Assembly: GCA_035358815.1 (NCBI GenBank)
Contig: DAOPQC010000009.1
Span: 2,405 to 66,404 of the forward strand
Direction: 5' to 3'
Length of the DNA stretch: 64,000 nt
Source of the DNA: Thermoanaerobaculales bacterium
Lineage (GTDB): Bacteria; Acidobacteriota; Thermoanaerobaculia; Thermoanaerobaculales; Sulfomarinibacteraceae
This document shows, one piece after another, positions 1-64,000 of the stretch. How positions within the stretch are numbered: position 1 is the first letter of the stretch; each line of letters begins with the position of its first letter. A program made the position numbers and the translations under genes. The notes beneath the pieces are model-generated. The model had not been told where the DNA came from and searched no databases. It was given only the letters and a program-made list of their open reading frames with translations.

Positions 1-1
1 C

Positions 2-1492
2 TACGACCCGCACGCCCCCTACGCTCCGCCGCCGGAGCTCGCCGGCGCGAGCGCGCGCGCGCGCTACCTGGGCGAGGTGGCGTTCGTCGACCGCCAGATC
101 GGCCGCCTCCTCGCGGCGGCCGGCCAGCATGCGCCAGCGCTGCTCGTGGCCGCGGTCGGCGACCACGGCGAGGCGCTCGGCGAGCACGGCGAGCGCGGCC
201 ACGGGATCTTCCTGCATGGCGCGACGATCGAGGTGCCGATGATCCTGGCCGGGCCGGGCGTGCCACGGGGACGGGTGGTCGAGGGGCCGGTCGCGATCCG
301 CCGGCTGGCGGCGACCCTGCTCGCCGCCCTCGGTCAGGACGAGGGCCTGCCCGGCCCGCCGTTGCCGGGCGCCTCCGACGCGCCTGCCCCGCCGCCGCTG
401 CCGGTGTTCAGCGAGGCGACCATGCCGGCCGAGGTCTACGGCTGGGCGCCGCTCGCCGCGGTCACGGACGGGCGCTGGCGCCTCATCGCCGCCCCGCGCC
501 CGGAGCTCTACGACGTCGTGGCGGACCCGGGTGAGACCCGCAACCTGATCACCGACCGTCCCGAGGTGGCGGAGCCGCTGCGCGCCGCGCTGGAGGGGCT
601 GGCTTCCCGGCAGCCGGTCGCCGCTGCGGCGGCGGCGCAGCTCGACCGGGGCACTCGCGCCGCCCTGCTCGCCCTCGGCTACCTGGAGGCGGGGCCGGGC
701 TCGCCCACCGATGCCATCGACCCCAAGGACGGGGTCGGCTTGCTCGAGGACTTCGAGCGCGCCAAGAGCCTGCTGGCAACCGGGCGGGCCGCCGAGGCGA
801 GAGCGATCCTGGCAGGGCTGGTCGACCGCAACCCGTCGAACGTGCCGTTCCTGTCGCGGCTGGCAGAGGCCGCGCTGGCGGTCGGCGACGGCGAGGCGGC
901 GCTCGCCACCTGGGGTCGCGCGTCCGAGCTGCAACCGCGGTCGGAGTTCCTGCGGCTCGCGCAGGCCGACGCCTTGCGGCGGCTGGGGCGGGACGACGAG
1001 GCCCGCCGTGCGCTGCGCGGCGTGCTCGAGGTCGACCGGCGCAACGCCCCGGCGTGGCTCGGGCTCGCCGGCCTCGCCGGGGGCGCGGAGGAGGAGCTCG
1101 CGGTGCTGTCCGAGGCGATCGCGGCCGGGACCGACAGCATCGTGGTGCTGCTCCAGGCGGCGCGGCTCGAAGCCGGCCTCGGGCACGCCGCCGCGGCGAG
1201 CTCTCTGCTCGACCGCGCGGCGACCCTGATGCCCGGCGCCGCCGTGGTCTGGCTCGAGCGGGCGCGGCTCGACCAGGCATCGGGCCAGCTCGACGACGCA
1301 CTGGAGGCCTGCCGGCGCGCCGCCGAGGCCGAGCCGGCCGATCCCGAGACGGCCCTGTGCAGCGGACGGGTCTTCATCGCGCGCGGCGAGCCTTCTCGAG
1401 CGCGGCCCCACCTCCTGCGGGCCCAGGTCCTGGGCCGCGGCACTGCGGCCGAGGTCGAGGCGAAGGCCCTCCTCGAGTCGCTGGCCGAGTGA
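2..1492 (+). CDS. Sulfatase-family hydrolase fused to C-terminal TPR-like repeats (5' end cut by window edge)
   Basis: The frame of ORF 77..1492 stays open back to base 2 (YDPHAPYAPPPEL...). Sulfatase C-terminal core motifs DHGEALGEHGERGHGIFL and VPMILAGPG are present. The last ~240 aa are A/L/R-rich helical TPR-like repeats. Confidence 0.8.
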   Translation, partial: YDPHAPYAPPPELAGASARARYLGEVAFVDRQIGRLLAAAGQHAPALLVAAVGDHGEALGEHGERGHGIFLHGATIEVPMILAGPGVPRGRVVEGPVAIRRLAATLLAALGQDEGLPGPPLPGASDAPAPPPLPVFSEATMPAEVYGWAPLAAVTDGRWRLIAAPRPELYDVVADPGETRNLITDRPEVAEPLRAALEGLASRQPVAAAAAAQLDRGTRAALLALGYLEAGPGSPTDAIDPKDGVGLLEDFERAKSLLATGRAAEARAILAGLVDRNPSNVPFLSRLAEAALAVGDGEAALATWGRASELQPRSEFLRLAQADALRRLGRDDEARRALRGVLEVDRRNAPAWLGLAGLAGGAEEELAVLSEAIAAGTDSIVVLLQAARLEAGLGHAAAASSLLDRAATLMPGAAVVWLERARLDQASGQLDDALEACRRAAEAEPADPETALCSGRVFIARGEPSRARPHLLRAQVLGRGTAAEVEAKALLESLAE

Positions 1493-1647
1493 CGGCGCGC
1501 AGGCCGCGCCCCGACGCTGATCATGGCAGGAAGGGGGCTTCCGACCGCGTGGTACAGTCGGCGGGTGCGGACAGACTCCGGGTCTCGGGGCCCCGCCCAG
1601 GCTGGCCGGCGCGCAGTCTGCATCGACGCAGCTGCGCAGGGGCCGCG

Positions 1648-3258
1648 GTGACCGGCGAGCAGCCTTCGACCGGGTGCCAGAGCCCGGGGTCGAGCGGCGG
1701 CCCGAGCCGGCGCATCGCCGACTGGGTGTTCCTCGCCGCCGTCGTTGCGGTCGCCGCCGTGCTCCGCCTGTACCGGCTGGGTGCGGAGGGGCTGTGGTTC
1801 GACGAGGCCAACACGGCGGTGCTTGCCGGGCTCCCGGTGGGCGAGCTGCTCGAGCGGATCACGGTCGACAACCAGGCCCCCCTGTACTTCCTGCTGGTCA
1901 AGGCCGCCACGAGCATCCTGGGATGCTCCGAGTGGGCCGTCAGGTCGGTGTCGGCGGCATCAGGCATCGCGCTGGTGTGCCTGGCCTACGATGTCGGCCG
2001 CCGGTTGCTGTCGAGGGATGCCGCGCGCTGGGCCGCCATCCTGCTCGCCACCAGCCCGATGGCGATTCACTACAGCCAGGAGGCGCGCCCGTACGCGCTG
2101 TTGATGCTGCTCGTGCTGGCCGGTTTCCAGATCGCATGGAGCTTCGACGCGCGGCCGACGTTCGCTCGTGGGCTCGCTCTGGTGGCGGTGTTCCTGGCGG
2201 CGTGCCTGGCGCACAACATCGGACCGTTCTTCGTCGCCGGGCTCGCCCTGGCCAGTGTCTGCTCCGGGCGGCCCGACGCCCGCCGGCTGCGCGCGTGGGG
2301 CGCGGTCCTCGCGGCGACCGCCGTCGGCTACCTCGTCTGGCTCCCCAACCTGCTTCAGCAGGCCACTGGCATGGCTCACTCGTTCGCCTGGGCCCGCGGC
2401 ATCTGGGGCAGCGAGTTCCCGTACCAGATCCCCAGATCGCTGGCCGCGATGACGCACGGGTCGTTGGCGCCGATCCGCAACCGCGTGCCGGACATCGTGT
2501 GGCAGGCCTGGGTCGCCCTCGCGCTGTCGGGGCTGCTCTGGATCGGCGGCCTGCACCGCCGCGCGAGGCTCGCCGATCGGCGTGCGCCCTTGCTGCTGGC
2601 GCTCGCCGGCGTCACGCCACTGCTCGGCATGTGGCTCTACTCCGTCGTCTCCAGGTCGCCGATCTACCTGGTGGGACGAGTCGACAGCCCGGCTCTGCCG
2701 ATGCTCCTGCTGCTCACCGCGAGCGGCGCCGTGGCGATCAAGCCGGGCTGGAGGTGGCTCGGCCCGGGGGCGCTCATCGGCCTCGCCATCCTGCCGCTTC
2801 GGCTGCACCTGGGAATCGATTTCCGGTCGCAGGAACGGACAATGGCCCGCCTGGTCGAGGCCCAGCGTGGGGAAGGTGAGCCACTGATCACCACTGCATT
2901 CGACTGCAGCCTCGTCTACTACACGGATCTCCGGCACGGCGGCACGCTGGTGCTGTACCCGTCCGCGACCGAGCCCTTCCTGGGCTGGGTCGACTGGAGC
3001 AGGTACGACCCGGCAGCGCTCGAGGCGGACGCGGACGCGGTCGCGCTGCAGGCGATGGACCGGGCCCGTCAGAGCGAGTCTGGGAGGGTCTGGCTGCTGC
3101 TCCATCCCGATCCCAGGTACGCCGCGATCGCGACCGCGCTGGCGCGCCGGATGTCGCTGGCCGGCGAGCTGGACTTCGGGTACCTCGGCATCAAGCTGAT
3201 GGTGTACGAGCCGGCCGCGCCGCCCTCCAGGCGCGACGGCACGCTGCCGCAGCGATGA
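1648..3258 (+). CDS. Membrane glycosyltransferase, GT39/ArnT-PMT-like (GT-C fold)
   Basis: Only the C-terminal 536 aa of ORF 1054..3258 look protein-like. In-frame GTG at 1648. Many TM helices. The first loop LYRLGAEGLWFDEANTA carries the acidic DE motif typical of ArnT/PMT-type enzymes. Start is uncertain. Confidence 0.7.
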   Translation: MTGEQPSTGCQSPGSSGGPSRRIADWVFLAAVVAVAAVLRLYRLGAEGLWFDEANTAVLAGLPVGELLERITVDNQAPLYFLLVKAATSILGCSEWAVRSVSAASGIALVCLAYDVGRRLLSRDAARWAAILLATSPMAIHYSQEARPYALLMLLVLAGFQIAWSFDARPTFARGLALVAVFLAACLAHNIGPFFVAGLALASVCSGRPDARRLRAWGAVLAATAVGYLVWLPNLLQQATGMAHSFAWARGIWGSEFPYQIPRSLAAMTHGSLAPIRNRVPDIVWQAWVALALSGLLWIGGLHRRARLADRRAPLLLALAGVTPLLGMWLYSVVSRSPIYLVGRVDSPALPMLLLLTASGAVAIKPGWRWLGPGALIGLAILPLRLHLGIDFRSQERTMARLVEAQRGEGEPLITTAFDCSLVYYTDLRHGGTLVLYPSATEPFLGWVDWSRYDPAALEADADAVALQAMDRARQSESGRVWLLLHPDPRYAAIATALARRMSLAGELDFGYLGIKLMVYEPAAPPSRRDGTLPQR

Positions 3259-3568
3259 GGTCCTCGGGGGCGCTGGTCGCGGTCTGGGGTGCCCCCCCAG
3301 CGGGGCTTGACCCGGTCCTGTCAACCCACTCCAGGCGATGGTAGACTGAGCGGCGGTGGAGGGGAGGAAATTGAGAATCGGCCCGTGTGGACTTCGGCGT
3401 CCCCGGCACGCGTCTTCACGATCGAGCGCTCCAGCCCGGGTCGGCACGGCGGAGCTTCGGTCTTCTCGATGAGGGTCATCGTTGGCTGATGACGGCGGCG
3501 GGTGAACGGCCGCGCGACCGCGATCGGTCCCGTGGCCGCGAAACGCCAACCTTGAAAGGAGGCAGCAC

Positions 3569-6307
3569 ATGTCCGAGCGTCTCACCCTGGACGGCAGGGA
3601 GGTTCCTTTCCGACCGGGACAGACGGTCCTGGAGGTAGCCCGGGAGAACCACGTCAGGATCCCAGCGCTGTGCTACCACCGCAAGACCGGTCCCGCGGGT
3701 CGGTGCCGGGTCTGCGTGGTCGAGGTCGAGGGCCAGCGCGGCCTGGCCACCTCCTGCAACCTTGCCGCCAGGGCGGGGATGGTCGTCCACACCGCCTCCG
3801 AGCGTGTCCTCGAGGTGCGGCGTATGGTCGTCAACCTGCTGCTCTCGAGCGGCGAGCACAACTGCCTCGCCTGCGAGCAGAACGGCCACTGCGAGCTCCA
3901 GGACGCGGCGTACCAGCTCGGCATCGAGACGCCGGCCTTCGTCCTGTCGGGGCCCAAGGCCGAGGTGGACGACTCGAGCGAGATGATCGTCTTCGACCAC
4001 CGCAAGTGCATCCAGTGCGGCCGCTGCATCGCCGCCTGCAACCACGTGGTGGTGAACGAGGTTCTGGGCATGGCCGAGCGGGGCTTCGAGGCCAGGGTCG
4101 TGTGCGACCTCGACCAGCCGATGTCCCGGTCGACCTGCGTCCAGTGCGGCGAGTGCGTTCAGCTCTGCCCGGTGGGCGCGATCATCGACAAGAAGGCCGT
4201 CGGACGGGGCCGCGCCTGGGAGCTCGAGCAGGTCAACACCACCTGCCCCTACTGCGGGGTCGGCTGCCAGGTCACCCTGCACGTGGACCGCGGCGCGAAC
4301 CGGATCGTCCGGGTCACCGGCCGGGAGGTCCCGCCGAACGACGGCATGCTGTGCGTGAAGGGGCGCTTCGGGTACGAGTTTCCGTCGAGCCCCAAGCGGC
4401 TCACCCAGCCGATGGTCCGCAAGAACGGGAAGCTCGAGCCGGTGTCTTGGGACGAGGCGCTCGACTACACGGCGCAGCGGATCGGCGACATCGTCGCCAA
4501 GCACGGGCCCGACGTCTTCTCGGCCTTCGGGTCGGGGCGCATCACCAACGAGAACAACTACGCGATCGCGAAGTTCACGAGGGCGGTCATCAAGACCAAC
4601 AACGTCGATCACTGCGCTCGAACGTGACACGCCCCCACTGTCGCCGGTCTGGCGACAAGCTTCGGCTCGGGCGCGATGACCAACAGCATCCAGGAGCTCC
4701 AGGACGCTGACCTGATCTTCGTGATCGGCTCCAACATGACCGAGGCCCACCCGGTCATCTCGTACTACGTCAAGCGGGCCGTCAACAAGGGGGCGACCCT
4801 GATCGTGAACGATCCGCGGCGGACCGACCTCTGCCGGTGGGCAGCCCACCATGTCCAGATCAAGGTCGGCTCGGACATCGCGTACATCAACGGCCTGATC
4901 AACGAGATCTTCAAGAACGGGTGGGCGAACGAGGACTTCATCAGGGAGCACACCGAGAACCCGGACGAGATGCGCGCCTGGGCCGAGTCGTACCCCGTGG
5001 AGCGCGCCAGCGAGATCTGCGGCGTGCCGGTGGCCAGGATGAAGGAGATCGCCCGGCTGCTCGGCACGGCCAAGTCGGTGAGCGTCTGCTACACCCTGGG
5101 CATCACCGAGCACATCTGCGGCACCGACAACGTGAAGACGCTCGCCAACCTGCAGATGGTCCTGGGCAACCTCGGCAAGCACGGCGCCGGGCTGAACCCG
5201 CTGCGTGGGCAGAACAACGTCCAGGGAGCCTGCGACATGGGCGCCCTGCCCAACGTGTTCCACAACTACCAGCCGGTCACCGACGCCAAGGCGATCGAGA
5301 AGATGGAGAAGGACTGGGGCGTCACCGGCCTGTCGAGGACCGCCGGCTACAAGATGCCCACCATGCTCCACAAGGCGCTCGACGGCGGCACCAGGGTGCT
5401 CTACTGCGTTGCGGACAACACGGTCCAGACCGAGCCGCACATGGCGCACACGATCAAGGAGCTGCAGGCGCTGGAGCTCCTGGTGGTCACCGACATCTTC
5501 CCGAACCTGACCACCGCCCTGGCGCACGTGGTCTTTCCGGACTACAGCTGGGGCGAGGAGGAGGGCACGTTCTCGAACACCGAGCGGCGCGTGCAGCGCG
5601 TGCGCCGGGCCCTCACCCCGCCCGAGGGCTGCCGGCCGAACTGGTGGATCCTCCAGGAGCTCGGCAAGCGGCTGGGCTACGACCTCGGGTTTACGTCGGC
5701 GCGGGCGATCTGGGAGGACATGCGCCGGACCGCGACCAGCTACGCCGGCATCACTCACGAGCGCATCGAGGACGTGGGCCTGCAGTGGCCGTGCCCGACG
5801 CTCGAGCACCCCGGGACGGCGTTCCTGCACAAGGACGGCAAGTTCTCCCGCGGCAAAGGGCTGTTCTGCAAGACCGACTGGATCCCACCGGCCGAGGTCG
5901 TGGACGAGGAGTACCCGCTGGTGCTGTCGACCGGCCGCCGGCTCTGGCACTACCACTCCGGCACGCAGACCCGGAACTCGGTCGGGCTCGAGAACCTCTT
6001 CCCCGAGGAGCTCCTGGAGATGCACCCGACCGATGCCTCTCCGCTCGGGATCGCGAGCGGCGATCTGGTCAAGGCGGTGAGCCGCCGCGGCGAGGTCACG
6101 CTGCGCGCCTGGGTCAACGAGCGCGCGGCGCCCGGCCTGTGCTGGATGGCCTTCCACTTCGAAGAGGCGTGCGCCAACGTGCTCACCATCGATGCGTTCG
6201 ATCCGGTCACCGAGACGGCCGAGTACAAGGTGTGCGCGATCCGGGTCGAGAAGGTCCGGGACGGCGAGGCCCCGATGGAGGACCTCCGACGCCAGGCCCG
6301 GCCCTGA
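3569..6307 (+). CDS. fdhA: Formate dehydrogenase catalytic (alpha) subunit, selenocysteine-containing, NuoG-like N-terminus (912 aa with UGA=Sec at 4625-4627)
   Basis: ORFs 3569..4627 and 4676..6307 share one frame (both start = 2 mod 3). The peptide across the TGA reads [28 protein letters not shown], the conserved Sec/Cys active-site context of FdhF/FdnG. N-terminal 2Fe-2S (CYHRK..CRVC) and 4Fe-4S motifs (CIQCGRCIAAC, CVQCGECVQLCP, CPYCGVGC) are present. RBS is gaaaggagg, 8 nt upstream of the ATG. Confidence 0.9.
4625..4656 (+). promoter_or_regulatory. UGA(Sec) codon plus bacterial SECIS-like hairpin
   Basis: TGA at 4625-4627. A perfect 6-bp stem, gtcgcc (4640-4645) / ggcgac (4651-4656), starts 12 nt downstream. 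Its apical loop GGUCU is the same loop sequence as in the E. coli fdhF SECIS. Confidence 0.75.
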
Positions 6308-6337
6308 GCCGTGCCGGCGGCGGGAAAGGAGACGAAC

Positions 6338-6796
6338 ATGGCAGGCAACCTCGAAATCAAGTCCGTCCTCGACCTGGCGATCGGCCGCGAGGAGGAGGCG
6401 TTCCGCTTCTACTCCGAGGTCTCGGGGCGGGTGGAGAACCCGGGCGTGAAGGAGATCTTCGACCAGCTCGCCAAGGACGAGCTCGGCCACAAGGTGTTTC
6501 TCCAGGCGTGCCTGAAGGACCCGGAGCTCGCCTCCAAGCTCCCGGTGCCGACCGACTACAAGATCGCCGAGGCCACGGCCGAGCCGAGCCTGTCGATCGA
6601 CATGAAGCCGGCCGATGCCCTGGCCGTGGCGATGAAGAAGGAGCTGGGGGCCGCCGAGTTCTACCAGGACCTGGCGAGGTCGGCCTCCGATGCGACGCTC
6701 ACCGCCATGTTCGAGAACCTGGCCCGCATGGAGCTCGGCCACAAGAGCCGGATCGAGCACATGTTCGTGGACATCGGCTACCCGGAGGTCTTCTGA
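6338..6796 (+). CDS. Ferritin-like diiron protein (rubrerythrin N-domain type, no rubredoxin domain)
   Basis: ATG 6338 is preceded by ggaaaggag. Two E...ExxH half-sites (EEEAFRFYSE...DELGHK and ELGAAEFY...MELGHK) typical of four-helix-bundle diiron carboxylate proteins. Confidence 0.7.
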   Translation: MAGNLEIKSVLDLAIGREEEAFRFYSEVSGRVENPGVKEIFDQLAKDELGHKVFLQACLKDPELASKLPVPTDYKIAEATAEPSLSIDMKPADALAVAMKKELGAAEFYQDLARSASDATLTAMFENLARMELGHKSRIEHMFVDIGYPEVF

Positions 6797-6797
6797 C

Positions 6798-8537
6798 ATG
6801 AATCCCCACGCACGAGAGGCGATCCTGGCCCTGGCGGCCTCCTACCCGGCCCCCAAGGCAGCCCTGCTGGGGGCCCTCGAGATCCTGCAGCGGGAGGAGG
6901 GTGGCCACCTCGACGCCGAGGACCTGTCGAACGTCGCGGCCCTGCTGCGGGTGCCGCTGGCGACCGTCTACGCCACCGCCAGCTACTACACCATGCTCAA
7001 CCTCGAGCCGGTGGGCTCCTACCACCTGCAGGTCGACACCAACATCCCGGCCACCCTGGCCGGTGCCGGGGAGCTGCTCGCCCATCTCGAGCGGTCGCTT
7101 GGCATCGGCGTGGGCGAGACCACGCCCGACGGGCTGTTCACGCTCTCGGCCGTGGAGGACCTCGGGTCGTGCGGCACCTGCCCGGTGATCCAGGTCAATG
7201 ACCGGTACTACGAGAACATCACCCCCAAGAAGGCGGACGAGCTGATCGCGAGCCTCCGGCGGGGCGTGATGCCCGACTGGAAGGTCGACGGCAACTGGGC
7301 GAGCGAGTGCAACATCCTGCTCGCCCGCCGCGGCAAGCGCGGCTCGACCGCGCTGGCGGGGTACGTTGCCGACGGCGGCTACCAGGGGCTCGAGAAGGCG
7401 CTCGCGCTGCCGCCGGCCGAGGTCGCCAAGATGGTCCGGGATGCCGTGCTCCGCGGCCGCGGCGGCGCCGGCTTCCCGGCCGGGGTCAAGTGGGGGTTCA
7501 TCCCCAAGGACAACGCCAAGCCGGTCTACCTGATCGCCAACGCGGACGAGGGCGAGCCCGGGACCTTCAAGGACCGCCAGATCATGGAGTTCGACCCGCA
7601 CCTGCTGCTCGAGGGCATGGCGGTGAGCGGCTACGCGGTCGGCGCCCGGCTCGGCTACATCTACATCCGGGGCGAGTTCGCCTGGATCGCCGAGATCCTG
7701 GAGCGGGCGATCGCCGAGGCGCGCGCGGCGGGCAAGCTCGGGACAAACGTCCTCGGACGGGGCGTGGAGTTCGACGTCCGCGTCGTCCGGGGCGCCGGCG
7801 CCTACGTCTGCGGCGAGGAGACCGGGTTGATCGAGTCGCTCGAGGGCAAGCGCGGCAACCCGCGCCTGCGGCCGCCGTACCCGGCGGTCTCGGGCCTGTT
7901 CGGCTGCCCGACCATCGTCAACAACGTCGAGACCCTCGCCTGCGTGCCGTACATCGTCCGCGAGGGCGTCGAGGCATTCCGCAAGATCGGCACGCCCAAC
8001 AACTTCGGTCCCAAGATCTTCGGCGTGTCCGGGCACGTGGCGCGACCGGGGGCCTACGAGTTCCCGCTCGGCGTGCCCCTGGCCAGGGTGATCGAGGCCG
8101 CGGGTGGCGTCGTGGGCGAGCTCAAGGCGGTCATCGTGGGTGGGCTGTCGACGCCGATCCTGACCGCGGAGGAGTCCAGCGGCCTCCTGCTCGACTACGA
8201 CTCGTGTCTGAAGGCCGGCACGGCGCTCGGGTCGGGCGGCGTCATCGTCATGAACGACACGGTCCGGATGCCCGAGATCGCGCTGCGGACCATTCGCTTC
8301 TACGCCCACGAGTCGTGCGGACAGTGCACGCCGTGCCGCCAGGGGTCCGCGGCCATCGAGCAGATGCTCCACCGCGTGGTCCACGGCGGCGGCGCCCCCG
8401 AGGACCTCGAGAACGTCCTCCACCTGTGCAAGAACATCAGAGGGAACACGCTGTGCCCCACGGGCGATGCCCTCGCGATGCCGATCGAGGCCATGATCAG
8501 CAAGTTCCGGCCCGAGTTCGACGCCCTGGTCCGATAG
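6798..8537 (+). CDS. NuoE-like / NuoF fusion: NAD(H)-binding FMN/Fe-S diaphorase subunit of the formate dehydrogenase
   Basis: ATG 6798 overlaps the stop of the upstream gene region (tgacATG). NuoF motifs present: GRGGAGFPAGVKW (FMN), GAGAYVCGEETGLIESLEG (NADH) and ESCGQCTPCRQG...LCPTGD (4Fe-4S). The N-terminal ~160 aa align to the NuoE thioredoxin-like fold. Confidence 0.9.
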   Translation: MNPHAREAILALAASYPAPKAALLGALEILQREEGGHLDAEDLSNVAALLRVPLATVYATASYYTMLNLEPVGSYHLQVDTNIPATLAGAGELLAHLERSLGIGVGETTPDGLFTLSAVEDLGSCGTCPVIQVNDRYYENITPKKADELIASLRRGVMPDWKVDGNWASECNILLARRGKRGSTALAGYVADGGYQGLEKALALPPAEVAKMVRDAVLRGRGGAGFPAGVKWGFIPKDNAKPVYLIANADEGEPGTFKDRQIMEFDPHLLLEGMAVSGYAVGARLGYIYIRGEFAWIAEILERAIAEARAAGKLGTNVLGRGVEFDVRVVRGAGAYVCGEETGLIESLEGKRGNPRLRPPYPAVSGLFGCPTIVNNVETLACVPYIVREGVEAFRKIGTPNNFGPKIFGVSGHVARPGAYEFPLGVPLARVIEAAGGVVGELKAVIVGGLSTPILTAEESSGLLLDYDSCLKAGTALGSGGVIVMNDTVRMPEIALRTIRFYAHESCGQCTPCRQGSAAIEQMLHRVVHGGGAPEDLENVLHLCKNIRGNTLCPTGDALAMPIEAMISKFRPEFDALVR

Positions 8538-8546
8538 GAGAGCGCC

Positions 8547-8930
8547 ATGCCCAAGAAGATCCTGGTGGTTGATGACGACCCGGACATCCAGGAGTTCTGC
8601 CGCACGATCCTCGAGGCGGCGGGCTATCTGGTGGTGTCGGCCGCGAGTGCCCGCGAAGGGCACCAGCAGGTGACAACCGGGAAGCCCGACCTGGTGGTGC
8701 TGGACGTGATCATGGAGGAGGCCGACTCGGGCTTCAAGGTCGCCCAGGACCTGGCCAAGAGCAACCCCGGCCTGCCCATTCTGATGCTGTCCTCGATCGC
8801 CAGCGCGGCGGAGCAGGTGTTCGACACCAGCACCCTGCCGGTGGCGGCGCTGGTCAGCAAGCCGATCACGCCCAGGGAGCTGCTGCAACAGGTCGAGAGG
8901 CTGCTGGCCGCCGGGAAGCGGCCGGCTTGA
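8547..8930 (+). CDS. Single-domain response regulator (CheY-like receiver)
   Basis: VVDDDPD acidic pocket, phospho-acceptor context DLVVLDVIM, LMLSS, and conserved SKPI lysine. Confidence 0.85.
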   Translation: MPKKILVVDDDPDIQEFCRTILEAAGYLVVSAASAREGHQQVTTGKPDLVVLDVIMEEADSGFKVAQDLAKSNPGLPILMLSSIASAAEQVFDTSTLPVAALVSKPITPRELLQQVERLLAAGKRPA

Positions 8931-8992
8931 AGTCAGCCCGCTCCGGTGGGGGCGGGAGCTTGCCCTTCGTCGTAAAGGAAAGGGGGAGAAAC

Positions 8993-10267
8993 ATGGGAAC
9001 CGAGGCACTGGAGAAGAAGCGCTGGGTGATCGCGATCGCCGCCGTCGTCATGCAGCTGTGCCTGGGCACGGTCTACGCGTGGTCGGTGTTCAAGATCCCG
9101 CTCAAGCAGGCCCATGGCTGGGCCGAGACCCCGACCCAGGTCACCTTCATGATCTGCATCGGCATGATCGGCCTCTCCGCCGCCTTCGGCGGGATGCTGG
9201 TCGACAAGAAGGGGCCGCGGTTCGTGGCCACGCTCGGCGGCATCCTGTTCGGGGTCGGCACGCTGCTGGCGGGCCTGGCCGATCAGGTCGGCAACCTGTG
9301 GCTGCTCTACCTCGGCTTCGGCCTGATCGCCGGCCTGGGCAACGGCTTCGGCTACGTCACGCCGATCGCCACCCTGATCCGCTGGTTCCCGGACAAGCGC
9401 GGCCTGGTGACTGGCCTCGCAGTCATGGGCTTCGGCGCCGGCGCGTTCTTCATGGGCCGCATCGCGCCGCAGATGATCGCCAGCCACCAGGTCAAGGACC
9501 AGGCCGGCGCGGTGATCGCCTCCGGCGTCGCTCCCACCTTCTACATCTGGGGCCTCATCTTCCTGGTGGCGGTGACGGCCGCCGCCCAGCTGTTCAAGAA
9601 CCCGCCCGCCGGCTGGCTGCCGGCCGGCTTCACGCCGCCCGCCAAGACGGTGTCGGCGGCCGACTCGCGCAACCTGGCCGAGGCCGTCCGCACGCCGCAG
9701 TGGTGGATGCTGTGGGCCATGCTGTTCCTCAACATCTCGGCCGGGCTCGGGCTGCTGTCGCAGCTGTCGCCCATGGCCCAGGAGTTGCTCAAGGTCAAGA
9801 TCAGCGACCCGGCCAAGCTCGCGATCGCCGGCGGCACCATCCTCGCCATTGCCTCGATCTTCAACGGCCTCGGCCGGCTGTTCTGGGCCTGGCTGTCCGA
9901 CGGCATCGGCCGCAAGGCGGTGTTCGTGACCATGTTCATCACCCAGGCCATCCTCTACGTGTTCCTGCCCCAGGTGGCCACGGCGACGCTGTTCGCGATC
10001 ATCGCCTGCTACCTGCTGGCCTGCTATGGCGGCGGCTTCGCCACCATGCCGGCCTTTGCCGCGGACAGCTTCGGGCCGGCCTGCATCGGCCGGGTCTACG
10101 GCACCATGCTCACCGCCTGGGGCGTGGCCGGGGTGGTCGGGCCCCTGGTCTTCGCCCAGCTCAAGAAGCAGCAGGCCCTGTACGTGGCCGCCGGCCTGCT
10201 GACCGTCGGCCTGGTGATCGCCATCGCCTATCGCCGTCCGGCGCCCAAGCCGGTTGCGGCGACGTAG
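8993..10267 (+). CDS. MFS transporter, oxalate/formate antiporter (OFA) family
   Basis: ATG 8993 follows aaggaaaggggga. 12 TM-type hydrophobic profile. N-terminal LGTVYAWSVF motif characteristic of OFA-family MFS proteins. Confidence 0.8.
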   Translation: MGTEALEKKRWVIAIAAVVMQLCLGTVYAWSVFKIPLKQAHGWAETPTQVTFMICIGMIGLSAAFGGMLVDKKGPRFVATLGGILFGVGTLLAGLADQVGNLWLLYLGFGLIAGLGNGFGYVTPIATLIRWFPDKRGLVTGLAVMGFGAGAFFMGRIAPQMIASHQVKDQAGAVIASGVAPTFYIWGLIFLVAVTAAAQLFKNPPAGWLPAGFTPPAKTVSAADSRNLAEAVRTPQWWMLWAMLFLNISAGLGLLSQLSPMAQELLKVKISDPAKLAIAGGTILAIASIFNGLGRLFWAWLSDGIGRKAVFVTMFITQAILYVFLPQVATATLFAIIACYLLACYGGGFATMPAFAADSFGPACIGRVYGTMLTAWGVAGVVGPLVFAQLKKQQALYVAAGLLTVGLVIAIAYRRPAPKPVAAT

Positions 10268-11471
10268 CGGCCGGCACGGCAGGCTCGCCGTGCCGTCCGG
10301 CTCATGGTCCGGCCCGGAGCCGCCGCGGCCGGGCCCCGTCGAGCGGGGCGAGCGCCCCGCTCGACGGTTGTTCGGGCCAGGGTGGCTGGTGGTCGGCAGC
10401 CGGCAGGATCGGGCCGAACGGGTGGAGCTGGCGGCCGCGGTCCTGCGCCGCCTGGCACCCGGGCGGCGGATCGCCGGGGTGATGGTGACGACAACGGCCG
10501 CCGACGGCGCCGGCGGCCTGCCGGCCGGCGGCTACTCCCTGCTCGAGGACGAGCAGCCGGAACCGGGAACCGCCCCGTTCGCGATGCGGCAGGCCGGAGC
10601 GCAGCGGGTGCTGTCGCTGCGGTCGCACCCCGACGCGCTCGCCGCCGGCTTCGCCGCGGCGGTGGCGCGCCTCGGACCCGGCGCCCTCGTGGTGGCCGCC
10701 TCCAACGCGCTGCGGCGGGTCGTGGACCCCGACCTGTTCCTCATGGTCGGCCGGCCGGGCGATGCCGCGGCCTGGCCGGCGGCAGGGGAGGTCGCGCACC
10801 TGGTCGACCGTTGGGTGGATCGGCGGGCAGCGGCGGCCGAGCTTGCGCCCGCCGGGCTGGCGGTCGCCGGGGGGCGCTGGATCCTGCCGGAGCCGGCCAC
10901 CGCCATCGTCCTCGCCGGCGGGCAGAGCCGCCGCATGGGCGTCGACAAGCGATTCCTGCGGCTTCATGACCGCCCCCTCCTGGAGCGCGTCGTTGCCACC
11001 CTGCGACCGTTGGTGGGCGAGGTCGTGATCGGCGCCAACGACCCCGAGCTCGGCCGTTCCCTCGGCCTGCGCACGATCGCCGACCGGGTGCCGGGCGAGG
11101 GCCCCCTGATGGCGCTCGCCTCGGCGCTCGAGGCCACCACGAGCGACCGCAACCTGCTGGTCGCGTGCGACCTGCCGGAGATCCCGGCATCGCTGGTGAC
11201 GGCCCTGCTCGCCGCCGCCCTGACCGCCGAGGCGGTGGTGCCGGTCGGCGCGGACGGCCTGCGGGAGCCGCTGCTGGCGGTCTACCGGCGGCGCCTGCTC
11301 GGCGACGCGAATGCCCTGCTCGCGGGCGGCGAGCGCCGGCTGTGGTGGCTCGCCGAGGGCTGCCGCACGGCCTTCCTCGAGCTGTCCCGCTTCGGCATCG
11401 ATCGGCTGCCCAACCTCAACACCCGCGACGATTTCGAGCGGTACCTGGAGGGCGGCGACCCGGCCCGCTGA
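10254..11471 (+). CDS. mobA: Molybdenum cofactor guanylyltransferase MobA with ~200-aa N-terminal extension (possible degenerate MobB-like domain)
   Basis: The C-terminal half has AIVLAGGQSRRMGVDKRFL, GPLMAL and LLVACDLP, which are MobA signature blocks. N-terminal half is of unclear function. Start codon uncertain. Confidence 0.7.
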   Translation: MRRRSGRHGRLAVPSGSWSGPEPPRPGPVERGERPARRLFGPGWLVVGSRQDRAERVELAAAVLRRLAPGRRIAGVMVTTTAADGAGGLPAGGYSLLEDEQPEPGTAPFAMRQAGAQRVLSLRSHPDALAAGFAAAVARLGPGALVVAASNALRRVVDPDLFLMVGRPGDAAAWPAAGEVAHLVDRWVDRRAAAAELAPAGLAVAGGRWILPEPATAIVLAGGQSRRMGVDKRFLRLHDRPLLERVVATLRPLVGEVVIGANDPELGRSLGLRTIADRVPGEGPLMALASALEATTSDRNLLVACDLPEIPASLVTALLAAALTAEAVVPVGADGLREPLLAVYRRRLLGDANALLAGGERRLWWLAEGCRTAFLELSRFGIDRLPNLNTRDDFERYLEGGDPAR

Positions 11472-11537
11472 GGCCGGCGGCCACGCCGCCGAGGATCGCT
11501 GCCACGCGCAGGCGCAGGCCGGGAGGGGGCGCGCCGG

Positions 11538-13538
11538 TCAGTCGGGCGGGCCCGCCGCCGGGGCGGGGAGCTCGACCGTGACCAAGGTGCCGCGGCCCTC
11601 CTCGCTCTGGACCCGGACCTGGCCGCCGTGCTTCTCGACCACGTCCTGGACGATGCGCAGGCCGAGCCCGGTGCCGGGCTCGTCGGACCGGCGGGCATTG
11701 CTGGCGCGGAAGAACTCGCTGAACAGCCGGCCCTGCTCCTCCTTGGGGATGCCGATGCCGGTGTCGCGGACGGTGAGCACCACGCCGCCTGCCGGGCTGC
11801 GGTCCAGCGCCACCTCAACCTCGCCGCCAGCGGGCGTGTACTTGAGGGCGTTCGAGACCAGGTTCTCGAGCACCTGCTCGAGCTGGTGCGGGTCGCCGCT
11901 GACCAGCGGGAGGCCGTCGGCTGCCGTCAGGCGAAGCGTGAGCCGGCGCTCGGCGGCCTGCTCGCGGAAGTGGGCATCGACCCGCGCGGCGAGCTCGCCG
12001 AGATCGAGCGGCTCGTGCCGCGTCGACATCCCGGGGAGGCGGTCGCGGGCAAGGGTCAGGACCTCGCCGACCCCCGTGTCGAGGCCGCGCAGGCGGCGGA
12101 TCACCCGATCGAGGTGGTCGACCTGGCGCTGCGTCAGGCTGTCCAGGTAGCCCTCGCGCAGGAGGTGGAGCATGCTCACTCCGGCCGCCAGCGGCGCCCG
12201 CATGTTGTGGGCGACGCGGAACATGAACTGGAGGCGTTCATCCAGCAGCCGCTGCACCTCGGCGTGCCGGCGGGCGTGGTCGATGGCGATCGCCGACAGC
12301 TCGGCCGCCAGGCGGAGGAAGTCGGCATCGGCCGGGCTGAAGCTGTCGGGCCGGTCGGAGTAGGCGCCGAGAATCCCGGTCACGCGGTTGTGGACCTTGA
12401 GCGGCGCCAGCGTCACCGAGCGGATGCCGAGGCGGGCCAGCGCCTCCTGCTCCTGCGACGGGCTGCCGAACCCGATCTCGCCGGTGACCAGGGTCTCGCC
12501 CTCGATGACGCGCCGGTTGAGCGGGTTGCGGGCGATCTCGACCACCCTCTCCGCGAGGAACTCCTGCGGCAGGCCGTGCACCGCCACGTAGCGCAGCGCC
12601 TTGCCGTCCTCGTCCAGCAGCTTGACCGACACTCCGCGAACCTGCATCACCTCCGCCAGGCTCGAGCTCAAGAGGTCGAGGACGCGGCGCAGGTCGGTCT
12701 CGGAGCCGAGGACCGTCAGCACGGTGTAGGTGCTGCTGAGGCGCTGGTTGAGGGCCGCGATCTCGTCCCGGCTCTCCGCCAGCCCGATCACCCGCTTGCG
12801 CAGCGAGGCCATGATCTGGGCGGCGGCGACCGCGACGATGAGCACGGATGCCGCGAAGAAGGTCAGCTGGGCGGCGACGTGGCCCGGGCTGTCGAGGAAG
12901 TTGACGGTCTGGCCGCGGAACAGCAGCGGGTGCGAGTCGATGAAGCCCATGCCCTCCGCGATCGCCTCCAGGGCCATGCCGCCGGCAGCCACGCCGGCGA
13001 ACAGGTAGGCGGTCGACGCACGGAACAGGATCGCCGCGAACACGACATGGGGCAGGAAGAAGAAGATCAGCGGGCTGGCCGCGCCCCCGGTGAAGTGGAC
13101 CAGCAGGAAGACGGCCGCGTAGTCGAGGGCCACCTGGAGCAGGGCGTAGAGGCGGTCGGGAGACGGGACGTCCTCGCCGACCGCCCGCGCCCGCACCGAG
13201 GCGACCGCGAACGGGATGTTGTAGAGCAGGATGCCGACGGCCACGGTCAGGATCGGCCTGACCTCGACTCTGAAGCCGAGCCACCAGGAGACGGCGAGGG
13301 CGAGGACGATCGCCGGCGGCACCCACCAGCGCAGGCTCACCTGCCACAGCGCGCGCCGCGTCCAGGTGCGGCTGATCAGGCGGTCGCCGTAGAGGAGCTC
13401 CGGCCGGCGGGCGCCGCGGCCCGAGCCCGCGGGCGACCCGGCGCCGGCCGGAGAGCCACCCGTCACCGGCACCGGACCCCTCCCCCGAGCCGCTCTGCCC
13501 GGCAGTCGCGATGCCCGTTCACGCCCCCAGGGTAGCAA
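11538..13538 (-). CDS. Membrane sensor histidine kinase with GAF domain
   Basis: 5-6 N-terminal TM helices and a GAF-like middle region. H-box HNMRAPL, N-box NLVSNALKYT, G1 DTGIGI, G2 GTGLGL. The annotated start is a TTG, so the true start is uncertain. Confidence 0.8.
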   Translation of the reverse strand: MLPWGRERASRLPGRAARGRGPVPVTGGSPAGAGSPAGSGRGARRPELLYGDRLISRTWTRRALWQVSLRWWVPPAIVLALAVSWWLGFRVEVRPILTVAVGILLYNIPFAVASVRARAVGEDVPSPDRLYALLQVALDYAAVFLLVHFTGGAASPLIFFFLPHVVFAAILFRASTAYLFAGVAAGGMALEAIAEGMGFIDSHPLLFRGQTVNFLDSPGHVAAQLTFFAASVLIVAVAAAQIMASLRKRVIGLAESRDEIAALNQRLSSTYTVLTVLGSETDLRRVLDLLSSSLAEVMQVRGVSVKLLDEDGKALRYVAVHGLPQEFLAERVVEIARNPLNRRVIEGETLVTGEIGFGSPSQEQEALARLGIRSVTLAPLKVHNRVTGILGAYSDRPDSFSPADADFLRLAAELSAIAIDHARRHAEVQRLLDERLQFMFRVAHNMRAPLAAGVSMLHLLREGYLDSLTQRQVDHLDRVIRRLRGLDTGVGEVLTLARDRLPGMSTRHEPLDLGELAARVDAHFREQAAERRLTLRLTAADGLPLVSGDPHQLEQVLENLVSNALKYTPAGGEVEVALDRSPAGGVVLTVRDTGIGIPKEEQGRLFSEFFRASNARRSDEPGTGLGLRIVQDVVEKHGGQVRVQSEEGRGTLVTVELPAPAAGPPD

Positions 13539-13725
13539 GTGTGGGGGCTGCCGTCACCGCAAGCTCGCCTGGCGTCGCGAGGAAGGTCCGATTCCTGCGA
13601 CGGCTTCGCCGGTGCTAGACTCTGCACCGGATACGGACACGTCCTGCTCGGCGCTCCCCGGCGATGCGCGGCCAGGCGCGCCGCGGGGGCTCACCGAGGG
13701 GGCGTGGATCGAGGGGGAGGTTGGC

Positions 13726-14838
13726 ATGAGTCATCGCGGGACGGCACGGTGGATGCTGGTTGTGGCGGCGGGACTGATGCTGGGTCTGTTCTCGAGCCGG
13801 GCCCAGGCGCAGTGGCAGGTCGCCTCTGCCGACGGCAGCTCGACGCTCAAGCTGGGCGTGCTGCTGCAGCCGCAGGGGGAGATCATCGAGACCGCGGACG
13901 CCGAGGACCACTCGCAGAACCTCTTTCTGCGGCGGGCCCGCATCCTGCTCGGCGGCACCTACTCCGAGCGGTGGTCGTTCTTCCTCGAGACCGACAGCCC
14001 CAACCTGGGCAAGAGCAAGAGCGACGGCAGCAAGACCACCGACCTCTTCATCCAGGACGTGTTCGTGACCTACTCGACCGGGGACAAGTTCAAGATCGAC
14101 GCCGGCATGATGCTGATGCCGCTCTCCCACAACCACGAGACCTCGGCCGGCATGCTGCTGCCGGTGGACTACGGCCCGTACACCTTCGTCCAGTCGGACC
14201 CGCTGACCGAGAAGGTGGGCCGCGACTACGGCATCCAGGCCCGCGGCTACCTTCTCGACAAGCACTTCGAGTACCGGGTCGGCGCCTTCCAGGGCTACCG
14301 CGGCAGCGACCTGGCCGGCGGCAGCGGCGCCGGCACCGAGCCGTTCCGGGTCACCGCCCGGGCCGTGTGGTACCCGTTCGAGGCGGAGACCGGCTACTTC
14401 TACACCGGCGCGAGCCTCGGGGCGAAGAAGATCCTCGCCGTCGGCGCCACCTACGACGTTCAAAGCTCGTACTCGACGATCGCCGCCGACCTGTTCTACG
14501 ACCAGCCCATCGCCAGCGGCGCGGTGACCTTCCAGGCCGACTGGGCCAGCATCGACGGCGACGACTTCCTGCTGTCGCTGCCCGAGCAGGACACCTGGCT
14601 GATCGAGGCGTCGTACTACCACAAGGAGACGCGGCTCGGGCCCTACCTGCAGCTCGCCTCGCGCAGCTACGCGCTCGAGGACGCGTCCCACGCGGACGAG
14701 GAGCGGATGCAGGCCGGCCTGGCCTGGTGGCTGAGCGGCCACAAGATCAACGTCAAGGGCGCCTGGACCAGGATCACCAAGGACGGCGCCCCGGATCGCG
14801 ACCAGGCGCTGCTCCAGCTGCAGGTGTTCTGGTACTGA
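13726..14838 (+). CDS. Outer-membrane beta-barrel porin (phosphate-selective porin O/P-like)
   Basis: ATG 13726 follows gagggggagg. Signal peptide ...SSRAQAQ. Alternating beta-strand pattern. C-terminal aromatic residues ...LQVFWY. Confidence 0.65.
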   Translation: MSHRGTARWMLVVAAGLMLGLFSSRAQAQWQVASADGSSTLKLGVLLQPQGEIIETADAEDHSQNLFLRRARILLGGTYSERWSFFLETDSPNLGKSKSDGSKTTDLFIQDVFVTYSTGDKFKIDAGMMLMPLSHNHETSAGMLLPVDYGPYTFVQSDPLTEKVGRDYGIQARGYLLDKHFEYRVGAFQGYRGSDLAGGSGAGTEPFRVTARAVWYPFEAETGYFYTGASLGAKKILAVGATYDVQSSYSTIAADLFYDQPIASGAVTFQADWASIDGDDFLLSLPEQDTWLIEASYYHKETRLGPYLQLASRSYALEDASHADEERMQAGLAWWLSGHKINVKGAWTRITKDGAPDRDQALLQLQVFWY

Positions 14839-14843
14839 CGGCG

Positions 14844-15437
14844 ATGCCCCACAACCCGGCGCCTGACGCCGACCGAGCCTGGCAGGAGCTGCTGACCGGC
14901 AACCGTCGCTTCGCGGCGGGCGCCCCCCGGCACCCCCGGCAGTCGGTTGCCCGCCGGGCGGAGATCGTGGCCGGGCAGCACCCGTTCGCGGTCGTGGTCG
15001 GTTGCGCGGACTCGCGGGTGCCGCCGGAGATTCTCTTCGACTGCGGCCTCGGCGACCTGTTCGTGCTGCGGGACGCCGGCAACGTTCTCGACGAGGTCGG
15101 GGAGGCCTCTCTCGAGTACGCGGTCGAGCACCTCGCGGTGCGGCTGGTGGTGGTGCTCGGTCACAGCGGCTGCGGCGCGCTCACCGCCGTCATCGAAGGC
15201 GCTCCGGTCGAGGGCCACCTCGTCCGCCTGGTCGAGCACCTGCGGCCGGCGGTGGAGCGGGCGGCGGCGAAGCCCGGGGATCTCCTGGACAACGCCGTGG
15301 TCGAGAACCTCCACAGCGAGGTCGCCCGGCTGCGGCGGCTCGAACCGGTGCTCGCCGGGCGGGTCGCCTCCGGGCAGGTGCGGATCATCGGCGCCCGCTA
15401 CGACCTGGGCAGCGGCCTGGTGACTCAGATCGTGTGA
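14844..15437 (+). CDS. Beta-class carbonic anhydrase
   Basis: ATG lies 5 nt after the porin stop. Zinc-ligand context VVVGCADSRVPPE ... LGHSGCGA (Cys-Asp-Arg / His-x-x-Cys). Confidence 0.85.
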   Translation: MPHNPAPDADRAWQELLTGNRRFAAGAPRHPRQSVARRAEIVAGQHPFAVVVGCADSRVPPEILFDCGLGDLFVLRDAGNVLDEVGEASLEYAVEHLAVRLVVVLGHSGCGALTAVIEGAPVEGHLVRLVEHLRPAVERAAAKPGDLLDNAVVENLHSEVARLRRLEPVLAGRVASGQVRIIGARYDLGSGLVTQIV

Positions 15438-15509
15438 ACGGCCGGCGCGCCGCCCGGGGGCTGGCCTCGGGCGCGCGGCGGCAGCGTGGCCGCGGCTCCC
15501 CGCGAGCGC

Positions 15510-17033
<1,524 letters not shown>

Positions 17034-17172
17034 CCCTTCGCGGACAGTCAGCTCGCGGTCGCCTTCACCCACATGCAGGTGTGTACCCTTTTCAGGTGTT
17101 CCTGTCAACCATATTTGGGTGCTGTTGTTGTGTGCAAATGCCAAAATATTGAAATGAATGATGTTGCGGACC

Positions 17173-17188
17173 TGGCGTGAGTCTTGCT
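17173..17188 (+). promoter_or_regulatory. Candidate sigma-54 (-24/-12) promoter for the USP gene
   Basis: TGGCGT-gagtc-TTGCT has GG-N10-GC spacing matching TGGCAC-N5-TTGCW. It lies in an unusually AT-rich gap, ~68 nt upstream of ATG 17256 and divergent from a sigma-54 activator. Confidence 0.5.
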
Positions 17189-17255
17189 GAAGGCGAGTGC
17201 TGGGCGAGACGAATGACCATCGGAGCACGGCTCGCCGGCAACCGGGAGGTGCACG

Positions 17256-17744
17256 ATGTACGACACAGCACTCATGCCGTTGACCGAAACCGACCGCGAC
17301 GAGGCGACCCTGGCGCATCTGCAGTCGATGCTCGACCACAGGGGCATCGGGAAGGTGGTCCTGGTCAGGGTGGTGCAGCCGCCGCCGGTCACGGCGGTCG
17401 ACTACGCGCTCGATCCGGCGGTGGTCGCCGGGCTCGAGAAGGACCTGCGCCGACGGGCGGCGTCGTACCTGGAGTCGGTCGCCAGGCGGATCGACTGGCG
17501 GGGTGCCGGGCACGCGATCGAGGTCGTGCTCGGTGAGCCGGCCGAGGAGCTGGCACGGCTCGCCGAAGGCCGCGGGGCCGACCTGATCCTGCTCGCGCCC
17601 GATCCGCCGAGCGGCATCCAGCGCTGGTTCCGCGGCAACCTGCTCGACCGCCTGATGGGTTCGGCCCGGGTTCCGATCACCGTGCTGAGCGGACCGGCCC
17701 CCTGGAGGCGGTCGCAGGCCCGCGCCCCGCGCACCGCGGCGTAG
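17256..17744 (+). CDS. Universal stress protein (UspA) family protein
   Basis: RBS gggagg. USP-like layout: ...VLVRVV..., GEPAEELARLAEGRGADLILL, and GSARVPITVL near the C-terminus. Confidence 0.7.
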   Translation: MYDTALMPLTETDRDEATLAHLQSMLDHRGIGKVVLVRVVQPPPVTAVDYALDPAVVAGLEKDLRRRAASYLESVARRIDWRGAGHAIEVVLGEPAEELARLAEGRGADLILLAPDPPSGIQRWFRGNLLDRLMGSARVPITVLSGPAPWRRSQARAPRTAA

Positions 17745-17807
17745 ACAAAGGAATCGGCGTTCGCGGGCGCACCCGGTCTCGGGCGCGCCCGCGACGCGTT
17801 TCCGTGC

Positions 17808-18164
17808 TCAGAGCGCCACGATCTGCTTGAAGCCGCCCCAGAACATCCGCTTGCCGTCGAACGGCATCTTGGACATGTCCATGTTGGCGAACCGGGGGTC
17901 CTTCATGATCTTGGCGTTGACCTGGTCGCGGTGCTTGCGCGAGCGGTAGACGACGTACGCGAAGACCACGGTCTCGTCGCGCTTGAGCTTGACGCTCTGC
18001 GGGAACGAGGTCAGCTTGCCCGGCTTCACGTCGTCGGCGACGCACTCGACGTACTCGAGCGCCCCGTACTCCTTGCAGACGGCGGCCATCTTGCGGGCGA
18101 GGCGGCGATAGGAGTCCAGCTTCGCCTTCTTGACCGGAACCACGAAACCATCGACGTAGTGCAT
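17808..18164 (-). CDS. DUF1428-family small protein
   Basis: MHYVDGFVVPVKKAKLDSYR...MPFDGKRMFWGGF pattern typical of DUF1428. Ordinary amino-acid composition. Confidence 0.7.
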   Translation of the reverse strand: MHYVDGFVVPVKKAKLDSYRRLARKMAAVCKEYGALEYVECVADDVKPGKLTSFPQSVKLKRDETVVFAYVVYRSRKHRDQVNAKIMKDPRFANMDMSKMPFDGKRMFWGGFKQIVAL

Positions 18165-18256
18165 GTTCCCTCCTGGTCGGGCGCCGGCCGTCGATCTGGC
18201 CGGCGCAGTTCATCGACGTGCTGGCACAACGATGTCTCCACTCCGGCTGAGACGGA

Positions 18257-18817
18257 TCAGGCCGGCCACAGCCAGCCGAAGGTGCCGGCGGTCACCAGGG
18301 CGTAGACCAGCCCGTCGGCGACGTGCTTCCAGGTCGTCGCCCAGGACTGTCCCCGCCAGATCGAGTCGGGAAGCTGGCCGATGCCGTAGGCGAGGAAGCT
18401 CGACGCCCCGACGACTCGGAACACCGCCAGGTAGTCGCTGCCGGGCATCAGCGTGCGGCCCGCCAGGTAGCCGGCGAAGAGGCTGATCACCAGGCAGTAG
18501 ATGAACCACATCACGGGCCCCTTCCCCATCTGCGGCGTGCCGGTGGGAAACACCGACATCACCCCGACCGGCCCGCGCTCGAACTTCGCCTTCATCTCGG
18601 GCGAGGAGCAGTCCTTCATGCTCGCCGCGTTCGGAAACATGTAGTCGCCCTTGGCGACCCTGGCGGCGCGCAGGGCCTCGAGGACGGCGTCCTCGTTCGG
18701 CAGCTTCCTGTAGTCGTTGCGGTGGATGGGCAGCACCATGTGGACGATCGCGCTGACGATGAAGACGAACACCGCCGAGAGCACGATCGGGAGCACCAGG
18801 GACATCAACGGCACCAT
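18257..18817 (-). CDS. Hypothetical integral membrane protein (4 predicted TM helices)
   Basis: Hydrophobic N-terminal helix MVPLMSLVLPIVLSAVFVFIVSAIV plus three more helices. Non-biased composition compared with overlapping frames. Confidence 0.5.
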   Translation of the reverse strand: MVPLMSLVLPIVLSAVFVFIVSAIVHMVLPIHRNDYRKLPNEDAVLEALRAARVAKGDYMFPNAASMKDCSSPEMKAKFERGPVGVMSVFPTGTPQMGKGPVMWFIYCLVISLFAGYLAGRTLMPGSDYLAVFRVVGASSFLAYGIGQLPDSIWRGQSWATTWKHVADGLVYALVTAGTFGWLWPA

Positions 18818-19038
18818 GGACGATCTCCTTTCACGGCCGGCAGCTGCCCAGCGGTCACCGCCGCCGGCTCATCCGCGGCGTTCAGCAGACGCGGGCCTTC
18901 GGGGCTTGGTCATCTCCCTTCGAGAATGCCGAGAAGGTCTCGTGGTATTCCGCCGAAGAAGCGATCCGCTCGGTGGTGACCGGCCACGGTCTCGAGGCGG
19001 CCGGGAACTTCGTTCGCCTGGTCCTGTATATTTGGTGG

Positions 19039-19992
19039 GTGATCCTCCAACCGTGCGGAGCGTGGTGGAGCCGTGCCGGCCTCTCGCTGGTGGCGGCGCT
19101 GGCGGTCGGTGCGGCCTGTTCGTCGGCCGCGGACGAGGTGCCCGCCGCGGCCGCCGTGCCGGCCGCGCGGCCGGCGGACCTCGCCGGCTACCAGTGGCGC
19201 GACGTGGACGGGAAGCCGCTTCCCTTCCAGGACCACGGCGCGATCCTCGAGGCGCTGCGCTCGGCAACCGTCATCAGCCAAGAGAAGATTGGACGCGGGG
19301 TCGGTGGCGCGGAGAAGCTGGTGCTGGAGAGCGGGGGACGCCGCTTCCACGCGGCGTTTCGCAGCGTCGACGTGACCAAGCGGCCGCCGCCGACCGGGGG
19401 CACGACGAAGCCGACGATGAAGTACCGGGACGCGGCCGTTTTCGAGGTCGCGGCCTACGAGCTCAGCGAGCTGCTCGGCATGGGCCGGGTGCCGCCCGCG
19501 GTCGCACGCAGCATCGGCGGCAAGGCCGGCACCGTGCAGATCTGGATGGAGGGCACCACTCCAGAGGTGGTGCTGGTCGAGCGCGAGGAGCTGCAGCCGC
19601 CCGACCAGGTGCGCTGGCGCCGCCAGAAGCAGATCATGGTCGTCTTCGACACGCTGATCGCCAACACCGACCGTAACCAGGGAAACCTGCTGATCGACGA
19701 TCGCTGGAACATCTGGCTGATCGACCACACCCGCGCCTTCCGGCGGACTCCGGACCTCCTGTACGTCAAGCGGCTGGACACCTGCGAGCGGCGGCTGTGG
19801 ACCGCGCTCGTCCAGACCGACGAGGACGCGCTCTTGCAGGCCGTCGAGCCGCACCTGGAGCGCGCGGAGATCGTGTCACTGCTGCAGCGCCGGGCGAACC
19901 TGATTCGCCACTTCGAGAGGCTGATCAAGAAGCAGGGCGAAGACGCCGTCCTCTTCGACCTGTCCCCTCCGGGGGTCGGACACGCCGACTGA
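19039..19992 (+). CDS. Exported protein with PI3K/PI4K-like atypical kinase catalytic motifs
   Basis: Signal/lipoprotein-like N-terminus ...RAGLSLVAALAVGAACSS. Catalytic-loop-like NTDRNQGNLLID followed by WLIDHTRAF (DxxxxN ... ID-H/F-x arrangement). Start uncertain (GTG 19039 or ATG 18973). Confidence 0.45.
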   Translation: MILQPCGAWWSRAGLSLVAALAVGAACSSAADEVPAAAAVPAARPADLAGYQWRDVDGKPLPFQDHGAILEALRSATVISQEKIGRGVGGAEKLVLESGGRRFHAAFRSVDVTKRPPPTGGTTKPTMKYRDAAVFEVAAYELSELLGMGRVPPAVARSIGGKAGTVQIWMEGTTPEVVLVEREELQPPDQVRWRRQKQIMVVFDTLIANTDRNQGNLLIDDRWNIWLIDHTRAFRRTPDLLYVKRLDTCERRLWTALVQTDEDALLQAVEPHLERAEIVSLLQRRANLIRHFERLIKKQGEDAVLFDLSPPGVGHAD

Positions 19993-20241
19993 CCGCGCCC
20001 TCGGAGTGGGCGGCCGCTGCGGCAAGGACCCGTTGTGATGGCCATGGAGTCGGCTGATGACTGCTCTGGCACCAAGCAACGTCGAAAGCGTACAGCGTCA
20101 GGGACGCAGCCGACTTCCGGGTCGGCGGTACGTCTTGGGCGCTGTTCGACAGCGCCCATCCGACTGAAAGCGGGCAGGGCAGAGGCCGGCTGAGGAAACC
20201 GGCGTCACGAACGCGCTCAGGGCCCGAATCCCTGACCGCTC

Positions 20242-20760
20242 TCAGTCGGCTGGGTAGCGCTCGTCGTACAGCCGGATGATCGCGTCGGTGATGTTGAGCG
20301 AAGTCGCGAAGTAGGCGACCGGCTGGGCGGCGAGCAGGAAGATCACGTCGAAGTCGTTGGCCTCGGCGTACTCGGTGGCCAGCTTCCCGATCTTGGCGCC
20401 GATGTCGGCGACGATCTTGTCCTGCCTGGCGTTCAGCTCGCGGTTGAAGGCGCGGGCCTGGTCCTCCAGGCCGCGCTGCGCCTGCAGCAGCTCGCGCTCG
20501 AGCGCGGCGAGCGCCTCGGCGGAGGCGACGCTCTGCTGCGTGGCGAGCCGCTGCTTGAGCCCGTTGACCTGCGCCTGCAGCTGCTCGAGCTGGTCGCGGC
20601 GCGGCTTGGCCCAGCTCTCGAGGGCCTGTAGCTGGCTCCTGCCTTCCTGCACCGTCGTGGCCGCACGGTCTCCGTCGAGGAAGCCGATCTTGCCGGCCGT
20701 CGCGGGGACCGCTGCAAGGACCACGATCAGGACCACCGTCAATCGCGCTGCTGCTCGCAC
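20242..20760 (-). CDS. Periplasmic chaperone Skp/OmpH family
   Basis: GTG 20760 follows gggagg. Signal peptide ...AAVPATAG. Long coiled-coil Q/L/A/E-rich arms. Conserved C-terminal block DFDVIF. Confidence 0.7.
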   Translation of the reverse strand: MRAAARLTVVLIVVLAAVPATAGKIGFLDGDRAATTVQEGRSQLQALESWAKPRRDQLEQLQAQVNGLKQRLATQQSVASAEALAALERELLQAQRGLEDQARAFNRELNARQDKIVADIGAKIGKLATEYAEANDFDVIFLLAAQPVAYFATSLNITDAIIRLYDERYPAD

Positions 20761-20983
20761 GGCAACCTCCCAGAAACCCGCGGCAAATTGTAGCGTACGA
20801 GCCAAATGAGGCGCCAGAGCCGGCACCCGGGGAGGGCGGCCAGTGCTGTGGAACCGCCGCCACCGGCAGCCCTTCGGGAACGCCGATCGAGTGGCGCCGC
20901 GCCCGGGGGCTGGACGAAACGCCGTCGCGGATGCAGATTGTCTTTTGAAGACGGCGGTTGGCACGAGACCGAGGAGGTGGGCG

Positions 20984-21691
20984 ATGAAGAAGTTGGCGTT
21001 GATGCTCGCAGCGGCAGTCGCGGCGACGGGCCTCGTCCGCGCCCAGGGAGCGGCTCCCGACGTGGAGGTCACCGGCGCCGACGAGCTGGTCCAGAGGACG
21101 GGTGGGCTGGCATCGACCTGGGTGAGGCCGGATGCCGACATCAGCCGCTACGGCAAGCTCTACCTGTGGGAGCCGGAGTTCTCCTTCCGCGAGGGCGGCG
21201 AGACGACGGCCGGCACGACCGCCAAGCTCGTGCGAGGCGACTCCGGGCCCTACGCCATCCGGCCGGAGGACCAGGAGCGCTTCAAGCAGCTGGTCAGCGA
21301 GCAGTTCGTCGCCGAGCTGGCGCGCGGCAAGCTGTTCGAGGTAGTCAATGAGGTGGGGCCGGGCACCCTGATCGTGCGGGCCGGGTTCCTGGACATCACC
21401 TCCGACGTGCCGCCGAACGTCGAGCGCTACGGCAACGTCCACCTGGCGTCGGTCGGCGAGGCGACGATCGTCTTCGAGCTGATCGACGCCTCGACCGGGG
21501 TCATCCAGGCGCGCGCCGCCGAGCGCCAGGAGATCCAGCCGGAGTTCCGGAAGCGCGGAGTCAACGCCGCGCCGGCCAACTCGGCCACGGTGTGGAGCGA
21601 CGTCGAGCGCTGGGCCCGCGAGCAGGCGCAGGACCTCCGCAAGGCGCTCGAGAAGGCGAAGACGAAGGCGGAGAAGCAGGCGGAGCCATAA
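20984..21691 (+). CDS. Secreted hypothetical protein
   Basis: ATG 20984 follows gaggagg. Signal peptide MKKLALMLAAAVAATGLVRAQG. Balanced composition. Lys/Glu-rich C-terminal tail. Confidence 0.5.
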   Translation: MKKLALMLAAAVAATGLVRAQGAAPDVEVTGADELVQRTGGLASTWVRPDADISRYGKLYLWEPEFSFREGGETTAGTTAKLVRGDSGPYAIRPEDQERFKQLVSEQFVAELARGKLFEVVNEVGPGTLIVRAGFLDITSDVPPNVERYGNVHLASVGEATIVFELIDASTGVIQARAAERQEIQPEFRKRGVNAAPANSATVWSDVERWAREQAQDLRKALEKAKTKAEKQAEP

Positions 21692-21784
21692 GTTTGCGGC
21701 TCGCGCCCCCGGCGCACCGGCGACTTTCGGCAAGAAAAAGGCGGCCCCCGGAGGGGCCGCCCGTCTCAGCCTGCTGGCCGGTGA

Positions 21785-24769
21785 CTAGAAGTCGAAGTGG
21801 ATCGACGCGTGCAGCTGACGGCCGTACGCGTCGTAGAAGCCGTAGAAGCCCGTGCCGTAGTCGTTGTCCTGCATCTCGGTCGCGAACGGCGGCTCCTCGT
21901 CGAGGATGTTGTTGATGCCGAGCACCACCTGGTAGTGGTCGGCGAAGTCCCAGGTCCAGGCGAGGTCGAAGTAGTTGTAGGCGTCAAACTCGTAGACGTC
22001 GTTGATCTGCAGCCAGTCGTCCCCCAGGCTGTTCGAGTTGAGGTCGGGGTCGTCGCTGGTGTCGTCGTTCAAGACGCTCGAGATGTAGCGCCAGCCGAGC
22101 GTGAACACCATGTTGAAGTTGGTCTCCCACGAGATGCGCGCGGTGTGGCGCCACTCGGGGGTGGGGTACGGATCGCACTGCTCGCCGAAGTAGCCGACGC
22201 AGTCGAAGCCGATCAGGGGGTTGTCCAGCGAGTCGGTCAGCATCCAGGTGCCGATCAGCGAGGTGTTGAGGAAGCCGGAGTCGCCGATGCCGATCAGCCA
22301 GGCGTAGTTGAGGTCGACGCCCTCGCCCTCGAGCGTGCCGAGGTTCTGCTGGGTGGTGATGGTGTAGCCGTCGGTGAACAGCCACAGCGTGCCGGCGACG
22401 TCGCGGTGGATCAGGCTGCACAGGCCGGGGTCGCCGTTGGCGATGCACCCGGCGAGCACGCTGTCCGCATCGAAGCTCTGGATGACGTCGTCAATCTGGA
22501 TGTCCCAGTAGTCGACCGCGACCGACAGGCCCGACACCGACGGCGGTGTGATCACGATGCCGGCGGTGATGGTGTCCGCGGTCTCGGGGTCGAGGTTCGG
22601 GTTGCCGCCTTCCCAGGTGTTGTACTGCCCGGCCGGGTTCTCCGGCGAGCTGCCGTACTGGGCGGCGGTCATGCCGGTGAGCAGGCACTGCTCGAGGGTC
22701 GCTGCCGGGTCGGTACCCGCGCACGGGTCGCTGGCGCCATTGAGCCCGAGCCCCTGCGGCCGGTAGAGCTCCTGGACGTTCGGGGCGCGGGTCGCGCTGG
22801 CGATGCCGAGGCGGAGCTTGAAGAGGTCGACCGGCGCCCACGTCGCCTGCGCCTTCCAGGTGTCGGTCCCGCCGACCGAGCTGTAGTCGGAGAAGCGGTA
22901 GCCGAGCTCGAGGCTCAGGTCCTTGAAGCCGGGCGCGTCCTGGACGATCGGCACCAGGCCCTCGAAGTAGTACTCGGCCACGTCGTAGCTGCCGTCCACC
23001 CACACCGTCGGGCCGCCCTGGCCGGAGCCGTTGCCGGCCTCGTAGTTGTCGTCCGGATGGACGTAGAGCATCTCGTTGCGGTAGTCCGCGCCGAGCGCGA
23101 CCTGGATGCCCTCGGTGGCGGTCGGGAACTTGATCCCGTACTCGCCGAGGTCGCCGTTGAGCACGCCGTTGACCATCTCGGTCTTGGTCCCGGAGATCAG
23201 CTCCATGTTGAGCATGATGTAGTCGGCCGCCTCCTGGGTCACGCCGCCGATCTGGAACAGGTTCCAGGGCGCGCAGCCGTCGTTGCCGGAGCGGCACTCC
23301 CAGGTGCTCGGGTCGTCGGGGTCACCGATGACGTCGAGCGCGTCGGTCATCCGGGACACGCTGAGGTCGCCGACGTACATCTGCGGGCTCAGCATCTGGG
23401 CGTACATGGCGTAGACGTCGTAGCTCCAGGCGTCGCTGAGGTCGCCGCGCAGGCCGGCGAGGAAGCGCCACGTGGTGTGGCGCATCTGGCTGGTGCGGGG
23501 CCCGGTCTCGACGCTGCGGCGCCCGATCACCAGGTTCGCGTACTCGTCGGGCTCGAAGCCGTTCTGGGTGCAGATGATGTCGCGCTGCTGCGGCGACATC
23601 ATCGGGTTGTCGCAGTTGATCTGCTGCGTGTTGTTGAAGTTGCCCGAAGGCGCGATCTGGGCGTCGGTGTAGTCGTCCATGAACATCACTTCGGCGTAGA
23701 CGTCGAAGTACTGGTTGAACTCGTAGTTCATGAACGCGCCCGCGGACCACTTCTCGTCCGGCCGCTGCATGAAGTTGTCGGGGGCGTAGTTGTAGACGTC
23801 CCCGGCGCGCGGCCGGAAGGTGTTGCCGGTCGCCTCGTCGAGCACGTAGTCGCCGACCTTGATCCAGTCGCGGTTGAAGACCTGGAAGCGGCCGGTCGGA
23901 ATGGTGCCCGAGCCGCTGCAGGACGGGCCGTCCTCGTTCTGGGCGGTGGCGCAGTTGGTGTAGTCGCGGGCGTCCTTCTTCAGGGCGTCGATGTTGCGGT
24001 AGTCGACGTAGATCGAGGCGTGGCCGCGGCCCTCCCCGAACTTGTGGCCGAGGGCGAGGTTGAAGTTGTACTGCTCGCCGTCGACGCCGCTGCCGGTCGG
24101 GTAGGGGAAGCCGGCGTCCTCGTTGATCCGCGCCGCCAGGCCGTTGTTGTTGTCGTGCTGGTAGCCGTTCCAGGCGAACGTCCCCCGCATGCCCTCGAAG
24201 TCCTCGTCGAGCACGAAGTTGACGACGCCGGTGACGGCGTCCGCGCCGTACACCGACGAGGCGCCGCCGGTCAGCACGTCGACCCGCTTGACCAGCACCG
24301 CCGGGATGAAGTTGAGGTCGGTGGAGGTGCTCCACGCATCACCCGGGGCGGTGCGGCGGCCGTTGATCAGCACCAGGGTGCGGTCCGCGCCCATGTTGCG
24401 CAGGTCGACGGTCGCGGTGCCCGAAGCGCCGTTGGAGATGGTCGAGTTCTGCCCCGAGAAGACCTGCGGCAGCTGCCGGACCACGTCCTCCAGGCGCAGC
24501 GCGCCGGTGTAGGTGATCTCCGTCGGGTCCATCACCGAGACCGGGCTCATGGACTCCAGGGTCGGCCGGGGAATCAGCGATCCGGTGACCGTGATCTCCT
24601 CCTCGAACGACCTCTCCTCGGCCTGCGCGATCGCCTCCTGCTGCTCGGGCGTGAGCTCCGGCTCGGCCTCCTGGGCCAGGGCCGGGGCGCCGTACATGAT
24701 GATCCCTGCGAGGGCGACAAGCATGCCGCCCAACAGGACGATTCGACGCCAGCTCATTGCGTTCGACAT
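21785..24769 (-). CDS. TonB-dependent outer-membrane receptor
   Basis: ATG 24769 follows aaggaggaggaagggg. Signal peptide, plug motifs (ITVTGS, DLRNMGADRTLVLINGRR), and a long beta-barrel ending in the terminal-F motif ...HASIHFDF. Confidence 0.9.
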   Translation of the reverse strand: MSNAMSWRRIVLLGGMLVALAGIIMYGAPALAQEAEPELTPEQQEAIAQAEERSFEEEITVTGSLIPRPTLESMSPVSVMDPTEITYTGALRLEDVVRQLPQVFSGQNSTISNGASGTATVDLRNMGADRTLVLINGRRTAPGDAWSTSTDLNFIPAVLVKRVDVLTGGASSVYGADAVTGVVNFVLDEDFEGMRGTFAWNGYQHDNNNGLAARINEDAGFPYPTGSGVDGEQYNFNLALGHKFGEGRGHASIYVDYRNIDALKKDARDYTNCATAQNEDGPSCSGSGTIPTGRFQVFNRDWIKVGDYVLDEATGNTFRPRAGDVYNYAPDNFMQRPDEKWSAGAFMNYEFNQYFDVYAEVMFMDDYTDAQIAPSGNFNNTQQINCDNPMMSPQQRDIICTQNGFEPDEYANLVIGRRSVETGPRTSQMRHTTWRFLAGLRGDLSDAWSYDVYAMYAQMLSPQMYVGDLSVSRMTDALDVIGDPDDPSTWECRSGNDGCAPWNLFQIGGVTQEAADYIMLNMELISGTKTEMVNGVLNGDLGEYGIKFPTATEGIQVALGADYRNEMLYVHPDDNYEAGNGSGQGGPTVWVDGSYDVAEYYFEGLVPIVQDAPGFKDLSLELGYRFSDYSSVGGTDTWKAQATWAPVDLFKLRLGIASATRAPNVQELYRPQGLGLNGASDPCAGTDPAATLEQCLLTGMTAAQYGSSPENPAGQYNTWEGGNPNLDPETADTITAGIVITPPSVSGLSVAVDYWDIQIDDVIQSFDADSVLAGCIANGDPGLCSLIHRDVAGTLWLFTDGYTITTQQNLGTLEGEGVDLNYAWLIGIGDSGFLNTSLIGTWMLTDSLDNPLIGFDCVGYFGEQCDPYPTPEWRHTARISWETNFNMVFTLGWRYISSVLNDDTSDDPDLNSNSLGDDWLQINDVYEFDAYNYFDLAWTWDFADHYQVVLGINNILDEEPPFATEMQDNDYGTGFYGFYDAYGRQLHASIHFDF

Positions 24770-25482
24770 TTCCCCTTCCTCCTCCTTGTGGTGTTCCCAC
24801 TTCCTCGAACCGGACCGTTCTTTCAGTGAGTCTGATGACACCTCCATCGTGGTCTGCGGCCTCCGAGTTGGTCGACGAAACTGCGACAACGTTGCATTTG
24901 AACTCTCGGAATTGACTGGGTGAAGGCTAGCATCATCGAGTGCCGGCGACAAGCGCCCGCCGCCGGAGACGGCGGCGGCGCGTCGTACTCCGGGGTGCGC
25001 GGGGATTCCGGATGCGGGCTCAAGCTGGCGTTCCGAGTTCAACTGGTGTGACGCAAGATCCGTTCCAGATTGTCGAGGGGGCCGGTTCCGCGGGTGGACG
25101 GGACCGGGAGGCTGCGCGCCCGACCGCCGGCGGCCCGCGACCCTGCGAGCCAAGGCACTGATAAGCCATGTGTTCAAGGGCCGCGCTGCTGACGACTGGG
25201 ACCGCTCATCCCGGCGGCGCGCCCGGGGCGCCACCGGGCGGCGCCTCCCTCACCCGAGAGGGACGCGTTCAAGATTCCGCACATCTTATCCGGCTTCTCG
25301 TAGTCAGGAGTGAAATGCAGTCGCGGAACACCCCACCGCATCGGGACTTCTCAGCTTCGGGCCGGTGCGTCCGGTGGACCACGGAGGCCCGCGGCCTTCC
25401 GGCATCCGTGGGATCCGTGCTGCGCGCAGTCGGCCGCCTCCCCGACGGGCTCCCGGCGCTCGGAGGGCGAACGGCGCCCCGG

Positions 25483-26748
25483 TCAGGGCTTGCTCAGGTA
25501 GTCGAGCAGGTCGCGGGCGGTGGCGGCCTCCGGGCTGCCCGGCGCCAGCGCGAGGAAGCGCTCGAGGTGCGCCATCGCCTCCTCGTTGGCGCCGTCGTTG
25601 ACCGCGATCATGGCCAGCGCGTAGTGGGTCTCCGACTGGTTCGGGTCGACCTCGAGCACCTTGCCGAACAGCTCCTTGGCGCGGACCATGTCGTTGGCGT
25701 CGTAGGCCCCGAAGGCGAGGCGCAGCAGGGTGTCGCGCGCGACGGCGGGCTCGACGACCGCCAGGCCCATCGCCGCCGGCACGAGCACGGCCGGATCGCC
25801 GAGGCCGAGCGCCGCGTTGTAGCGCGCCCGGATCGCCTGCTCGTCGTTTGGATCGTCGTCGAGGATTGCCTCGGCGGCGTCCAGAGCCTCCTGGTAGCGC
25901 TGGAGGTGGAGCCCCTGGGCGGCCACGCCGAGCAGGGCCTCCTCGAGCTGCGGGTCGATGGCGATGGCTTCGTTGAACCTGGCGAAGGCGCCCTCGTGGT
26001 CGCCGGCCTTGGCGAGGGCTACCCCCTCGTTGTACACCTTCCTGGCCTCGGCCGTCGCCCGCCCGGACCGCTCGAGGTCGGCCAGTGCGGCCGCGGTCTT
26101 GGCGTCGTCCCCGAGCTTGCGGTAGGCCTCCCAGCGGCAGCGCAGGGTGGTCTCGTCGGTGGCGCCGAGGGCCATCGCCTTCTCGGCGGCGTCGACCGCC
26201 TCCTGGTAGTGCTCCTGGCCGAGCTCGGCCACGCTCAGGCCGGTCCACGCCGGCCGCAGCTGCGGGTCGTGGGCCGTGGCCTCCTCGAAGGAGGCCTTGG
26301 CTGCCGGGTAGTCCTTGGCGTTGAGGGAGATGACCGCGGCGTTGTAGGCGACGATCGCCGGCTCCGAGCTCGAGGTCGGGACCAGGTCACTGACGGCCAC
26401 CGCCGCTCCACCGGGCTGCATCACGAAGTCGTGGCGGGCCGTGCCCTCCAGGCTCCAGTTCTGCTCGGCGGTGAAGGTCTGGTATCCGGTCTTGTCGAAC
26501 CTGTACTTGTAGGTCACGTTGACGATGTCGAAGTCGAGGATGAAGGTGCCTTTCTTGTCGGTGGTCCTGACCTCGTTGAACGACGAGACCTGGTCCGACG
26601 TGGCGGTGACGGTCACGCCTTCGATCGGGGCCCCCTCCGGGTCGACGACCCGGCCGACGAGCCTGCCCCTCCTCCCGGCGGAGACGAGGCCTGGCACCGC
26701 CACCAGCAGGACCAGGAGCCACAGGATCGCGCGCTGCTTGCTCGACAT
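25483..26748 (-). CDS. CarboxypepD_reg-like domain protein with C-terminal TPR repeats
   Basis: Signal peptide. GRLVGRVVDPEGAPIEGVTVTA...KKGTF (carboxypeptidase-regulatory beta-sandwich). At least 6 TPR-like helical repeats follow. Confidence 0.7.
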   Translation of the reverse strand: MSSKQRAILWLLVLLVAVPGLVSAGRRGRLVGRVVDPEGAPIEGVTVTATSDQVSSFNEVRTTDKKGTFILDFDIVNVTYKYRFDKTGYQTFTAEQNWSLEGTARHDFVMQPGGAAVAVSDLVPTSSSEPAIVAYNAAVISLNAKDYPAAKASFEEATAHDPQLRPAWTGLSVAELGQEHYQEAVDAAEKAMALGATDETTLRCRWEAYRKLGDDAKTAAALADLERSGRATAEARKVYNEGVALAKAGDHEGAFARFNEAIAIDPQLEEALLGVAAQGLHLQRYQEALDAAEAILDDDPNDEQAIRARYNAALGLGDPAVLVPAAMGLAVVEPAVARDTLLRLAFGAYDANDMVRAKELFGKVLEVDPNQSETHYALAMIAVNDGANEEAMAHLERFLALAPGSPEAATARDLLDYLSKP

Positions 26749-26926
26749 CGGGCTGCCTCCCTTGGGTCCCGAGCCGCGCCGCTGCCCCGCATCTGCCGGG
26801 CCACGCAGGCCCGCGCGGCAGCTTCATGCAGGCCGCGGCCGGACATCCGTTGCGCCCGCAAGTATAACGCTGGAGCGGGAAACCGGTTCGCGAACCGGAG
26901 CCCGCGGGCGCGGCGGGCGAGGGTGG

Positions 26927-28075
26927 CTACTCGTGAGGAAGAGGCGGCGCGTCGCTCGCGCCGGTCCACCGGCGCCTGGGGCTGCCGGCGGCGGCCGCCG
27001 CCTGCGCCTTGGCCTGCCAGCGCGCGGCGGCGCGCTCGTTGCCCTTGGCGAGGTAGCAGCGCGCCATCAGCTCGTAGAACCTGTCCTCGTTCCGCTTCCT
27101 GCGGACGGCGAACGTGAGGTGGCTGATCGCTGCGTCCCAGTCGCCGGCCGAGAACGCCTCGCGGGCGCGCTGGTAGCGGTAGTACGGGTTCTGCATGCGG
27201 TGGTCGATCACCCGCTTCCGATAGGCGGCGGCGAGCTTCGGCTCCCCCTGCCGTTCGTAGAGGCCGGCCAGGTTGCTCATCGCGACGACCTCGTCGCGGT
27301 CCGCCTTCAAGGCCTGCAGGTAGGCGGCCTCGGCGTGCTCTGAGCGCCCGTGCCGCATGTAGAGCGTGCCGAGGTTGGTCCAGGCCGGGGCGAAGCCGCG
27401 GTCGTTGTCGGCGATCGCCTTGCGGAAGCAGGCGACGGCAGCCGCCGCGTCCCCCTCCTGCATGCTCTCGACCCCCATGTTGTTGAAGTAGTGGGCCCGC
27501 GCCCGGGTGTCCGGAATCTCGCGCGTGGTGTAGCTCGCCCGGAAGTCGTCGATGTTGAAGTCCACGACGTGGACGCCGAGTCCTCCCAGGTTGACGCGCA
27601 CGTTGACGTGCCGGTTGAGGATGAAGACGTCCCGGTCGAGCGTCCAGTCCGGCGGCAGGTCGACCTCCTGGAAGGACGCGGTGAGGCCGACCTCCCGCGC
27701 CATGGCGATGAACAGGTTGGAGAACGACAGGCAGTTGCCGGTCTGCAGCCGGAAGGCCTCGGCGGCGGTCCGCGTCCGGTCGTTGAAGGTCAGGGAGAAG
27801 CTGTCCTTGGTGATCAGCGCTTCGATCAGCTCGTGCAGCTTGACCTGGTCGGCCGCCTTGCGGTGCACGTGCTGGTCCAGGAAGGCCAGCATCTCGGGGC
27901 TGACGGCCAGGACCTCGGCGTCGCTGATCGGCGCCGACAGCGCGGGCGATGCGCCGAGAGCGGTCCCGGACAGGAGCTCTTCGGGCGAGATGCCGGTGGC
28001 GGCCAGGCTCTCGTGGGCACTCCAGCAGCAGAGTGCGAGGGCCACGATACCGGCGAGGGAGGTGCGGTTCCACAT
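26927..28075 (-). CDS. Transglutaminase-like cysteine peptidase domain protein with TPR repeats
   Basis: Signal peptide. Core Cys context TGNCLSFSNLFIAMAREVG followed by a His/Asp-bearing block (LNRHVNV...VDFN). C-terminal TPR repeats. Confidence 0.7.
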   Translation of the reverse strand: MWNRTSLAGIVALALCCWSAHESLAATGISPEELLSGTALGASPALSAPISDAEVLAVSPEMLAFLDQHVHRKAADQVKLHELIEALITKDSFSLTFNDRTRTAAEAFRLQTGNCLSFSNLFIAMAREVGLTASFQEVDLPPDWTLDRDVFILNRHVNVRVNLGGLGVHVVDFNIDDFRASYTTREIPDTRARAHYFNNMGVESMQEGDAAAAVACFRKAIADNDRGFAPAWTNLGTLYMRHGRSEHAEAAYLQALKADRDEVVAMSNLAGLYERQGEPKLAAAYRKRVIDHRMQNPYYRYQRAREAFSAGDWDAAISHLTFAVRRKRNEDRFYELMARCYLAKGNERAAARWQAKAQAAAAAGSPRRRWTGASDAPPLPHE

Positions 28076-28192
28076 CGTCAGAAGGCCAGTGTTCCCTCCA
28101 AAAGGATCTCACGTCCTCGCGGCTGGCCCCCTGTTGCGGCGGCGGGCCAACGGCATGGTGACCGGCCCGGCAGGCAAGCCGAGCGCGCGGCC

Positions 28193-29020
28193 TCAGTCAG
28201 GTACGTGGGAGACGACGAACGGTTCGTCCCCCTTCATGAAGCTCACCGCCAGCACGGTCATCTGCTCGTCCAGGATCAGGACCTTGGTGGAGAGCTCGCG
28301 GCCGGGAATCGAGACCACGATCCGGTGCTCGCCGGCGGGGACGTGTGAGATGTTCAGGTTCATGGTGGTCTTCTCGCTGGTCTTGCCCAGGAACTTGACG
28401 GTGCAGCGTGAGGGCTTCGAGGTTAACCGCAGCGAGCCCCAGCCCGGGTTGGCGGCCACGATCCTCGCGGTCTTGAGGTTGCCGTGGACCGCGACCGTGG
28501 CCTGGGGCTGGACCGTCACCACCTCGGTCACGGTCTCGTAGCCGGGCTTGGCGAAGCGGACCGTGTGCTCGCCGGCGGCGACCCCGCCGATGGTCAGCTG
28601 CGGGGAGGTCTTGGTGTGGGGCACGCCGTTGACCTCGACGACGCAGTTCTGCGGGGCGGAGGTGACGATCAGGGTGCCGACCGCCTGCGGTGCCTCGGGG
28701 CTCTCGGTCTCGCCGGGGGCGGCGGGCGCGGGCACCGGCACGAACTCGCCGACCGTGACCTCGATCGGGACCTGCCCGACCAGGACCTCGAAGCTCTGCG
28801 GCGCAAAGCCGTCCTTCTCCACCCGCACGGTGTGGAGGCCGCGGGCGACGTCCATCAGGTAGGCGCCGTCGTCCAGCCGGCTCGAGATCCCGGCGAGCTC
28901 GCCGTCGAGGTAGACCCGGAGGCCGGGCTCGCACAGCACCTGGATGTCGCCCGCCACGGCCACCGTGGCTGCCGCCGCGCAGATCATGACGATCAGAGCG
29001 AGCAATCCCCAAGGTCGCAT
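28193..29020 (-). CDS. PEGA-domain protein (three PEGA-like beta-sandwich repeats)
   Basis: Signal peptide MRPWGLLALIVMICAAA. Repeated pattern ...V.VDG...G.TP..L..L..G.H.V...K.GY/F... (for example HTVRVEKDGFAPQSF and HTVRFAKPGYETV). Confidence 0.7.
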   Translation of the reverse strand: MRPWGLLALIVMICAAAATVAVAGDIQVLCEPGLRVYLDGELAGISSRLDDGAYLMDVARGLHTVRVEKDGFAPQSFEVLVGQVPIEVTVGEFVPVPAPAAPGETESPEAPQAVGTLIVTSAPQNCVVEVNGVPHTKTSPQLTIGGVAAGEHTVRFAKPGYETVTEVVTVQPQATVAVHGNLKTARIVAANPGWGSLRLTSKPSRCTVKFLGKTSEKTTMNLNISHVPAGEHRIVVSIPGRELSTKVLILDEQMTVLAVSFMKGDEPFVVSHVPD

Positions 29021-29069
29021 GGGTCCTCCCAAAAGGCGTGGCGCCCCTCAGTGTAGCGCGGCGGCCCCC

Positions 29070-29278
29070 TCGCCCGCACCCGCGTCCGCGCCCGCTTCCG
29101 CGCCCCCGCCGTTGGGATGTCTCTCGTTCCCGTTCCCGTCCCCGTTCCCGTACCCGATGGCCGTTCGGGGTGGATTGAGTTCGTACGTGAAATTTGGAGA
29201 TTGCTGCGACGTCTGGGCGGCGTGCGGCGATCCGGGAACGGGATCGGGGTGGGGCCCTGGACCCTGACCCCGATCCCC
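29070..29278. repeat. Mosaic intergenic repeat locus A (beta C-array, 34-nt alpha module, unique core, G-arm, 11-bp hairpin)
   Basis: CCCGCN-type array at 29070-29110. Alpha module cgttcccgttcccgtccccgttcccgtacccgat at 29125-29158. Inverted partner atccgggaacgggatcggggtgggg at 29230-29254. Perfect hairpin gggatcggggt (29240-29250) / accccgatccc (29267-29277). Confidence 0.85.
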
Positions 29279-29370
29279 CAACTCCTGGTCAGGCGAATGC
29301 GCTGCAGCGACCCGGAAGCCGGAGGGCGACTGACCTCTGAGGATCGTAGACCGCACCGGGAGGGGGCGCG

Positions 29371-31455
29371 CTACTCCTCCTCCTCCTCGCGCTTGCCGGC
29401 GGCGGCGATGATCTTCTCCTGCAGGTGCTTGGGCACCTCGTCGTAGCGGTTGAACTCCATGTGGAAGTCGCCGCGGCCGCCGGTGATCGAACGCAGGGTC
29501 GCCGCGTAGGTCAGCATCTCGGCCAGCGGCACCTGGGCCTTGACGGTGGTGGTGCCGCCTTCGGTGTCCATGCCCTGGACGCGGCCGCGCCGCGAGTTGA
29601 GGTCGCCCATGACGTCGCCCATGCACTCCTCGGGGATGTAGGCCTCGATCTGCATGATCGGCTCGAGCAGGGTCGGGTTGCACTGGGAGGCGCACTCCCG
29701 GAACGCCTTGCGGCCCGCGATCTTGAACGCCATCTCCGAGGAGTCCACCGAGTGCTCCTTGCCGTCGAGCAGGGTGACCTTGAAGTCGACCATCGGGTAG
29801 CCGGCGAGCACGCCGCGCGCCGCGGCCTCCTGGACCCCCTTGTCGACGGCCGGCCGGTAGCCTTGAGAGATCGAGCCGCCGTAGATCTTGTCGACGAACT
29901 CGTAGCCGTTGCCCCGGTTCGGCTCCATGCTGATCCGGCACTCGGCGAACTGGCCCGAGCCGCCGGTCTGCTTCTTGTGGCGCGTCGTCACGTCGGCCGA
30001 GCCGGTGATGGTCTCCCGGTAGGGGACCTTGGGCTGGTGGAGGTTGACGTCCACCTTGTAGCGCTTCTTGAGCCGGCCCACCACCACCTCGACGTGGAGC
30101 TGGCCGGTGCCGGAGATCAGGAGCTCCTTGGTCTGCGGGTCACGGCCGACCGCGATCGTCGGGTCCTCGTCCCGGATCCTGGCCAGCGCGGCCGCCAGCT
30201 TGTCCTCGTCACCCTTCGACTTGGGCTCCAGCGCGAAGCTGATCGAGGCCTCGGGGATCGGCACCGCCGCGACCCGGATCGACTTCTTGGGCGGGCACAG
30301 GGTGTCGCCGGTGTGGGTGTCCTTGAGCTTGGGGACGGCGCCGATGTCGCCGGCCGCGAGCGCCTCCACGTGCTCCAGCTCCTTGCCCTGGACCACCGAC
30401 AGCGCGCCGAGGCGCTCGGAGCCGTCGCGGGTTGCGTTGGCGACGGTGGCGTCGGAGGCGATGCCGCCTGACAGCACCCGCAGCAGCGAGATCCGTCCGG
30501 TGTACGGGTCGGAGATGGTCTTGAAGACGTAGGCGACGAAGGGGGAGTCGGCGGAAACTGCGAGCTCCTGCTCCTCGCCGTCGACGGTGGCGGCGAACCG
30601 GCGCCAGCTCGGGCTCGGCGCGAGGTCGACCAGCGCGTCCATGAGCGGCTGGACGGCGATGTTCTTGCCCCCGGCCAGCGCGAACACCGGACACAGCGCG
30701 CGCGACTCGACGGCCGCCTTCAGCCCCTTGCGGAAGGTCTCCGGTTCGAGGCCGCCGCTCTCGAGGTAGCTCTCCATGAGCGCCTCGTCCTGCTCGGCCA
30801 CCATCTCGAACAGGGCCTCGCGCGCCGCGGCCACGTCGTCGGCCATCGCGGCCGGGATGGCGACCTCGGCGGCCTTGCCGCTCTCGTCGTGCGGCCAGGT
30901 GAAGGCCTTGCCGCTGACCAGGTCGACCACCCCTTCAAACGCTGCCTCCTCGCCGATCGGGAGCTGGACCGGGATCACCTCGCGGCCGTACTTCTGCTGC
31001 AGCGACGCGACCGTGCGCGAGAACGACGCGCGGTCCCGGTCCAGCAGGTTGACGGCGAAGAGCAGCGGCAGCGAGGAGCTGGCGGCCGCCTTCCACAGCT
31101 TGTCGGTCTGGACCTCGGGGCCGGCAACCGCCGACACCAGCATCAGCGCCGCGTCGGCCACCCGCAGCCCCTGCAGCGCGTCGGTGGTGTAGATCCCGTA
31201 CCCGGGCGTGTCGACGAGGTTGACCTTGGTCCCCATGCGGTCGAAGTGGGCGACCGCGGTGTTGATCGTGATCTTGCGCTCCTGCTCGTCCTCGTCGAAG
31301 TCGGTCGTCGTGTTGCCGTCCTCCACCTTGCAGAGCCGATTGACGACGCCCGCGTCGAACAGCATGGCCGACACCAGCGAGGTCTTCCCGGTGTGGGAGT
31401 GCCCGATGACCGCGACGTTGCGGATCGTGTCTGTGGTGTAGGTGTTCGCGCTCAT
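29371..31455 (-). CDS. fusA: Elongation factor G family GTPase (stand-alone paralog, not in an rpsL-rpsG-tuf context)
   Basis: G1 AVIGHSHTGKTS, G3 DTPGY, and EF-G domains II-V throughout (694 aa). Confidence 0.9.
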   Translation of the reverse strand: MSANTYTTDTIRNVAVIGHSHTGKTSLVSAMLFDAGVVNRLCKVEDGNTTTDFDEDEQERKITINTAVAHFDRMGTKVNLVDTPGYGIYTTDALQGLRVADAALMLVSAVAGPEVQTDKLWKAAASSSLPLLFAVNLLDRDRASFSRTVASLQQKYGREVIPVQLPIGEEAAFEGVVDLVSGKAFTWPHDESGKAAEVAIPAAMADDVAAAREALFEMVAEQDEALMESYLESGGLEPETFRKGLKAAVESRALCPVFALAGGKNIAVQPLMDALVDLAPSPSWRRFAATVDGEEQELAVSADSPFVAYVFKTISDPYTGRISLLRVLSGGIASDATVANATRDGSERLGALSVVQGKELEHVEALAAGDIGAVPKLKDTHTGDTLCPPKKSIRVAAVPIPEASISFALEPKSKGDEDKLAAALARIRDEDPTIAVGRDPQTKELLISGTGQLHVEVVVGRLKKRYKVDVNLHQPKVPYRETITGSADVTTRHKKQTGGSGQFAECRISMEPNRGNGYEFVDKIYGGSISQGYRPAVDKGVQEAAARGVLAGYPMVDFKVTLLDGKEHSVDSSEMAFKIAGRKAFRECASQCNPTLLEPIMQIEAYIPEECMGDVMGDLNSRRGRVQGMDTEGGTTTVKAQVPLAEMLTYAATLRSITGGRGDFHMEFNRYDEVPKHLQEKIIAAAGKREEEEE

Positions 31456-31489
31456 GATGTCTCCCTCCGAGAAAGCGATGTCGTCTGGG

Positions 31490-32380
31490 TCAGGTGGCGA
31501 GCTCGATCGAGCTGCCGGTGAGCCGCCGGTACGCCTCGCGGTAGCGCTCGAGGGTCCCGGCGACCACCTCTGCCGGCAGCACCGGCGCCGGCGGCTGCTT
31601 GTTCCAGCCGCTCCTCTCCAGCCAGTCGCGCAGGTACTGCTTGTCGTAGGACGGTTGGCCGCGCCCGGGCTCGTACGAGTCGGCCGGCCAGAAGCGGGAC
31701 GAGTCCGGAGTCAGGGCCTCGTCCATCCACACGATGCGGCCGTCAGGGTCGAGCCCGAACTCGAACTTGGTGTCGGCGATGATGATCCCGCGCTCGAGTG
31801 CATACGCCGCGGCCTCGCGGTAGATCCGCAGGGTCAGGTCGCGCAGCGTCTCGGCAACGCGGCCGCCGACGATGCCGACCATGCTGTCGAAGCCGATGTT
31901 CTGGTCGTGGCCCTCGGTGGCCTTGGTGGCCGGCGTGAAGATCGGCTGCGGGAGCCGCTCCGACTCGCGCAGGCCGGACGGCAGCGCGATGCCGCAGACC
32001 GAGCCGCGCTCACGGTACTCCTGCCATCCCGAGCCCGCGAGGTAGCCCCGGGCGACGCACTCGACCGGGATCGGATCGAGCCGGCGAACCAGCACGCTGC
32101 GGCGGTCGAGCTCGGCGAGGCCGCGAAAGGGCTGCGGGAAGGCCGAGCGCTCGGTCGCCACCAGGTGGTTCGGGACGTCGCCGAACCGGCCGAACCAGAA
32201 GTTCGACAGCTGGGTCAGGATCACGCCGCGTCCGGGGACCCCCGGGGACAGAACGCAGTCGAAGGCGCTGATCCGATCGGTGGCGACCAGCAGCAGGTCG
32301 CCGTCGACGGCGTAGATGTCCCGGACCTTGCCGCGGCTCACCAGCTGTCCCCCCGGGATCGAGGTGGTGAGCAGCGCCAT
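31490..32380 (-). CDS. purC: Phosphoribosylaminoimidazole-succinocarboxamide (SAICAR) synthase
   Basis: GKVRDIY..., LLLVATDRISAFD, and IIADTKFEFG motifs. Confidence 0.9.
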   Translation of the reverse strand: MALLTTSIPGGQLVSRGKVRDIYAVDGDLLLVATDRISAFDCVLSPGVPGRGVILTQLSNFWFGRFGDVPNHLVATERSAFPQPFRGLAELDRRSVLVRRLDPIPVECVARGYLAGSGWQEYRERGSVCGIALPSGLRESERLPQPIFTPATKATEGHDQNIGFDSMVGIVGGRVAETLRDLTLRIYREAAAYALERGIIIADTKFEFGLDPDGRIVWMDEALTPDSSRFWPADSYEPGRGQPSYDKQYLRDWLERSGWNKQPPAPVLPAEVVAGTLERYREAYRRLTGSSIELAT

Positions 32381-32381
32381 T

Positions 32382-32672
32382 TCAGGCTTCCTTGGCCTCG
32401 ATCACCGCCTGGGCCTGCTTGGCCATTCGCGACTTGTAGCGGGAGGCGGTGTTGCGGTGGAGGACGCCCTTCCGCCAGCCGACATCGATGACCGACAGGG
32501 TCGCCGGGAGCAGCGCCTTGACCTGGTCCGCGTCGCCGTCGGCGATTGCGACCCGCATCGCCCGCATCTGCCGCCGCACCCTGGTGCGCACCGACTTGTT
32601 GCGCATGCGCCGCTCGAGTGACTGGCGGTGGTGCTTGCGCGCCTGCCTCTTCGTTCCCTTGATCGTTGCCAT
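32382..32672 (-). CDS. rpsT: 30S ribosomal protein S20
   Basis: Basic 96-aa protein: KRQARKHHRQSLERRMRNKSVRTRVRR...HRNTASRYKSRMAK. Confidence 0.9.
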   Translation of the reverse strand: MATIKGTKRQARKHHRQSLERRMRNKSVRTRVRRQMRAMRVAIADGDADQVKALLPATLSVIDVGWRKGVLHRNTASRYKSRMAKQAQAVIEAKEA

Positions 32673-32758
32673 CTCGGACCTTCTCCTTCAAGCGCCTCCG
32701 GGAGGCGGCACGGGTCGCATATTCTAATCGAAAGTCCGAATCCAGGCTAGTGCCAGGT

Positions 32759-33045
32759 TCAATTCCGGGCTCAATTCCGGGCTCCAGACCCCGTTTCGAT
32801 TCCGGACTCTGGGCCGGTGCCCGTCCCCGCTTCCGCTTCCCCTTCCGCTTCCGCGCCCGGACGGTGCTCAGGACGCGGGAAAGCTGCGGGGGTCTTCGAC
32901 TTGCCACCGTGCTGGGCGGTTCGCTTCCAATGACCTACCCCCCAGGTCATCGGTGACCTTGTCGGCCCACACGGGCCCTGGGGGTGCTCAGAATGACCAC
33001 GGACAGAGTCGGAAGCGGGCGCGGAAGCGGGCGCGGACGCGGGCC
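32759..33045. repeat. Mosaic intergenic repeat locus B (12-nt tandem, C-arm, 150-nt core with hairpin, G-arm)
   Basis: tcaattccgggc x2 at 32759-32782. C-arm CGCTTCC-type at 32818-32858. Core hairpin atgacct/aggtcat at 32930-32950. G-arm at 33011-33045. Its bases 33017-33043 are the exact reverse complement of 29079-29105. Confidence 0.85.
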
Positions 33046-33077
33046 GGTCGGCCGACCCAACCTCCGGCCCCCACGGC

Positions 33078-33908
33078 CTACCGGATGGTCATCCCCAGCG
33101 AGCGCAGCCGCTCCCGAGCGAGGTCGGCCTCGCGGCTGCCCGGGTGCTCGTAGACCACGTACTGCAGGTTGAGCACTCCCTGCCCCTTGTCGCCCAGCTT
33201 GAGGTAGAGCAGGCCCTTCTTGAGCTGGGCGGCGGGCGCCTTGTCGCTCGCCGGGTACTCCTCCAGCACCTGGTCGAAGATCGCGAGCGCCTCCTCGGAC
33301 TTGTCCTGGGCGTCGAGGCACTCGCCGATCCAGTACAGCGCGTTGTCCGACAGCTCGGTCGAGGGCCAGCGCCGCCGGTACTCGCCGAAGCCGTCAGCGG
33401 CGAGGTCGTAGTTGCCGCGCATGTAGTCCTCATAGGCCGCGCGGTAGAGCTCCTCCGGAGATGACGCCGCGGCGGAACCGGCCGCGGCGCCGTCCGGCGG
33501 GACGGCCGCGCCGCCCTCGCCGCCGGGCGCAGGTCCGGCGGCGGTCACCGGCGGCAGGTACTGGCCGGTCGCAGCGGCGGACCGAGCCCTGGCGAGCTCC
33601 TGGGAGATCGCCTCGAGGCGCGTGGTCGTCCGCTCCAGGCTGGCGTCGAGCGCCTCGATCTGCTCCTGGAGCTGCTCGACCCGCATCGCCAGGTCGGCGT
33701 TGGAGCGGGAGGTCTGGGCCGCGCCCTCCTGCAGCTGGCGCTTGATCGCGTCGAGGTCCTGCTTCGCCGGCATCGACTGCGACAGCTGCTCGACCTGAAG
33801 CTGGACGTCGGCGATCTCGCGGTGGAGCAGGGTCATGTCCTCGGACGAGGTGCAGGCTGCAAGCGGCAGCAGCGGGAGAGTCAGGACCAGCGTCCACAGC
33901 ACTCGCAT
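33078..33908 (-). CDS. cpoB: Tol-Pal system protein YbgF/CpoB (coiled coil + TPR)
   Basis: Lipoprotein-like signal LPLLPLAAC. N-terminal coiled coil (QLQVEQLSQ...). C-terminal YbgF TPR block (YRAAYEDYMRGNYDLA...ALYWIGECL). Directly downstream of pal. Confidence 0.8.
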   Translation of the reverse strand: MRVLWTLVLTLPLLPLAACTSSEDMTLLHREIADVQLQVEQLSQSMPAKQDLDAIKRQLQEGAAQTSRSNADLAMRVEQLQEQIEALDASLERTTTRLEAISQELARARSAAATGQYLPPVTAAGPAPGGEGGAAVPPDGAAAGSAAASSPEELYRAAYEDYMRGNYDLAADGFGEYRRRWPSTELSDNALYWIGECLDAQDKSEEALAIFDQVLEEYPASDKAPAAQLKKGLLYLKLGDKGQGVLNLQYVVYEHPGSREADLARERLRSLGMTIR

Positions 33909-33918
33909 CGCGAGCCTC

Positions 33919-34500
33919 CTAGCGCGCGGTGATGACGAAGTGGGCGCGCCGGTTGAGGCGCCACGCCTGTTCGCCGCTGCCGACCTCGAACGGCCTCTCC
34001 TCGCCGTACGAGATCGTGCGCAGGCGCTCGGCCCCGACGCCGAGGAAGATCAGGTAGTCGCGCACCGCCGCCGCCCGGCGCTCACCGAGCGCGAGGTTGT
34101 ACTCGCGTGTGTTGCGTTCGTCGCAGTGGCCCTCGATCAGGATCTGGATCGTGCGGTGCTGCTGCAGCCAGGCCGCGTTGCGGGCCAGCGCATCGCGGTA
34201 CTCGGGCTTGATGTCGTAGAGGTTGGTGTCGAAGAAGATGTCCTCGAGGTAGCCGCCGGCGTTGAGCAGCGCGAGGTCCTCGGGCAGCTCTTCGCGGACC
34301 TCCTCGGAAACCAGGGGCTCGGCAGTCGGCTCGCCGACGATCTCCTCCTCGATGCCCTCGGGCCCCTCACCGGTCCCGGGCGTGGTCGCGGTCGGCGTCG
34401 GAGCGGTCGGGGGCGGCACCTTGGTGCTCTTGCAGGCACCGAGGGTGGCCAGGAGGAGCACGGCGATCAGGGCTGCAGCGAGACGGGAAGTGGGTCTCAT
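33919..34500 (-). CDS. pal: Peptidoglycan-associated lipoprotein Pal (OmpA-like domain)
   Basis: Lipobox LLATLGAC. OmpA-C motifs: IFFDTNLYDIKPEY, IEGHCDERNTREYNLALGERRA, and ISYGEE. Confidence 0.9.
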   Translation of the reverse strand: MRPTSRLAAALIAVLLLATLGACKSTKVPPPTAPTPTATTPGTGEGPEGIEEEIVGEPTAEPLVSEEVREELPEDLALLNAGGYLEDIFFDTNLYDIKPEYRDALARNAAWLQQHRTIQILIEGHCDERNTREYNLALGERRAAAVRDYLIFLGVGAERLRTISYGEERPFEVGSGEQAWRLNRRAHFVITAR

Positions 34501-34627
34501 TCGAGGCCTCCTTGACGGTCACTCTACCAGCCCGGATCCGGGCTCACAAGCTCTTGAGAGCTGGTCTCGGCGGGGCGGTGTGGAATCGACGCGCGATGTG
34601 CCCGATGTCACTGGAGGAGAGGATATA

Positions 34628-34768
34628 GGGGATAGGGAATAGGGGATAGGGGAGAGGGGAGAGGGGAGAGGGAACAGGGGATAGGGGAGAGGGAGTAGGG
34701 GAGAGGGCCTAGCTGCCTTGTGGGGTAGCCATCCTGGCTGCCTTGTGGGGTAGCCATCCTGGCTGCCC
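34628..34768. repeat. Mosaic intergenic repeat locus C (12 G-tracts in GGGGA(T/G)A heptamer array + 25-nt tandem repeat)
   Basis: 34628-34707 holds 12 runs of G3-4 separated by 3-4 nt. 34713-34762 is ctgccttgtggggtagccatcctgg x2 (period 25) plus a partial third unit. Confidence 0.9.
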
Positions 34769-34770
34769 AG

Positions 34771-35358
34771 CTACGGGTTCGCGTCGTCATCCGCGAGGAG
34801 CCCGCCGCCGGGACGGTCGAGCCGGCCGGCCCGGTGGAGCTTGGCGAGGTAGTCGTAGACGACGATCGAGCCGGCCACCGCGAGGTTGAGGGAGGGCACG
34901 AGGCCCCACTGCGGGATCTGGACGACGGTCGCCGCGGTCGCGACCAGCTCCTCGGGGATGCCGCCGAGCTCGGCCCCGACCAGGAAGCACGGGCGATCCG
35001 GGTAGCTCGCCTCGAACAGGCCGACCGCGCGCCGGTGCAGCTCCACCGCCACCAGCTGCCAGCCACGCTGCTCGAGGTGCGACCGGAAGGCGCCGGCGTC
35101 GCGAAGGTGGAGAACGGTGGTGTAGAGCTCGGCGGTGCGCGCGGCCTCGACGTTCCAGTCACGCTCCCCGACCAGCAGCACCTCGGTCGCGGCGGTGGCG
35201 TGGGCGGTGCGCACCAGCGAGCCGACGTTGTGCTCCTTGGAGATGTTCCAGGCCGCGATGGCGAACGGCCGCAGCCCGTCGCGGTAGTCCTGGCGGCGGC
35301 GCTGCCGGCGGTCGGCGCGGCGCGCGGCGGTCCACGCGGCCTTCTTGGGATCCACCAT
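34771..35358 (-). CDS. TrmH/SpoU-family RNA 2'-O-methyltransferase
   Basis: SpoU motifs: NVGSLVRTA, FLVGAELGGIPEE, and IPQWGLVPSLNLAVAGSIVVYD. Confidence 0.75.
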   Translation of the reverse strand: MVDPKKAAWTAARRADRRQRRRQDYRDGLRPFAIAAWNISKEHNVGSLVRTAHATAATEVLLVGERDWNVEAARTAELYTTVLHLRDAGAFRSHLEQRGWQLVAVELHRRAVGLFEASYPDRPCFLVGAELGGIPEELVATAATVVQIPQWGLVPSLNLAVAGSIVVYDYLAKLHRAGRLDRPGGGLLADDDANP

Positions 35359-35398
35359 CGGACCCAGGGTAGAGCATGCGGCCGCCGCCGGGAACCAC

Positions 35399-35434
35399 AG
35401 AAAAAACGAAACCCCGCGCGCGGCGGGATTTCGT
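35399..35434 (-). terminator. Rho-independent terminator
   Basis: The minus strand reads acgaaatcccgcc-gcgc-gcggggtttcgt followed by TTTTTT. That is a ~12-bp GC-rich stem and a 6-T run. Confidence 0.75.
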
Positions 35435-35514
35435 CATGGTGGGTATCCCCACCCGGACTTCTTCAGTGGGTTTCGCGGCCGTAAAGTCCGTTGAACACCC
35501 GCGGTCCGAAGGGA
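35400..35514 (-). ncRNA. Candidate ~115-nt structured RNA or attenuating leader (family unknown)
   Basis: Bracketed by the promoter and terminator above. Internal helices: gtcc/ggac, cggactt/aagtccg (7 bp), and ggtggg-gata-cccacc. No convincing ORF. Confidence 0.35.
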
Positions 35515-35521
35515 CACCTCC

Positions 35522-35550
35522 AATATGTGTGCACGCCGCGGCTGTGTCAA
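35522..35550 (-). promoter_or_regulatory. Candidate sigma-70-type promoter
   Basis: On the minus strand: TTGACA (35550-35545), a 17-nt spacer, then CATATT (35527-22). Located inside the cdd/trmH-like gap. Confidence 0.45.
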
Positions 35551-35652
35551 GGGGGCGTGGGAGCTCGTCTTCGGGAGCGAATCCGACCGCGCCGACGGTG
35601 AGACTCCCGGCCGCTGGATGAGCTTGGCTGCAGGCCTCGATCTGCCCGGGGA

Positions 35653-36063
35653 TCAGCCGCGCTCGAGCGTCCGCCCGTCGAAGGCGTGGGGCAGCAGCTG
35701 GGACACCGAGGTGACGACCCGTTCACCGGCCGGGTTGGCCAGGATGACCGGGAAGTCACCGAACTCCGACAGCACCTGCCGGCAGGCGCCGCACGGCGAG
35801 GCCGGCGGCACGGAGTCCGTGACCACGGCGAGCGCCTGGAAGCGGCGAGCGCCGGCGGCCACGGCCGCCGCCACCGCGTTCCGCTCGGCGCAGACCGAGA
35901 GGCCGAACGAGGCGTTCTCGACGTTGCAGCCGCTGCTCAACCGTCGGTCCGGCAGCAGCAGCGCCGCTCCGACCCGAAACTGCGAGTAGGGGGCGTAGGC
36001 GTGGTCCCGCGCCGCGGTGGCCGCTGCGACCAGGCGGTCGATGTCATCAGAAGAGAAATCCAT
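35653..36063 (-). CDS. cdd: Cytidine deaminase
   Basis: ATG 36063. Zinc motifs CAERNA and PCGACRQ. The upstream 46 codons of the track ORF run through repeat DNA. Confidence 0.85.
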   Translation of the reverse strand: MDFSSDDIDRLVAAATAARDHAYAPYSQFRVGAALLLPDRRLSSGCNVENASFGLSVCAERNAVAAAVAAGARRFQALAVVTDSVPPASPCGACRQVLSEFGDFPVILANPAGERVVTSVSQLLPHAFDGRTLERG

Positions 36064-36125
36064 GGCTCCATGATACCGAGCCGAATGAGGTGCGGAGCGC
36101 CCGTTGTCGATTCTGACCTTCTCTC

Positions 36126-36278
36126 GGGAACGGGAACGGGGACGGGAACGACAGCTGGCCGTTGTGGGGTCGCCATCCTGGCTGCCTTGTGGGGTAGCCA
36201 TCCTGGCTGCCCGGAAGCGGGCGCGGGCGAGGGGGCGGGCGGGGGCCCTACCCCCTATTCCCTACATCCCATCCCCTC
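36126..36278. repeat. Mosaic intergenic repeat locus D (alpha G-array, 25-nt tandem, beta G-array, inverted gamma array)
   Basis: gggaacgggaacggggacgggaac at 36126-36149. 36153-36212 is ~95% identical to 34711-34768. ggaagcgggcgcgggcgagggggcgggcggggg at 36213-36245. C-rich ccctaccccctattccctacatcccatcccctc at 36246-36278. Confidence 0.9.
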
Positions 36279-36281
36279 AAG

Positions 36282-36307
36282 AAAAAGGTGACCGCCCGAA
36301 GGCGGTC
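36282..36307 (-). terminator. Probable Rho-independent terminator of the FecR-like gene
   Basis: The minus strand reads gaccgcc-ttcg-ggcggtc, then acc and TTTTTCTT. It lies 40 nt past the stop at 36347. Confidence 0.55.
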
Positions 36308-36346
36308 GATGGAGACGTGTGATGTCGCTTGAGGATCTGGCTGTCG

Positions 36347-38491
36347 TCACCGCCGGTGAGAACCGGACGACGGTCGCGAGCTCGTCGCCCCGCCGCCGGA
36401 GCTCCCCGCGTGCGATCGGGAGGTCGCGCCGCTCCCGGCCGAGCGGGGCGCTGACGAGGAACCGCGAGCCGAGGCCGTCGGGTTGCGAGGCGCGGGCCGG
36501 CTCGAGCTGACGGTCGGGCCGGTGCGGGACGGCGCGGAGCGCGGCACGATCACCGGGCTCTGCGATCCGCCGCCACCTGCCGGCCCCGGCATCACCCGGC
36601 TGCTCGGCGCTCGGTAGCGGGAGCCCAGGTCGACCGGCTGCCGGGCGAGGCTGCCGCCCCTCAGGTAGGGGGACGCAGCCTGCGCGCCTGACGGGCTCCC
36701 GGCCGACGCCGGCCGTGACCGCGGAACGAAGGGGTTGCTGGCGACGGACCCGCTGTGGACCCGGCTGTTCGTCCCCCCGCCGGTGGACGGGCGAGCCGTG
36801 CCTGCTGCCGGCTGCCCGGAACCCCCGTGCAGGGGCGACGACGGCGACGTGGTCAGCACGCGCCGGTCGGTGGCCGTCTCCGCGGCCCGGGGGGCCGCGG
36901 TCCCGCGCGCCGCGGTTGAGCCGGCCGCCGTCTCGCGAGGCGCGTTGGTGCGGACCGTCGTGCTCCGCGATCCGGCCGAGCGCCGCGTGACCGCCTCGAG
37001 GGTCGTCGGCTCGACGAGCCGCAGCGCGTCCTCGCCGCGCAGGCTCGCGTCGCGCGCCATGACCGGTGTGATGTCGCGGGTGGTGCCGCGCTCGACGTCG
37101 CGGAAGACCCGCTCGAGCTCGGCTGACGGGCGCGCCATCGACGGCGGCGCGGTGGCCAGGGCATCGGACATGACGACGCCCATGGCGTCCTGGCCGCGCA
37201 GCGCGCTCTCGCCCGGCTGCACGAGCCGGGACAGGTGCGGGCTCGCGAAGTCCCGGGTCGAGATGACGTTCCAACCGGCGCGGTCGATCCCGGCCACGCG
37301 CACCCGGCCCTTGAGATCGAGCGCCACCTCGTTCGGCCGGGTGATCGCGGCGCGATGGACGTCTCTCGCGGACCCGCCTTCGCCCCCGCTGCCCGGGCGC
37401 GGAATCGCGTCCCGCCGCGGCGGCTGGCCTCCCCCGCCGCCGGGGTGGCCGGGGTAAGGATCGTAGGGGTAGCCGTAGTAGTAGCCGTAGCTCGGCCAGT
37501 ACCATCCCCAGTAGTAGCCGCACGGGGCCCAGCCGACGTAGCCGGGCCACCAGCACCAGCTCACCCAGGCCGGGCTCCAGTAGGGCTGCCAGCCCCAGAC
37601 CCAGCCGAAGCCGGCAGCGAAGTACCACGAGCCGTAGTGGTACGGCAGCCAGCCCCAGGGCTCGTAGGAGATCCACGACCATCCGGGCTCGGTCCAGTAC
37701 CAGCGCCCGGCGGTGTAGGGACGCCACGAGTCGTCCACGGTCGGCTGCCAGGCCCAGGTGTTGTACTCGGAGACGTAGACCCAGTTGCCGTAGTTGTCGA
37801 GCTGGGCGGCCTGGCGGTCGTAGCGGGCGTCGACGTGGACCGCGCTCTCGCCGCGGATGACCTGCCGGCGCTGCTCGACCCAGCTTGCGAAGTCGTCGCC
37901 GATGTTCAGCACGGACTCGGAGCCGACCACCTCGCCGCCGCTCACCAGGGTCGCTGACTGGGCGCGCACGAGCACGCCGCCCGCGATGGTGGAGGCCTCG
38001 GCGAGCCCTTCCCACACCTCGACCCGGAGGCCCTCGGAGGGCAGCGCCTCCACCCGGTAAAGCCCGGTGTCGTTGAGGTAGACGGTGGCGGACCGGCCAT
38101 CGATGCGGACCGGCTGGTTGGTCAACCGATGGGGGCCGACCTCGACCACGATCGTGCCCTCGCCGAGGAACAGCACGGTCTGCTCGGCGTTGACGTCGCG
38201 GCTGAACGCCACGGCGTCGAGGCTAAGGGTCGTGTACTCGTCGATCCAGACCGCGTTCCCGTCGGCGAGCATGACCTCCATCCGCGCCTCGCGGGCGGTG
38301 TCGATGCGGTCCCCCGGAGCGAGCGGCATGTTGATGACGGCCTCGATGCTGTCCTGCTGGGTCGCCGGCTGGACGGTGGCGTAGCGCTCGAGGTAGGAGA
38401 TGTAGCTCAGCGAGGTCAGCTCGTCCCCTTCGGAGGCCAGCAGCGGCCCCGCGACCCCGGCCAGGAGTGCCGTCAGTAGGAGCTTCCTCAT
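36347..38491 (-). CDS. FecR-like domain protein with extreme W/Y-rich segment and ~330-aa low-complexity tail
   Basis: ATG 38491 follows gggaggtgg. Signal peptide MRKLLLTALLAGVAGPLLA. FecR-like beta-rich N-terminal domain. A W/Y/G-rich block (WYWTEPGWSWISYEPWGWLPYHYGSWY...GYYWGWYWPSYGYYYGYPYDPYPG), then an S/P/R/A-rich tail. Confidence 0.6.
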   Translation of the reverse strand: MRKLLLTALLAGVAGPLLASEGDELTSLSYISYLERYATVQPATQQDSIEAVINMPLAPGDRIDTAREARMEVMLADGNAVWIDEYTTLSLDAVAFSRDVNAEQTVLFLGEGTIVVEVGPHRLTNQPVRIDGRSATVYLNDTGLYRVEALPSEGLRVEVWEGLAEASTIAGGVLVRAQSATLVSGGEVVGSESVLNIGDDFASWVEQRRQVIRGESAVHVDARYDRQAAQLDNYGNWVYVSEYNTWAWQPTVDDSWRPYTAGRWYWTEPGWSWISYEPWGWLPYHYGSWYFAAGFGWVWGWQPYWSPAWVSWCWWPGYVGWAPCGYYWGWYWPSYGYYYGYPYDPYPGHPGGGGGQPPRRDAIPRPGSGGEGGSARDVHRAAITRPNEVALDLKGRVRVAGIDRAGWNVISTRDFASPHLSRLVQPGESALRGQDAMGVVMSDALATAPPSMARPSAELERVFRDVERGTTRDITPVMARDASLRGEDALRLVEPTTLEAVTRRSAGSRSTTVRTNAPRETAAGSTAARGTAAPRAAETATDRRVLTTSPSSPLHGGSGQPAAGTARPSTGGGTNSRVHSGSVASNPFVPRSRPASAGSPSGAQAASPYLRGGSLARQPVDLGSRYRAPSSRVMPGPAGGGGSQSPVIVPRSAPSRTGPTVSSSRPAPRNPTASARGSSSAPRSAGSGATSRSHAGSSGGGATSSRPSSGSHRR

Positions 38492-38564
38492 CGTCCACCT
38501 CCCGTTCCGCCAACAGGCAGTGCAACCGACGTGCCAGCGGGATTTCGGGAACGCGGTGCGTTCA

Positions 38565-38940
38565 CCCGTTTCCGTTTCCGTCTCCGCGCCCCTGCCCGAG
38601 ATGGCGCTCGTGCACCGTGCGGTCTCATCGGGGACGGAGACGGGCACGGAGACGGGCAGGGAGACGGGCAGGGACGCGGGCGGCGGCCATTTGACCTGTC
38701 ACCGGTCACCGATCACTCTCCCGGAGGCGGGAACGGGAACGGGAATCCGGCTTCGCCTTCCGGCTCCGTTCGGCGAACTCCGCCGTGACGAGTCGGCTCC
38801 GCCGTGACAAGCGGGGACGGGCACCCTTCGACTCGCGGCGCTGCGGCGCCGCTCGCTCAGGGCAGGCCCCTCGGGCTCGGAAGCGGAAGCGGGCGGGCGC
38901 CCAATCCCCCAGATCCCAGATCCTGGCCGGGTGGGGGCGG
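38565..38940. repeat. Mosaic intergenic repeat locus E
   Basis: C-arm cccgtttccgtttccgtctccgcgcccctgcccg at 38565-38598. 31-nt core. G-arm (GGAGACGGGCA-type) at 38630-38686. gggaacgggaacgggaat at 38729-38746. ggaagcggaagcgggcgggcgc at 38879-38900. cccagat x2 at 38908-38921. Confidence 0.8.
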
Positions 38941-38941
38941 A

Positions 38942-39646
38942 TCACCGAGGGTGGAGGCGGGAGATCTCGACGAGCTGCTGGGACTGGCGGACCTTGACCA
39001 GGGTGCCGGCGGGGTAGCAGCCGCCGCGCAGGGTCGCGTTGGGGTAGGTCACGCTGCCCGGCCCGAGCAGCACGCCGGGGTTGAGAACGGTGTTGCAGCC
39101 GGTCTTGCAGCCGTCGCCGAGCACCGCGCCGAACTTGCGCAATCCGGTGTGGACGATCTCGCCCCGGTGGTGGAAGGTGACCTCGCGGCCGACGTTCTTG
39201 ACGTTGGACAGGATGGTGCCGGCGCCGAGGTTGACGTCCCGGCCGAGCACCGAGTCGCCGACGTAGTTCTGGTGCGGGGCCTTGGCCCCGGGCAGCAGCA
39301 CCGAGCCCTTGACCTCGGTGTGGGCGCCGACCAGGCTGCCGCTGCCGAGCACCACGTGCTCGCGAACGTAGGCGCCGGTCCGCACCGTCACCCCGGCCTC
39401 GAGGACCGCGGGGCCGACGATGACCGCGCCCGGCTCGATCCGGCAGCCGGCGGCGATCGCGATCCGGTCGCCGAGGAGGTGCACCCCGACCGGCACCTCG
39501 ATCTCGACGTCCCATCGCGACCAGTCTTCGAGATACGCCCGGAGACGGTCGCCGAGGGCGCTCCACACCGGCGCGTCGAGGCCGAACAGGTCGCGGTGCG
39601 GGAATCCCTCGAGGTCGAAGAACTGGCTGGCGCTCAGCTCGTTCAT
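38942..39646 (-). CDS. Left-handed beta-helix (hexapeptide-repeat) transferase, GlmU C-terminal-domain-like
   Basis: Continuous [LIV]-G-x4 hexapeptide periodicity (IEPGAVIVGPAVLEAGVTVRTGAYVREHVVLGSGSLVGAHTEVKGSVLL...). Confidence 0.7.
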   Translation of the reverse strand: MNELSASQFFDLEGFPHRDLFGLDAPVWSALGDRLRAYLEDWSRWDVEIEVPVGVHLLGDRIAIAAGCRIEPGAVIVGPAVLEAGVTVRTGAYVREHVVLGSGSLVGAHTEVKGSVLLPGAKAPHQNYVGDSVLGRDVNLGAGTILSNVKNVGREVTFHHRGEIVHTGLRKFGAVLGDGCKTGCNTVLNPGVLLGPGSVTYPNATLRGGCYPAGTLVKVRQSQQLVEISRLHPR

Positions 39647-40875
39647 GCCGGAGCCTCCTCGAGCTCCTCGGCTCGGCGCTTGACCACGACCACCGTCTGG
39701 TCGTCGGTGGGGTGCGACGTCTGGCTGAACTCTGCGAGATCGGCGATCACCCGCTCGACGATCGCCACCGGGTCGCGCCGGCGCGCCGTGTGCACGACGT
39801 GCAGCAGCCGGTCCTCGCCGTACTCCTCGGTCGACCCTGGAGCCCTGGCCTCGATGACGCCGTCGGTGTACAGGACGAGCAGCTCACCCGGATCGATCTG
39901 GGTGATGCCGATCTCGTAGGTGGCTGACGGCGTCGGGCCGATGATCATGCCGCCCGTCTGCAGCCGGTCGGTGAGCCCGTCGTCGTGGATCAGCAGGGCC
40001 GGCGGGTGCCCGGCGTTGCAGTAGAGCACGGTGCCGTTGGCGTGAAGCTCGGCGAGGAACAGGGAGACGAACTTGGTGGCGAGGCGGCTGCGGTGGATGA
40101 TCGTGTTGAGTCGCTCGACGGTGGCGGTCAGCTTGAACTCCCGCGACAGGCCCATGCGCAGGCCGGTGAAGACGTCGCGAACCTGGAGGGCGGCGGGCAG
40201 GCCGTGGCCGGTGGCGTCGGCGACCACCACCACGAAGAGGTCCTCGGCGAGGGTGATGACGTCGTAGAAGTCGCCGCCGACGACCTCGGCGGTCACGCTG
40301 CGGGCGGCGATCTCGAAATCGCCGGTGCGAGGGAGGTGGCGCGGCAGGATCGAGCTCTGGATGAGCCGGGCCTCCTCCATGACCTCCTGCATTTGCTCGT
40401 CGCGCAGCTTCTGGTTGATCGCGAGGCGGATGATGTTGAGGGTCGCGATCAGGTCGTCGCGGACCTCGATGCCCTGCAGGATGTCGAAGGACAGCACGAA
40501 CCTGCCGTCGGCCACCGACACCGCGGCGAACCAGTCGCGCGTTCCGAGGTCGGCCTCGAGGCGCTGGTCGAGCCGTGCGTCGTCCCGGGACATGACCAGC
40601 GACCCGGTGTCGAGCAGCTGCTCGAAAGGCGGGTAGGTCCGCCAGATCCGCAAGCCGAGCGGCGCCTTGGCGACGTCGCCGAAGGTGGTCACCAGCTCGT
40701 AGCTGCCGTTGTCCTGCGAGTAGATCCGACCGCCGCGGATTCCGAGGTCCTCGGCGAAGACCCGCGCCAGGAGCTGCGCGGTGTCGTGGATGGTCTCGAG
40801 CGGCGTCGAACCCAGCGCGATCGTCTCCAGCGCCTGCTCGATGCGCCGGAAGAGGGAGATGGAACGACGCGGCAT
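39643..40875 (-). CDS. PP2C/SpoIIE-family serine phosphatase with N-terminal GAF-like sensor domain
   Basis: ATG 40875. Motifs GDFYDV, VVADATGHG, and LVLYTDGVIEA...DDQTVVVV. Its stop overlaps the start of the LbH gene by 4 nt. Confidence 0.8.
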   Translation of the reverse strand: MPRRSISLFRRIEQALETIALGSTPLETIHDTAQLLARVFAEDLGIRGGRIYSQDNGSYELVTTFGDVAKAPLGLRIWRTYPPFEQLLDTGSLVMSRDDARLDQRLEADLGTRDWFAAVSVADGRFVLSFDILQGIEVRDDLIATLNIIRLAINQKLRDEQMQEVMEEARLIQSSILPRHLPRTGDFEIAARSVTAEVVGGDFYDVITLAEDLFVVVVADATGHGLPAALQVRDVFTGLRMGLSREFKLTATVERLNTIIHRSRLATKFVSLFLAELHANGTVLYCNAGHPPALLIHDDGLTDRLQTGGMIIGPTPSATYEIGITQIDPGELLVLYTDGVIEARAPGSTEEYGEDRLLHVVHTARRRDPVAIVERVIADLAEFSQTSHPTDDQTVVVVKRRAEELEEAPA

Positions 40876-40942
40876 GACCGGATCATGCCACGGGACCGAG
40901 CGCCAGCACAAGAACGCCGGTCCCCGAGAGCCAGGTGGTATC

Positions 40943-41461
40943 ATGCGCGCCGGCGTTCGCGCCGCAGGAGGTCGAGTGTCGCGAGCTCTGGCGCTCGGTT
41001 CGGTCGTGCTCGTGGTGGCTGTCGCAGCCGGCTGCGGCGGTCGCCGGGACGGCGCGCCGTCCCCGCAGGTCGATCAGGCGGTGACCTCGCACGCCCGCGC
41101 CGAGGTCAAGTGGGAGACCGATTGGAGCCGCGCCTTCGAGCGAGCGCGACGCGAAGGCAAGCCGGTGCTGGTGAACTTCTACGCGGAGTGGTGCGTCTGG
41201 TGCAAGCACCTCGAGACGATCACCTTTCGCGATCAGAAGGTCGCGGCCCTGCTCGCGGAGCGGGTGGTGCCGCTCAGCGTCGACATCGACGGCGACGTCC
41301 AGCAGCTGATCCGCGATCACCGCATCGAGGCCCCGCCGACGATCGTGGTGTTCGACCCGGCCGGGGCGGAGCTGGGGCGCATCCCCGGCTACCTGCCGCC
41401 CACCGGCTTCCTCGGCACCGTCGAGCGGATGCTGGCGGCCCCGCCGCCCGCCTCGAGCTGA
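40943..41461 (+). CDS. Exported thioredoxin-fold protein (CxxC)
   Basis: Lipoprotein-like signal VVAVAAGCGG. Active site FYAEWCVWCK. cis-Pro region APPTIVVFD. Confidence 0.75.
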   Translation: MRAGVRAAGGRVSRALALGSVVLVVAVAAGCGGRRDGAPSPQVDQAVTSHARAEVKWETDWSRAFERARREGKPVLVNFYAEWCVWCKHLETITFRDQKVAALLAERVVPLSVDIDGDVQQLIRDHRIEAPPTIVVFDPAGAELGRIPGYLPPTGFLGTVERMLAAPPPASS

Positions 41462-41596
41462 TCGGCGCCGGCCGAGGCCGCGCCGGGTGCGGGCGCCCGG
41501 CGGCGGCACGAACCGGTCAGAATGCGCGCAGCGCCCTCCGAGCACCGTGCGGGGCCACGCCAGCCACGACGACCCCGCTCGGAGCCCGTCCAGCGG

Positions 41597-44041
41597 CTAA
41601 TCGTCGTCCGATTCGGAGCGCCGGTTCGCGACCTCGACGGCTGCCGGGCTCGGCATCGGCTCTCCGGGCCGCGGCGTGTAGAAGGCGAGCTGGAAGGGCC
41701 ACGGCATCTCGGTAAGGTTCGCCGGCCGCGCGCCGCACTCGCTCGGAGCCGGCTCGGTGCTGTCCAGGAAGGCCTCGAGAACCACGGCGCCGTGGTTCGG
41801 GCACGGCGGGATCGCGCTCTCTCCGGTGGCATAGTCCACCGGGGTGAAGACGATCCCCGAGGGGATCGGAAAGGTCTCGGTCCGGGCGCCGGCGTCGACG
41901 GTTGCGAGGTAGGCCTTGATGAAGTCGTTCCACAGCGGCTGCGCCGCGACCGCGCCGGTCATGTTGCGGCCGATCGGCTGCTTGAGGTCCCTGCCGACCC
42001 AGACCCCGACCGTCAGCCGCGGGGTGAACCCGACGAACCAGGCGTCCGAGAACTTGTCGGTGGTTCCGGTCTTGCCGGCCAGATTGGCCTCGATGGCCTG
42101 CGCCGACACACCGGTGCCGCGGTCGATCACCCCCTCGAGCACGCTCAGGGCGAGGTAGGCGGCAGGCGCCGAGATGGCGCGCTGGCTGCGCGGGAAGAAG
42201 CGCTCGACCTGCCGGCCGTCACGGTCGTAGACCGCGGTGATCGCGTAGGGCTCCGGGACCTCCCCCAGGTTGGCGATCCCGGCGTAGGCACGGACCAGGT
42301 CGACGAGCCGCACCTCGAGGGCGCCGAGGGCGAGTGACGGGAAGGGATGCAGCTCGGTGCTGACGCCGAAGCGCTTGGCCATCGCCACCACCGCATCACC
42401 GCCGACCAGCTGCTGGAGCTTGACCGCCGATGCGTTGTAGCTGTGCTCGAGCGCCCGGCGGAGTGTGGTGACGCCGTAGTACCTGTTGTAGTAGTTCCTC
42501 GGGCAGTAGGCGAGCTGGCCGGTCGAGTCGGGGAGCAGAAACGGTGCGTCGAAGATGGTGTCCGCCGGGGTGAATCCCTGCTCGAACGCGGTCAGATAGA
42601 CGAACGGCTTGAAGGCCGAGCCGCACTGCAGGGTCGACTGGACCGCGCGGTTGAACTCGGAGCGCTCGAAGTCGAAGCCCCCGACCATGGCCAGGATCGC
42701 CCCGGTGCTGTTGTCCATGGCGACGAGCGCGCCCTCGACCTTCGGCTCCTGGAGCAGCTCGACCGGGATCGGCGCCGCCGGGTCCGCCGGAAGCTCCTCC
42801 GGCAGGCCGACCAGCACGAGGCTCCCCGGCCGGAGGATCCGGATCAGCGAGCTGGTGCCGGTCCAGCGGGCGCCGGCGAGGTCCAGCGTCGCCTGCCGGC
42901 CCGCGACTCGCAGGGCCGCCCGGTCGCTCGAGACTCGCTGGACCACGGCACGGACGATGGCGCTCGGCTGCAGCTCGAGGTGGGACCACGAAGGGTCCCG
43001 GTAGGCATCGGGAGACTCCGCGAGGCCCTGGTCGACGACGTTGGGTGGCGTTCGATAGCCGGCCACCCTCTTCTCGAGGTTGACGAGCCCGCGGCGCACG
43101 ACGCGCTCCGCGATCGCCTGCAGCTCCGGGTCCATGGTGACGTGGACCCGTAGGCCGCCGGTGTAGAGCTCGCTGGTGCCGTACCTCTCCCCGACCTCCT
43201 TGCGCACCATCTCGAGGAAGTAGGCGCCGTTCGCGATGTACTCCCGGTGCAGCCCCACGTTGAGCGGCGTCGCGACCGCGGCGGCGTGCTCCTGCCGGTC
43301 GATGAAACCGAGCTCCCGCATCCGGTCGAGCACCTTGTTGCGGCGCTGCAGCGCCGCCTCGGGGCGGGTGAACGGGTTGTAGAGGTTGTTGGCGCTCGGG
43401 ATGATGCCCGCGAGCAGCGCCGCCTCCGGCAGCGTCAGCTCGAGCGCCGGCTTGGCGAAGTAGAGCCGCGCCGCCGCCTCGACCCCGTAGGCGCCGTGCC
43501 CGAAGAAGATCTGGTTGGCGTAGAAGGTCAGGATCTGTTCCTTGGTGTAGCGCTTCTCGATGTCGATCGCGAGCAGCGCCTCCTTGATCTTGCGCTGCAG
43601 GGTGTTCTCCCGCTCCAGGAACAGGTTGAGCGCGAGCTGCTGGGTGAGGGTCGAGCCGCCCTGGGTGATGACCCGGTCGCGCCCGGACACCAGGTTGCGC
43701 AGGATCACGGCCGCCGCCCGGACGATCGCCTTGGGGTCGACGCCCCCGTGATCGAAGAACTCGGCGTCCTCGATGGCGACGATGGCCAGCTTGAGATGCT
43801 CGGGGATCTGGTCGGCGGTGAGCTCGATGCGCTGCTCGATGGCGTAGGAGGCCAGCTTCTGACCGTCCGGCCCGATGACCTCGGTGGTCACCGCCGGACG
43901 GAAGGTGGCGAGCTCATCGACCTGCGGCAGATGCACGAACTGGGCGAGGATCCAGCCCACGACCGCCCCGGCCGCGACCCCGGCAGCGGCCACCGCGGCG
44001 ACCTTCATCAGCAGGGGTTTCGACCGCTCCAGCGCGCCCAC
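41597..44041 (-). CDS. mrcA: Class A penicillin-binding protein 1A (glycosyltransferase + transpeptidase)
   Basis: GT51 motifs EDAEFFDHGGVD, GGSTLTQQ and RKIKEA. Transpeptidase motifs SAFKPF (SxxK) and KTGTT. Confidence 0.9.
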   Translation of the reverse strand: MGALERSKPLLMKVAAVAAAGVAAGAVVGWILAQFVHLPQVDELATFRPAVTTEVIGPDGQKLASYAIEQRIELTADQIPEHLKLAIVAIEDAEFFDHGGVDPKAIVRAAAVILRNLVSGRDRVITQGGSTLTQQLALNLFLERENTLQRKIKEALLAIDIEKRYTKEQILTFYANQIFFGHGAYGVEAAARLYFAKPALELTLPEAALLAGIIPSANNLYNPFTRPEAALQRRNKVLDRMRELGFIDRQEHAAAVATPLNVGLHREYIANGAYFLEMVRKEVGERYGTSELYTGGLRVHVTMDPELQAIAERVVRRGLVNLEKRVAGYRTPPNVVDQGLAESPDAYRDPSWSHLELQPSAIVRAVVQRVSSDRAALRVAGRQATLDLAGARWTGTSSLIRILRPGSLVLVGLPEELPADPAAPIPVELLQEPKVEGALVAMDNSTGAILAMVGGFDFERSEFNRAVQSTLQCGSAFKPFVYLTAFEQGFTPADTIFDAPFLLPDSTGQLAYCPRNYYNRYYGVTTLRRALEHSYNASAVKLQQLVGGDAVVAMAKRFGVSTELHPFPSLALGALEVRLVDLVRAYAGIANLGEVPEPYAITAVYDRDGRQVERFFPRSQRAISAPAAYLALSVLEGVIDRGTGVSAQAIEANLAGKTGTTDKFSDAWFVGFTPRLTVGVWVGRDLKQPIGRNMTGAVAAQPLWNDFIKAYLATVDAGARTETFPIPSGIVFTPVDYATGESAIPPCPNHGAVVLEAFLDSTEPAPSECGARPANLTEMPWPFQLAFYTPRPGEPMPSPAAVEVANRRSESDDD

Positions 44042-44153
44042 GTTGACAGGGTAGCAGAGGAAGCATGACCCGCTCGAGGCACGATCGTGGCGAAGCCGAG
44101 GCGGCGGTCGCTGGGTCGGAGGGGGCGGATCAGGTCGGCTGCATCGTGCTGCC

Positions 44154-45944
44154 TCAGGGGCGCACGAGCCAGCCGGCGGCGGTCCCGTCCTCGAACCCGC
44201 TGCCGAAGATCAGCGAGCCCGGGCCGGAGGGAGTCGGAGTCGGCGGCGGGGTGGGCGTGGCCACCGGCGTGCTGGTCGGCGTGGCGGTGGGCGGTACGGG
44301 CGTCGTCGTCGGAGTCGGGGTGGGAGTGTGGGTCGGCGGCGGCGGGGTGAGTGTGGGTGTGCTGGTCGGCGGCACCGGCGTCGCGGTGTCAGTGGCGGTG
44401 GCAGTGGGTGTCGGGGTGCTGGTCGGCGGCAGCGGCGTCGCCGTGGCGCTTGGGGTCGGCGTGCGGGTCGGTGTGGCGGTCGCGCTGCTGGTCGAGGTCG
44501 GGGTGCGGGTCGGTGTGGCGGTCGGCGGCACCGGCGTCGCTGTGGGGCTCGGCGTCGCCGTGCGGGTGGGCGTCGCCGTGGCGGTCGCGGTGTTGCTCGG
44601 GGTGCGGGTCGGCGTGGGCGTCGCGGTCCGGGTGGGCGTCGGCGTGCTGGTGCGAGTGGGCGTCGCCGTCGGCCCGCTGGTCACCGACAGCTCGAGCCGG
44701 TAGAGCTGGGCGCTGTCGGTGGCGTCGCCGGCGAGCTCGACGAAGTAGGTTCCCGGCCCGCTGGGCAGTGGCACGCTCGGCAGCGCCTCGGGCAGGCCGG
44801 CGCCGTTGGCGTCCGCGAACGCGAGCTCGGTGGTCCCGTTGACGTCGAGCACCCGCAGCGACAGGTCGTGGATGGCGAGCGAGTCGAACGAGCTCCCCGC
44901 GGTGCAGCTGCCGTTCGGGTTCTGGGGGCCGCTCAAGTAGGTCCAGCCGGTCGGCGTGACGGTGATCGAGAGCGAGGCGCCGCTGCCGACGGTGAGGCTG
45001 TAGTCGTCGTAGTCGGAGTCGTCGTCGACCGACAGGTTGTCGATGGTGAGCAGGCCCGTCGGCGTCCCCAGGGGGTACGCCGTGGACGGGTCGTCGTCGT
45101 GCTCGGCGCCGTCGCCGTAGCCGCGGTTGGCGGCCAGGATGTCGTCGTGCTGGGGCCCGTCGAAGGCGCTCGAGTAGTAGGGCTCCATCAGCTTGGTCTG
45201 GTTGACCGGGCAGACATGCTGCAGCCCGAGACCGTGGCCGTGCTCGTGGGCGACCACGTTGCGCAGCCGCAGCGAGTTGCCGGTGGTCACGGAGTAGAAC
45301 GAGTCGCCGGTGTCGATGACCATGTCCCCGACGTCGGGGTAGAAGTTGTAGCCGAGGATGCCGGAGTTGCCGTCGATGGTATGGCCGCCGAAGCGCACGT
45401 CGCCCCGCACGCCGAGTGATCCCGCCGAGTTGACGAAGGCCGCGCCGTCATCGCTCGGCTGGTAGAGGTAGCTGATGCCGGTCAGCTCGCCCCAGCGATC
45501 CAGCACCTGCTGGAGCAGCGCCAGCCAGGTGGCCTCGTCGCCGTAGATCCCGGTCAGGAAGGCGCGCAGGTTGCTTGGCGAGCTCGGCTCACCGGCGTAG
45601 CCGGGGATCGCGGTGCCGTCGGGGACGACGCTCCAGGTCAGGGTGGTGGGGTCGCCCTGGCCGAGCCCGCTGCCGTTGCTGGCCGTGCTCGACCAGCGGT
45701 TGGAGTCCGGGAACTGGTACTCGCCGAGCGGCGGGGCGGAGAGCGAGTGGGTCACCCGGGCCAGGGCGGCCTTCGCGATCGCCTGCTCGACGTACCACTG
45801 CGGGGTGCCGTCCTTGAAGCACAGCGCCGGCGCGGGCGGGGGGCCCGGCTGGGCCGGCGGGCGGTCCGCTGCGGCAGCGCAGGCGGCCGCGAGGAGCATC
45901 GCGATTCCGAGCGCCGCGGGCGCCCCGGGGCGTGCCGTGCTCAT
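44154..45944 (-). CDS. Secreted metzincin (matrixin/M10-like) zinc protease with PPC-like domain and ~150-aa Pro/Thr linker
   Basis: ATG 45944. Signal peptide ...[10 protein letters not shown]. Zinc site [13 protein letters not shown] (HExxHxxGxxH). Pro/Thr repeats. C-terminal tail [19 protein letters not shown]. Confidence 0.8.
44229..44680 (-). repeat. Intragenic low-complexity Pro/Thr (TPTxT) repeat-coding region
   Basis: Encodes [55 protein letters not shown]... The mirror-frame ORF 44065..44703 (GV-rich) is its artefact. Confidence 0.85.
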
Positions 45945-45979
45945 GCGCCCTGTCTCCCCAATGCCGTGCGCCGACGCCC

Positions 45980-47353
45980 TCACGGGCTGGTGACGGACCA
46001 CGCGGTGGTGGTGCCGGACTCGAAGCCGTCGGAGAACAGCGGCTCGCCGCCGCCCTCGAAGATGCAGACGCCGATCGCCTGCGGGACGTAGTTGGTCAGG
46101 ATGTTCTCGATCACCCGGTCGTGGAACTCCATCAGGTTGTCGCCGCAGCCGGCGATGTGGCAGTAGCTCATCACCGTCCCGGGCCCGCCCGGGCACGAGA
46201 TCGGGCCCTGGTAGCAGCCGGCCTCGCCCGAGTAGCACTCGTCGATCGGCGGCTCGTAGCAGTGGGTGTGTCGGGACCCGAAGTTGTGGCCGAGCTCGTG
46301 GCCAACGATGAAGGCGTCGCCGGCGAGGTAGTCGATCTTGAACACCTTGTTGAAGCTGTAGCCGTAGGAGTGCGAGCACAGCCCGCCGAGCCAGGCGATG
46401 CCGGAGGCCGAGTAATCGGACGGCGACTTGCCCGAGAGCATCGCCGCCAGGGCGCGGTCGACGTTGCCGTAGTGGGCGCTCCAGTACGAGGAGAACTCGC
46501 TCAGCTCGGCGGCCGACGCCGCTCCGCCGCTGTTCTGGTTGTAGGGGTCCGATCCGACTCGCAGGATGGTGTCGCCCTGGAGGAGCGTCACGTCGAGGTC
46601 GCGCTCGTACATCACGTTCATCGCCGCCACCAGGTCGGCGATGTAGTCGAGCGCGGCGGCCTGGTTGTTGCCGAACTTGAGCTGCATGAGCTCGGTGTCG
46701 GTGTCGAACGCGATGACGGCCTCGAGGCCGGCGGAGGACACCGCCTCCGCCGGCGCCCGGTCCCCGGGCGGCAACGGCTCGAGTGGGGCCTCGAGCGTCG
46801 CGTCCCCGGCGGAGCAGGTCCACGGCTGCACCGTCCAGCCCTCGGCGGCCAGGCGCTCGGCCGCGGACACGACCAGCAGATCGGCGCCGGCTGGGATCAG
46901 GTCGTAGACCGTGCCGTCGGCGATCACGAACCCGCGCAGGCTGCGGGTGGCCGGATCGAGCGAGAGCAGGATCCGGCCCTCCCCGCCGGCGAGCTCGCCC
47001 CACAGGTGGATGCGGGACGAAGCGGCCAGGGGCGTGACCCCGGCCGGGCTCACCAGGAGCCGGAGCGCCATGAGGTCGACGATCTGGTGGCGGGCGACGA
47101 TGACCGGACGGCGCTGTCCGGGGGCGACCGGCCACGCCTCGATGGTCACCTGCGCGCCCGGGGCTGCCGCCGCGAGCCGGTCGAGCACCGTGGCCGGGAC
47201 GACGACGCGCTCCCGAAGGACGCCGCCGGGCGAGACCTCGAGGCGGCCGGGGATCGCCTCTGCGATCGTGATGCCAGCGGCTGCCGAGGCGCCGCTCAGC
47301 GCCGACAGCAGGACCAGCCAGACCGCGGTCGCGGTACGGCATCGAGATGACAT
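45980..47353 (-). CDS. Secreted reprolysin-like (M12B-like) zinc metalloprotease
   Basis: ATG 47353. Signal peptide ...[11 protein letters not shown]. Zinc site [13 protein letters not shown]. Met-turn region TVMSYC. C-terminal tail [19 protein letters not shown]. Confidence 0.75.
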
Positions 47354-47454
47354 CTCAACGCTGGAGATGCTCCTGGCGATGGGGTCCTCCGTCCTCCGAG
47401 GAACCGGTTCCCGGGGCGGTTGAAGTTCGGAGTGACCCCCCTCACAATCACCCG

Positions 47455-47964
47455 GTGCAGGTGGTTCTCGGCCTCGGCGGCAACCTGGGTGACGTGCCGG
47501 CCGCGCTCGTCGCCGCGCGTGCGCAGCTCGGAGCATGGACGCAGGTGCTGGCCGCGTCGCGGCTCTACCGGACGGCGCCGGTGGGCCCGGTCGCGCAGCC
47601 GCCCTTCCTCAACGCGGCGCTGCTCGTCGGCGTCGACCTCGGCCTCGGCGAGCTGCTCGAGCGGTGTCACGAGCTGGAGGCCGCGGCCGGCCGGAACCGT
47701 GCGGGCGAGCCGCGCTGGGGCCCGCGGCCGCTCGACATCGACCTGCTGGCTGCGCGTGACATCGTCCACCGCGGACCGCGGCTCGAGCTGCCCCACCCCC
47801 GCCTCCACGACCGCGCGTTCGCGCTCGTGCCGGCGGCGGAGGTGGTGGGCGGCTGGATCCACGCGCCGTTCGGCCGGACCCTCGACGCGCTGGCAGCGGA
47901 CGCGCTGGGGCGCGACCCCGCCGCGATCCTCGAGGTCGTCCCGGACGATCGCTGGCGGACCTGA
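47455..47964 (+). CDS. folK: 2-amino-4-hydroxy-6-hydroxymethyldihydropteridine diphosphokinase (HPPK)
   Basis: LGLGGNLGD, SRLYRTAPVG, PRPLDIDLL, and LPHPRLHDRAFAL. GTG start at 47455 (or 47461). Confidence 0.8.
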   Translation: MQVVLGLGGNLGDVPAALVAARAQLGAWTQVLAASRLYRTAPVGPVAQPPFLNAALLVGVDLGLGELLERCHELEAAAGRNRAGEPRWGPRPLDIDLLAARDIVHRGPRLELPHPRLHDRAFALVPAAEVVGGWIHAPFGRTLDALAADALGRDPAAILEVVPDDRWRT

Positions 47965-48046
47965 GCGGCGCCGGCCGAGGCTTGGCAGGTCTCGGGGCGC
48001 GCGCTACACTGCCCGACCGCGGCGACGCGCCGCAGGAGGTTTCGAC

Positions 48047-49621
48047 ATGAGTGCGAAGCGTGGGGGCACCAGGAAGAACGCGAAGGCCACGGCGACGGCT
48101 CTCGACAAGCTGGGGATCGGTCCCCTGCTCGGGCTCCAGCCGGTCAATCAGGGCGCGTGCACCGGGAAGTGGATCTCGTGTGCGGGCGGCCAGGAGCTGA
48201 TCTCGGTCAGCCCGGCGGACGGCTCGCCGATCGCCGCTGTGCGGCAGGCCGACGAGGCCGCGTACGAAAAGGTCGTTGCGGAGGCTGTGGCCGCGTTCCC
48301 GGCCTGGCGGATGACGCCGGCACCGGCGCGCGGCGAGGTCGTCCGCGACCTGGGCAACGAGCTCCGCGCGGTCAAGGAGCCGCTCGGCAAGCTGGTGTCG
48401 CTCGAGATGGGGAAGATCCTCTCCGAAGGGCTCGGCGAGGTCCAGGAGATGATCGACATGTGCGACTTCGCGGTCGGGCTGTCGCGCCAGCTCTCCGGTC
48501 CGACGATGGCCTCCGAGCGCCCGCGCCACCGGATGTACGAGCAGTGGCATCCGCTGGGGGTGGTCGGCATCATCACCGCCTTCAACTTCCCGGTGGCGGT
48601 CTGGGCGTGGAACGCGGCGCTGGCCGCGGTGTGCGGCGACACCATGGTCTGGAAGCCGTCGTCCGACACCCCGCTGACCGCGATCGCGGTCCAGAACATC
48701 TGCAACCGGGTGATGGAGCGGCACAATCTCTCCGGGATCTTCAACCTGGTGATCGGCCCCGGCCGCACCGTTGGCGAGCGGATGATCAACGACCGGCGGG
48801 TGCCGCTGGTCTCGTTCACCGGCTCGACCGCGATGGGCCGGCGCGTGTCCCAGGCCACGGCCACCCGCTTCGGGCGCAGCATCCTCGAGCTCGGCGGCAA
48901 CAACGCGATCCTGGTCGAGCCGGACGCCGATCTCGACCTGACGCTGCGCGCCGTCCTGTTCGCCGCGGTCGGCACCGCCGGCCAGCGCTGCACCTCCCTG
49001 CGCCGGCTGTTCCTGCACAAGAAGATCGCGAAGCAGTTCCTGGCCCGTCTGGTCAAGGCCTACGGCAGCATCACGATCGGCAACCCACTCGAGAAGGGCG
49101 TGCTGATGGGTCCGCTGGTCAACGCGGCCGCGGTCGAGGACTACCTCGCGGCACTCGCCACGGCCCGCAAGCAAGGCGGCAAGATCCTGTACGGTGGCGG
49201 CGTGGTCGACCGGCGTGGATTCTTCGTCGAGCCGGCCATCGTCAAGCTCTCGTCGCAGGTCCCGATCGCCCGCGAGGAGACGTTCGCGCCGATCCTCTAC
49301 GTCATGGAGTACGACGACCTCGAGCAGGCGATCGCGGTCCACAACTCGGTCGACCAGGGCCTGTCCTCCGCGGTCTTCACCTCGAGCATGTACTCGGCGG
49401 AGAAGTTCCTCTCCCACGAGGGCTCGGACTGCGGCATCGCCAACGTCAACATCGGCACCTCCGGTGCCGAGATCGGCGGCGCCTTCGGCGGCGAGAAGGA
49501 GACTGGCGGCGGGCGCGAGGCGGGATCGGACGCCTGGAAGGCCTACATGCGGCGCCAGACCTGCACCATCAACTGGAGCAGTCAGCTGCCGCTCGCGCAG
49601 GGCGTGAAGTTCGACGTCTAG
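48047..49621 (+). CDS. Aldehyde dehydrogenase, ALDH7/alpha-aminoadipic (piperideine-6-carboxylate) semialdehyde dehydrogenase-like
   Basis: FTGSTAMGR, ELGGNNA, and catalytic Cys GTAGQRCTS. ALDH7-type C-terminus: NVNIGTSGAEIGGAFGGEKETGGGREAGSDAWKAYMRR. Confidence 0.85.
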   Translation: MSAKRGGTRKNAKATATALDKLGIGPLLGLQPVNQGACTGKWISCAGGQELISVSPADGSPIAAVRQADEAAYEKVVAEAVAAFPAWRMTPAPARGEVVRDLGNELRAVKEPLGKLVSLEMGKILSEGLGEVQEMIDMCDFAVGLSRQLSGPTMASERPRHRMYEQWHPLGVVGIITAFNFPVAVWAWNAALAAVCGDTMVWKPSSDTPLTAIAVQNICNRVMERHNLSGIFNLVIGPGRTVGERMINDRRVPLVSFTGSTAMGRRVSQATATRFGRSILELGGNNAILVEPDADLDLTLRAVLFAAVGTAGQRCTSLRRLFLHKKIAKQFLARLVKAYGSITIGNPLEKGVLMGPLVNAAAVEDYLAALATARKQGGKILYGGGVVDRRGFFVEPAIVKLSSQVPIAREETFAPILYVMEYDDLEQAIAVHNSVDQGLSSAVFTSSMYSAEKFLSHEGSDCGIANVNIGTSGAEIGGAFGGEKETGGGREAGSDAWKAYMRRQTCTINWSSQLPLAQGVKFDV

Positions 49622-49700
49622 GTGTTCGCGCCGCGTTGGCCTCTTCGGAGCACGGCGTAGCCCGCAGTGCTGGCGATCGGCCTCCGCGGCGCGAACACCT
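49620..49700 (+). other. 16-bp perfect inverted repeat (long stem-loop) abutting the ALDH stop codon
   Basis: aggtgttcgcgccgcg (49620-49635) pairs with cgcggcgcgaacacct (49685-49700). 49-nt loop with internal gcac/gtgc helix. No T-run. Confidence 0.7.
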
Positions 49701-49786
49701 CGGGATGCGCTGCGCGCATCCAATTGCGGTGCGGGGCGGAGGCCGGCGTCAAGCACCTCGACAGCGGGCGCGCATCGGGTTTGGTA

Positions 49787-49924
49787 CGTTCCCGTTCCCG
49801 TGCCCGCTCCCGTACCCGATGGCGGATTCCTGCCCACTATTGCGCGGAGCCGTGGGAGCCAAGCCGGTTTCACCTCCGTCCTCTTCTGCAATCGGGAACG
49901 GGGACGGGAACGGGAGCGGGAACG
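49787..49924. repeat. Mosaic intergenic repeat locus F (34-nt alpha module, 70-nt core, inverted 34-nt alpha module)
   Basis: cgttcccgttcccgtgcccgctcccgtacccgat at 49787-49820 is 32/34 identical to 29125-29158. atcgggaacggggacgggaacgggagcgggaacg at 49891-49924. The arms are ~85% complementary. Confidence 0.9.
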
Positions 49925-50033
49925 ATCAGGAGACAGCCGTCGGGATGAACGGTCGGCGCGGCTGTGGGCGACCTCGTTGATCATGCGGTGGCGGCGTCCG
50001 GCGAGTTTTCATTCGTCGACTGAATTGAATAGT

Positions 50034-51386
50034 ATGGGCGGCATGGAAGGCCGCATTCTGATCGTCGATGACGACGCCTCGGTCCGCACCGTGCTGCGCC
50101 GGATCCTGGGCTCTGCCGGGTACAGCGTGCAGGAGGCGGGTGACGCGTTCCAGGCCCTCGACCTGCTCGATGCCCAGCCCCCGGACGCCGCCCTGCTCGA
50201 CCTCAAGATGCCCGGCATGGACGGGCTCGGGCTGATCGCCAACCTGCGCCAGCGCGGCCTCGAGATCCCGGTCGTGGTGCTGACCGGTCACGGCGACGAG
50301 TTCACCTCCCAGCAGGTGCTCGACGCCGGGGCCGCCGCCTACCTCACCAAGCCGCCCGACCGGGCCGACCTCCTGCTCGCGGTGCGCGGCGCGGTCGCCC
50401 AGGGCCGGGTGGCCCGGGAGCTGGCCGAGGCGGAGGAGCCGCCGCCGCTGCTCGGCACGAGTGTCGCCGTCGAGCTGGTCCGGCAGCAGATCGCCAGGGT
50501 CGCGCCGTCCCACGCCACGGTCCTCATCCAGGGCGAGTCGGGGACCGGCAAGGAGCTGGTGGCCCGCCGCCTGCACCACCTCTCGGAGCGGGCCCGGCGG
50601 CCGTTCGTCCGTGTCAACTGCGCGGCGATCCCGAGCGAGCTCATCGAGTCCGAGCTGTTCGGCCACGAGAAGGGATCGTTCACCGGCGCCCACCGCCGGC
50701 AGATCGGCAAGTTCGTCCAGGCCGACAGCGGCACCATCTTCCTCGACGAGGTCGGCGACATGAGCCTGAGCACCCAGGCCAAGGTGCTGCGGGTGCTGCA
50801 GGACGGCGAGGTCGAGCCGGTCGGCGCCGGCCGTCCGTTCCAGGTCGACGTGCGGGTGGTGGCGGCCACCAACAAGGACCTGCCGGCCAACGTCCGCGAG
50901 GCCACCTTCCGCGAGGACCTCTACTACCGGCTGGCGGTGGTGGTGCTGGTGACCCCGCCGCTGCGCGACCACCTGGACGACATTCCGCTCCTGGTCGACC
51001 ACTTCACCGCCCACTACTGCCGCGAGTACAACCGCCGCCCCAAGCGGTGGAGCCCGGCGGCGCTTGAGCAGCTGCGCCGGCACCGCTGGCCGGGGAACGT
51101 CCGCGAGCTGAAGAACGTCGTCGAGCGGGCCGTCATCATGGAGCTCGAGGACACCATCGACCGGGTCGCGATCGCCGGCGCTCCGGGCGCGGCCGCGGGC
51201 GCCGAGAGCCTGCTCGATGCGTCGACGCTGGCCGCGTTCCAGCAGGCGTCCGAGATCGCCTACCTGCGCCACCAGCTCGACCGCCACGGCTGGAACGTCG
51301 CCGCGACGGCACGGGCCATCGACACCCCGCGCTCGAACCTCTACAAGAAGCTCCAGGCGTATGGGATCAGCCGGGAGGACACGTGA
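50034..51386 (+). CDS. NtrC-family sigma-54-dependent response regulator
   Basis: Receiver domain (ILIVDDD...[11 protein letters not shown]). AAA+ domain with GESGTGKE and [16 protein letters not shown]-terminal Fis-type HTH. Start ATG 50034 or 50043. Confidence 0.9.
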
Positions 51387-51967
51387 TCAACTGCATCACC
51401 CTCGCCGATCTGGCGGTCCATGGCGCCCACCAGAAGGGCCACTTTCGCCTCTCCTCCGGGCTCCACTCGTCCGACTACCTGCAGTGCGCCCTCTACCTCG
51501 CCAACCCGGTGCGCGCCGAGCGCGCCGGCCAGGAGCTGGCGCAGTCGATCACCGCGGCGATGGTCGAGCCGGGTGCGATCGTCGCACCAGCCCTCGGCGG
51601 GCTGATCATCGGGCACGAGACCGCGCGAGCGTTCAGGGTGCCGTTCTTCTTCACCGAGCGGGTGGAGGGGAAGATGGCGCTGCGCCGGGGCTTCGGGGTC
51701 GATCCCAAGCAGGCGATCGTGGTCGTCGAGGACGTGGTGACGACCGGCGGCTCGTCGAACGAGGTCATCGACCTGCTCGAGGGCCTCGGCGCCTGCGTCA
51801 TCGGCGTCGCGTCGCTGGTGAACCGCTCGGACGCTGACAACCCCTTCGACCCTCGGCCCTACACCGCCCTGCTGCGGGCCTCGTTCCCGACCTGGAAGCC
51901 CACCGCATGCCCGCTCTGCCGGCAGGGCAGGCCGCTCGTCAAGCCGGGGTCGAGGCCGGTCAAGTAG
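51383..51967 (+). CDS. pyrE: Orotate phosphoribosyltransferase
   Basis: GHFRLSSGLHS and the PRPP loop VVVVEDVVTTGGS. The GTG start overlaps the stop of the upstream regulator (gtga). Confidence 0.85.
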   Translation: MINCITLADLAVHGAHQKGHFRLSSGLHSSDYLQCALYLANPVRAERAGQELAQSITAAMVEPGAIVAPALGGLIIGHETARAFRVPFFFTERVEGKMALRRGFGVDPKQAIVVVEDVVTTGGSSNEVIDLLEGLGACVIGVASLVNRSDADNPFDPRPYTALLRASFPTWKPTACPLCRQGRPLVKPGSRPVK

Positions 51968-51973
51968 CGCTCA

Positions 51974-52410
51974 GGGGATAGCGATGAGGGGATAGGGGCT
52001 AGGGCCCCTGCCCGCCCGCTGCCGGCTGCACGGACGGCTTCGTTCCCGTTCCCGTTCCCGTGCCCGCGCCGATCCGCCTCCGCGCGCGACGTCGTTCCCG
52101 TTCCCGTTCCCGTTCCCGAACCCGCGCCCGCTTCCGCGCCCGGTTCCGAGCGACGTTTCGCTCCCCTTCCCGTTCCCGTCCCCGTTCCCGATCCCGTGTC
52201 CGCTCCCGCTCGTTCGCTCCGTCCTCGAGAGCGCTTCGCGCCGATTCTCTGGAAGCGCTCCCCGAGGGTGCCACCTTTGGCGATTTCGGGTCCTGAGCAA
52301 TTTGTCAGGAGCATCGTCGTCCCGAAATCGCCAAAGATGGCACGCCCGCGGGAGGCGCTTCCCTCGCTCTCTCCTCGTCCCCGGGGAGCGGAAGCGGGTG
52401 CGGGCGCAGC
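51974..52410. repeat. Mosaic intergenic repeat locus G (gamma G-array, three C-rich hexamer arrays, 113-nt imperfect palindrome, beta G-array)
   Basis: Gamma array at 51974-52004. C-arrays at 52041-52070, 52093-52147 and 52164-52212. Palindrome at 52251-52363 with 23-nt arms (52268-52290 / 52321-52343, 1 mismatch) and apical hairpin tcctga/tcagga. gagcggaagcgggtgcgggcgc at ~52385-52410. Confidence 0.9.
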
Positions 52411-52426
52411 CAGGTTCGCCCTGGCC

Positions 52427-52879
52427 TTACGAATCGTCCTTGCGGCCGCGCGTGAAGACCTCCTGCCACGCGGCGACCTCGCTCGACGACAGCTTGGCCT
52501 CGGCGCGGGCCCTCGGCGGCGTGGGCCGAGGGCGCGTGCTCCACTCGGCCAGCGTACGGACAGTGGCCCCGCGTTCGCGGGCGCGTCCCGCGAGGCCGCG
52601 GTCGTCGGTCACCACGACCCACTCACGGGCCCTCCGCCCGGCCGGGATCCTGCTGATGATCACGTCGTCGGCGGAGGCGGCGCCGGAGTGGACGATGGTC
52701 ACCCGGCCCAGCGCCTCCTGGGCCGGCGCGCCGGCGGCCGGCGGACCGTCGAACACCACCACCACCGACATCCGCTCGTGTCGGGTCGCCTCCAGCACCA
52801 GCGCGCGAACGGCCGGGCGCGACCGGGCCGATCGCGGGAGACTGTGGAGGAGGTTGGTGCCGTCGACGAGGAGCGGCAT
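52427..52879 (-). CDS. NYN/YacP-like (PIN-fold) predicted RNA-binding nuclease domain protein
   Basis: ATG 52879 overlaps the upstream stop (ATGA). MPLLVDGTNLLH..., VVVFDG, and DDVIISRI...VVVTDDRGL resemble the YacP/NYN layout. Confidence 0.6.
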   Translation of the reverse strand: MPLLVDGTNLLHSLPRSARSRPAVRALVLEATRHERMSVVVVFDGPPAAGAPAQEALGRVTIVHSGAASADDVIISRIPAGRRAREWVVVTDDRGLAGRARERGATVRTLAEWSTRPRPTPPRARAEAKLSSSEVAAWQEVFTRGRKDDS

Positions 52880-54432
52880 CAGCCGCGCTGCTGCTGGGCG
52901 CGGCGCAGCAGGCGCTCGAGCTCGCGCTTGCCGGCCAGCTCCTTGTACATCTGCTTGGCGCGCGGGTTGTCGGGATCCGCGGCGAGAGCCTTCTCGAGCG
53001 CCTTGCGCTCGCGCTCCTGGTTGCGGCGGCGGCGCCAGAACAGCGCCAGCTCGAGCCACGCCTCGACGTGCTCGGGGTCGACCTCGATGGCGCGGCGCAT
53101 CGCCGCCAGGGCGCGATTGGTCCACAGCGGGTTGCGGAGCAGGAGCTGGGCCAGCTTCACCAGCTCTGTGGGTCGGGGGTCGAGCTTGCAGGCGTGCTCG
53201 AGGAGCTGGATCGCGAGGTAGAACTCGCCCTCGCGGACCAGCTCGTCGGCCCGCTTGAGGTTGGCCTCGACGACGGCGCTGCGCGCGCCGACGTCGGCGG
53301 CGGCTCGCTGGGCCGGCTCGGCGAGCCGCTCGCGCTCCTTCTGCACCTCCTGGAGGATCTTGTCGTAGCGCTCACGGCTTCGCCAGTCGGACAGCACCTG
53401 GTGCGCCTCCGTGGCGCGCTCGCAGATCGCCTCCAGCTCGGCGCCGAGGTCCTTGAGGTGTCGCTCCGAAACACGGGCCGGCGAGTACCGCTCCTTGATC
53501 CGCTGCAGGGCCCGATTCACCTCGTCGCGGTCGGCGCCGGGCCGGAGCCCGAGCGCTCCGTAGTGGTCGACGCGCCGGCCTTCCTCGGCAAGCCGCCGGA
53601 TGCTCTGCCGTTCCTGGCGCTGGATCTCGGCGAGCGTCTCCTCCTTCACCGACGGGGTCGCGGCCGGCTGCTCGCCCGGTGCCTGCGGCCGCGCCGGGGC
53701 GGCACGCCGGGTCGCGTCACCGACCGAGACCACGCCGGCCGCGATCAGGGGGTAGAGGGTGGCGATCGCCTGCTCGTCGGGCAGCGCCGAGACCTGGAAC
53801 AGGTCCGAGATCGTCCGCGTGCCCTCGAGGCGGCTCAGCAGGAAGCCCTCGGTCGGGGTGAGGTTGAAGTCCTGCAGCAGGAGGTCGAACTCGCGGGAGC
53901 GCCACACCGTGCGTTCGAGGGAGCCGAGCGCCGCGAGCTTCGCTCGATGGTCGTCGCAGGCGCGGGCCGCGATCAGGATGATCTGCGCGGTGAACAGGTC
54001 GGGCAGGGTGTCAGGCTGTCCCGAGCCCTCCTCGGCGACGTACTCGTAGAACAGGGCCGGCTCCGCCGCCGCTCTCCGGATGATCGCCAGCGTCAGCTCC
54101 TGGAGCTCGCGCTGCAGCACCGCCGCTTCGAGGCTGCCGCGCGCCACCAGGAGATGGCCGAGTGGCGGGGCCTCCTCCCCGCCCTGCGAGAGCAGCGACA
54201 GGGCGCGGTCGTCCTCGCTGATGATGCCGCGGTCCACAAGCCACATCCCGAGCTTTTCGTCCTCGATGCTCGAGCGGGCCGCCCGGATCTCTCCCTTGAC
54301 GAACATGATCTCGCGCCGCGTCCGACTGGTGGCGACGGCGAGGATTCCGGTTGCGGCCTCTCTGGCCAGCCGCGCGAGGTGGTCCGGCAGCGCCGTGCTC
54401 AGCTCGAGCCGCACCACGGAGTCGCCGCTCAT
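52879..54432 (-). CDS. DUF4388-like N-domain / J-domain (DnaJ-like) / TPR protein
   Basis: ATG 54432. N-terminal GILAV....REIMFVKGEIRAA (DUF4388/PATAN-like). The J-domain-like helix pair DHYGALGLRPGADRDEVNRALQRIKERYSP lacks a canonical HPD (has YSP). C-terminal TPR helices. Confidence 0.65.
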   Translation of the reverse strand: MSGDSVVRLELSTALPDHLARLAREAATGILAVATSRTRREIMFVKGEIRAARSSIEDEKLGMWLVDRGIISEDDRALSLLSQGGEEAPPLGHLLVARGSLEAAVLQRELQELTLAIIRRAAAEPALFYEYVAEEGSGQPDTLPDLFTAQIILIAARACDDHRAKLAALGSLERTVWRSREFDLLLQDFNLTPTEGFLLSRLEGTRTISDLFQVSALPDEQAIATLYPLIAAGVVSVGDATRRAAPARPQAPGEQPAATPSVKEETLAEIQRQERQSIRRLAEEGRRVDHYGALGLRPGADRDEVNRALQRIKERYSPARVSERHLKDLGAELEAICERATEAHQVLSDWRSRERYDKILQEVQKERERLAEPAQRAAADVGARSAVVEANLKRADELVREGEFYLAIQLLEHACKLDPRPTELVKLAQLLLRNPLWTNRALAAMRRAIEVDPEHVEAWLELALFWRRRRNQERERKALEKALAADPDNPRAKQMYKELAGKRELERLLRRAQQQRG

Positions 54433-54437
54433 CGCCG

Positions 54438-55580
54438 TCAACCCCCTCCGCTGCCCGCCGCCGCGTCCTCGGTGGGCGACAGCTCGACGGGATGGGGCGT
54501 GAAGCCCTCGAGCATCAGGTGCGCGGGGACGCTGGCGACCGCGCGAGCAGCGGCCTCGCGGCTCGGGAAGTGCCCCCAGATCAGCCGCCAGCACGGGCTG
54601 CCCTCGGCCCCCTCGCTGGCCACTGGTCGCAGGACGTCGGGGTACTGTCGCGCCTTGTTGAGGACGCGCTGCAGCTCTTGCGGCTCGCAGCCCATGTCGA
54701 CCACCAGGCCCCAGTCGCCGGCTGTCGAGGGCGCCTGGGCGGCGCGGTTGGAGCGCAGCCACAGCGCGGTCGCCCCGATGACGATCGCGAGCACCGCTGC
54801 CAGGGCGGCGAGCAGGGCCCAAGCCGGGACGCGCCGGCGCCGGCGCTCCGGGGCGGAAGGAAGCGGCTCCCGCTCCTGCTTCCGCACCGGCTCCGGCACC
54901 GCAGGCTCGGCCGGCGACGCCACCGGGGCCGGCTCGAGCATGCCGGCGGCAACCAGGGCCGCGAGCAGGCTGACAACCTCGCCCTGCCCCTGGGGTGAGC
55001 GACCGGCGATCTCGGCGGCGGTGCGCTGGCCGTTGACCTTGGCAACGATCAGGTCCGCCTCCTCCGACAGCCGAAGCGGCGAGTACAGCTCGAGGAAGTC
55101 GGCGGCCCGGCGCAGCCGGATGTCGAGGTCGGGGAGGATTGCCCGCGTCAGCTGCGGGTCCTGGCTCGACAGCACCAGCTCCACGACCGCGTGGGCGGCA
55201 GAGATGGTCGGCGCATCGGTGCCGGCGACCTCCGAGTCGCTGATCTCGAGCCGGTGCTCGGGGTCGAGCAGCCACGCCGCGAGGGCCTCCTGGACGAGCT
55301 CCTTGACGGTCCCGATCGCGACGGTCTGTGACAGGCCCGGGGCGGCGGCGAGCGCAAGGGCTTCCGCGACGAGGTCGGGGCGTCCAACCGGGCGGCAGCC
55401 GAGGCGGCGGGCAAGCAGGGCCGGGTCCGGTCCCTCGACCGACACGATCTTGCCGCGGGCCAGGCGCAGCACGAGCTCGCCGGTCGAGCCGGAGAGCCGG
55501 ACCTCGCCGGCAGGCCGTCGGGCGAGCCATCGCCCGAGGCGCCAGATCAGCTCGGGATCCCGCATGTCGGACTCCATCAT
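54438..55580 (-). CDS. DUF4388-like N-domain membrane protein with C-terminal SPOR-like domain
   Basis: N-terminal GEVRLSGSTGELVLRLARGKIVSV. Single TM helix (WALLAALAAVLAIVIGATALW). C-terminal beta-alpha-beta block WGLVVDMGCEPQELQRVLNKA...WRLIWGHFPSREAAARA. Confidence 0.5.
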   Translation of the reverse strand: MMESDMRDPELIWRLGRWLARRPAGEVRLSGSTGELVLRLARGKIVSVEGPDPALLARRLGCRPVGRPDLVAEALALAAAPGLSQTVAIGTVKELVQEALAAWLLDPEHRLEISDSEVAGTDAPTISAAHAVVELVLSSQDPQLTRAILPDLDIRLRRAADFLELYSPLRLSEEADLIVAKVNGQRTAAEIAGRSPQGQGEVVSLLAALVAAGMLEPAPVASPAEPAVPEPVRKQEREPLPSAPERRRRRVPAWALLAALAAVLAIVIGATALWLRSNRAAQAPSTAGDWGLVVDMGCEPQELQRVLNKARQYPDVLRPVASEGAEGSPCWRLIWGHFPSREAAARAVASVPAHLMLEGFTPHPVELSPTEDAAAGSGGG

Positions 55581-55631
55581 AAACGGTCTAACGGGCAGGA
55601 GGTATTGCCGGCCTCGTGGCCGGGCGCCTCC

Positions 55632-55660
55632 TTGACAGTCTCGGCAAAGCTTTCTACCAT
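55632..55660 (+). promoter_or_regulatory. Candidate sigma-70 promoter for the tRNA-Val/tRNA-Asp pair
   Basis: TTGACA (55632-37), a 17-nt spacer, then TACCAT (55655-60), ~25 nt upstream of tRNA-Val. Confidence 0.5.
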
Positions 55661-55684
55661 GACCTTCCCAACGGCCAGCCGTTC

Positions 55685-55759
55685 GGGAGGTTAGCTCAGG
55701 GGTAGAGCACCTGCCTTACACGCAGGGAGTCGTGGGTTCAAATCCCCCACCTCCCACCA
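55685..55759 (+). tRNA. tRNA-Val (anticodon TAC)
   Basis: Cloverleaf: acceptor gggaggt/acctccc, D-arm gctcaggggtagagc, anticodon stem cctgc/gcagg with loop ctTACac, T-arm gtggg-ttcaaat-cccac region, encoded CCA. Confidence 0.9.
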
Positions 55760-55780
55760 CCCCTGAGACGGCACGATTGC

Positions 55781-55857
55781 GGGGTCGTAGTTCAGCTGGT
55801 TAGAACGCCGGCCTGTCACGCCGGAGGTCGAGGGTTCGAGTCCCTTCGGCCCCGCCA
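55781..55857 (+). tRNA. tRNA-Asp (anticodon GTC)
   Basis: Acceptor ggggtcg/cggcccc, D-arm gttcagctggttagaac, anticodon stem ccggc/gccgg with loop ctGTCac, T-arm gaggg-ttcgagt-ccctt, discriminator G, encoded CCA. Confidence 0.9.
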
Positions 55858-55872
55858 ACCCAGCCAAACCGA

Positions 55873-55900
55873 GCCGCCCTTCGGGCGGCTTTTCGTTTGT
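55873..55900 (+). terminator. Rho-independent terminator after tRNA-Asp
   Basis: gccgccc-ttc(g)-gggcggc followed by ttttcgtttgt. Confidence 0.75.
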
Positions 55901-56006
55901 CTGGTGGCGGGGCCGAAGGGACTCGGTCACCGCGGAGCCAGCGGGCGGACGTACGCCGCCCACCGCCCTCTCCGGCCCGGCTGACGCCGGGCCTGCGACC
56001 CCCACG
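55886..56006. repeat. 121-nt direct repeat, copy 1 (contains inverted copy of tRNA-Asp 3' end)
   Basis: Base-for-base identical to 56234-56354 (checked by eye over all 121 nt). 55905-55925, tggcggggccgaagggactcg, is the reverse complement of tRNA-Asp 55837-55857. Confidence 0.95.
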
Positions 56007-56078
56007 GCTACGTCCGCACTCCGCTGCCTATCGCGGTGTGCAAGTCCCTTCCCTCGTGACCCCGGCGACCCTGGCGGG

Positions 56079-56130
56079 CGGCTGTTTTCGTTCCGTGGCG
56101 GGGCCTTCGGGACTCGCAGCACCGTCACCT
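56079..56130. repeat. Degenerate middle copy of the tRNA-Asp-derived repeat
   Basis: cggctgttttcgttccgtggcggggccttcgggactcg matches the start of the 121-nt unit, with gaag replaced by ttcg and a different continuation. Confidence 0.7.
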
Positions 56131-56233
56131 GCGCGCTGTCACGGGCAGCCCGCGTTGCGGCCTGCCGGTTCCAGCCTGCGCAGCTGCCGGCGGTGTCGAG
56201 CCCTTCCCTCGTGACCCCGGCGACCCTGGCGGT

Positions 56234-56354
56234 CGGCTTTTCGTTTGTCTGGTGGCGGGGCCGAAGGGACTCGGTCACCGCGGAGCCAGCGGGCGGACGT
56301 ACGCCGCCCACCGCCCTCTCCGGCCCGGCTGACGCCGGGCCTGCGACCCCCACG
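56234..56354. repeat. 121-nt direct repeat, copy 2
   Basis: Identical to 55886-56006 at an offset of 348 nt. Preceded by the 32-nt block 56201-56232, identical to 56046-56077. Confidence 0.95.
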
Positions 56355-56579
56355 CCCTCTGAAACTGCGAATGTGTCCATGTCGGCCCCGGCACGCAATT
56401 GGCGCGAAGGCCCCAGCGATCCACAGGGTCAAGAATCACCGGGTGCGCGAACGCGGCGCAGACCTCCGCCCAAGCCTCCGCACGCACGATCGGGGTCCTC
56501 CTCAACTGTCCGTTCACGGTGTGAGGTCGAGATACCTGAGAATCTCACACTTCAGCCAGACACTCCTTCTGGGGGTGCC

Positions 56580-56939
56580 TCAGGGCTCGCGGCGGAGGCC
56601 GAGCTGGATCGAGATCGCGCGGTCGAGGGCTTCGAGCTCGCCGGCTTCGAGGAGGCCAAGGCGCTTGCTGATGCGGTGCCGGGCAACCGTGCGAAGCTGG
56701 TTGGCGACCGCACGGGAGGGCTTGGCGAGGCCGCTCGACGTCGGGCCGACGCGGCTTTCGTAGGGTCGGAGGGGGCGGTCGGGCAGCGATGTCACGGGCA
56801 CGATCTGGAGCACCGCGTCGAGCCGGCAGGCGACGTCGTTCGAGACGACGACCGCCGGGCGGGTCTTCCGGATCTCTCGACCCTCTGCCGGGTCGAAGCG
56901 GACCAGGACGACGTCGCCTCGGCGGAGCTCGGGGGTCAC
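56580..56939 (-). CDS. mazF: Type II toxin, PemK/MazF-family endoribonuclease
   Basis: RGDVVLVRFDPAEGREIRKTRPAVVVS... and the QIVPVTS pattern. The GTG start overlaps the antitoxin stop (GTGA). Confidence 0.8.
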   Translation of the reverse strand: MTPELRRGDVVLVRFDPAEGREIRKTRPAVVVSNDVACRLDAVLQIVPVTSLPDRPLRPYESRVGPTSSGLAKPSRAVANQLRTVARHRISKRLGLLEAGELEALDRAISIQLGLRREP

Positions 56940-57178
56940 TCGTCGACCTCCGCGTCAGCCGCTTCCCACTCGGCGGCCAGCTCTGCCGCTTCGTCCCGGT
57001 CCTCGGTGTACGCCACCTCGAGCTGTCGCTCGAGCAGCCGGGCGCGGTACTCGCGGACCGCCTCGCACACGACGGCACTGGTGTTCGGGACCTCGTACAA
57101 GAACGTCGCCACATCAGGGTCGACCGTCACGGTGATGCGCTTCTTGCCCACTGCCGGATCCTCCGGTGAGATGATCAT
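56936..57178 (-). CDS. Putative MazE-like/RHH antitoxin
   Basis: 80-aa acidic-tailed protein (KKRITVTVDPDVATFLYE... then a DE-rich C-terminus) translationally coupled to mazF. Start ATG 57178 is uncertain. Confidence 0.6.
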   Translation of the reverse strand: MIISPEDPAVGKKRITVTVDPDVATFLYEVPNTSAVVCEAVREYRARLLERQLEVAYTEDRDEAAELAAEWEAADAEVDE

Positions 57179-57343
57179 AGCATACGAAATGTCATATGAA
57201 CAATACGCACACTGCGATTCCAGCGACGCCATCTGTCCGCCGGCGGGATCGAATGTGAATCGTGGCTGAGGTTCGGCCGGACGGTGGAATGGTCCGAGGC
57301 CGGTACAATGGCCGGGTTTCGAGCCCGTCGTATCGGAGAGGAC

Positions 57344-58837
57344 ATGGAGAAGACCGGTTTCCTGCGCTCGTTCCCCCGCACCTTCTGGGTCGCCAACGTC
57401 ATGGAGCTGTTCGAGCGGGCCGCCTACTACGGCCTCAACTCGGTGTTGGCTGTCTACCTCACGTTGAAGGTCGCCGAGGGCGGGCTCGGGTTCGGCCAGC
57501 AGGCGGTCGGCTTCCTGCAGGGGATCGTCTATGCCGCCACTTACGTGCTGCCGATCCTCGGCGGCGCGCTCGCCGACCGTTACGGCTACCGCAAGATGCT
57601 GATCGTCGCCTTCTCCTTGCTGGCGACCGGTTACTTCGCCGCCGGCCACATGTCGAGCTACGCCCTGGTGTTCCTGTCGCTGCTCGTGATGGCGACCGGC
57701 TCGGGACTGTTCAAGCCGATCATCTCGGGGACCATCGCCCGCACCACCAACGAGAAGACGTCCTCGTTCGGGTTCGGCATCTACTACTGGATGATCAACC
57801 TCGGCGCCTTCCTGGCGCCGCTGGTGGTGAGCTGGCTCAAGGGGTTCTCGTGGCGGTACGTGTTCACCGCCTCGGCGGCCTACTGCGCGGCGATGCTGCT
57901 GCCCGCCCTGTTCGTCTACACCGAGCCGCCGAAGCCGGAGAGCCGCAAGACCTTGAAGGAGGTGCTCGGCGGCGCCGCCGAGGTGCTGGGCGATGCCCGC
58001 TTCATGCTCATGATCGTGGTCTACTCCGGGTTCTGGATCCTCTACTTCCAGAACTTCGGGTCGGTGCTGTGGTACCTGCGCGACTTCGTCGACCGCGAGC
58101 CGGTGAGCGCCGCGGTGACCGGGTTGCTCGCCGCGATCGGGCTCGACGTCCGCTTCACCTTTGACGCCGAGCACGTCACCGTCATCAACGCCGGCACCAT
58201 CATCCTGCTCCAGGTGCTGGTGAGCCGCCTGGTCGCCAACCGCAAGGCGCTGCCGACCATGGTGACCGGCATGGCGATGGGAGCCGTGGGCTTCGTTCTG
58301 CTCGCGAGCTCCTTCAACCCGTGGGTGTTCATCCTCGGCATCGCGGTGTTCTCGATCGGCGAGATGACCGCCCACCCCAAGTACTACAGCTTCGTCGGGC
58401 TGGTGGCGCCCGCCGACCGCAAGGCGGTCTACATGGGCTACGCCTTCCTCTACGGCGTGTTCGGCTCGTTGCTCGGCTCGAACCTCGGCGCCTTCCTCTA
58501 CGAGCGGATGCTGGCCCCGGTGGTCGGGACCGAGGCGGCGGCCGGCCGCACCACCCTGTTCTGGACCTTGTTCGCCGTGCTCGACGTGATCGCAGTGGTG
58601 GGGCTGATCCTGTTTGCGCGGGCCTTCGGCGAGGACACCCCCGACACCCGGCGACGGGCGCGCAGCGCCATGTTCGGCGTCTACGGGCTGATCCTGCTGC
58701 TCGGCCTCGCATTCGCAGTCTTCGCCTTCACCTCGGACCCGATCCAGGTCCGCACTGCGGTGCAGTCCCTGATCTTCCTCGCCCTGGGCGGCGGCGGGCT
58801 CGCGGTGAACGCCCGCGGCGGTCGCAGCGCGAGCTGA
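57344..58837 (+). CDS. Proton-dependent oligopeptide transporter (POT/PTR2) family MFS
   Basis: ATG 57344 follows ggagagg. Signature ELFERAAYYG (ExxERFxYY). GGALADRYGYRK. 12-14 TM profile. Confidence 0.85.
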   Translation: MEKTGFLRSFPRTFWVANVMELFERAAYYGLNSVLAVYLTLKVAEGGLGFGQQAVGFLQGIVYAATYVLPILGGALADRYGYRKMLIVAFSLLATGYFAAGHMSSYALVFLSLLVMATGSGLFKPIISGTIARTTNEKTSSFGFGIYYWMINLGAFLAPLVVSWLKGFSWRYVFTASAAYCAAMLLPALFVYTEPPKPESRKTLKEVLGGAAEVLGDARFMLMIVVYSGFWILYFQNFGSVLWYLRDFVDREPVSAAVTGLLAAIGLDVRFTFDAEHVTVINAGTIILLQVLVSRLVANRKALPTMVTGMAMGAVGFVLLASSFNPWVFILGIAVFSIGEMTAHPKYYSFVGLVAPADRKAVYMGYAFLYGVFGSLLGSNLGAFLYERMLAPVVGTEAAAGRTTLFWTLFAVLDVIAVVGLILFARAFGEDTPDTRRRARSAMFGVYGLILLLGLAFAVFAFTSDPIQVRTAVQSLIFLALGGGGLAVNARGGRSAS

Positions 58838-59025
58838 GAGAGCGGGTCACGCGTGCTCACCCGAGCTCGGAACGATGGCGCCCAGCGGGGAGAGCGGCGC
58901 CGCCGGGAATGGCCGGTCGCCGAGGGCTGGTTGAGTGAGCGATGAGAAGTCGTCGCGATCGCCCCGCGTGGTCCGATCCCGACGTCGACCTCCCACCCGC
59001 CCCGGGTGGCCCATCGAGGACGTGA

Positions 59026-59382
59026 ATGGTCGAGCCGCAGCAAACAGCGCACGACGCCCGCCCGGCGCCCCGCCGCCTCGCGCTCCTCGCGCTGGCGGTG
59101 GTGATGGCCGGGCTTGTCGCTGCAGCTCCGTACTGGGGCGCGAGCGCCGCGCACGCGGAGGAAACCGAGGCGACGCCCTGCCCCGACCCGGGGGATGACG
59201 GCTCGCCTTGCGGTCCGAGCTGCCCGTGCGCCTGCTGCCCCGGGCATGCGCCGACTCCGGCGGTGGTGGTCGCGCAGTGCTCGGTCGCCGCCCCGTCGCC
59301 GAGCACGCTCGAGACCACTCCCCACAGGGCCCTGCAGTCGACGGACCTTCGTCTCCGCATCTTCCACCCTCCTCGCACCTGA
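59026..59382 (+). CDS. Small exported Cys-rich protein (possible metal-binding accessory of the czc operon)
   Basis: Signal/TM segment LALLALAVVMAGLVAAA, then CPDPGDDGSPCGPSCPCACCPGH (7 Cys + His in 23 aa). Coding status is not proven. Confidence 0.45.
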   Translation: MVEPQQTAHDARPAPRRLALLALAVVMAGLVAAAPYWGASAAHAEETEATPCPDPGDDGSPCGPSCPCACCPGHAPTPAVVVAQCSVAAPSPSTLETTPHRALQSTDLRLRIFHPPRT

Positions 59383-59487
59383 CCTCGAATCGACAGCTGG
59401 GTTCGGTCCGCTCGCGGCGCGCGAGCTGCCCGAGTTGGCGTTTCTGACGCCCATACATGGGCGTCGTGGGAAGGCAGGTGTTCGACG

Positions 59488-60795
59488 ATGTGGTGCCCTC
59501 GTACGCGCGCCCCTCGCTGGCGGCGCACTCAGATCGCTTTGGTCGCCCTGCTGGTGGCCGGTTCGGTGGCGGCTCGCTCGGTGCCGGCGGAGACCGAGAC
59601 TTCGGCTTCAGGGAAGGGACTGCCGGCCGGCCAGGTGATCAGGGTGAGCTGGCCGGAGCTGGTCCGCCTAGTCGACCAGCACCCGCTGGTCGCCGCCGGC
59701 GCCTTCGGCATCGACGCCGCCCGCGGAGCGGTCACCGCCGCCGGCGCCGCCCCCAACCCCTCGCTCGCGGCAACCGCCGGCCGGGGAGAGGCGGTGGTCG
59801 GGGACGAGTCCGACGACGAGTGGGCGCTGGAGCTGGAGCTTCCGCTCGGCTGGCTCGCCCTGCGCGGCTCGCGGGTGGCGGCCGCCGAGGCCGATCTCGA
59901 GGCCACCGAGGCCGAGAGCGAGCTGCTGCGGCGGGAGGTCCTGCTCGAGCTCAGGACCCTGTTCTGGAGCCTGGTCTCCGAGCAGGAGCGGGTCGCCGCG
60001 CTCGAGGCGCTCGAGCAGCAGACCGCGGCGCTGGTGGCCACGGTCCGGAAGCGGGTCGAGGTCGGCGAGGTCCGGCCGGTGGACGGCCCGCGGTCGGAGA
60101 TCGAGCTCGAGAAGGTCGCCGCCGAGCTCGCGGCGGCGCACGTCGCGCTCGGGGCGCGCCAGGCGCAGCTCGCGCTGTGGCTGGCTCCCCCGGCGGAGGG
60201 CACCATCGTGGCGGTGGGAGATCTCGGCGCGCTGCCGCATGCGATCGACCTCGACGCCGCGCGAGCGAGGCTGCGCGCCTCTCACCCGGCGCCGGCGGCC
60301 GCCCAGGCGCGTATCCGCTCGCTCGAGGCCACGCTCGCGACCGAGAAGCGGGCGCGGATCCCGGACTTCTCGCTGGCCGCGTTCCAGTCCCACGAGCTCG
60401 ACCGGGACGCATACGGTATCGGCCTCACCGTGGGTCTGCCGCTCCTGAGCTGGAACGGCGGCCGGATTGCGCAGGCCGAGGCCGAGCTCGAGGCCGGCCG
60501 GCTCGAGGCCGAGGCCGTGAGCCGGGAGCTCGAATCCAGGGTCATCGAGGCCGAAGCGGCGTGCCGCGCCGCGGTCGAGACCGCGGCCCGCTTCGGCAGC
60601 GCCGTGGTCCCGCGCTCCGAGGCCGCGGCCGCGACCATGGAGCGGACCTACGAGCTCGGCGAGGCCAGCCTGCTCGAGCTGATCGACGCCCGCCGCACCC
60701 TGCTCGACACGCGCCGGCTGCACCTCGGCGCGCTCGCCGCGGCCCAGATCGAGTGCAGTCGTCTCGGCAGCCTGGTCGGAGAGGAGATCCCATGA
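59488..60795 (+). CDS. czcC: TolC-like outer-membrane efflux protein (CzcC family)
   Basis: Signal peptide. Two OEP-type coiled-coil repeats. Directly coupled (ATGA overlap) to the adaptor gene. Confidence 0.75.
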   Translation: MWCPRTRAPRWRRTQIALVALLVAGSVAARSVPAETETSASGKGLPAGQVIRVSWPELVRLVDQHPLVAAGAFGIDAARGAVTAAGAAPNPSLAATAGRGEAVVGDESDDEWALELELPLGWLALRGSRVAAAEADLEATEAESELLRREVLLELRTLFWSLVSEQERVAALEALEQQTAALVATVRKRVEVGEVRPVDGPRSEIELEKVAAELAAAHVALGARQAQLALWLAPPAEGTIVAVGDLGALPHAIDLDAARARLRASHPAPAAAQARIRSLEATLATEKRARIPDFSLAAFQSHELDRDAYGIGLTVGLPLLSWNGGRIAQAEAELEAGRLEAEAVSRELESRVIEAEAACRAAVETAARFGSAVVPRSEAAAATMERTYELGEASLLELIDARRTLLDTRRLHLGALAAAQIECSRLGSLVGEEIP

Positions 60796-62141
60796 GCAGC
60801 CACAGCATCCTTCGCGCCCTCGCGGTCCTGGCCCTGACCCTCGCCTGGGCGGCATGCGGCAGGGGCGAGTCGCAGGCGCCCGGGGCCGCAGCCCAGGCGC
60901 CGCCGGTCGAGCAGGCACTCGCCGGGCGCGGCGCCGCCGCAGGCGTCGAGCACGAGGCCGAACCCGAGGAGCCCTCTGACCTCGACCGGCCGGTCGACGA
61001 GCTGTTCCGCGCGGCCTGCGAGCACGGACGGCAGACCTTCGCCTGCGACGAGTGCCGCTGGGAGGTCGGGGTCGTCCGGGTGCCGGCGAGCCTGGTCGAC
61101 GGCGGGCTCGTCGAGACCGCCGGGGTGGGACGCCGGGCGATCGCGGTCCCCCTGACCCTGACCGGCGAGGTCCGCTTCGACGAGCGCCGGGTCGCTCACT
61201 GCAGCTCCCAGGTCGAGGGGATCATCCGCGCGGTGCACGTCGCGCCCGGCGACATGGTCCGGCGCGGGCAGCCCCTGCTCGAGATCGAGTCGGTGGTGGT
61301 CGGCGAGGCGCAGGCAGCCTACCTCGAGGCCCGCGGCCTGCTCGACATCGCGCGCCGCAACTTCGAGCGGGTGTCGGCGCTCAAGCAGGAGGCCATCGCC
61401 TCGGAGAAGGAGTACCTGCAGGCGAGACAGGAGCTGGAGGCGGCCGAGATCCGGTCGGAGGGCGCGCTGGGCACGCTTTCGCGGCTCGGCGCGGGCGCCG
61501 GCGAGGCGGGCCCCAACGCTGGCGGCAACGCCCGCGGCCGTTTCGTGCTGCGCGCCCCGGCGTCGGGCACCGTGCTCACGATGCACGCGGTCCCGGGCGA
61601 GGTGGCCAGGACCGAGGAGTCGCTGGTGACGGTCGGCGACAGCTCGACGGTCTGGGTGTGGGCCGACCTCTACGAGCGCGACATCGCCGCGGTCAGCCGG
61701 GCGCACGCGGCGCAGCCGCTCGCCGCCGCCGTCGCCGTGAAGGCGTACCCCGGCGAGCAGTTCCCGGGCGTCGTCGACCTGATCAGCCCGGCGATGGACG
61801 AGTCCTCGCGAACGGTGAAGGTGCGGGTCGCGGTCGCGAACCCCGATCGCCGGCTGCTGGCCGGGATGTTCGCCTCGGTCGAGGTTTTCCTGCCGGGCTC
61901 GCAGGAGGTGCTCGCCGTCCCGCGGGAGGCGCTGCTCGAGGACGAGGGGCGGTCGTTCGTCTTCGTCCACCATCACGACGACTACTTCGTGCGCCGCCCG
62001 GTCGAGGCGGGACGCACCTGGGACCGGTGGATCGAGGTGACTTCGGGGCTCGAGGCGGGCCAGACCGTGGTCGCCGAGGGCGCCTTTCTCCTGAAGTCGG
62101 ACGTGCTGCGCTCGAAGATGGGCGCCGGGTGCGCGGACTGA
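60792..62141 (+). CDS. czcB: RND efflux periplasmic adaptor (HlyD/CzcB family)
   Basis: Lipoprotein signal LTLAWAACG. Lipoyl/beta-barrel motifs (GIIRAVHVAPGDMVRRGQPLLEIES, FVLRAPASGTV, VKVRVAVANPDRRLLAGMF). N-terminal CxxxxxxxCxxC motif. Confidence 0.8.
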   Translation: MSSHSILRALAVLALTLAWAACGRGESQAPGAAAQAPPVEQALAGRGAAAGVEHEAEPEEPSDLDRPVDELFRAACEHGRQTFACDECRWEVGVVRVPASLVDGGLVETAGVGRRAIAVPLTLTGEVRFDERRVAHCSSQVEGIIRAVHVAPGDMVRRGQPLLEIESVVVGEAQAAYLEARGLLDIARRNFERVSALKQEAIASEKEYLQARQELEAAEIRSEGALGTLSRLGAGAGEAGPNAGGNARGRFVLRAPASGTVLTMHAVPGEVARTEESLVTVGDSSTVWVWADLYERDIAAVSRAHAAQPLAAAVAVKAYPGEQFPGVVDLISPAMDESSRTVKVRVAVANPDRRLLAGMFASVEVFLPGSQEVLAVPREALLEDEGRSFVFVHHHDDYFVRRPVEAGRTWDRWIEVTSGLEAGQTVVAEGAFLLKSDVLRSKMGAGCAD

Positions 62142-62155
62142 AAGGGGAGGACGCC

Positions 62156-64000
62156 ATGAAGCTCGCGACCTTCCTGCTCGGCAACCGCTTTCTCGTGCTG
62201 CTCGCCTCGGCGATGCTGATCGCGGGCGGCGTCGTCGCGTGGCTGCACCTGCCGATCGACGCCTTCCCCGATGTGACCAACACCCAGGTCATGATCCTCT
62301 CGACCGCGCCCGGCCTCGCCGCCGTCGACGTCGAGCAGCGGGTGAGCTACCCGATCGAGCAGGTGATGCGCGGCCTGCCCCGGGTGACGGAGGTGCGCTC
62401 ACTGTCGAGGGCCGGCCTGTCCCAGGTCGTCATCGTCTTCGAGGACGGCGCCGACACCTACTGGACGCGGCAGGTGGTGTTCGAGCGCCTCGCCATGGCC
62501 CGGGAGCAGCTCCCGCCCGGCGTCGAGCCCGAGCTCGGCCCGATCTCGACCGGCCTCGGGGAGATCTTCCAGTACACCCTGGAAGGGGACGGCGCGAGCG
62601 CGATGGAGCTGCGGACCATCCAGGACTGGCTCGTCGCCCCGCTGCTCGAGCCGATCCCGGGGGTCAACGAGGTCAACAGCTTCGGCGGCGAGGTCAAGCA
62701 GTACCAGGTGCTGGTGTCACCGGAGAAGCTCGTCAAGTACGGCCTCAACGTCAACGACGTCGTCGAGGCGGTCGAGCAGGGCAACGCCAACGCCGGGGGT
62801 GGCGTGGTGGTGCGCGGATGGGAGCAGCTCTACCTGCGCGGCGTCGGCCTGCTCGAGGACATCCCGGACATCGAGCGCATCGTGCTCCGGGCCGAGGACG
62901 GCGCGCCGATCTACCTGCGCGACGTCGCCGAGGTCGTCATCGGCGCCGAGCCGCGCCAGGGCGCGGTGAGCCGCGACGGCAGCGGCGAGGTCGTGGCCGG
63001 CATGATCATCATGCTCAAGGGCGAAAACTCGAAGGAGGTGGTCAGCCGGGTCAAGGAGGCGATCGAGAGGATCCGCTCGATCCTCCCGGAGGGGGTCCGG
63101 ATCAACGTCTTCTACGACCGCACCTCGCTGATCGAGGCCTGCATCTCAACCGTGGTCAACGCCCTGCTCGAGGGCGGGATCTTCGTCATCCTGGTGCTGT
63201 TCCTGTTCGTCGCCGAGCTGCGGACCTCGCTGATCGTGGTCTTCTCGCTGCCGTTCACCTTCCTGGTCAGCTTCATCGTCATGGGCGCGACGGGGTTGAC
63301 GTCGAACCTGATGAGCGTCGGCGGCCTCGCGTTCTCGGTCGGCATGGTGGTCGACGCGTCGATCGTGGTGGTCGAGAACATCCGGCGCCACCTCGCGCAG
63401 CGGCCCGCGGGCGAGCACCGGCGCCGCATCGTGGCCGACGCCCTGGCCGAGGTGGCGAGGCCGGTCGGCTTCTCGGTGGTCATCATCGCCATCATCCTGG
63501 TGCCGCTGTTCACGCTGCAGGGGATCGAGGGCAAGATGTTCGCGCCGCTCGCCGCGACCATGCTGATCGCGCTCCTGGTCTCGCTGGTCGTGGCGCTGAC
63601 CGTCGTGCCGGTGCTGTCGGAGATGTTCCTGAAGGAGGGCCCCGAGAAGGAGTTCTCCTTCATCCGGCGCTTCCACCGCGGCTACCTGCGGCTCCTCGAC
63701 CGCGCCGTCCGCCGGCCGGGCGTGACCCTCGGCCTCTCGGGCGCCGTGCTGGTGGCGTCGCTGGCGCTGCTGCCCCTGGTCGGCACCGAGTTCATGCCGC
63801 CGCTCGACGAGGGCTCGATCGCGATCAACGTCGTACGCCTGCCCAACGCCTCCCTCGACGGCTCGGTGAAGGTCGCGACGTTCATCGAGGAGCGCCTGCG
63901 CGCGTTCCCGGAGGTCGGGACCGTGGTCAGCAAGACCGGCCGCGCCGAGATCTCCGAGGACCCGATGGGCCCCGAGCAGACCGACGTCTTCATCATGCTC
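62156..64000 (+). CDS. czcA: Heavy-metal-efflux RND inner-membrane pump (CzcA/CusA family), 3' end beyond the window
   Basis: Not in the ORF track because there is no stop before the window end. ATG 62156 follows aaggggagg. MKLATFLLGNRFLVLLASAMLIAGGVVAWLHLPIDAFPDVTNTQVMILS... The frame is open for 615 codons to base 64000. Confidence 0.85.
   Translation, partial: MKLATFLLGNRFLVLLASAMLIAGGVVAWLHLPIDAFPDVTNTQVMILSTAPGLAAVDVEQRVSYPIEQVMRGLPRVTEVRSLSRAGLSQVVIVFEDGADTYWTRQVVFERLAMAREQLPPGVEPELGPISTGLGEIFQYTLEGDGASAMELRTIQDWLVAPLLEPIPGVNEVNSFGGEVKQYQVLVSPEKLVKYGLNVNDVVEAVEQGNANAGGGVVVRGWEQLYLRGVGLLEDIPDIERIVLRAEDGAPIYLRDVAEVVIGAEPRQGAVSRDGSGEVVAGMIIMLKGENSKEVVSRVKEAIERIRSILPEGVRINVFYDRTSLIEACISTVVNALLEGGIFVILVLFLFVAELRTSLIVVFSLPFTFLVSFIVMGATGLTSNLMSVGGLAFSVGMVVDASIVVVENIRRHLAQRPAGEHRRRIVADALAEVARPVGFSVVIIAIILVPLFTLQGIEGKMFAPLAATMLIALLVSLVVALTVVPVLSEMFLKEGPEKEFSFIRRFHRGYLRLLDRAVRRPGVTLGLSGAVLVASLALLPLVGTEFMPPLDEGSIAINVVRLPNASLDGSVKVATFIEERLRAFPEVGTVVSKTGRAEISEDPMGPEQTDVFIML

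What the first reader, a model, noticed from the sequence alone, without database searches (positions are those of the whole stretch)
3569..6307. ORF-track split is a selenocysteine recoding event: a single 912-aa Sec-formate dehydrogenase with SECIS
The apparent stop at 4625-4627 lies exactly at the conserved active-site position ([14 protein letters not shown]). Both track ORFs share one frame.

A 6-bp stem with a GGUCU loop starts 12 nt downstream, matching the geometry and loop sequence of the E. coli fdhF SECIS.

Reading it as a stop would wrongly yield a truncated Fe-S protein plus an N-terminally truncated molybdopterin protein, or a pseudogene call.
Basis: partly seen in the sequence, partly recalled or inferred. 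Interest (0 to 1): 0.6.

Follow-up and report, generated by a model that had tools for sequence, protein, structure and literature searches.

The report
Selenocysteine-coding formate dehydrogenase gene with SECIS
The apparent stop codon that splits this gene in two is almost certainly read as the rare amino acid selenocysteine, giving one 912-residue formate dehydrogenase; this is a textbook mechanism in a new, uncultured organism, so it matters mainly for correct annotation.

Summary
Window 3569-6307 (+) is one reading frame of 912 codons plus a stop, broken only by TGA at 4625-4627.

- **Position of the TGA.** It aligns with Sec140 of E. coli FdhF and with the Mo/W-ligand Cys of solved Cys-type enzymes. 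The catalytic His and Arg are conserved as H354 and R546.
- **Family.** The joined protein passes NCBIfam TIGR01591 (formate dehydrogenase alpha) above its curated cutoff. One Pfam Molybdopterin domain spans the TGA.
- **Hairpin.** GUCGCC-GGUCU-GGCGAC lies at 4640-4656. Its GGUCU loop starts 18 nt after the UGA, as in E. coli fdhF.
- **Comparative evidence.** Of 42 related genome loci, 26 have TGA at this codon and 16 have TGC/TGT. The TGA group keeps the hairpin (99.4% of cells paired, one compensatory pair) and freezes its synonymous sites. The Cys group lets them drift.
- **sel genes.** Five TGA-type loci carry selC, selA and/or selB within about 10 kb upstream of fdhA.

The weak points are that the window has no sel genes or tRNA-Sec, the rest of the source genome is unavailable, and the hairpin's stability alone is not significant. 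This is a new member of a known kind, and interest is low.

The parts
3556..3562 (+). Shine-Dalgarno-like AAGGAGG, 6 nt before the ATG of fdhA
   Evidence: Read directly from the sequence.
3569..6307 (+). fdhA: one 912-residue formate dehydrogenase alpha subunit. Domains in order: 2Fe-2S, NuoG-type 4Fe-4S, 2x[4Fe-4S] ferredoxin, Molybdop_Fe4S4, Molybdopterin, Molydop_binding. One in-frame UGA.
   Evidence: Translation. Pfam domains, with Molybdopterin 277-701 spanning the TGA. TIGR01591 at 753.8 bits against cutoff 666.25. PDB hits to FdsA, HDCR FdhF and FdhF with E values of 1e-197 to 1e-168. GC3 is 0.93 before and 0.96 after the TGA in the same frame.
4625..4627 (+). UGA read as selenocysteine (residue 353), the Mo/W ligand. 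It is followed by catalytic His354; Arg546 corresponds to E. coli Arg333.
   Evidence: Aligns with E. coli FdhF codon 140 (TGA) and with Cys in R. capsulatus FdsA and T. kivui FdhF. The same codon is TGA in 26 of 42 related loci and TGC/TGT in 16.
4640..4656 (+). SECIS core hairpin: stem GUCGCC/GGCGAC with apical loop GGUCU (4646-4650). An optional seventh pair, U4639-A4657, exists in this sequence only.
   Evidence: Fold. 99.4% of cells paired in 27 sequences; pair 24-36 shows CG:22 GC:3 GU:1 UA:1. Synonymous sites are frozen in the Sec type only; mean energy is -10.9 against -3.5 kcal/mol. Same loop and spacing as E. coli fdhF.
4622..4680 (+). Stretch matching Rfam SECIS_3 (RF01989) over the full model, below the gathering score
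   Evidence: 31.5 bits against a gathering score of 63; E = 1.3e-5 in a 201-nt search.
6338..6796 (+). Rubrerythrin-like (ferritin-fold) protein of 152 aa with two ExxH motifs. A homologue lies within the fetched locus in most relatives, usually just downstream of fdhA.
   Evidence: PF02915 on the identical public gene call. tblastn matches in 35 of 42 loci, of both Sec and Cys type.
6798..8537 (+). Fused NuoE-like/NuoF-like subunit (2Fe-2S thioredoxin-like, FMN/NAD(H)-binding 51K domain, 4Fe-4S). It is the presumed diaphorase partner of FdhA.
   Evidence: Pfam on the public gene call. NF010120 NuoF at 442.6 bits against cutoff 389, with NuoE-family matches at residues 7-154. A homologue lies in the fetched locus of most relatives.
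8993..10267 (+). MFS monocarboxylate transporter; possible formate or lactate carrier of the locus
   Evidence: NF049980 SfMCT at 405 bits against cutoff 320. The oxalate/formate antiporter families score below their cutoffs.
10368..11471 (+). MobA-like molybdenum cofactor guanylyltransferase domain (residues 178-356) with an unassigned N-terminal half. Presumed to mature the bis-MGD cofactor.
   Evidence: TIGR02665 at 112.6 bits, below its cutoff of 151.85. PF12804 on the public gene call.

Best explanation
Window 3569-6307 encodes one selenocysteine-containing formate dehydrogenase alpha subunit of the cytoplasmic FdhF/FdsA type (TIGR01591).

During translation, the UGA at 4625-4627 is not read by release factor 2. 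The hairpin 4640-4656 in the mRNA has an exposed GGUCU loop beginning 18 nt after the UGA. It would recruit SelB-GTP-Sec-tRNA(Sec) to the ribosomal A site, and selenocysteine would be inserted as residue 353. There it is expected to ligate the Mo or W of the bis-MGD cofactor, next to His354 and Arg546.

The alpha subunit also carries an N-terminal NuoG-like chain of Fe-S clusters. It most likely works with the adjacent fused NuoE/NuoF-like protein as a soluble NAD(P)-linked formate dehydrogenase/CO2 reductase.

Shown here: the frame, the homology, the active-site alignment, conservation and covariation of the hairpin, and linkage to sel genes in relatives. Inferred: actual Sec insertion in this organism, SelB binding, the metal, and the electron acceptor.
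For: 1. The frame is continuous and the coding signal is the same on both sides of the TGA (GC3 0.93 and 0.96). Only two TGAs in 64 kb have stop-free, coding-like flanks on both sides: this one, and the true fdhA stop at 6305.
2. One Molybdopterin domain spans the TGA. The joined protein passes TIGR01591.
3. TGA aligns with Sec140 of E. coli FdhF, H354 with H141 and R546 with R333, at 40% identity over 696 aa. It also aligns with the ligand Cys in the solved Cys-type enzymes. The motif U-H-x-P is the one listed for FdhA selenoproteins (PMC13188914).
4. 26 of 42 related genome loci, labelled as several different phyla, have TGA at the same codon; 16 have TGC/TGT.
5. In the 27 TGA-type sequences the 6-bp stem is paired in 99.4% of cells. 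Pair 24-36 shows compensatory changes (CG 22, GC 3, GU 1, UA 1) and pair 23-37 switches between UA (14) and UG (13). Slid controls give 17-65% pairing.
6. Third-position entropy at the Ala, Gly and Leu codons that form the hairpin is 0.23, 0.23 and 0 bits in the Sec type, against 1.92, 1.81 and 1.25 in the Cys type. Flanking four-fold codons in the Sec type vary freely (1.6-1.9 bits). Hairpin energy is -10.9 +/- 1.0 against -3.5 +/- 2.8 kcal/mol.
7. The loop GGUCU and the 18-nt spacing are identical to E. coli fdhF. The bSECIS criteria that could be read (loop 3-9 nt, stem 4-16 bp, G in the first two loop positions, spacing 16-37 nt; PMC13188914) are all met. Rfam SECIS_3 matches over its full length at E = 1.3e-5.
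8. tRNA-Sec lies upstream of fdhA in L008, L031, L036 and L037 (RF01852 above its gathering score in three of them). SelA and SelB are encoded there as well. No sel gene was seen in any Cys-type locus.
9. TGA is the commonest ordinary stop codon of the window's genes, so a reassigned genetic code is not the explanation.
Against: - No tRNA-Sec, selA or selB lies in the 64-kb window. selD was not specifically searched for. The rest of the source genome could not be read.
- The hairpin's folding energy is not unusual for this G+C content: z = -1.48. Generic bSECIS-like hairpins follow 28% of TGAs in the window.
- The Rfam SECIS_3 score of 31.5 bits is below the gathering score of 63. No ortholog tested reaches it either.
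- The bulged U of the E. coli fdhF element is absent. That U pairs with A or G here.
- The Cys-type genes form one clade, so the Sec-versus-Cys contrast is a single evolutionary event. The within-clade contrast between hairpin codons and flanking codons does not depend on that.
- There is no protein-level evidence.
Confidence: 0.93

Rival explanations
1. The TGA is a true stop. The locus is then either a pseudogene (a Cys codon mutated to TGA) or two separate genes: a 352-aa Fe-S protein and a 543-aa molybdopterin protein initiated at ATG 4676.
For: This is how public gene callers annotate it: 352 or 303 aa plus 543 aa. More than 20 database clusters are 533-545-aa C-terminal fragments. TGA is a normal stop codon in this genome.
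Against: - The same TGA recurs in 26 orthologs at 47-83% best-segment identity, with intact frames and conserved protein sequence on both sides.
- A start at 4676 would delete U353, catalytic H354 and the invariant HAPTVAGL...GSGA segment.
- No Shine-Dalgarno-like sequence precedes 4676.
- One Pfam domain is cut in half by the TGA.
- Frozen synonymous sites and a compensatory pair in the hairpin are unexplained by a stop.
Confidence: 0.03
2. The gene is of the selenoprotein type, but this organism has lost, or never had, a working Sec machinery. The gene could, for example, have arrived by horizontal transfer without sel genes. The UGA would then mostly terminate, or be read through inefficiently by a near-cognate Cys or Trp tRNA.
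For: No sel genes or tRNA-Sec lie in the window, whereas several relatives carry them right beside fdhA. The nearest GTDB relatives of the gene are labelled Actinomycetota at 81-83% identity. The window, by contrast, carries diderm-type genes such as a porin. That would be compatible with transfer between lineages.
Against: - The hairpin in the window is the intact consensus form, and the rest of the gene shows no decay.
- 21 of the 26 TGA-type loci also show no sel genes within the flanks fetched. Distant sel genes are therefore the usual arrangement.
- The identical 543-aa C-terminal product is encoded on 15 contigs from several samples, which suggests a maintained gene.
Confidence: 0.04

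Closest known systems
E. coli FdhF (formate dehydrogenase H, Sec140) and its fdhF SECIS
   Same: - The catalytic core is homologous: 40% identity over 696 aa.
- UGA is at the aligned codon, followed by His, and the Arg333 equivalent is conserved.
- The SECIS lies in the same codons (V-A-G-L), with the same GGUCU loop 18 nt after the UGA.
   Different: - The window protein has about 218 extra N-terminal residues carrying a 2Fe-2S cluster and further 4Fe-4S clusters, like NuoG.
- Its neighbour is a NuoE/F-like protein, not hydrogenase-3 genes.
- The stem is a perfect 6-bp G+C-rich helix without the bulged U of the E. coli element.
- No sigma-54 promoter match was found upstream.
Rhodobacter capsulatus FdsABG(D), the NAD+-dependent Mo formate dehydrogenase (PDB 6tg9), and the related 9wxb chain
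   Same: These are the best full-length structural relatives, with E values of 1e-195 to 1e-197 over residues 4-910. The alpha subunit has the same domain order. The partners are NuoE-like and NuoF-like (and my knowledge of the Fds system).
   Different: - The Fds enzymes have Cys at the ligand position where the window has UGA.
- Here the NuoE-like and NuoF-like parts are fused in one 579-aa protein.
- A rubrerythrin-like gene lies between alpha and the NuoE/F protein.
- No FdsD or FdsC homologue was identified.
Sec/W-containing soluble formate dehydrogenases of anaerobes (Moorella thermoacetica FdhAB, Syntrophobacter fumaroxidans FDH-1, clostridial FdhA/FdhF2) - named from my own knowledge, not compared here
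   Same: Each has a long alpha subunit with N-terminal Fe-S domains, Sec at the metal, and NuoE/F-type partner subunits. Many relatives of the window gene come from MAGs labelled Syntrophales or Syntrophaceae, and several carry digester-style isolate names.
   Different: No sequence of these enzymes was retrieved, so identity and orthology are untested. Whether the metal is W or Mo cannot be read from sequence.
Rfam SECIS_3 (RF01989) and the bSECIS consensus model (Zhang and Gladyshev, as summarised in PMC13188914)
   Same: The match covers the full model starting at the UGA. The loop, stem, G-position and spacing criteria of the bSECIS model are all met.
   Different: The score is half the family's gathering threshold (31.5 against 63 bits). 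The model's bulged U is base-paired here.

Membership tests
Formate dehydrogenase alpha subunit, FdhF/FdsA type (NCBIfam TIGR01591) | Whole-protein score above the curated cutoff of the equivalog model | tested here: met
   753.8 bits against cutoff 666.25, covering residues 224-893 and the whole 672-position model, with Cys substituted at residue 353. FdnG-type TIGR01553 is not met: 262.8 against 814.2.
Formate dehydrogenase alpha subunit, FdhF/FdsA type (NCBIfam TIGR01591) | Mo/W-bis-PGD domain set: Molybdop_Fe4S4 + Molybdopterin + Molydop_binding | tested here: met
   PF04879 at residues 222-271, PF00384 at 277-701 and PF01568 at 784-890.
Formate dehydrogenase alpha subunit, FdhF/FdsA type (NCBIfam TIGR01591) | Active-site Sec/Cys-His pair and conserved Arg (E. 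coli U140, H141, R333) | tested here: met
   U353, H354 and R546 align with them. The UHxP motif is present.
Formate dehydrogenase alpha subunit, FdhF/FdsA type (NCBIfam TIGR01591) | Formate oxidation / CO2 reduction activity; Mo or W content | not testable with these tools
   Needs purified enzyme.
Bacterial SECIS element (bSECIS model) | [quoted passage not shown] | tested here: met
   Hairpin at 4640-4656, 12 nt after the UGA.
Bacterial SECIS element (bSECIS model) | Apical loop of 3-9 nt, upper stem of 4-16 bp, G in one of the first two loop positions, and 16-37 nt between the UGA and the loop (criteria from PMC13188914) | tested here: met
   The loop is 5 nt (GGUCU), the stem is 6 bp (7 in the window), and the spacing is 18 nt. 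The criteria are loose: 28% of all TGAs in the window meet a comparable filter.
Bacterial SECIS element (bSECIS model) | Structure conserved among orthologous selenoprotein genes and lost in Cys-type orthologs | tested here: met
   99.4% of cells paired, with one compensatory pair, in 27 Sec-type sequences. Synonymous sites are frozen in the Sec type only, and energy is -10.9 against -3.5 kcal/mol.
Bacterial SECIS element (bSECIS model) | Binding by SelB and SECIS-dependent UGA read-through | not testable with these tools
   Needs a binding or reporter assay.
Rfam SECIS_3 (RF01989) | Score at or above the family's gathering threshold | tested here: not met
   31.5 bits against 63; E = 1.3e-5 on 201 nt. 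It is absent from the gathering-level scan of the window and of six related loci.
E. coli fdhF-type SECIS | GGUC(U) apical loop at a fixed distance from the UGA | tested here: met
   GGUCU begins 18 nt after the UGA in both sequences.
E. coli fdhF-type SECIS | Bulged U in the upper stem (its importance for E. coli SelB is from my knowledge) | tested here: not met
   The corresponding U (4641) pairs with A4655. Across orthologs this pair is U-A in 14 sequences and U-G in 13.
Selenocysteine-decoding trait of the host genome | selC (tRNA-Sec), selA, selB and selD present in the same genome | not testable with these tools
   Within the window there is no tRNA-Sec (ARAGORN, Rfam) and no SelA or SelB by tblastn. 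selD was not specifically queried. The remainder of the genome is not available. In TGA-type relatives, selC, selA and/or selB lie within about 10 kb upstream of fdhA in L008, L010, L031, L036 and L037.

The most novel reading that the evidence does not exclude
The unit fdhA + rubrerythrin-like gene + fused nuoE/F may be a compact formate dehydrogenase module that moves between phyla. In some relatives selC, selA and selB sit inside it, so the module would carry its own Sec-decoding genes. MAG labels for close relatives range over Actinomycetota/Gaiellales, Syntrophales, Planctomycetia and Myxococcota. The small diiron rubrerythrin-like protein would then be a previously unrecognised conserved partner of this enzyme clade, for example for protection against oxygen or peroxide.
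Probability: 0.15. Interest if true: 0.4.

Novelty: new member of a known kind. Interest (0 to 1): 0.15.

Why it matters
- **Annotation.** Read as a stop, the gene becomes two fragments or a pseudogene, and the organism's capacity for formate oxidation or CO2 reduction is missed. Public gene calls for this exact gene are split. More than 20 database clusters are 533-545-aa C-terminal fragments of close homologues.
- **Inference about the organism.** The finding implies that this uncultured organism uses selenium and should carry the sel genes somewhere in its genome.
- **Mechanism.** Nothing new is revealed. Sec-containing FdhA is described as the most widely distributed bacterial selenoprotein family (PMC13188914).

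Tried and rejected
- **Thermodynamic significance of the hairpin.** It is not significant: z = -1.48. I therefore relied on comparative data.
- **Longer SECIS structure.** The outer helix and the second small hairpin from RNAfold, and the seventh base pair, are poorly conserved: 74%, 51% and 8 of 27 sequences paired. I rejected them as parts of the element.
- **Rfam at the gathering threshold.** There is no SECIS hit in the window or in six relatives. Only a sub-threshold SECIS_3 match appears.
- **sel genes in the window.** tblastn with SelA and SelB from L008 and L031 gave only a weak GTPase-domain hit at 31105-31404, in an ORF that reads by eye as an EF-G-like GTPase.
- **Other selenoprotein genes in the window.** None were found. 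The only other TGA with coding-like flanks is the true fdhA stop at 6305. The same-frame ORF pairs at 17808 and 59383 are separate genes, judged by eye.
- **Sigma-54 promoter upstream of fdhA.** I looked because an FhlA-like activator is nearby. There is no match with up to 2 mismatches in 3258-3569, and window-wide counts equal chance.
- **Reassigned genetic code.** Rejected, because TGA ends most genes in the window.
- **Finding the source genome.** The scan of GTDB species genomes gave a best hit of only 83% best-segment identity.
Full report
**Observation.**
The window has an ATG at 3569, preceded by AAGGAGG at 3556-3562. An open frame runs from there to the TGA at 6305-6307 and is interrupted only by TGA at 4625-4627. 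The mechanical ORF list shows the two halves, 3569..4627 (352 aa) and 4676..6307 (543 aa), in the same frame. Third-position G+C is 0.93 before and 0.96 after the TGA in that frame. Across the whole 64 kb, on both strands, only two TGA codons have 70 stop-free, coding-like codons on both sides. One is this TGA. The other is the true stop of the same gene at 6305, which happens to be in frame with the next gene and its own ribosome-binding site.

**What the protein is.**
With Cys or X placed at residue 353, the 912-residue product has these Pfam domains, in order:
- Fer2_4
- NADH-G_4Fe-4S_3
- a 2x[4Fe-4S] ferredoxin domain
- Molybdop_Fe4S4
- Molybdopterin (residues 277-701, a single domain spanning the TGA)
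- Molydop_binding

It passes the NCBIfam equivalog TIGR01591, formate dehydrogenase subunit alpha, at 753.8 bits against a cutoff of 666.25. It fails the FdnG-type model TIGR01553.

The best solved relatives are NAD-dependent FdsA-type enzymes (9wxb; 6tg9 from R. capsulatus), T. kivui HDCR FdhF, and E. coli FdhF. Their E values range from 1e-197 to 1e-168. In the printed alignments the TGA codon lies opposite the ligand Cys of the Cys-type enzymes.

I fetched E. coli fdhF from a RefSeq genome, where it is annotated as selenocysteine-containing. The two proteins are 40% identical over 696 residues. The window's codon 353 aligns with E. coli codon 140, which is TGA (Sec140). H354 aligns with H141 and R546 with R333.

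**The hairpin.**
GUCGCC (4640-4645) pairs with GGCGAC (4651-4656) around the loop GGUCU. The stem begins 12 nt after the UGA and the loop begins 18 nt after it. In E. coli fdhF the same V-A-G-L codons form the SECIS, and GGUCU also begins 18 nt after the UGA. The bSECIS criteria quoted in a 2026 review are all met (PMC13188914):
- loop of 3-9 nt
- stem of 4-16 bp
- G in the first two loop positions
- spacing of 16-37 nt

Rfam SECIS_3 aligns over its full 59 positions starting at the UGA. It scores only 31.5 bits against a gathering score of 63. The model's bulged U is paired here.

**Is the hairpin more than chance?**
On its own it is not. The folding z-score is -1.48. In this 71% G+C window a comparable hairpin follows 28% of all 1204 TGA trinucleotides, or 7.6% when only Watson-Crick pairs are allowed. 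The exact E. coli-like geometry occurs once in 1204, and that one is the finding itself.

**Comparative evidence.**
A scan of one genome per GTDB species returned 42 loci encoding relatives, at 47-83% best-segment identity.
- **Codon.** At the aligned codon, 26 loci have TGA and 16 have TGC or TGT.
- **Pairing.** In an alignment of the 27 TGA-type sequences (A1), the 6-bp stem is paired in 99.4% of cells, against 17-65% when the partner columns are slid. Pair 24-36 shows compensatory changes (CG 22, GC 3, GU 1, UA 1). Pair 23-37 alternates between U-A (14) and U-G (13).
- **Rejected extensions.** The seventh pair seen in the window and the outer helices proposed by RNAfold are not conserved.
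- **Synonymous sites.** The amino acids V-A-G-L-A are invariant in both groups, but their codons are not. Third-position entropy at the Ala, Gly and Leu codons is 0.23, 0.23 and 0 bits in the TGA group, against 1.92, 1.81 and 1.25 bits in the Cys group. Neighbouring four-fold codons in the TGA group vary freely, at 1.6-1.9 bits.
- **Energy.** Mean hairpin energy is -10.9 +/- 1.0 kcal/mol in the TGA group and -3.5 +/- 2.8 in the Cys group.
- **Caveat.** The Cys-type genes form one clade in a neighbour-joining tree. The between-group contrast is therefore a single evolutionary event. The within-group contrast between hairpin codons and flanking codons does not depend on that.

**Sec machinery.**
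The window contains only tRNA-Val and tRNA-Asp. It has no SelA or SelB homologue.

In relatives, ARAGORN finds tRNA-Sec 2.3-5.1 kb upstream of fdhA in L008, L031, L036 and L037. Rfam RF01852 confirms it above the gathering score in L008, L036 and L037.

In L008 and L031 the gene order is nuoE/F, rubrerythrin-like gene, selC, selA, then selB on the opposite strand, then fdhA(TGA). The Pfam SelA matches have E values of 1e-126 to 1e-127. In L008, SelB shows the beta-barrel and winged-helix domains. selB or selA also lies next to fdhA in L010, L036 and L037. All five of these loci are TGA-type, and no sel gene appears in any Cys-type locus.

**Context and mechanism.**
The exact 543-aa C-terminal product is encoded on 15 public contigs, including a 156-kb JGI contig. 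Gene callers there split the gene into 352 (or 303) + 543 aa. Downstream of fdhA lie:
- a 152-aa rubrerythrin-like protein
- a fused NuoE/NuoF-like protein (NF010120 above its cutoff)
- a receiver-domain protein
- an MFS monocarboxylate transporter (NF049980 above its cutoff)
- a MobA-like protein
- a GAF histidine kinase
- a porin
- a beta-carbonic anhydrase
- a GAF/sigma-54 activator whose best match is FhlA, below the cutoff

Homologues of the rubrerythrin-like gene lie within the fetched locus in 35 of 42 relatives, and NuoE/F homologues in most, though often at low identity and varying position.

The most likely function is a soluble formate dehydrogenase/CO2 reductase linked to NAD(P). 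In it, Sec353 would ligate Mo or W, and electrons would pass through the NuoG-like Fe-S chain to the FMN of the NuoF-like domain. That function is inferred from homology. Sec insertion through SelB and the SECIS is inferred from the comparative data.

**Rivals.**
- **True stop, pseudogene or two genes.** This is contradicted by recurrence of the TGA in 26 orthologs with conserved sequence on both sides. A start at 4676 would also lose U353 and H354, the TGA cuts one domain in half, and selection on the hairpin's synonymous sites would be unexplained.
- **Reassigned code.** Excluded, because TGA ends most genes in the window.
- **Selenoprotein-type gene in a host without working Sec machinery.** This remains possible, since no sel genes were seen. 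However, 21 of the 26 TGA-type loci also show none within the fetched flanks. The window's hairpin is also the intact consensus form.

**Novelty.**
Sec-containing FdhA with a coding-region SECIS is the founding example of bacterial selenoproteins, and it is described as the most widespread family (PMC13188914). This is a new member in an uncultured organism. The practical value is correcting the annotation. Interest is low.

Noticed in passing
window 6338-6796; related loci L001-L040: A 152-aa rubrerythrin-like gene with two ExxH motifs has a homologue within the fetched locus in 35 of 42 related loci, of both Sec and Cys type. In most it lies directly downstream of fdhA. It may be a conserved, undescribed partner of this formate dehydrogenase clade.
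   Followed up: partly
L008 3249-12736; L031 4151-12736: In two TGA-type relatives the Sec-decoding genes are embedded in the formate dehydrogenase locus. The order is nuoE/F, rubrerythrin-like gene, tRNA-Sec, selA, selB on the opposite strand, then fdhA. selA and/or selB also lie beside fdhA in L010, L036 and L037.
   Followed up: yes
codon +17 after the Sec/Cys codon (window 4676-4678, the ATG that gene callers used as the start of the 543-aa fragment): This residue is Met in all 27 Sec-type sequences (GAMTN) and Ala in all 16 Cys-type sequences (GAATN). The correlation with the Sec/Cys state is perfect, but it could simply reflect the single clade split.
   Followed up: no
window 6305-6340: The true stop TGA of fdhA is in the same frame as the next gene, 10 codons away. 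It was the only other TGA in the window with coding-like flanks on both sides. The next gene has its own GGAAAGGAG ribosome-binding site and ATG, so this is probably coincidence.
   Followed up: partly
window versus loci L001-L006, L009, L034, L040: The closest GTDB relatives of this fdhA (78-83% best-segment identity) are MAGs labelled Actinomycetota, Gaiellales or Thermoleophilia. The window itself encodes a Porin_O_P porin and, by eye, a TonB-dependent receptor and a Pal-like protein. Flanking genes are not shared. This suggests either horizontal transfer of the module or mis-binning.
   Followed up: partly
window 38521-38536 (-): There is a perfect sigma-54 -24/-12 consensus, TGGCACGTCGGTTGCA, near the 5' end of the long minus-strand ORF 36347-38698. 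No such site lies upstream of fdhA, even though an FhlA-like sigma-54 activator is encoded at 15510-17228 (-).
   Followed up: no
window 13753-14838 and 14844-15437: The porin's best NCBIfam match is ExtI, the porin of a selenite/tellurite reduction operon, at 92.9 bits against a cutoff of 150. A beta-carbonic anhydrase follows it directly. Both could relate to selenium uptake and to CO2/bicarbonate supply for the formate dehydrogenase.
   Followed up: no
window 8993-10267: The MFS transporter next to the formate dehydrogenase passes the SfMCT L-lactate transporter model (405 bits against cutoff 320). It does not pass the oxalate/formate antiporter models.
   Followed up: no
L034 10001-12735: The fdhA match in this Thermoleophilia MAG is 2735 nt long, which is not a multiple of three. 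The C-terminal tblastn match also starts late. A frameshift or assembly error is likely in that record.
   Followed up: no
window 44047-44940: This stretch translates to a long Gly/Val repeat on the + strand and has no clear gene call. It lies upstream of the minus-strand PBP1A-like gene.
   Followed up: no

Follow-up and report, generated by a model that had tools for sequence, protein, structure and literature searches.

Seven intergenic gaps in a stretch of 64,000 nucleotides (the window) from a Thermoanaerobaculales metagenome-assembled genome, an uncultured member of the Acidobacteriota, are filled with repeated modules. Together they probably represent a lineage-wide family of small non-coding, non-autonomous repeats that form mosaics and are a functional analogue of REP/BIME clusters and of MITEs. 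The family ranges over Thermoanaerobaculales and neighbouring Acidobacteriota. A first-pass annotation had likened the gaps to BIME/REP-type mosaics or TIR-bounded MITEs, and this is supported by the REP hallmarks of one module (delta), recurrent module orders, module turnover and long hairpin folds. It had recognised no described repeat family, and literature searches on the repeat sequences likewise gave no description.

Repeat-filled gaps and their modules

The seven gaps separate housekeeping genes. According to public gene calls, gaps A (29021-29370), B (32673-33077), C (34501-34770), D (36064-36346) and E (38492-38941) lie between tandem minus-strand genes, gap F (49622-50042) between tandem plus-strand genes, and gap G (51968-52426) between convergent genes. 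Within a gap, the modules occupy the space that the upstream terminator and the downstream promoter leave free. Regex scans of the 64-kb window placed 100% of the (CCCGNN)x3 and (CCGNNN)/(CGGNNN)x4 arrays inside these gaps, and a BLAST depth map of the window found repeated modules in 7/7 named gaps and 0/6 control gaps, which bears out the earlier statement that the other gaps lack them. All shared blocks of the window are likewise inside the named gaps. Nor are modules equally frequent in coding DNA: 304 kb of related contigs, where genic bases make up 82%, hold 66 intergenic arrays and 6 genic ones. The same arrays were recovered in five independent assemblies and are therefore not assembly artefacts.

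The earlier inventory of four modules was incomplete. There are at least eight types (alpha, beta, gamma, delta, epsilon, zeta, eta, and theta). Hairpin elements have a 5' (CCGNNN)n arm and a 3' (NNNCGG)n arm that enclose a variable core, and their arm units are CCCGTT (alpha), CCGCTT/CCGCGC (beta), or the variant CCGTCT. The compact modules are delta, a REP-type hairpin with a GTAG/GTGG tag; the palindromes epsilon and theta; zeta, a pair of direct repeats; eta, a long hairpin; and gamma, a G4N3 heptamer array. The features are, by gap:

Gap A, 29067-29110, plus strand: beta C-rich period-6 array, holding the 27-mer (29079-29105)
Gap A, 29125-29158, plus strand: alpha C-arm, (CCCGNN)5
Gap A, 29159-29230, unstranded: unique core, 59% GC, no other copies
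Gap A, 29231-29288, plus strand: short alpha G-arm (29231-29254), then a gamma-like C-tract heptamer stretch
Gap B, 32812-32859, plus strand: beta C-arm of CCGCTT/CCGCGC units
Gap B, 32860-33009, unstranded: unique core, 150 nt
Gap B, 33010-33045, plus strand: beta G-arm with the reverse complement of the 27-mer
Gap C, 34616-34707, plus strand: gamma array of 12-13 GGGGA(T/G)A heptamers, G4Hunter up to 2.64
Gap C, 34708-34768, plus strand: two tandem delta units, each TTGTGG plus the hairpin GGTAGCC-ATCCT-GGCTGCC
Gap D, 36123-36150, plus strand: alpha G-array, opening the recurrent composite alphaG-delta-betaG-gammaC
Gap D, 36153-36212, plus strand: two tandem delta units, 95% identical to the gap C pair
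Gap D, 36213-36278, plus strand: beta G-array ending near 36245, followed by a stretch of gamma C-tract heptamers
Gap D, 36281-36309, minus strand: intrinsic terminator of the FecR-DUF6600 gene, gaccgcc-ttcg-ggcggtc and a T-run
Gap E, 38565-38681, plus strand: hairpin E1, with C-arm 38565-38598 (CCGTYT), core of about 30 nt and G-arm 38629-38681 (GGAGAC)
Gap E, 38722-38745, plus strand: alpha G-array
Gap E, 38746-38811, minus strand: zeta, GTCACGGCGGAG direct repeats and ggcgaagccggat
Gap E, 38812-38877, minus strand: epsilon palindromic module, gcctgccctgagcgagcggcgcc..gcgccgcgagtcgaagggt
Gap E, 38878-38923, plus strand: beta G-array, then gamma C-tract heptamers (cccagat)
Gap F, 49620-49721, unstranded: hairpin with 38-nt arms just 3' of the aldehyde dehydrogenase stop, then theta
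Gap F, 49698-49721: theta palindrome ggatgcgc-tgc-gcgcatcc
Gap F, 49787-49924, unstranded: alpha hairpin, with C-arm 49787-49820, unique core of about 70 nt and G-arm 49891-49924
Gap G, 51973-52005, plus strand: short gamma G-heptamer array
Gap G, 52041-52211, plus strand: alpha and beta C-rich arrays, 170 nt
Gap G, 52251-52362, unstranded: eta long hairpin, conserved ends gcgctccccgagg ... gcacgcccgc
Gap G, 52384-52407, plus strand: beta G-arm, closing the element

The cores have a GC content of 59-65%, compared with about 70% for the window, and those of A, B and F are unique, in agreement with the earlier description. Composite orders are conserved over dozens of related contigs; alphaG-delta-betaG(-gammaC) and delta-beta-zeta' each recur at more than 10 loci. 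Single modules are dispersed as well. Zeta is found at nine other loci (L126, L127, L128, L133, L141, L158, L163, L168, L169), epsilon in L126 (two gaps), L048 and L149, theta in L126, and eta in L126 and L150, with a copy in L128 that has the same ends and a different stem sequence.

The blocks reported as shared between gaps are all real. A 20-mer occurs exactly at 29131 and 52171 on the plus strand and at 36131 and 49893 on the minus strand, and allowing up to two mismatches yields 13 matches against 0.01 expected by chance. The 27-mer at 29079 (plus strand) is the exact reverse complement of 33017-33043, and 34711-34768 matches 36153-36212 at 57/60 positions (95%). As evidence for a family, however, the 20-mer is weak because it is generic low complexity. 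With one free position (CGTTCCCGTNCCCGTTCCCG) its pattern has at least 120 matches in genomes of many phyla and at least 120 in viral contigs, often inside genes, and it is not diagnostic.

This ubiquity in unrelated genomes and viruses is what one would expect if the gaps held independent local microsatellite expansions, produced by slippage in GC-rich non-coding DNA with neither mobility nor common descent, and if the shared blocks were coincidental. The unique cores of A, B and F fit such an origin, as do near-identical strains that differ by whole units and unit-type substitutions, and the cassettes of other phyla described below, which are matched by arms only. It is nevertheless improbable: the complex modules (25-nt delta, epsilon, zeta, eta, the 27-mer) have exact or near-exact copies that stand in conserved orders in many contigs, and the window's six other gaps have no arrays. 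Unconstrained slippage also does not predict the paired, concordant and polar arms.

Arm pairing, strand order and folding

The alpha and beta arrays are arms of inverted repeats, 20-40 nt long and 70-90% complementary in gaps A, B, E, F, and G. The alpha hairpin of gap F is the cleanest alpha element, with 40-nt arms that are 83% complementary. Unit types agree within elements (0.494, compared with 0.405 for non-cognate pairs), a value reached by 0/5000 permutations. Adjacent arm pairs run C then G in 22 cases and G then C in 2 (p = 3.6e-5). The C-arm had earlier been reported to precede the G-arm in A, B, E, F, and G regardless of gene strand. The order is confirmed, but its independence of gene strand is trivial because inverted-repeat symmetry imposes it. 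The actual regularity is the near-absence of the opposite, G-then-C order (2/24 pairs).

In folding comparisons with shuffled sequence the inter-arm fold of gap A was no better than the shuffled controls (z about -1). The other elements scored lower: the gap F alpha element (z = -6.4 / -4.7), the eta region of gap G at 52215-52410 (z = -5.9), E1 in gap E (z = -3.1 / -3.7 on the two strands), and the gap B element (z = -3.2). The earlier proposal that the arms could form duplexes or G-quadruplexes is thus consistent with the models, which predict long hairpins in F, E, B, and G and give the arrays high G4Hunter scores.

The C-first order may reflect folding: a C-rich arm made first would remain open until its G-rich partner is made and the two can pair, whereas a leading G-rich arm could lock itself into a G-quadruplex. 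C-first is also the polarity of linear DNA with G-rich 3' ends (telomeres), and it favours RNA duplex over G-quadruplex.

Sequences with at least four G3+ tracts, short loops and high G4Hunter scores do occur in the gaps, so that a G-quadruplex role is possible in silico only. The plus strand of the gaps has nine canonical G3N1-7 motifs and the minus strand about as many, and 11/17 G4Hunter windows scoring at least 1.75 lie in the seven gaps, with the maximum of 2.64 in gamma. That the elements are functional G-quadruplex/i-motif DNA or RNA switches regulating neighbouring genes is, however, very unlikely. Most G-arrays face a nearby complementary C-array and are predicted to form duplex, the C-first order points to G-quadruplex avoidance and not use, beta arrays mostly have G2-G3 tracts, and from species to species the arrays keep no fixed position with respect to promoters or start codons.

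The strong hairpins could also suggest selected bidirectional terminators or insulators, in which Rho would load on the C-rich arm (as a rut site) and polymerase would pause, or an R-loop form, at the hairpin or at the G-rich non-template strand. All seven gaps are tandem or convergent, polymerase from either side meets a C-rich arm first, and gap G has about 200 nt (52010-52215) at 50% C and 25% G. This too has a low probability. No arm is followed by a T-run on either strand, as an intrinsic terminator would be, and the modules of gap D lie downstream of a canonical terminator that is itself conserved. In related contigs arrays occur at similar frequency in divergent (6/27), tandem (24/95), and convergent (8/25) gaps, and the elements are not conserved at orthologous gaps.

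Turnover and related cassettes

In the orthologous gaps of relatives with matching gene order (L126, L127, L128, L170) promoters and terminators are kept and the modules differ; for example, the whole B element is missing in L126 and L127. All four species compared conserve the FecR-DUF6600 terminator, with the modules downstream of it. It is a boundary mark and lies outside the repeat family. Near-identical strains differ mainly within the heptamer array, and arrays change by whole units: 3/4 SNPs of L001 fall in the gap C gamma array, and the sole indel of L003 is exactly 7 nt in the same array. The earlier annotation had suggested comparing orthologous gaps for presence or absence and for target-site duplications. 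Module content does differ, but neither target-site duplications nor precise empty sites were definable; the orthologous gaps are too diverged to show an empty site, and no direct repeats were evident at arm ends.

Under the family interpretation, modules would spread and reshuffle by transposition and/or recombination, and arrays would grow and shrink by replication slippage. Delta would probably owe its mobility to a RAYT-type Y1 enzyme whose gene lies in another part of the genome. The elements would be mostly selfish or neutral passengers. If they act at all, it would be through long hairpins of RNA or single-stranded DNA, which might, for instance, be processed by an RNase III-type enzyme or serve as barriers at 3' ends.

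Arms of the alpha kind also flank genes in other phyla. In L020 the core encodes a PF05635 protein (6.4e-19) between two arms, and hexamer-array arms flank PF05635 genes in L185, L187, L190 and L193 as well. All of the four loci picked by protein homology alone (4/4) carry a (CCCGTN)n array on the 5' side and a (NACGGG)n array on the 3' side. In L053 one arm lies beside the start of the PF05635 ORF and its partner about 800 nt away, and in the Thermoanaerobaculia MAG L040 the PF05635 gene adjoins an alpha C-arm. Deletion derivatives are seen in L013, L026 and L062/L124. Such arms around PF05635 genes are found in Acidobacteriota, Myxococcota (a 'delta proteobacterium' MAG), an assembly named Desulfobulbus sp., and Planctomycetota.

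Since hexamer-array arms bracket PF05635 genes in other phyla, the alpha elements of the window may be ORF-less relatives of these cassettes. No PF05635 ORF turned up when six-frame ORFs of the window and of 334 kb of contigs carrying delta were searched with an HMM, and no rRNA was found in the loci examined. Similarity between the window elements and the cassettes is limited to low-complexity arms, and the 20-mer pattern is common elsewhere, so the resemblance could be convergent. A bolder reading, which we consider doubtful, takes hexamer-array arms in strict C-first order, 5'-(CCCGNN)n ... (NNCGGG)n-3', as the signature of an undescribed, phylum-crossing PF05635 mobile cassette. Such a cassette would have spread among Acidobacteriota, Myxococcota, Desulfobacterota and Planctomycetota, with release or processing via the long stem, and its ORF-less progeny would have combined with REP-type hairpins into the intergenic mosaics of Thermoanaerobaculales.

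Comparison with known repeat systems

The intervening sequences (IVS) of 23S rRNA (PF05635 / TIGR02436) resemble the cassettes in carrying a small four-helix-bundle ORF inside inverted repeats that could form a long stem. ORF-less versions exist, and F, E1, and B are predicted to fold as long hairpins. Unlike the IVS, the window elements lack an ORF and lie outside rRNA, and the arms alone are similar, not the cores.

Like MITEs, the family has two inverted arms that enclose a short core without coding sequence, occurs in dispersed copies and is present or absent at orthologous sites; deletion derivatives of a gene-carrying form exist in other phyla. In contrast to the fixed TIRs of MITEs, the arms here are tandem arrays that vary in length and are prone to slippage, target-site duplications were not definable, and the gene between alpha arms elsewhere encodes a PF05635 four-helix-bundle protein and not a transposase.

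The STRR heptanucleotide repeats of heterocystous cyanobacteria are tandem and intergenic, with STRR1 reading CCCCA(A/G)T. Gamma (GGGGATA/GGGGAGA) likewise consists of tandem intergenic heptamers with a C4/G4 tract, but it belongs to another phylum, differs in sequence and is one module of a larger mosaic.

Delta has the sequence characters of a REP-class element. It consists of a TTGT(A/G)G tag and the 7-bp hairpin GGTAGCC-ATCCT-GGCTGCC with one G-U pair, and stem variants are compensatory (GCAGCC/GGCTGC versus GCAGGC/GCCTGC). The REP hallmarks include a conserved GTAG tetranucleotide at one end (PMC3733652). Among the 60 copies, about half of the delta tags are TTGTAG and the rest, including all window copies, are TTGTGG; a second GTAG lies inside the stem. 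The window has four copies, in gaps C and D, and a 20-mer search with delta found 53 metagenome loci. Copies are arranged as tandem pairs, or as inverted doublets in L142/L144.

The likeness to REP/REPIN/BIME systems has limits. The window's delta units are direct tandems and not the alternating REPs with conserved linkers of a BIME, and half of all delta copies have GTGG instead of GTAG. Period-6 and period-7 tract arrays, with other non-REP modules, make up most of the mosaics, though conserved composite orders are present, and the arrays are not depleted from divergent gaps. No transposase, RAYT, PF05635, or reverse-transcriptase gene was seen in the window, and a phmmer search with an approximate E. 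coli RAYT query matched solely L105. What the family has in common with these systems is a short GC-rich imperfect palindrome with a 5' GTAG-type tag and G-U stem pairs, an intergenic location, tandem and inverted clusters interleaved with short conserved motifs into mosaics, and fast turnover between species.

Placement of the modules in the window and beyond

All (CCCGNN)x3 and (CCGNNN)/(CGGNNN)x4 arrays of the 64 kb lie inside seven intergenic gaps, to which the first-pass annotation had limited the modules, and the exact shared blocks that it reported (20-mer, 27-mer and 58/60-nt block) were confirmed as first described.

Module-bearing gaps of the window, with the intrinsic terminator of gap D
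Gap A, 29021-29370, flanking genes in tandem on the minus strand
Gap B, 32673-33077, flanking genes in tandem on the minus strand
Gap C, 34501-34770, flanking genes in tandem on the minus strand
Gap D, 36064-36346, flanking genes in tandem on the minus strand
36281-36309, minus strand, canonical intrinsic terminator after the FecR-DUF6600 gene (gaccgcc-ttcg-ggcggtc + T-run)
Gap E, 38492-38941, flanking genes in tandem on the minus strand
Gap F, 49622-50042, flanking genes in tandem on the plus strand
Gap G, 51968-52426, flanking genes convergent

When BLAST depth was mapped against related contigs, sharply bounded repeated modules appeared in 7/7 of these gaps and in 0/6 control gaps (135-725 nt). 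Gaps A, B and F have unique cores with a GC content of 59-65% (window: ~70%), and none of the seven gaps matched an Rfam family. Related contigs totalling 304 kb carry 66 intergenic and 6 genic arrays, though 82% of the bases are genic. High-scoring G4Hunter windows are also concentrated in gaps A-G, which cover ~4% of the window and hold 11 of the 17 scoring >=1.75. That the arrays are G4 switches is less consistent with the data than a family of hairpin repeats.

The EF-G of the window is residue-for-residue identical in GCA_035417745.1, GCA_035431145.1, GCA_020047475.1, JGI 3300009669 and ENA ERZ27257490, and the corresponding contigs are >=99.9% identical to the window. An assembly artefact was ruled out as the source of the arrays because these five independent assemblies agree. 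Public gene calls and Pfam identify ordinary housekeeping genes, among them fusA, purC, rpsT, ybgF/pal and cdd and the genes for a SpoU methylase, PBP1A, an aldehyde dehydrogenase, a sigma-54 regulator and a FecR-DUF6600 protein; they contain no transposase, RAYT (REP-associated Y1 transposase), reverse transcriptase or PF05635 gene.

Several other features of the window were recorded. An in-frame TGA at 4625-4627 divides a formate-dehydrogenase-like gene (3569-6307, plus strand; motif VDHCART*HAPTVAGL..SFGSGAMTNS) and most likely encodes selenocysteine instead of marking a boundary of two genes. A Peptidase_M10 gene (minus strand) contains, at 44360-44670, coding tandem repeats of 57- and 99-nt period (75-80% matches). 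Just downstream of tRNA-Val and tRNA-Asp, adjoining a PemK toxin-antitoxin pair, lie a 125-nt direct repeat (55882-56006 / 56230-56354, 99% identical) and a 41-nt one (56046-56086 / 56201-56241), which may be scars of an integration site.

In a genome scan, the 20-mer pattern with one free position matched sequences in many phyla, and about half of the arrays in the loci found lay within called genes, mostly in actinomycetes. The 20-mer/alpha pattern (alpha: CCCGTT-type hexamer arrays) is likewise ubiquitous in viral contigs, with at least 120 matches. The 20-mer by itself is therefore not diagnostic. Delta, the 25-nt REP-like unit, is nearly absent from viral contigs (1 match); with alpha ubiquitous there and delta almost missing, a phage origin is not indicated. 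Eight low-GC matches to the 20-mer pattern (L021, L052, L065, L082, L084, L087, L100, L106) were set aside as unrelated single arrays without rRNA or IVS context. In one further locus (L085, 4430-4510) a palindromic alpha array, consisting of a C-rich arm, a 9-nt loop and a G-rich arm, is apparently in frame within a coding region, where it would encode a PVPAPVPVPV..GSGAGTGTGTG linker joining two cysteine-rich CP(M/I)H..CP.CGM repeats.

Turnover, arm polarity and folding

Both array instability and mosaic turnover were observed. In near-identical assemblies, 3/4 SNPs of L001 fall in the 92-nt gamma array (GGGGA(T/G)A heptamers), and the sole indel of L003 is exactly one heptamer in that array. 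The syntenic relatives compared were L126, L127 and L128 (YbgF 81%, 80% and 70% identical to that of the window) and L170. These relatives share with the window the promoter region of rpsT, the canonical FecR-DUF6600 terminator and the ribosome-binding regions, but in the stretches between such landmarks the modules are not the same. For example, the gap B element of beta arrays (CCGCTT/CCGCGC, period 6) is found only in the window among the syntenic loci compared, and the eta hairpin, located in gap G of the window, occupies gap A of L126. Target-site duplications were not found by inspection.

In the cdd/spoU gap (35385-35510, minus strand) there is also a conserved sRNA-like unit of ~120 nt that has an intrinsic terminator and a promoter of sigma-70 type (cttgaca-N17-catatt). 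L126 and L127 carry near-identical versions and L128 a recognisable one; no Rfam family matches the unit (best match E = 0.91), and of the 40 pairs in the consensus fold of four sequences 2 show compensatory changes.

Where strict alpha arrays of opposite type adjoin, the C array comes first in 22 cases and the G array in 2 (p = 3.6e-5), both exceptions being Streptomyces loci. The first-pass annotation had noted this order whatever the strand of the flanking genes. The order itself stands, but its strand independence carries no weight because an inverted repeat reads alike on both strands; the informative point is the missing reverse order. The two arms of one element share a unit variant more often than non-cognate arms do (0/5000 permutations reach the observed value), as in beta/beta in B, CCGTCT/AGACGG in E1 (the hairpin element of gap E), alpha/alpha in F and GTGCCC/GGGCAC in L187. 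The predicted folds of F, E1, B and eta are far better than those of shuffled sequences (z from -3.1 to -6.4), while that of A is no better.

Dedicated terminators fit the data less well. T-runs are missing after every arm, so the arms are not canonical terminators, and divergent gaps of related contigs hold arrays as often as tandem or convergent gaps do, which argues against a dedicated terminator role; a terminator-only role was rejected since divergent gaps are not depleted. The clade does use classical terminators, as the FecR-DUF6600 terminator is conserved in all four species (window, L126, L127, L128). The modules of gap D lie past this terminator and ahead of the next gene, and therefore in transcriptionally dead space.

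Arms at PF05635 genes

Similar arrays form intergenic inverted arms in MAGs that bear Acidobacteriota, delta proteobacteria or Planctomycetota labels. In L020 they flank an ORF scoring 6.4e-19 against PF05635 (23S_rRNA_IVP) and 9.6e-19 against TIGR02436. L053, L040 (labelled Thermoanaerobaculia), L013 and L026 either repeat this arrangement or preserve remnants of it with internal deletions, and in L014 a PF05635-type ORF lies ~400 nt from a set of G-arrays. The 95-nt cores of L062 and L124 lie in opposite orientations between identical arms, and all that they keep of such an ORF is its first and last codons.

In an unbiased test of the reverse direction, proteins homologous to that of L053 were retrieved by protein sequence alone. 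In 4/4 independent loci (L185, L187, L190, L193) (CCCGTN)n lies just upstream of the start codon and (NACGGG)n at or just past the ORF 3' end. L053-type proteins are 74-75% identical across loci with different phylum labels, and most homologues are on very short contigs (under 3 kb); both observations fit a mobile, repeat-flanked cassette, which the PF05635 genes and their arms may form. Flanking arrays at PF05635/IVS protein genes were not found described in the literature searched.

PF05635 cassettes adjoin IS4/IS1380-like DDE transposase genes or remnants in L188 (1-1234), L189 (186-962) and L053 (945-1280). L187 and L188 carry an identical cassette with different downstream flanks.

Descent of the window's alpha elements from PF05635 cassettes is plausible but unproven, because neither the window nor the 334 kb of contigs that bear delta yielded a PF05635 ORF or remnant and the match is limited to the arms, with no core similarity. 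The tie to this widespread "23S rRNA intervening-sequence protein" family is a clue to an enigmatic family and suggests how its genes move and are expressed.

Composite repeats and their likeness to REPs

The four modules originally claimed proved too few, as four further dispersed modules were found.

Additional modules
Epsilon: palindrome
Zeta: GTCACGGCGGAG direct repeats running into an alpha C-array
Eta: hairpin of ~110 nt whose ends are conserved; one of its four copies has another stem sequence
Theta: ggatgcgc-tgc-gcgcatcc

The four eta copies, with 2 stem types, are too few for a formal covariation test. A scan of metagenomes with the delta 20-mer gave 53 loci, in which the orders alphaG-acatccgggcgttgt-delta-betaG(-gammaC) and delta-beta-zeta' are found again and again, so the conservation of module order extends past this genome. 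Pure microsatellite growth fits the data less well.

The reading with the best support is a family of non-autonomous hairpin repeats, REP/BIME/MITE-like and spread through the lineage. The initial interpretation as BIME/REP-type mosaics or MITE-like elements was thus essentially right, with delta REP-class, composites recurrent and arms paired. It had not recognised a described repeat family, and the literature searched contained no description of this one and nothing relevant on the hexamer or delta sequences. Such repeats would accumulate where harmless and reshuffle quickly, their arms expanding and contracting by slippage. Hairpins would probably form at the RNA or single-stranded-DNA level, with possible RNase III-type processing, and the C-first order might keep the G-rich arm from self-trapping as a G-quadruplex.

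The strict arm polarity and the arm type common to PF05635 cassettes across phyla deserve follow-up. The polarity rule is testable and, if correct, bears on the balance of duplex and G-quadruplex in transcripts or single-stranded DNA. If correctly identified, the family would be a new class of small mosaic repeat in bacteria. Its phylum has been little studied and is known chiefly through metagenomes, whose assemblies are broken by such repeats. The modules could serve as strain-typing markers and are a caution to annotators calling ORFs across these gaps.

Delta carries a TTGT(A/G)G tag ahead of a 7-bp stem with a 5-nt loop; about half of the 60 copies read TTGTAG and the others, all window copies among them, TTGTGG. 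Stem changes among its members are compensatory (GCAGCC/GGCTGC vs GCAGGC/GCCTGC), and copies are single, tandem or in inverted doublets. Arrays of ~1 kb with delta-type units in inverted doublets (ggctgcc-ttggtg-gcaggctggaagcctaccccacaa) were also seen in two fetched contigs (L142, 21-1036; L144, 10179-11194). A search of all fetched loci with an approximate E. coli RAYT sequence matched L105 only. TIR-associated Y1 transposases are reported from Acidobacteria (PMC3733652). By its sequence features delta can be assigned to the REP class: its stem-loop and its single, tandem or inverted copies are among the features that define GTAG-tagged REPs (PMC3733652), and the GTAG tag itself is present in about half of the copies.

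Follow-up and report, generated by a model that had tools for sequence, protein, structure and literature searches.

An intergenic patchwork of G-tract tandem repeats between an EF-G-like gene and a PEGA operon in a Thermoanaerobaculales genome

Short G-tract repeats in the intergenic DNA of bacteria

G-tract intergenic tandem repeats are known from Xanthomonas and cyanobacteria. The Xanthomonas unit GGGAATC and the Nostoc/cyanobacterial STRR unit GGGGAYT are G-rich simple sequence repeats (SSRs) that form quadruplexes (Rehm et al. 2015, PMC4692102). Folding of these repeats was observed in vitro, and no function was found for them (PMC4692102). By analogy, they are the closest known kind to the arrays analysed here, which lie in a window of 64 kb (the whole stretch of DNA that was studied) and, in particular, between an EF-G-like gene and a PEGA gene.

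In both cases tandem units of 6–9 nt, each with a tract of three or four G, are typically present in four to five copies. Arrays of both kinds are dispersed over the genome, occur singly and as inverted pairs, and can form stem-loops that compete with quadruplexes. Tests carried out here also found the strong non-coding bias of the described SSRs, as well as their variation in length and sequence between relatives with retention of the repeat type. Moreover, the hairpin of the present locus contains GGGGATC units. Unlike in Xanthomonas and Nostoc, hexamers of the type GGGAAC/GGGGAC predominate, accompanied by CGGAAG/CGGGCG and heptamer modules, and many related arrays carry only GG. The host belongs to an acidobacterial order, and its repeats are known from sequence alone. 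Of the 14 inverted pairs, 13 run from a C-array through a core of 45–170 nt to a G-array, whereas the Xanthomonas pairs are termed ‘convergent’ (PMC4692102).

REP/REPIN and MITE elements provide a second parallel, since they are also intergenic, multi-copy and able to form hairpins in mRNA. The paired arrays, too, have inverted arms at their ends with a short spacer between them, and a 25-nt GTAG-headed hairpin repeat adjoins arrays in the window. In one relative (L090), a unit of ~70 nt, [CTTCCG]n-core-[CGGAAG]n, has a conserved core, sharply defined borders and at least three copies within 21 kb, which lie in either orientation. However, the arms here are tandem hexamers and not a single imperfect palindrome, and of the 64 usable arrays 14 have an inverted partner while 50, the majority, are solitary. 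Target-site duplications, RAYT and transposase were not seen in the 64 kb. Furthermore, blastn after masking of the arrays detected core similarity only between orthologous pairs. MITE identity was rejected for the GGGAAC pairs on these unrelated cores.

Transcription terminators are similar in position. As with intrinsic or Rho-dependent terminators, a GC-rich hairpin of 16 bp followed by an 80-nt C-rich, G-poor stretch lies between a stop codon, ~90 nt away, and the promoter that comes next. The differences are the absence of a U-tract and a C>G skew that antisense strands and divergent spacers show just as strongly.

A more distant case is that of Beggiatoaceae, in which intergenic TAACTGA heptamer direct repeats have a suspected, unproven regulatory role (PMC4679880). 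Both lineages have a plenty of lineage-specific short direct repeats in intergenic DNA, but those of Beggiatoaceae are AT-rich, direct only, devoid of G-tracts and from an unrelated lineage. No description of repeats in Thermoanaerobaculia was found in the literature searched. The present case extends G-tract intergenic tandem repeats, a class that is still little understood, to an uncultured acidobacterial order.

The spacer between the EF-G-like and PEGA genes

Both flanking genes are encoded on the minus strand, which is therefore the sense strand of the transcript. They are separated by a spacer of 350 nt, and the synteny S20–purC–EF-G–PEGA is kept in relatives. PEGA is the first gene of a conserved cluster that continues with transglutaminase/TPR, CarboxypepD_reg/TPR and TonB-dependent receptor genes and ends at a canonical terminator (21762..21739). 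The operon encodes outer-membrane proteins.

The initial annotation had placed a structured element between the stop of the fusA-like gene and the start of PEGA. All of the sequence features that it named were found, and this position is a real boundary between transcription units. In two related genomes (L092 and L094) an inserted toxin–antitoxin pair, encoded on the opposite strand, separates EF-G from PEGA. These inserts, together with the -10-like box that PEGA has of its own, make a terminator or insulator role positionally plausible.

Read in the sense direction, the order runs from the EF-G stop codon to a G-heptamer array folded on a C-tract as a stable hairpin, and on to the 71-nt C-rich core. 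The (GGGAAC)5 array, the G-rich tract, the probable PEGA -10 box, the Shine-Dalgarno sequence and the ATG then follow (Table 1).

Table 1. Coordinates of the features of the EF-G/PEGA spacer and its flanking genes
Feature	Position	Strand	Details
EF-G-like gene	29371..31455	minus	Stop codon TAG 29373..29371; all EF-G Pfam domains matched
Stem-loop, 46 nt	29236..29281	minus	Perfect 11-bp stem 29277..29267 / 29250..29240, reaching ~16 bp
C-rich short array (‘right arm’)	29230..29254	minus	CCCCACCCCGATCCCGTTCCCGGAT on sense; used by hairpin and by long-range pairing
Unique core, 71 nt	29159..29229	.	C-rich, G-poor on sense; holds 41%-GC stretch 29175-29206
Hexamer (‘alpha’) module	29125..29158	minus	(GGGAAC/GGGGAC/GGGTAC)x5 on sense; fits G3N3G3N3G3N3G3
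G-rich 6/12-nt repeat tract	29061..29110	minus	CGGAAGCGGGCG type; immediately upstream of -10 box; periods 6, 12, 18
Probable -10 box of PEGA operon, TACACT	29055..29050	minus	Conserved; putative function; outside the element initially annotated
PEGA gene and Shine-Dalgarno	28193..29029	minus	GGAGGA 29029..29024; ATG 29020..29018; PEGA 29020..28193

On the plus strand the hexamer module reads (CGTTCC)n, a 6-nt period repeated 5.3 times at 88% matches (29125-29156/58). The array at 29125-29156 passes a test for at least four tandem units with G3 or longer tracts and matches the G3N1-7 x4 pattern. The inverted partner of the module is located at 29233-29248, with arms of 14 nt (93%) and 16 nt (88% complementarity) that are 82–94 nt apart. 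The hexamer array and its junction, GCCAT/CGGG, are common to the orthologous spacers of L090 and L094, and the same array is joined as TTT/CGGG in L092/L093. The CGGAAGCGGGCG-type module is present at 33010, 36212 and 38647 in the window, as well as upstream of PEGA in L090 and L095. The core, in turn, is not conserved in the orthologues L086, L090 and L094 and is unrelated to the cores of other copies. A small ORF (ATG 29158, plus strand, 37 codons) was considered for it and rejected, the core being different in orthologous spacers.

The stem-loop with the 11-bp perfect hairpin, GGGATCGGGGT/ACCCCGATCCC, is built of four G-rich heptamers (GGGGATC GGGGTCA GGGTCCA GGGCCCC, 29279..29251) folded onto the next C-tract. 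Its 46 nt have a folding energy of -30.8 kcal/mol (z = -3.16), which was equalled by two of 300 shuffled sequences, and perfect hairpins of at least 11 bp occur at four places in the whole 64 kb. Ten of the 11 pairs have P >= 0.82 (range 0.82–1.0) in the predicted ensemble of either strand. The stem-loop is stable and dominant in this predicted ensemble.

Long-range pairing between the module and the right arm across the core had also been proposed. The complementary arms are indeed present, but their pairing is no better than that of shuffled sequence: z is -0.79 for the 141-nt element, whose stability is reached by 67 of 300 shuffles, and +1.14 for the whole 350-nt spacer. Positions 29240-29249 belong both to the right arm and to the hairpin, which allows alternative pairings in a formal sense. 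In the predicted ensemble, however, the module pairs only with the non-hairpin part (29229-29239). Breaking the hairpin would cost a predicted 12–14 kcal/mol, and the two helices can coexist by a shift of repeat register, so the mutually exclusive foldings that had been suggested exist in a formal sense only.

A TA[C/G]ACT box upstream of PEGA is kept in eight of eight orthologues, and GCGYTA[C/G]ACTG can be aligned in the six closest ones. TAGACT or TACACT is also found in L097 and L098, whose upstream gene differs. Judging from this sequence comparison, the box is probably the -10 element of PEGA. It sits downstream of the element that the initial annotation had suggested as a carrier of the PEGA promoter, and no match to the sigma-70 consensus (-35/-10 with 16–18-nt spacing) was obtained in 28800-29600, both of which argue against that suggestion. 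The motif GGAAC is a typical -35 motif of ECF sigma factors. For an ECF promoter, CGT would have to lie ~16–17 nt downstream of a G-array; this reading was rejected because the observed order is C-array before G-array, with the core lengths given above.

A lineage-specific family of tandem arrays

The locus had been regarded as a specific regulatory device. It is instead one instance of a genome-wide repeat family that the initial annotation missed. The module GTTCCCGTTCCCGT has 29 matches in the window with two mismatches or fewer, against 0.69 expected, and arrays are present in the spacers at ~29.1, 32.8, 34.6, 36.1, 38.6, 49.8 and 52.0-52.2 kb. Strictly periodic G3 arrays number six in 14 kb in this population versus four in 310 kb of other loci with more than 62% GC. 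Moreover, (GGGAAC)n arrays are carried by many high-GC metagenome contigs. It is well supported that the locus is a local patchwork of lineage-specific intergenic short tandem repeats. Equally well supported are the composition of these repeats, units of 6–7 nt on a CGG/GGG anchor (GGGAAC, GGGGAC, GGGGATC and CGGAAG/CGGGCG), and their presence in the spacers of many transcription units in this Thermoanaerobaculales genome and its close relatives. CGG/CCG at period 6 is the feature that does not vary across all array types.

Arrays occupy every kind of spacer, divergent ones included. The three spacers inside the PEGA–TonB cluster are array-free. The genes around solitary arrays, with the G-rich strand taken as ‘+’ and genes predicted by a crude GC3-based caller, were oriented (--) in 15 cases, (++) in seven, (+-) in seven and (-+) in six. 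If mRNA favours the C-rich strand at all, these counts show the bias to be slight. At 34.6 kb, one assembly differs by an indel of 35 nt (five units) in otherwise identical surrounding DNA, so that this array is a VNTR. Such changes in array length are most simply explained by slippage.

Conservation was analysed in orthologous EF-G/PEGA spacers. The spacer is 100% identical in eight assemblies with the same or nearly the same EF-G, which are uninformative in this respect for that reason. In L086, the nearest diverged relative (PEGA 84% identical), the spacer has already been remodelled, with other arrays and another core, and this makes covariation analysis impossible. Conservation of the arm pairing, by which the initial annotation could be checked, is lacking at the sequence level in the closest diverged orthologue, as is that of the hairpin. 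Nevertheless, orthologous spacers retain the repeat class and the pair architecture built from different units, and some array pair is found in every one of them within the clade. These comparisons give good support to the view that arrays turn over fast between species. In lower-GC relatives, a U-tract terminator is located at the same position.

A putative boundary role and competing readings

Taken as a whole, the analysis favours a reading in which the locus is a repeat patchwork that probably has a boundary or insulator role, and neither a folding switch nor the bearer of a promoter. From position alone, we infer a termination or insulation role. The patch would act at the border of two transcription units: the hairpin, despite having no U-tract, would end the EF-G transcript or stabilise its 3´ end, possibly with help from Rho, and the G-tract arrays would provide quadruplex- or hairpin-capable DNA upstream of the PEGA operon's own promoter. 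Of the initial interpretation, the boundary position stands, but the promoter and the mutually exclusive foldings find no support.

The GC-rich stem-loop downstream of the EF-G stop (29281..29236) has the stem of an intrinsic terminator and a plausible position. However, GUUCCCGGAUCGCC takes the place of a U-tract after the stem, which rules out an intrinsic terminator of the canonical type, and a terminator scan of 28800-29600 found none after EF-G. Canonical terminators are used in this genome after the TonB-receptor gene, the FecR gene and tRNAs. The arrays at 36.1 kb are preceded by a canonical terminator and are probably not transcribed, which indicates that the family need not act as a terminator.

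A sense-strand rut signature was considered too. The C/G ratio of the sense strand reaches 2.62 at 29244..29167 (99.8th percentile), but that of the antisense strand is 2.39, C>G values just as extreme occur in divergent spacers of L092 and L094, and the sense strand of L086 has no C>G bubble. A conserved rut signature was rejected on these grounds; the C-rich, G-poor stretch probably results from the presence of the arrays and does not point specifically to a Rho loading site.

The main alternative is that the arrays are selfish or neutral repeat DNA, functionless here, arising by slippage or by REPIN/MITE-like copying and accumulating harmlessly between transcription units. Their fast turnover between species, the copy-number polymorphism inside the population, their presence in all types of spacers and the 36.1-kb arrays beyond a terminator would all agree with it. 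The unit of L090 with its conserved core is, moreover, propagated DNA, which would explain the fixed C-to-G polarity. On the other hand, an array pair persists in each orthologous spacer of the clade despite the turnover, and the spacer is identical in eight independent assemblies. The GGGAAC-type pairs have unrelated cores, unlike a recently spread mobile element. Furthermore, the absence of arrays from intra-operon spacers and their depletion in coding DNA imply that transcription or translation of an array has consequences. Harmless accumulation is possible but doubtful.

It has also been considered that the fixed-polarity modules are an undescribed class of bidirectional terminators or insulators that need no U-tract and replace the rare canonical terminators. 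A C-array, a unique core and a G-array would read alike from both directions. The unpaired C-rich array would emerge first and offer a site for Rho loading, and the G-rich array would then snap into a long hairpin or a G-quadruplex roadblock. Canonical terminators are equally rare near paired (1/13) and solitary (5/63) arrays, so that this test does not discriminate, and replacement of canonical terminators by paired arrays was rejected as a result. Such a class seems unlikely.

A regulation of the PEGA promoter, or a blocking of polymerases, by G-quadruplex or i-motif DNA/RNA formed from the G3N3 arrays is quite unlikely, even though the motifs are abundant. The 350-nt spacer has three canonical motifs, with motif-based G4Hunter magnitudes of 1.4–1.9 (-1.38 for the plus strand of the hexamer module and +1.76 for that of the right arm, itself a quadruplex motif). 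Nineteen of 20 motifs in the window are non-coding, a fivefold enrichment over the expected 3.9 +/- 1.9, and one is coding versus 8.5 +/- 3.1 expected. The analogous repeats of Xanthomonas and Nostoc fold in vitro, although no function was found for these models (PMC4692102). However, equivalent arrays in orthologous spacers are GG-only (CGGAGA in L086, CGGAAG in L090 and L095), and quadruplex potential is therefore not the common denominator. The G-rich strand occurs in both orientations relative to genes, and strong Watson–Crick hairpins compete with the quadruplexes.

The invariant CGG/CCG at period 6 and the proximity of arrays to conserved -10 boxes could alternatively reflect a protein, either nucleoid-associated or a regulator, that reads CGG every 6 bp and organises or insulates adjacent promoters. 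This is distinctly improbable and purely inferential: a spacing of 6 bp differs from the helical repeat, and heptamer arrays coexist with hexamer arrays.

Very little speaks for a promoter in the AT-richer core (for PEGA, or for an antisense or small RNA), or for phase variation of the surface-protein operon by array copy number. The AT-richer stretch had been pointed out initially and is real, belonging to the 0.13% most AT-rich 32-mers of a window with 70.8% GC. Other such clusters in the window are located at gene 5´ ends. In addition, the downstream operon encodes outer-membrane proteins and another array is a VNTR. Nevertheless, the core contains no sigma-70-like match (the best by eye, TTGAGT-N16-GAGATT, agrees at 7/12), is not conserved in the three orthologues named above, and the conserved -10 box is located elsewhere. 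Regarding phase variation, the locus is invariant in the eight assemblies and housekeeping genes (S20, dCMP deaminase) are also flanked by arrays.

Least probable of all is a riboregulatory switch in which the hairpin and the long-range helix, which have the C-tract 29240-29249 in common, would be exclusive conformers steering read-through into PEGA, given the energetic preference for the hairpin, the register shift that lets both helices coexist, a long-range helix not above shuffles, an arrangement absent in L086, the missing U-tract and the lack of any Rfam family match at gathering score. The best sub-threshold Rfam matches were miRNA-hairpin models, with 23–27 bits against gathering scores of 70; a curated-RNA identity was rejected, as both gathering and permissive thresholds returned only generic hairpin noise.

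The preferred reading of the locus as a repeat patchwork at a boundary adds two testable observations to what is known of such repeats: the near-invariant polarity of C-array then G-array, and the exclusion of arrays from intra-operon spacers. Should arrays indeed flag or impose the limits of transcription units, a useful sequence-only guide to operons would be available where canonical terminators are largely missing. For annotation, a spacer hairpin or ‘alternative pairing’ in this lineage is no good reason to assign a dedicated riboregulator, since such structures arise everywhere from the repeat family.

Gene setting and sequence features of Locus A

Locus A, the element initially annotated at 29070-29278, lies in the 350-nt spacer between an EF-G-like gene and a PEGA-domain gene, both on the minus strand, in a window of 70.8% GC. 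All of the sequence features first listed for it (a hexamer array, its inverted partial copy, an 11-bp hairpin and an AT-richer stretch) are present in this spacer. The hairpin is composed of four G-rich heptamers (GGGGATC, GGGGTCA, GGGTCCA and GGGCCCC) folded onto the C-tract that follows. The spacer shows no differences among eight independent assemblies and is therefore not an assembly artefact; these identical copies say nothing on constraint. Proteins identical to this EF-G carry the annotation Thermoanaerobaculales bacterium (phylum Acidobacteriota). An Rfam search of Locus A gave no family match.

Features of Locus A and of the repeat family (window positions unless a related locus is named)
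Feature	Position	Strand	Details
EF-G-like gene	31455..29371	-	all EF-G domains matched
PEGA-domain gene	29020..28193	-	GGAGGA upstream at 29029..29024
TACACT box	29055..29050	-	window counterpart of conserved block
(CGTTCC)n array	29125-29156		period 6, 5.3 copies, 88% matches
Inverted partial copy of array	29233-29248		arms 14-16 nt, complementarity 88-93%
Perfect 11-bp inverted repeat	29240-29250 / 29267-29277
41%-GC stretch	29175-29206		within 0.13% most AT-rich 32-mers of window
CCGCTT and CGGAAGCGGGCG arrays	32827 and 33010
GGGGATA/GGGGAGA heptamers	34616-34707
(CGGGAA)n array	36125
(CCGTTT)n with (CGGGNA)n	38566 and 38629
(CGGGAA)n array	38728
Almost perfect inverted pair	49787/49893		-84.9 kcal/mol, z = -6.4
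Long arrays	52041-52208
~70-nt unit [CTTCCG]3-AGCCCGATGCGAGGCTCTTGA...GAGCAGT-[CGGAAG]	L090 292-315, 4454-4477, 9845-9868; L095 3126-3149	L090 -, +, +

A family of intergenic repeats

Locus A is one instance of a repeat family, not a dedicated device. Its hexamer module (29125-29158) has 29 matches in the window at up to two mismatches, against 0.69 expected, and the arrays outside Locus A likewise lie in spacers and are built from the same modules. The G-rich strand of the module reads G3N3G3N3G3N3G3, a canonical G-quadruplex motif. The window holds 20 such motifs, three of them in Locus A: 19 are non-coding, versus 3.9 ± 1.9 expected from dinucleotide shuffles (maximum 9), and one is coding, versus 8.5 ± 3.1 expected. 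Strictly periodic G3 arrays number six in 14 kb here, compared with four in 310 kb of other high-GC lineages. The arrays are unstable. The 34.6-kb heptamer array is a VNTR, longer by 35 nt (five heptamers) in the assembly L082 (2641-2961), whose DNA there is otherwise identical; three T>C changes within it are found in another assembly, and the remainder of the spacer is identical between assemblies.

A second dispersed, REP-like family, the 25-nt tandem unit CCTGGCTGCCTTGTGGGGTAGCCAT, adjoins the hexamer and heptamer arrays (window 34708-34767 and 36162-36211; L090 2707-2813; L094 3172-3190, where it lies immediately upstream of the PEGA -10 box) and has a GTAG head and, within the unit, the small hairpin GGTAGCCA-TCC-TGGCTGCC. 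The window also carries long GC-rich tandem repeats (44240-44670; periods 99, 57, 42 and 12 nt), a 125-nt direct repeat, 99% identical (55882-56006 and 56230-56354), just 3' of two tRNA genes (55685-55854), and a repeated 41-nt C-tract motif (56046 and 56201).

Orthologous spacers, paired arrays and known repeat classes

Orthologous loci were recovered via the PEGA protein (60-84% identity), in the syntenic cluster S20, purC, EF-G, spacer, PEGA, transglutaminase/TPR, CarboxypepD_reg/TPR and TonB receptor. Conservation of the arm pairing in related genomes, which the initial annotation named as a test, was not borne out at the sequence level: these spacers retain only the class of element, not its sequence. 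In L086 (84%) there is a palindrome built of heptamers, along with a CCCGTG.../CGGAGA... pair flanking a 32-nt core; L090 and L094 have in common a TCTCCG.../GGGAAC pair that encloses a 33-nt core conserved between them, and L090 and L095 a CTTCCG/CGGAAG pair. In the window, L090, L092/93 and L094, a sense-strand (GGGAAC)n lies ~100-130 nt before the ATG of PEGA; its junction joins GCCAT (GCCGT in L090) to CGGG in the window, L090 and L094 only, and TTT to CGGG in L092/93. The spacers of the more distant L097 and L098 contain no arrays. Many of the arrays in relatives have GG tracts only, so what unites the arrays is not their quadruplex potential; the element that stays invariant is CGG every 6 nt.

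Short-period arrays with wholly different units recur at the EF-G 3' end in three more distant, lower-GC relatives (61-62% GC): AT-rich heptamers (GGAATTA; CGAAATT) within the ~35 nt that follow the EF-G stop, before a canonical U-tract terminator, in L001 and L009, and (CCGGTC)n ~130 nt after the stop, 3' of the terminator, in L004.

Metagenome contigs were scanned for exact GGGAACGGGGACGGGAAC matches. Among the matches listed, 64 arrays on contigs with a GC content of 62% or more were usable. Of these, 14 are paired with an inverted copy no more than 250 nt away, and in 13 of the 14 pairs that copy lies on the 5' side, so that the order is C-array, core, G-array (two-sided binomial p ~0.002, our own calculation). 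All pairs of the window and its orthologues follow this order. The cores of the listed pairs are mostly ~70-105 nt long and, after array masking, show no homology except between orthologues, so a MITE that spread recently was rejected as an explanation of the GGGAAC pairs. Some members of the wider family do propagate as units, since the L090 genome has three copies in 21 kb of a ~70-nt unit with a conserved core, sharp borders and both orientations. This REPIN/MITE-like unit is absent from the window.

The closest described class is that of the quadruplex-forming, G-rich SSRs known from Xanthomonas (GGGAATC) and Nostoc (GGGGAYT), which are intergenic, prefer about four units, form 70-75 inverted pairs per genome in Xanthomonas, vary in length between species while keeping the repeat type, fold into quadruplexes in vitro and are largely transcribed, with function unresolved (PMC4692102). 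Locus A shares every sequence-level property of the class; however, its unit is a hexamer in mosaic with other modules, its host lineage differs, and pairs of its type have C-then-G polarity and long unique cores. Its architecture also resembles REPIN/MITE elements, from which it differs in having no shared core. Judged by sequence, Locus A belongs to a kind of intergenic repeat that is known from bacteria but has no explained function, and which the papers found in a literature search do not describe in Thermoanaerobaculia.

Transcription boundary, folding and promoter

The initial interpretation was partly supported: its boundary position holds, but neither its promoter nor its folding switch does. 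The Locus A patch lies at a transcription-unit boundary, as indicated by the PEGA gene's own -10-like box and by an opposite-strand insertion, a PIN_10 / HTH_66-DUF433 toxin-antitoxin pair, that separates EF-G from PEGA in two relatives (L092 8374-9452; L094 1780-2837). Arrays are missing from all three spacers within the PEGA-TonB cluster, and the cluster ends at a canonical terminator (21762..21739). Hairpin-plus-U-tract terminators follow the TonB-receptor gene, the FecR gene and tRNAs. No canonical terminator follows EF-G in the window; lower-GC relatives have one directly after it. As to the suggested terminator or insulator, the position fits but the terminator consensus does not, as the Locus A hairpin has no U-tract. 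The 16-bp hairpin ~90 nt past the stop probably ends or stabilises the EF-G transcript, and the repeat tract would shield the PEGA promoter from read-through. The extreme C>G stretch that follows the hairpin (C/G 2.62, 99.8th percentile) resembles a Rho loading site, but antisense strands and divergent spacers show an equal skew, which is probably a by-product of the arrays. Further observations call for caution about a boundary role: the 36.1-kb arrays sit past a canonical terminator, every type of spacer contains arrays, and canonical terminators are as rare near solitary arrays as near paired ones. A more novel reading, in which the fixed-polarity pairs would serve as bidirectional terminators or insulators without need of a U-tract, is improbable.

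The hairpin and the hexamer module exceed chance, whereas the long-range pairing does not. As a 46-nt RNA, the hairpin folds at -30.8 kcal/mol (z = -3.16; equalled by 2 of 300 shuffles), while 67 of 300 shuffles fold as well as the 141-nt element (z = -0.79); z is -1.36 for the 181-nt region and +1.14 for the whole EF-G/PEGA spacer. In the predicted ensemble, ten of the 11 hairpin pairs form at P >= 0.82 on either strand, and the module pairs, in shifted registers, only with the hairpin-free segment 29229-29239. Because the hairpin dominates this ensemble and blocking it would cost 12-14 kcal/mol, the mutually exclusive foldings proposed earlier are formal only, with no evidence of a switch.

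Nor does the element carry the PEGA promoter: a scan of 28800-29600 found no sigma-70 or terminator consensus, and the conserved TA[C/G]ACT box lies outside the element, on its downstream side. In each of the six closest orthologues, the block GCGYTA[C/G]ACTG stands 30-40 nt before the PEGA start codon (ATG), and TAGACT or TACACT is retained in L097 and L098 despite a different upstream gene. Similar boxes precede an OmpA-family gene in the window (TAGAGT) and ORFs in metagenome contigs (TACACT, TATCCT, TATACT). The window's TACACT is the probable -10 box of the promoter that serves the PEGA operon.

The TAGAGT box upstream of the OmpA-family gene is preceded, at a distance of ~3 nt, by the perfect 16-nt palindrome AGCCCGGATCCGGGCT (34530-34545, minus strand). 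The spacer that separates the dCMP-deaminase gene from the SpoU-methylase gene has, at 35550..35405 on the minus strand, a promoter-like TTGACA-17-CATATT site and, ~90 nt after it, a 13-bp hairpin plus T-tract; the two could represent a short leader or a small RNA.
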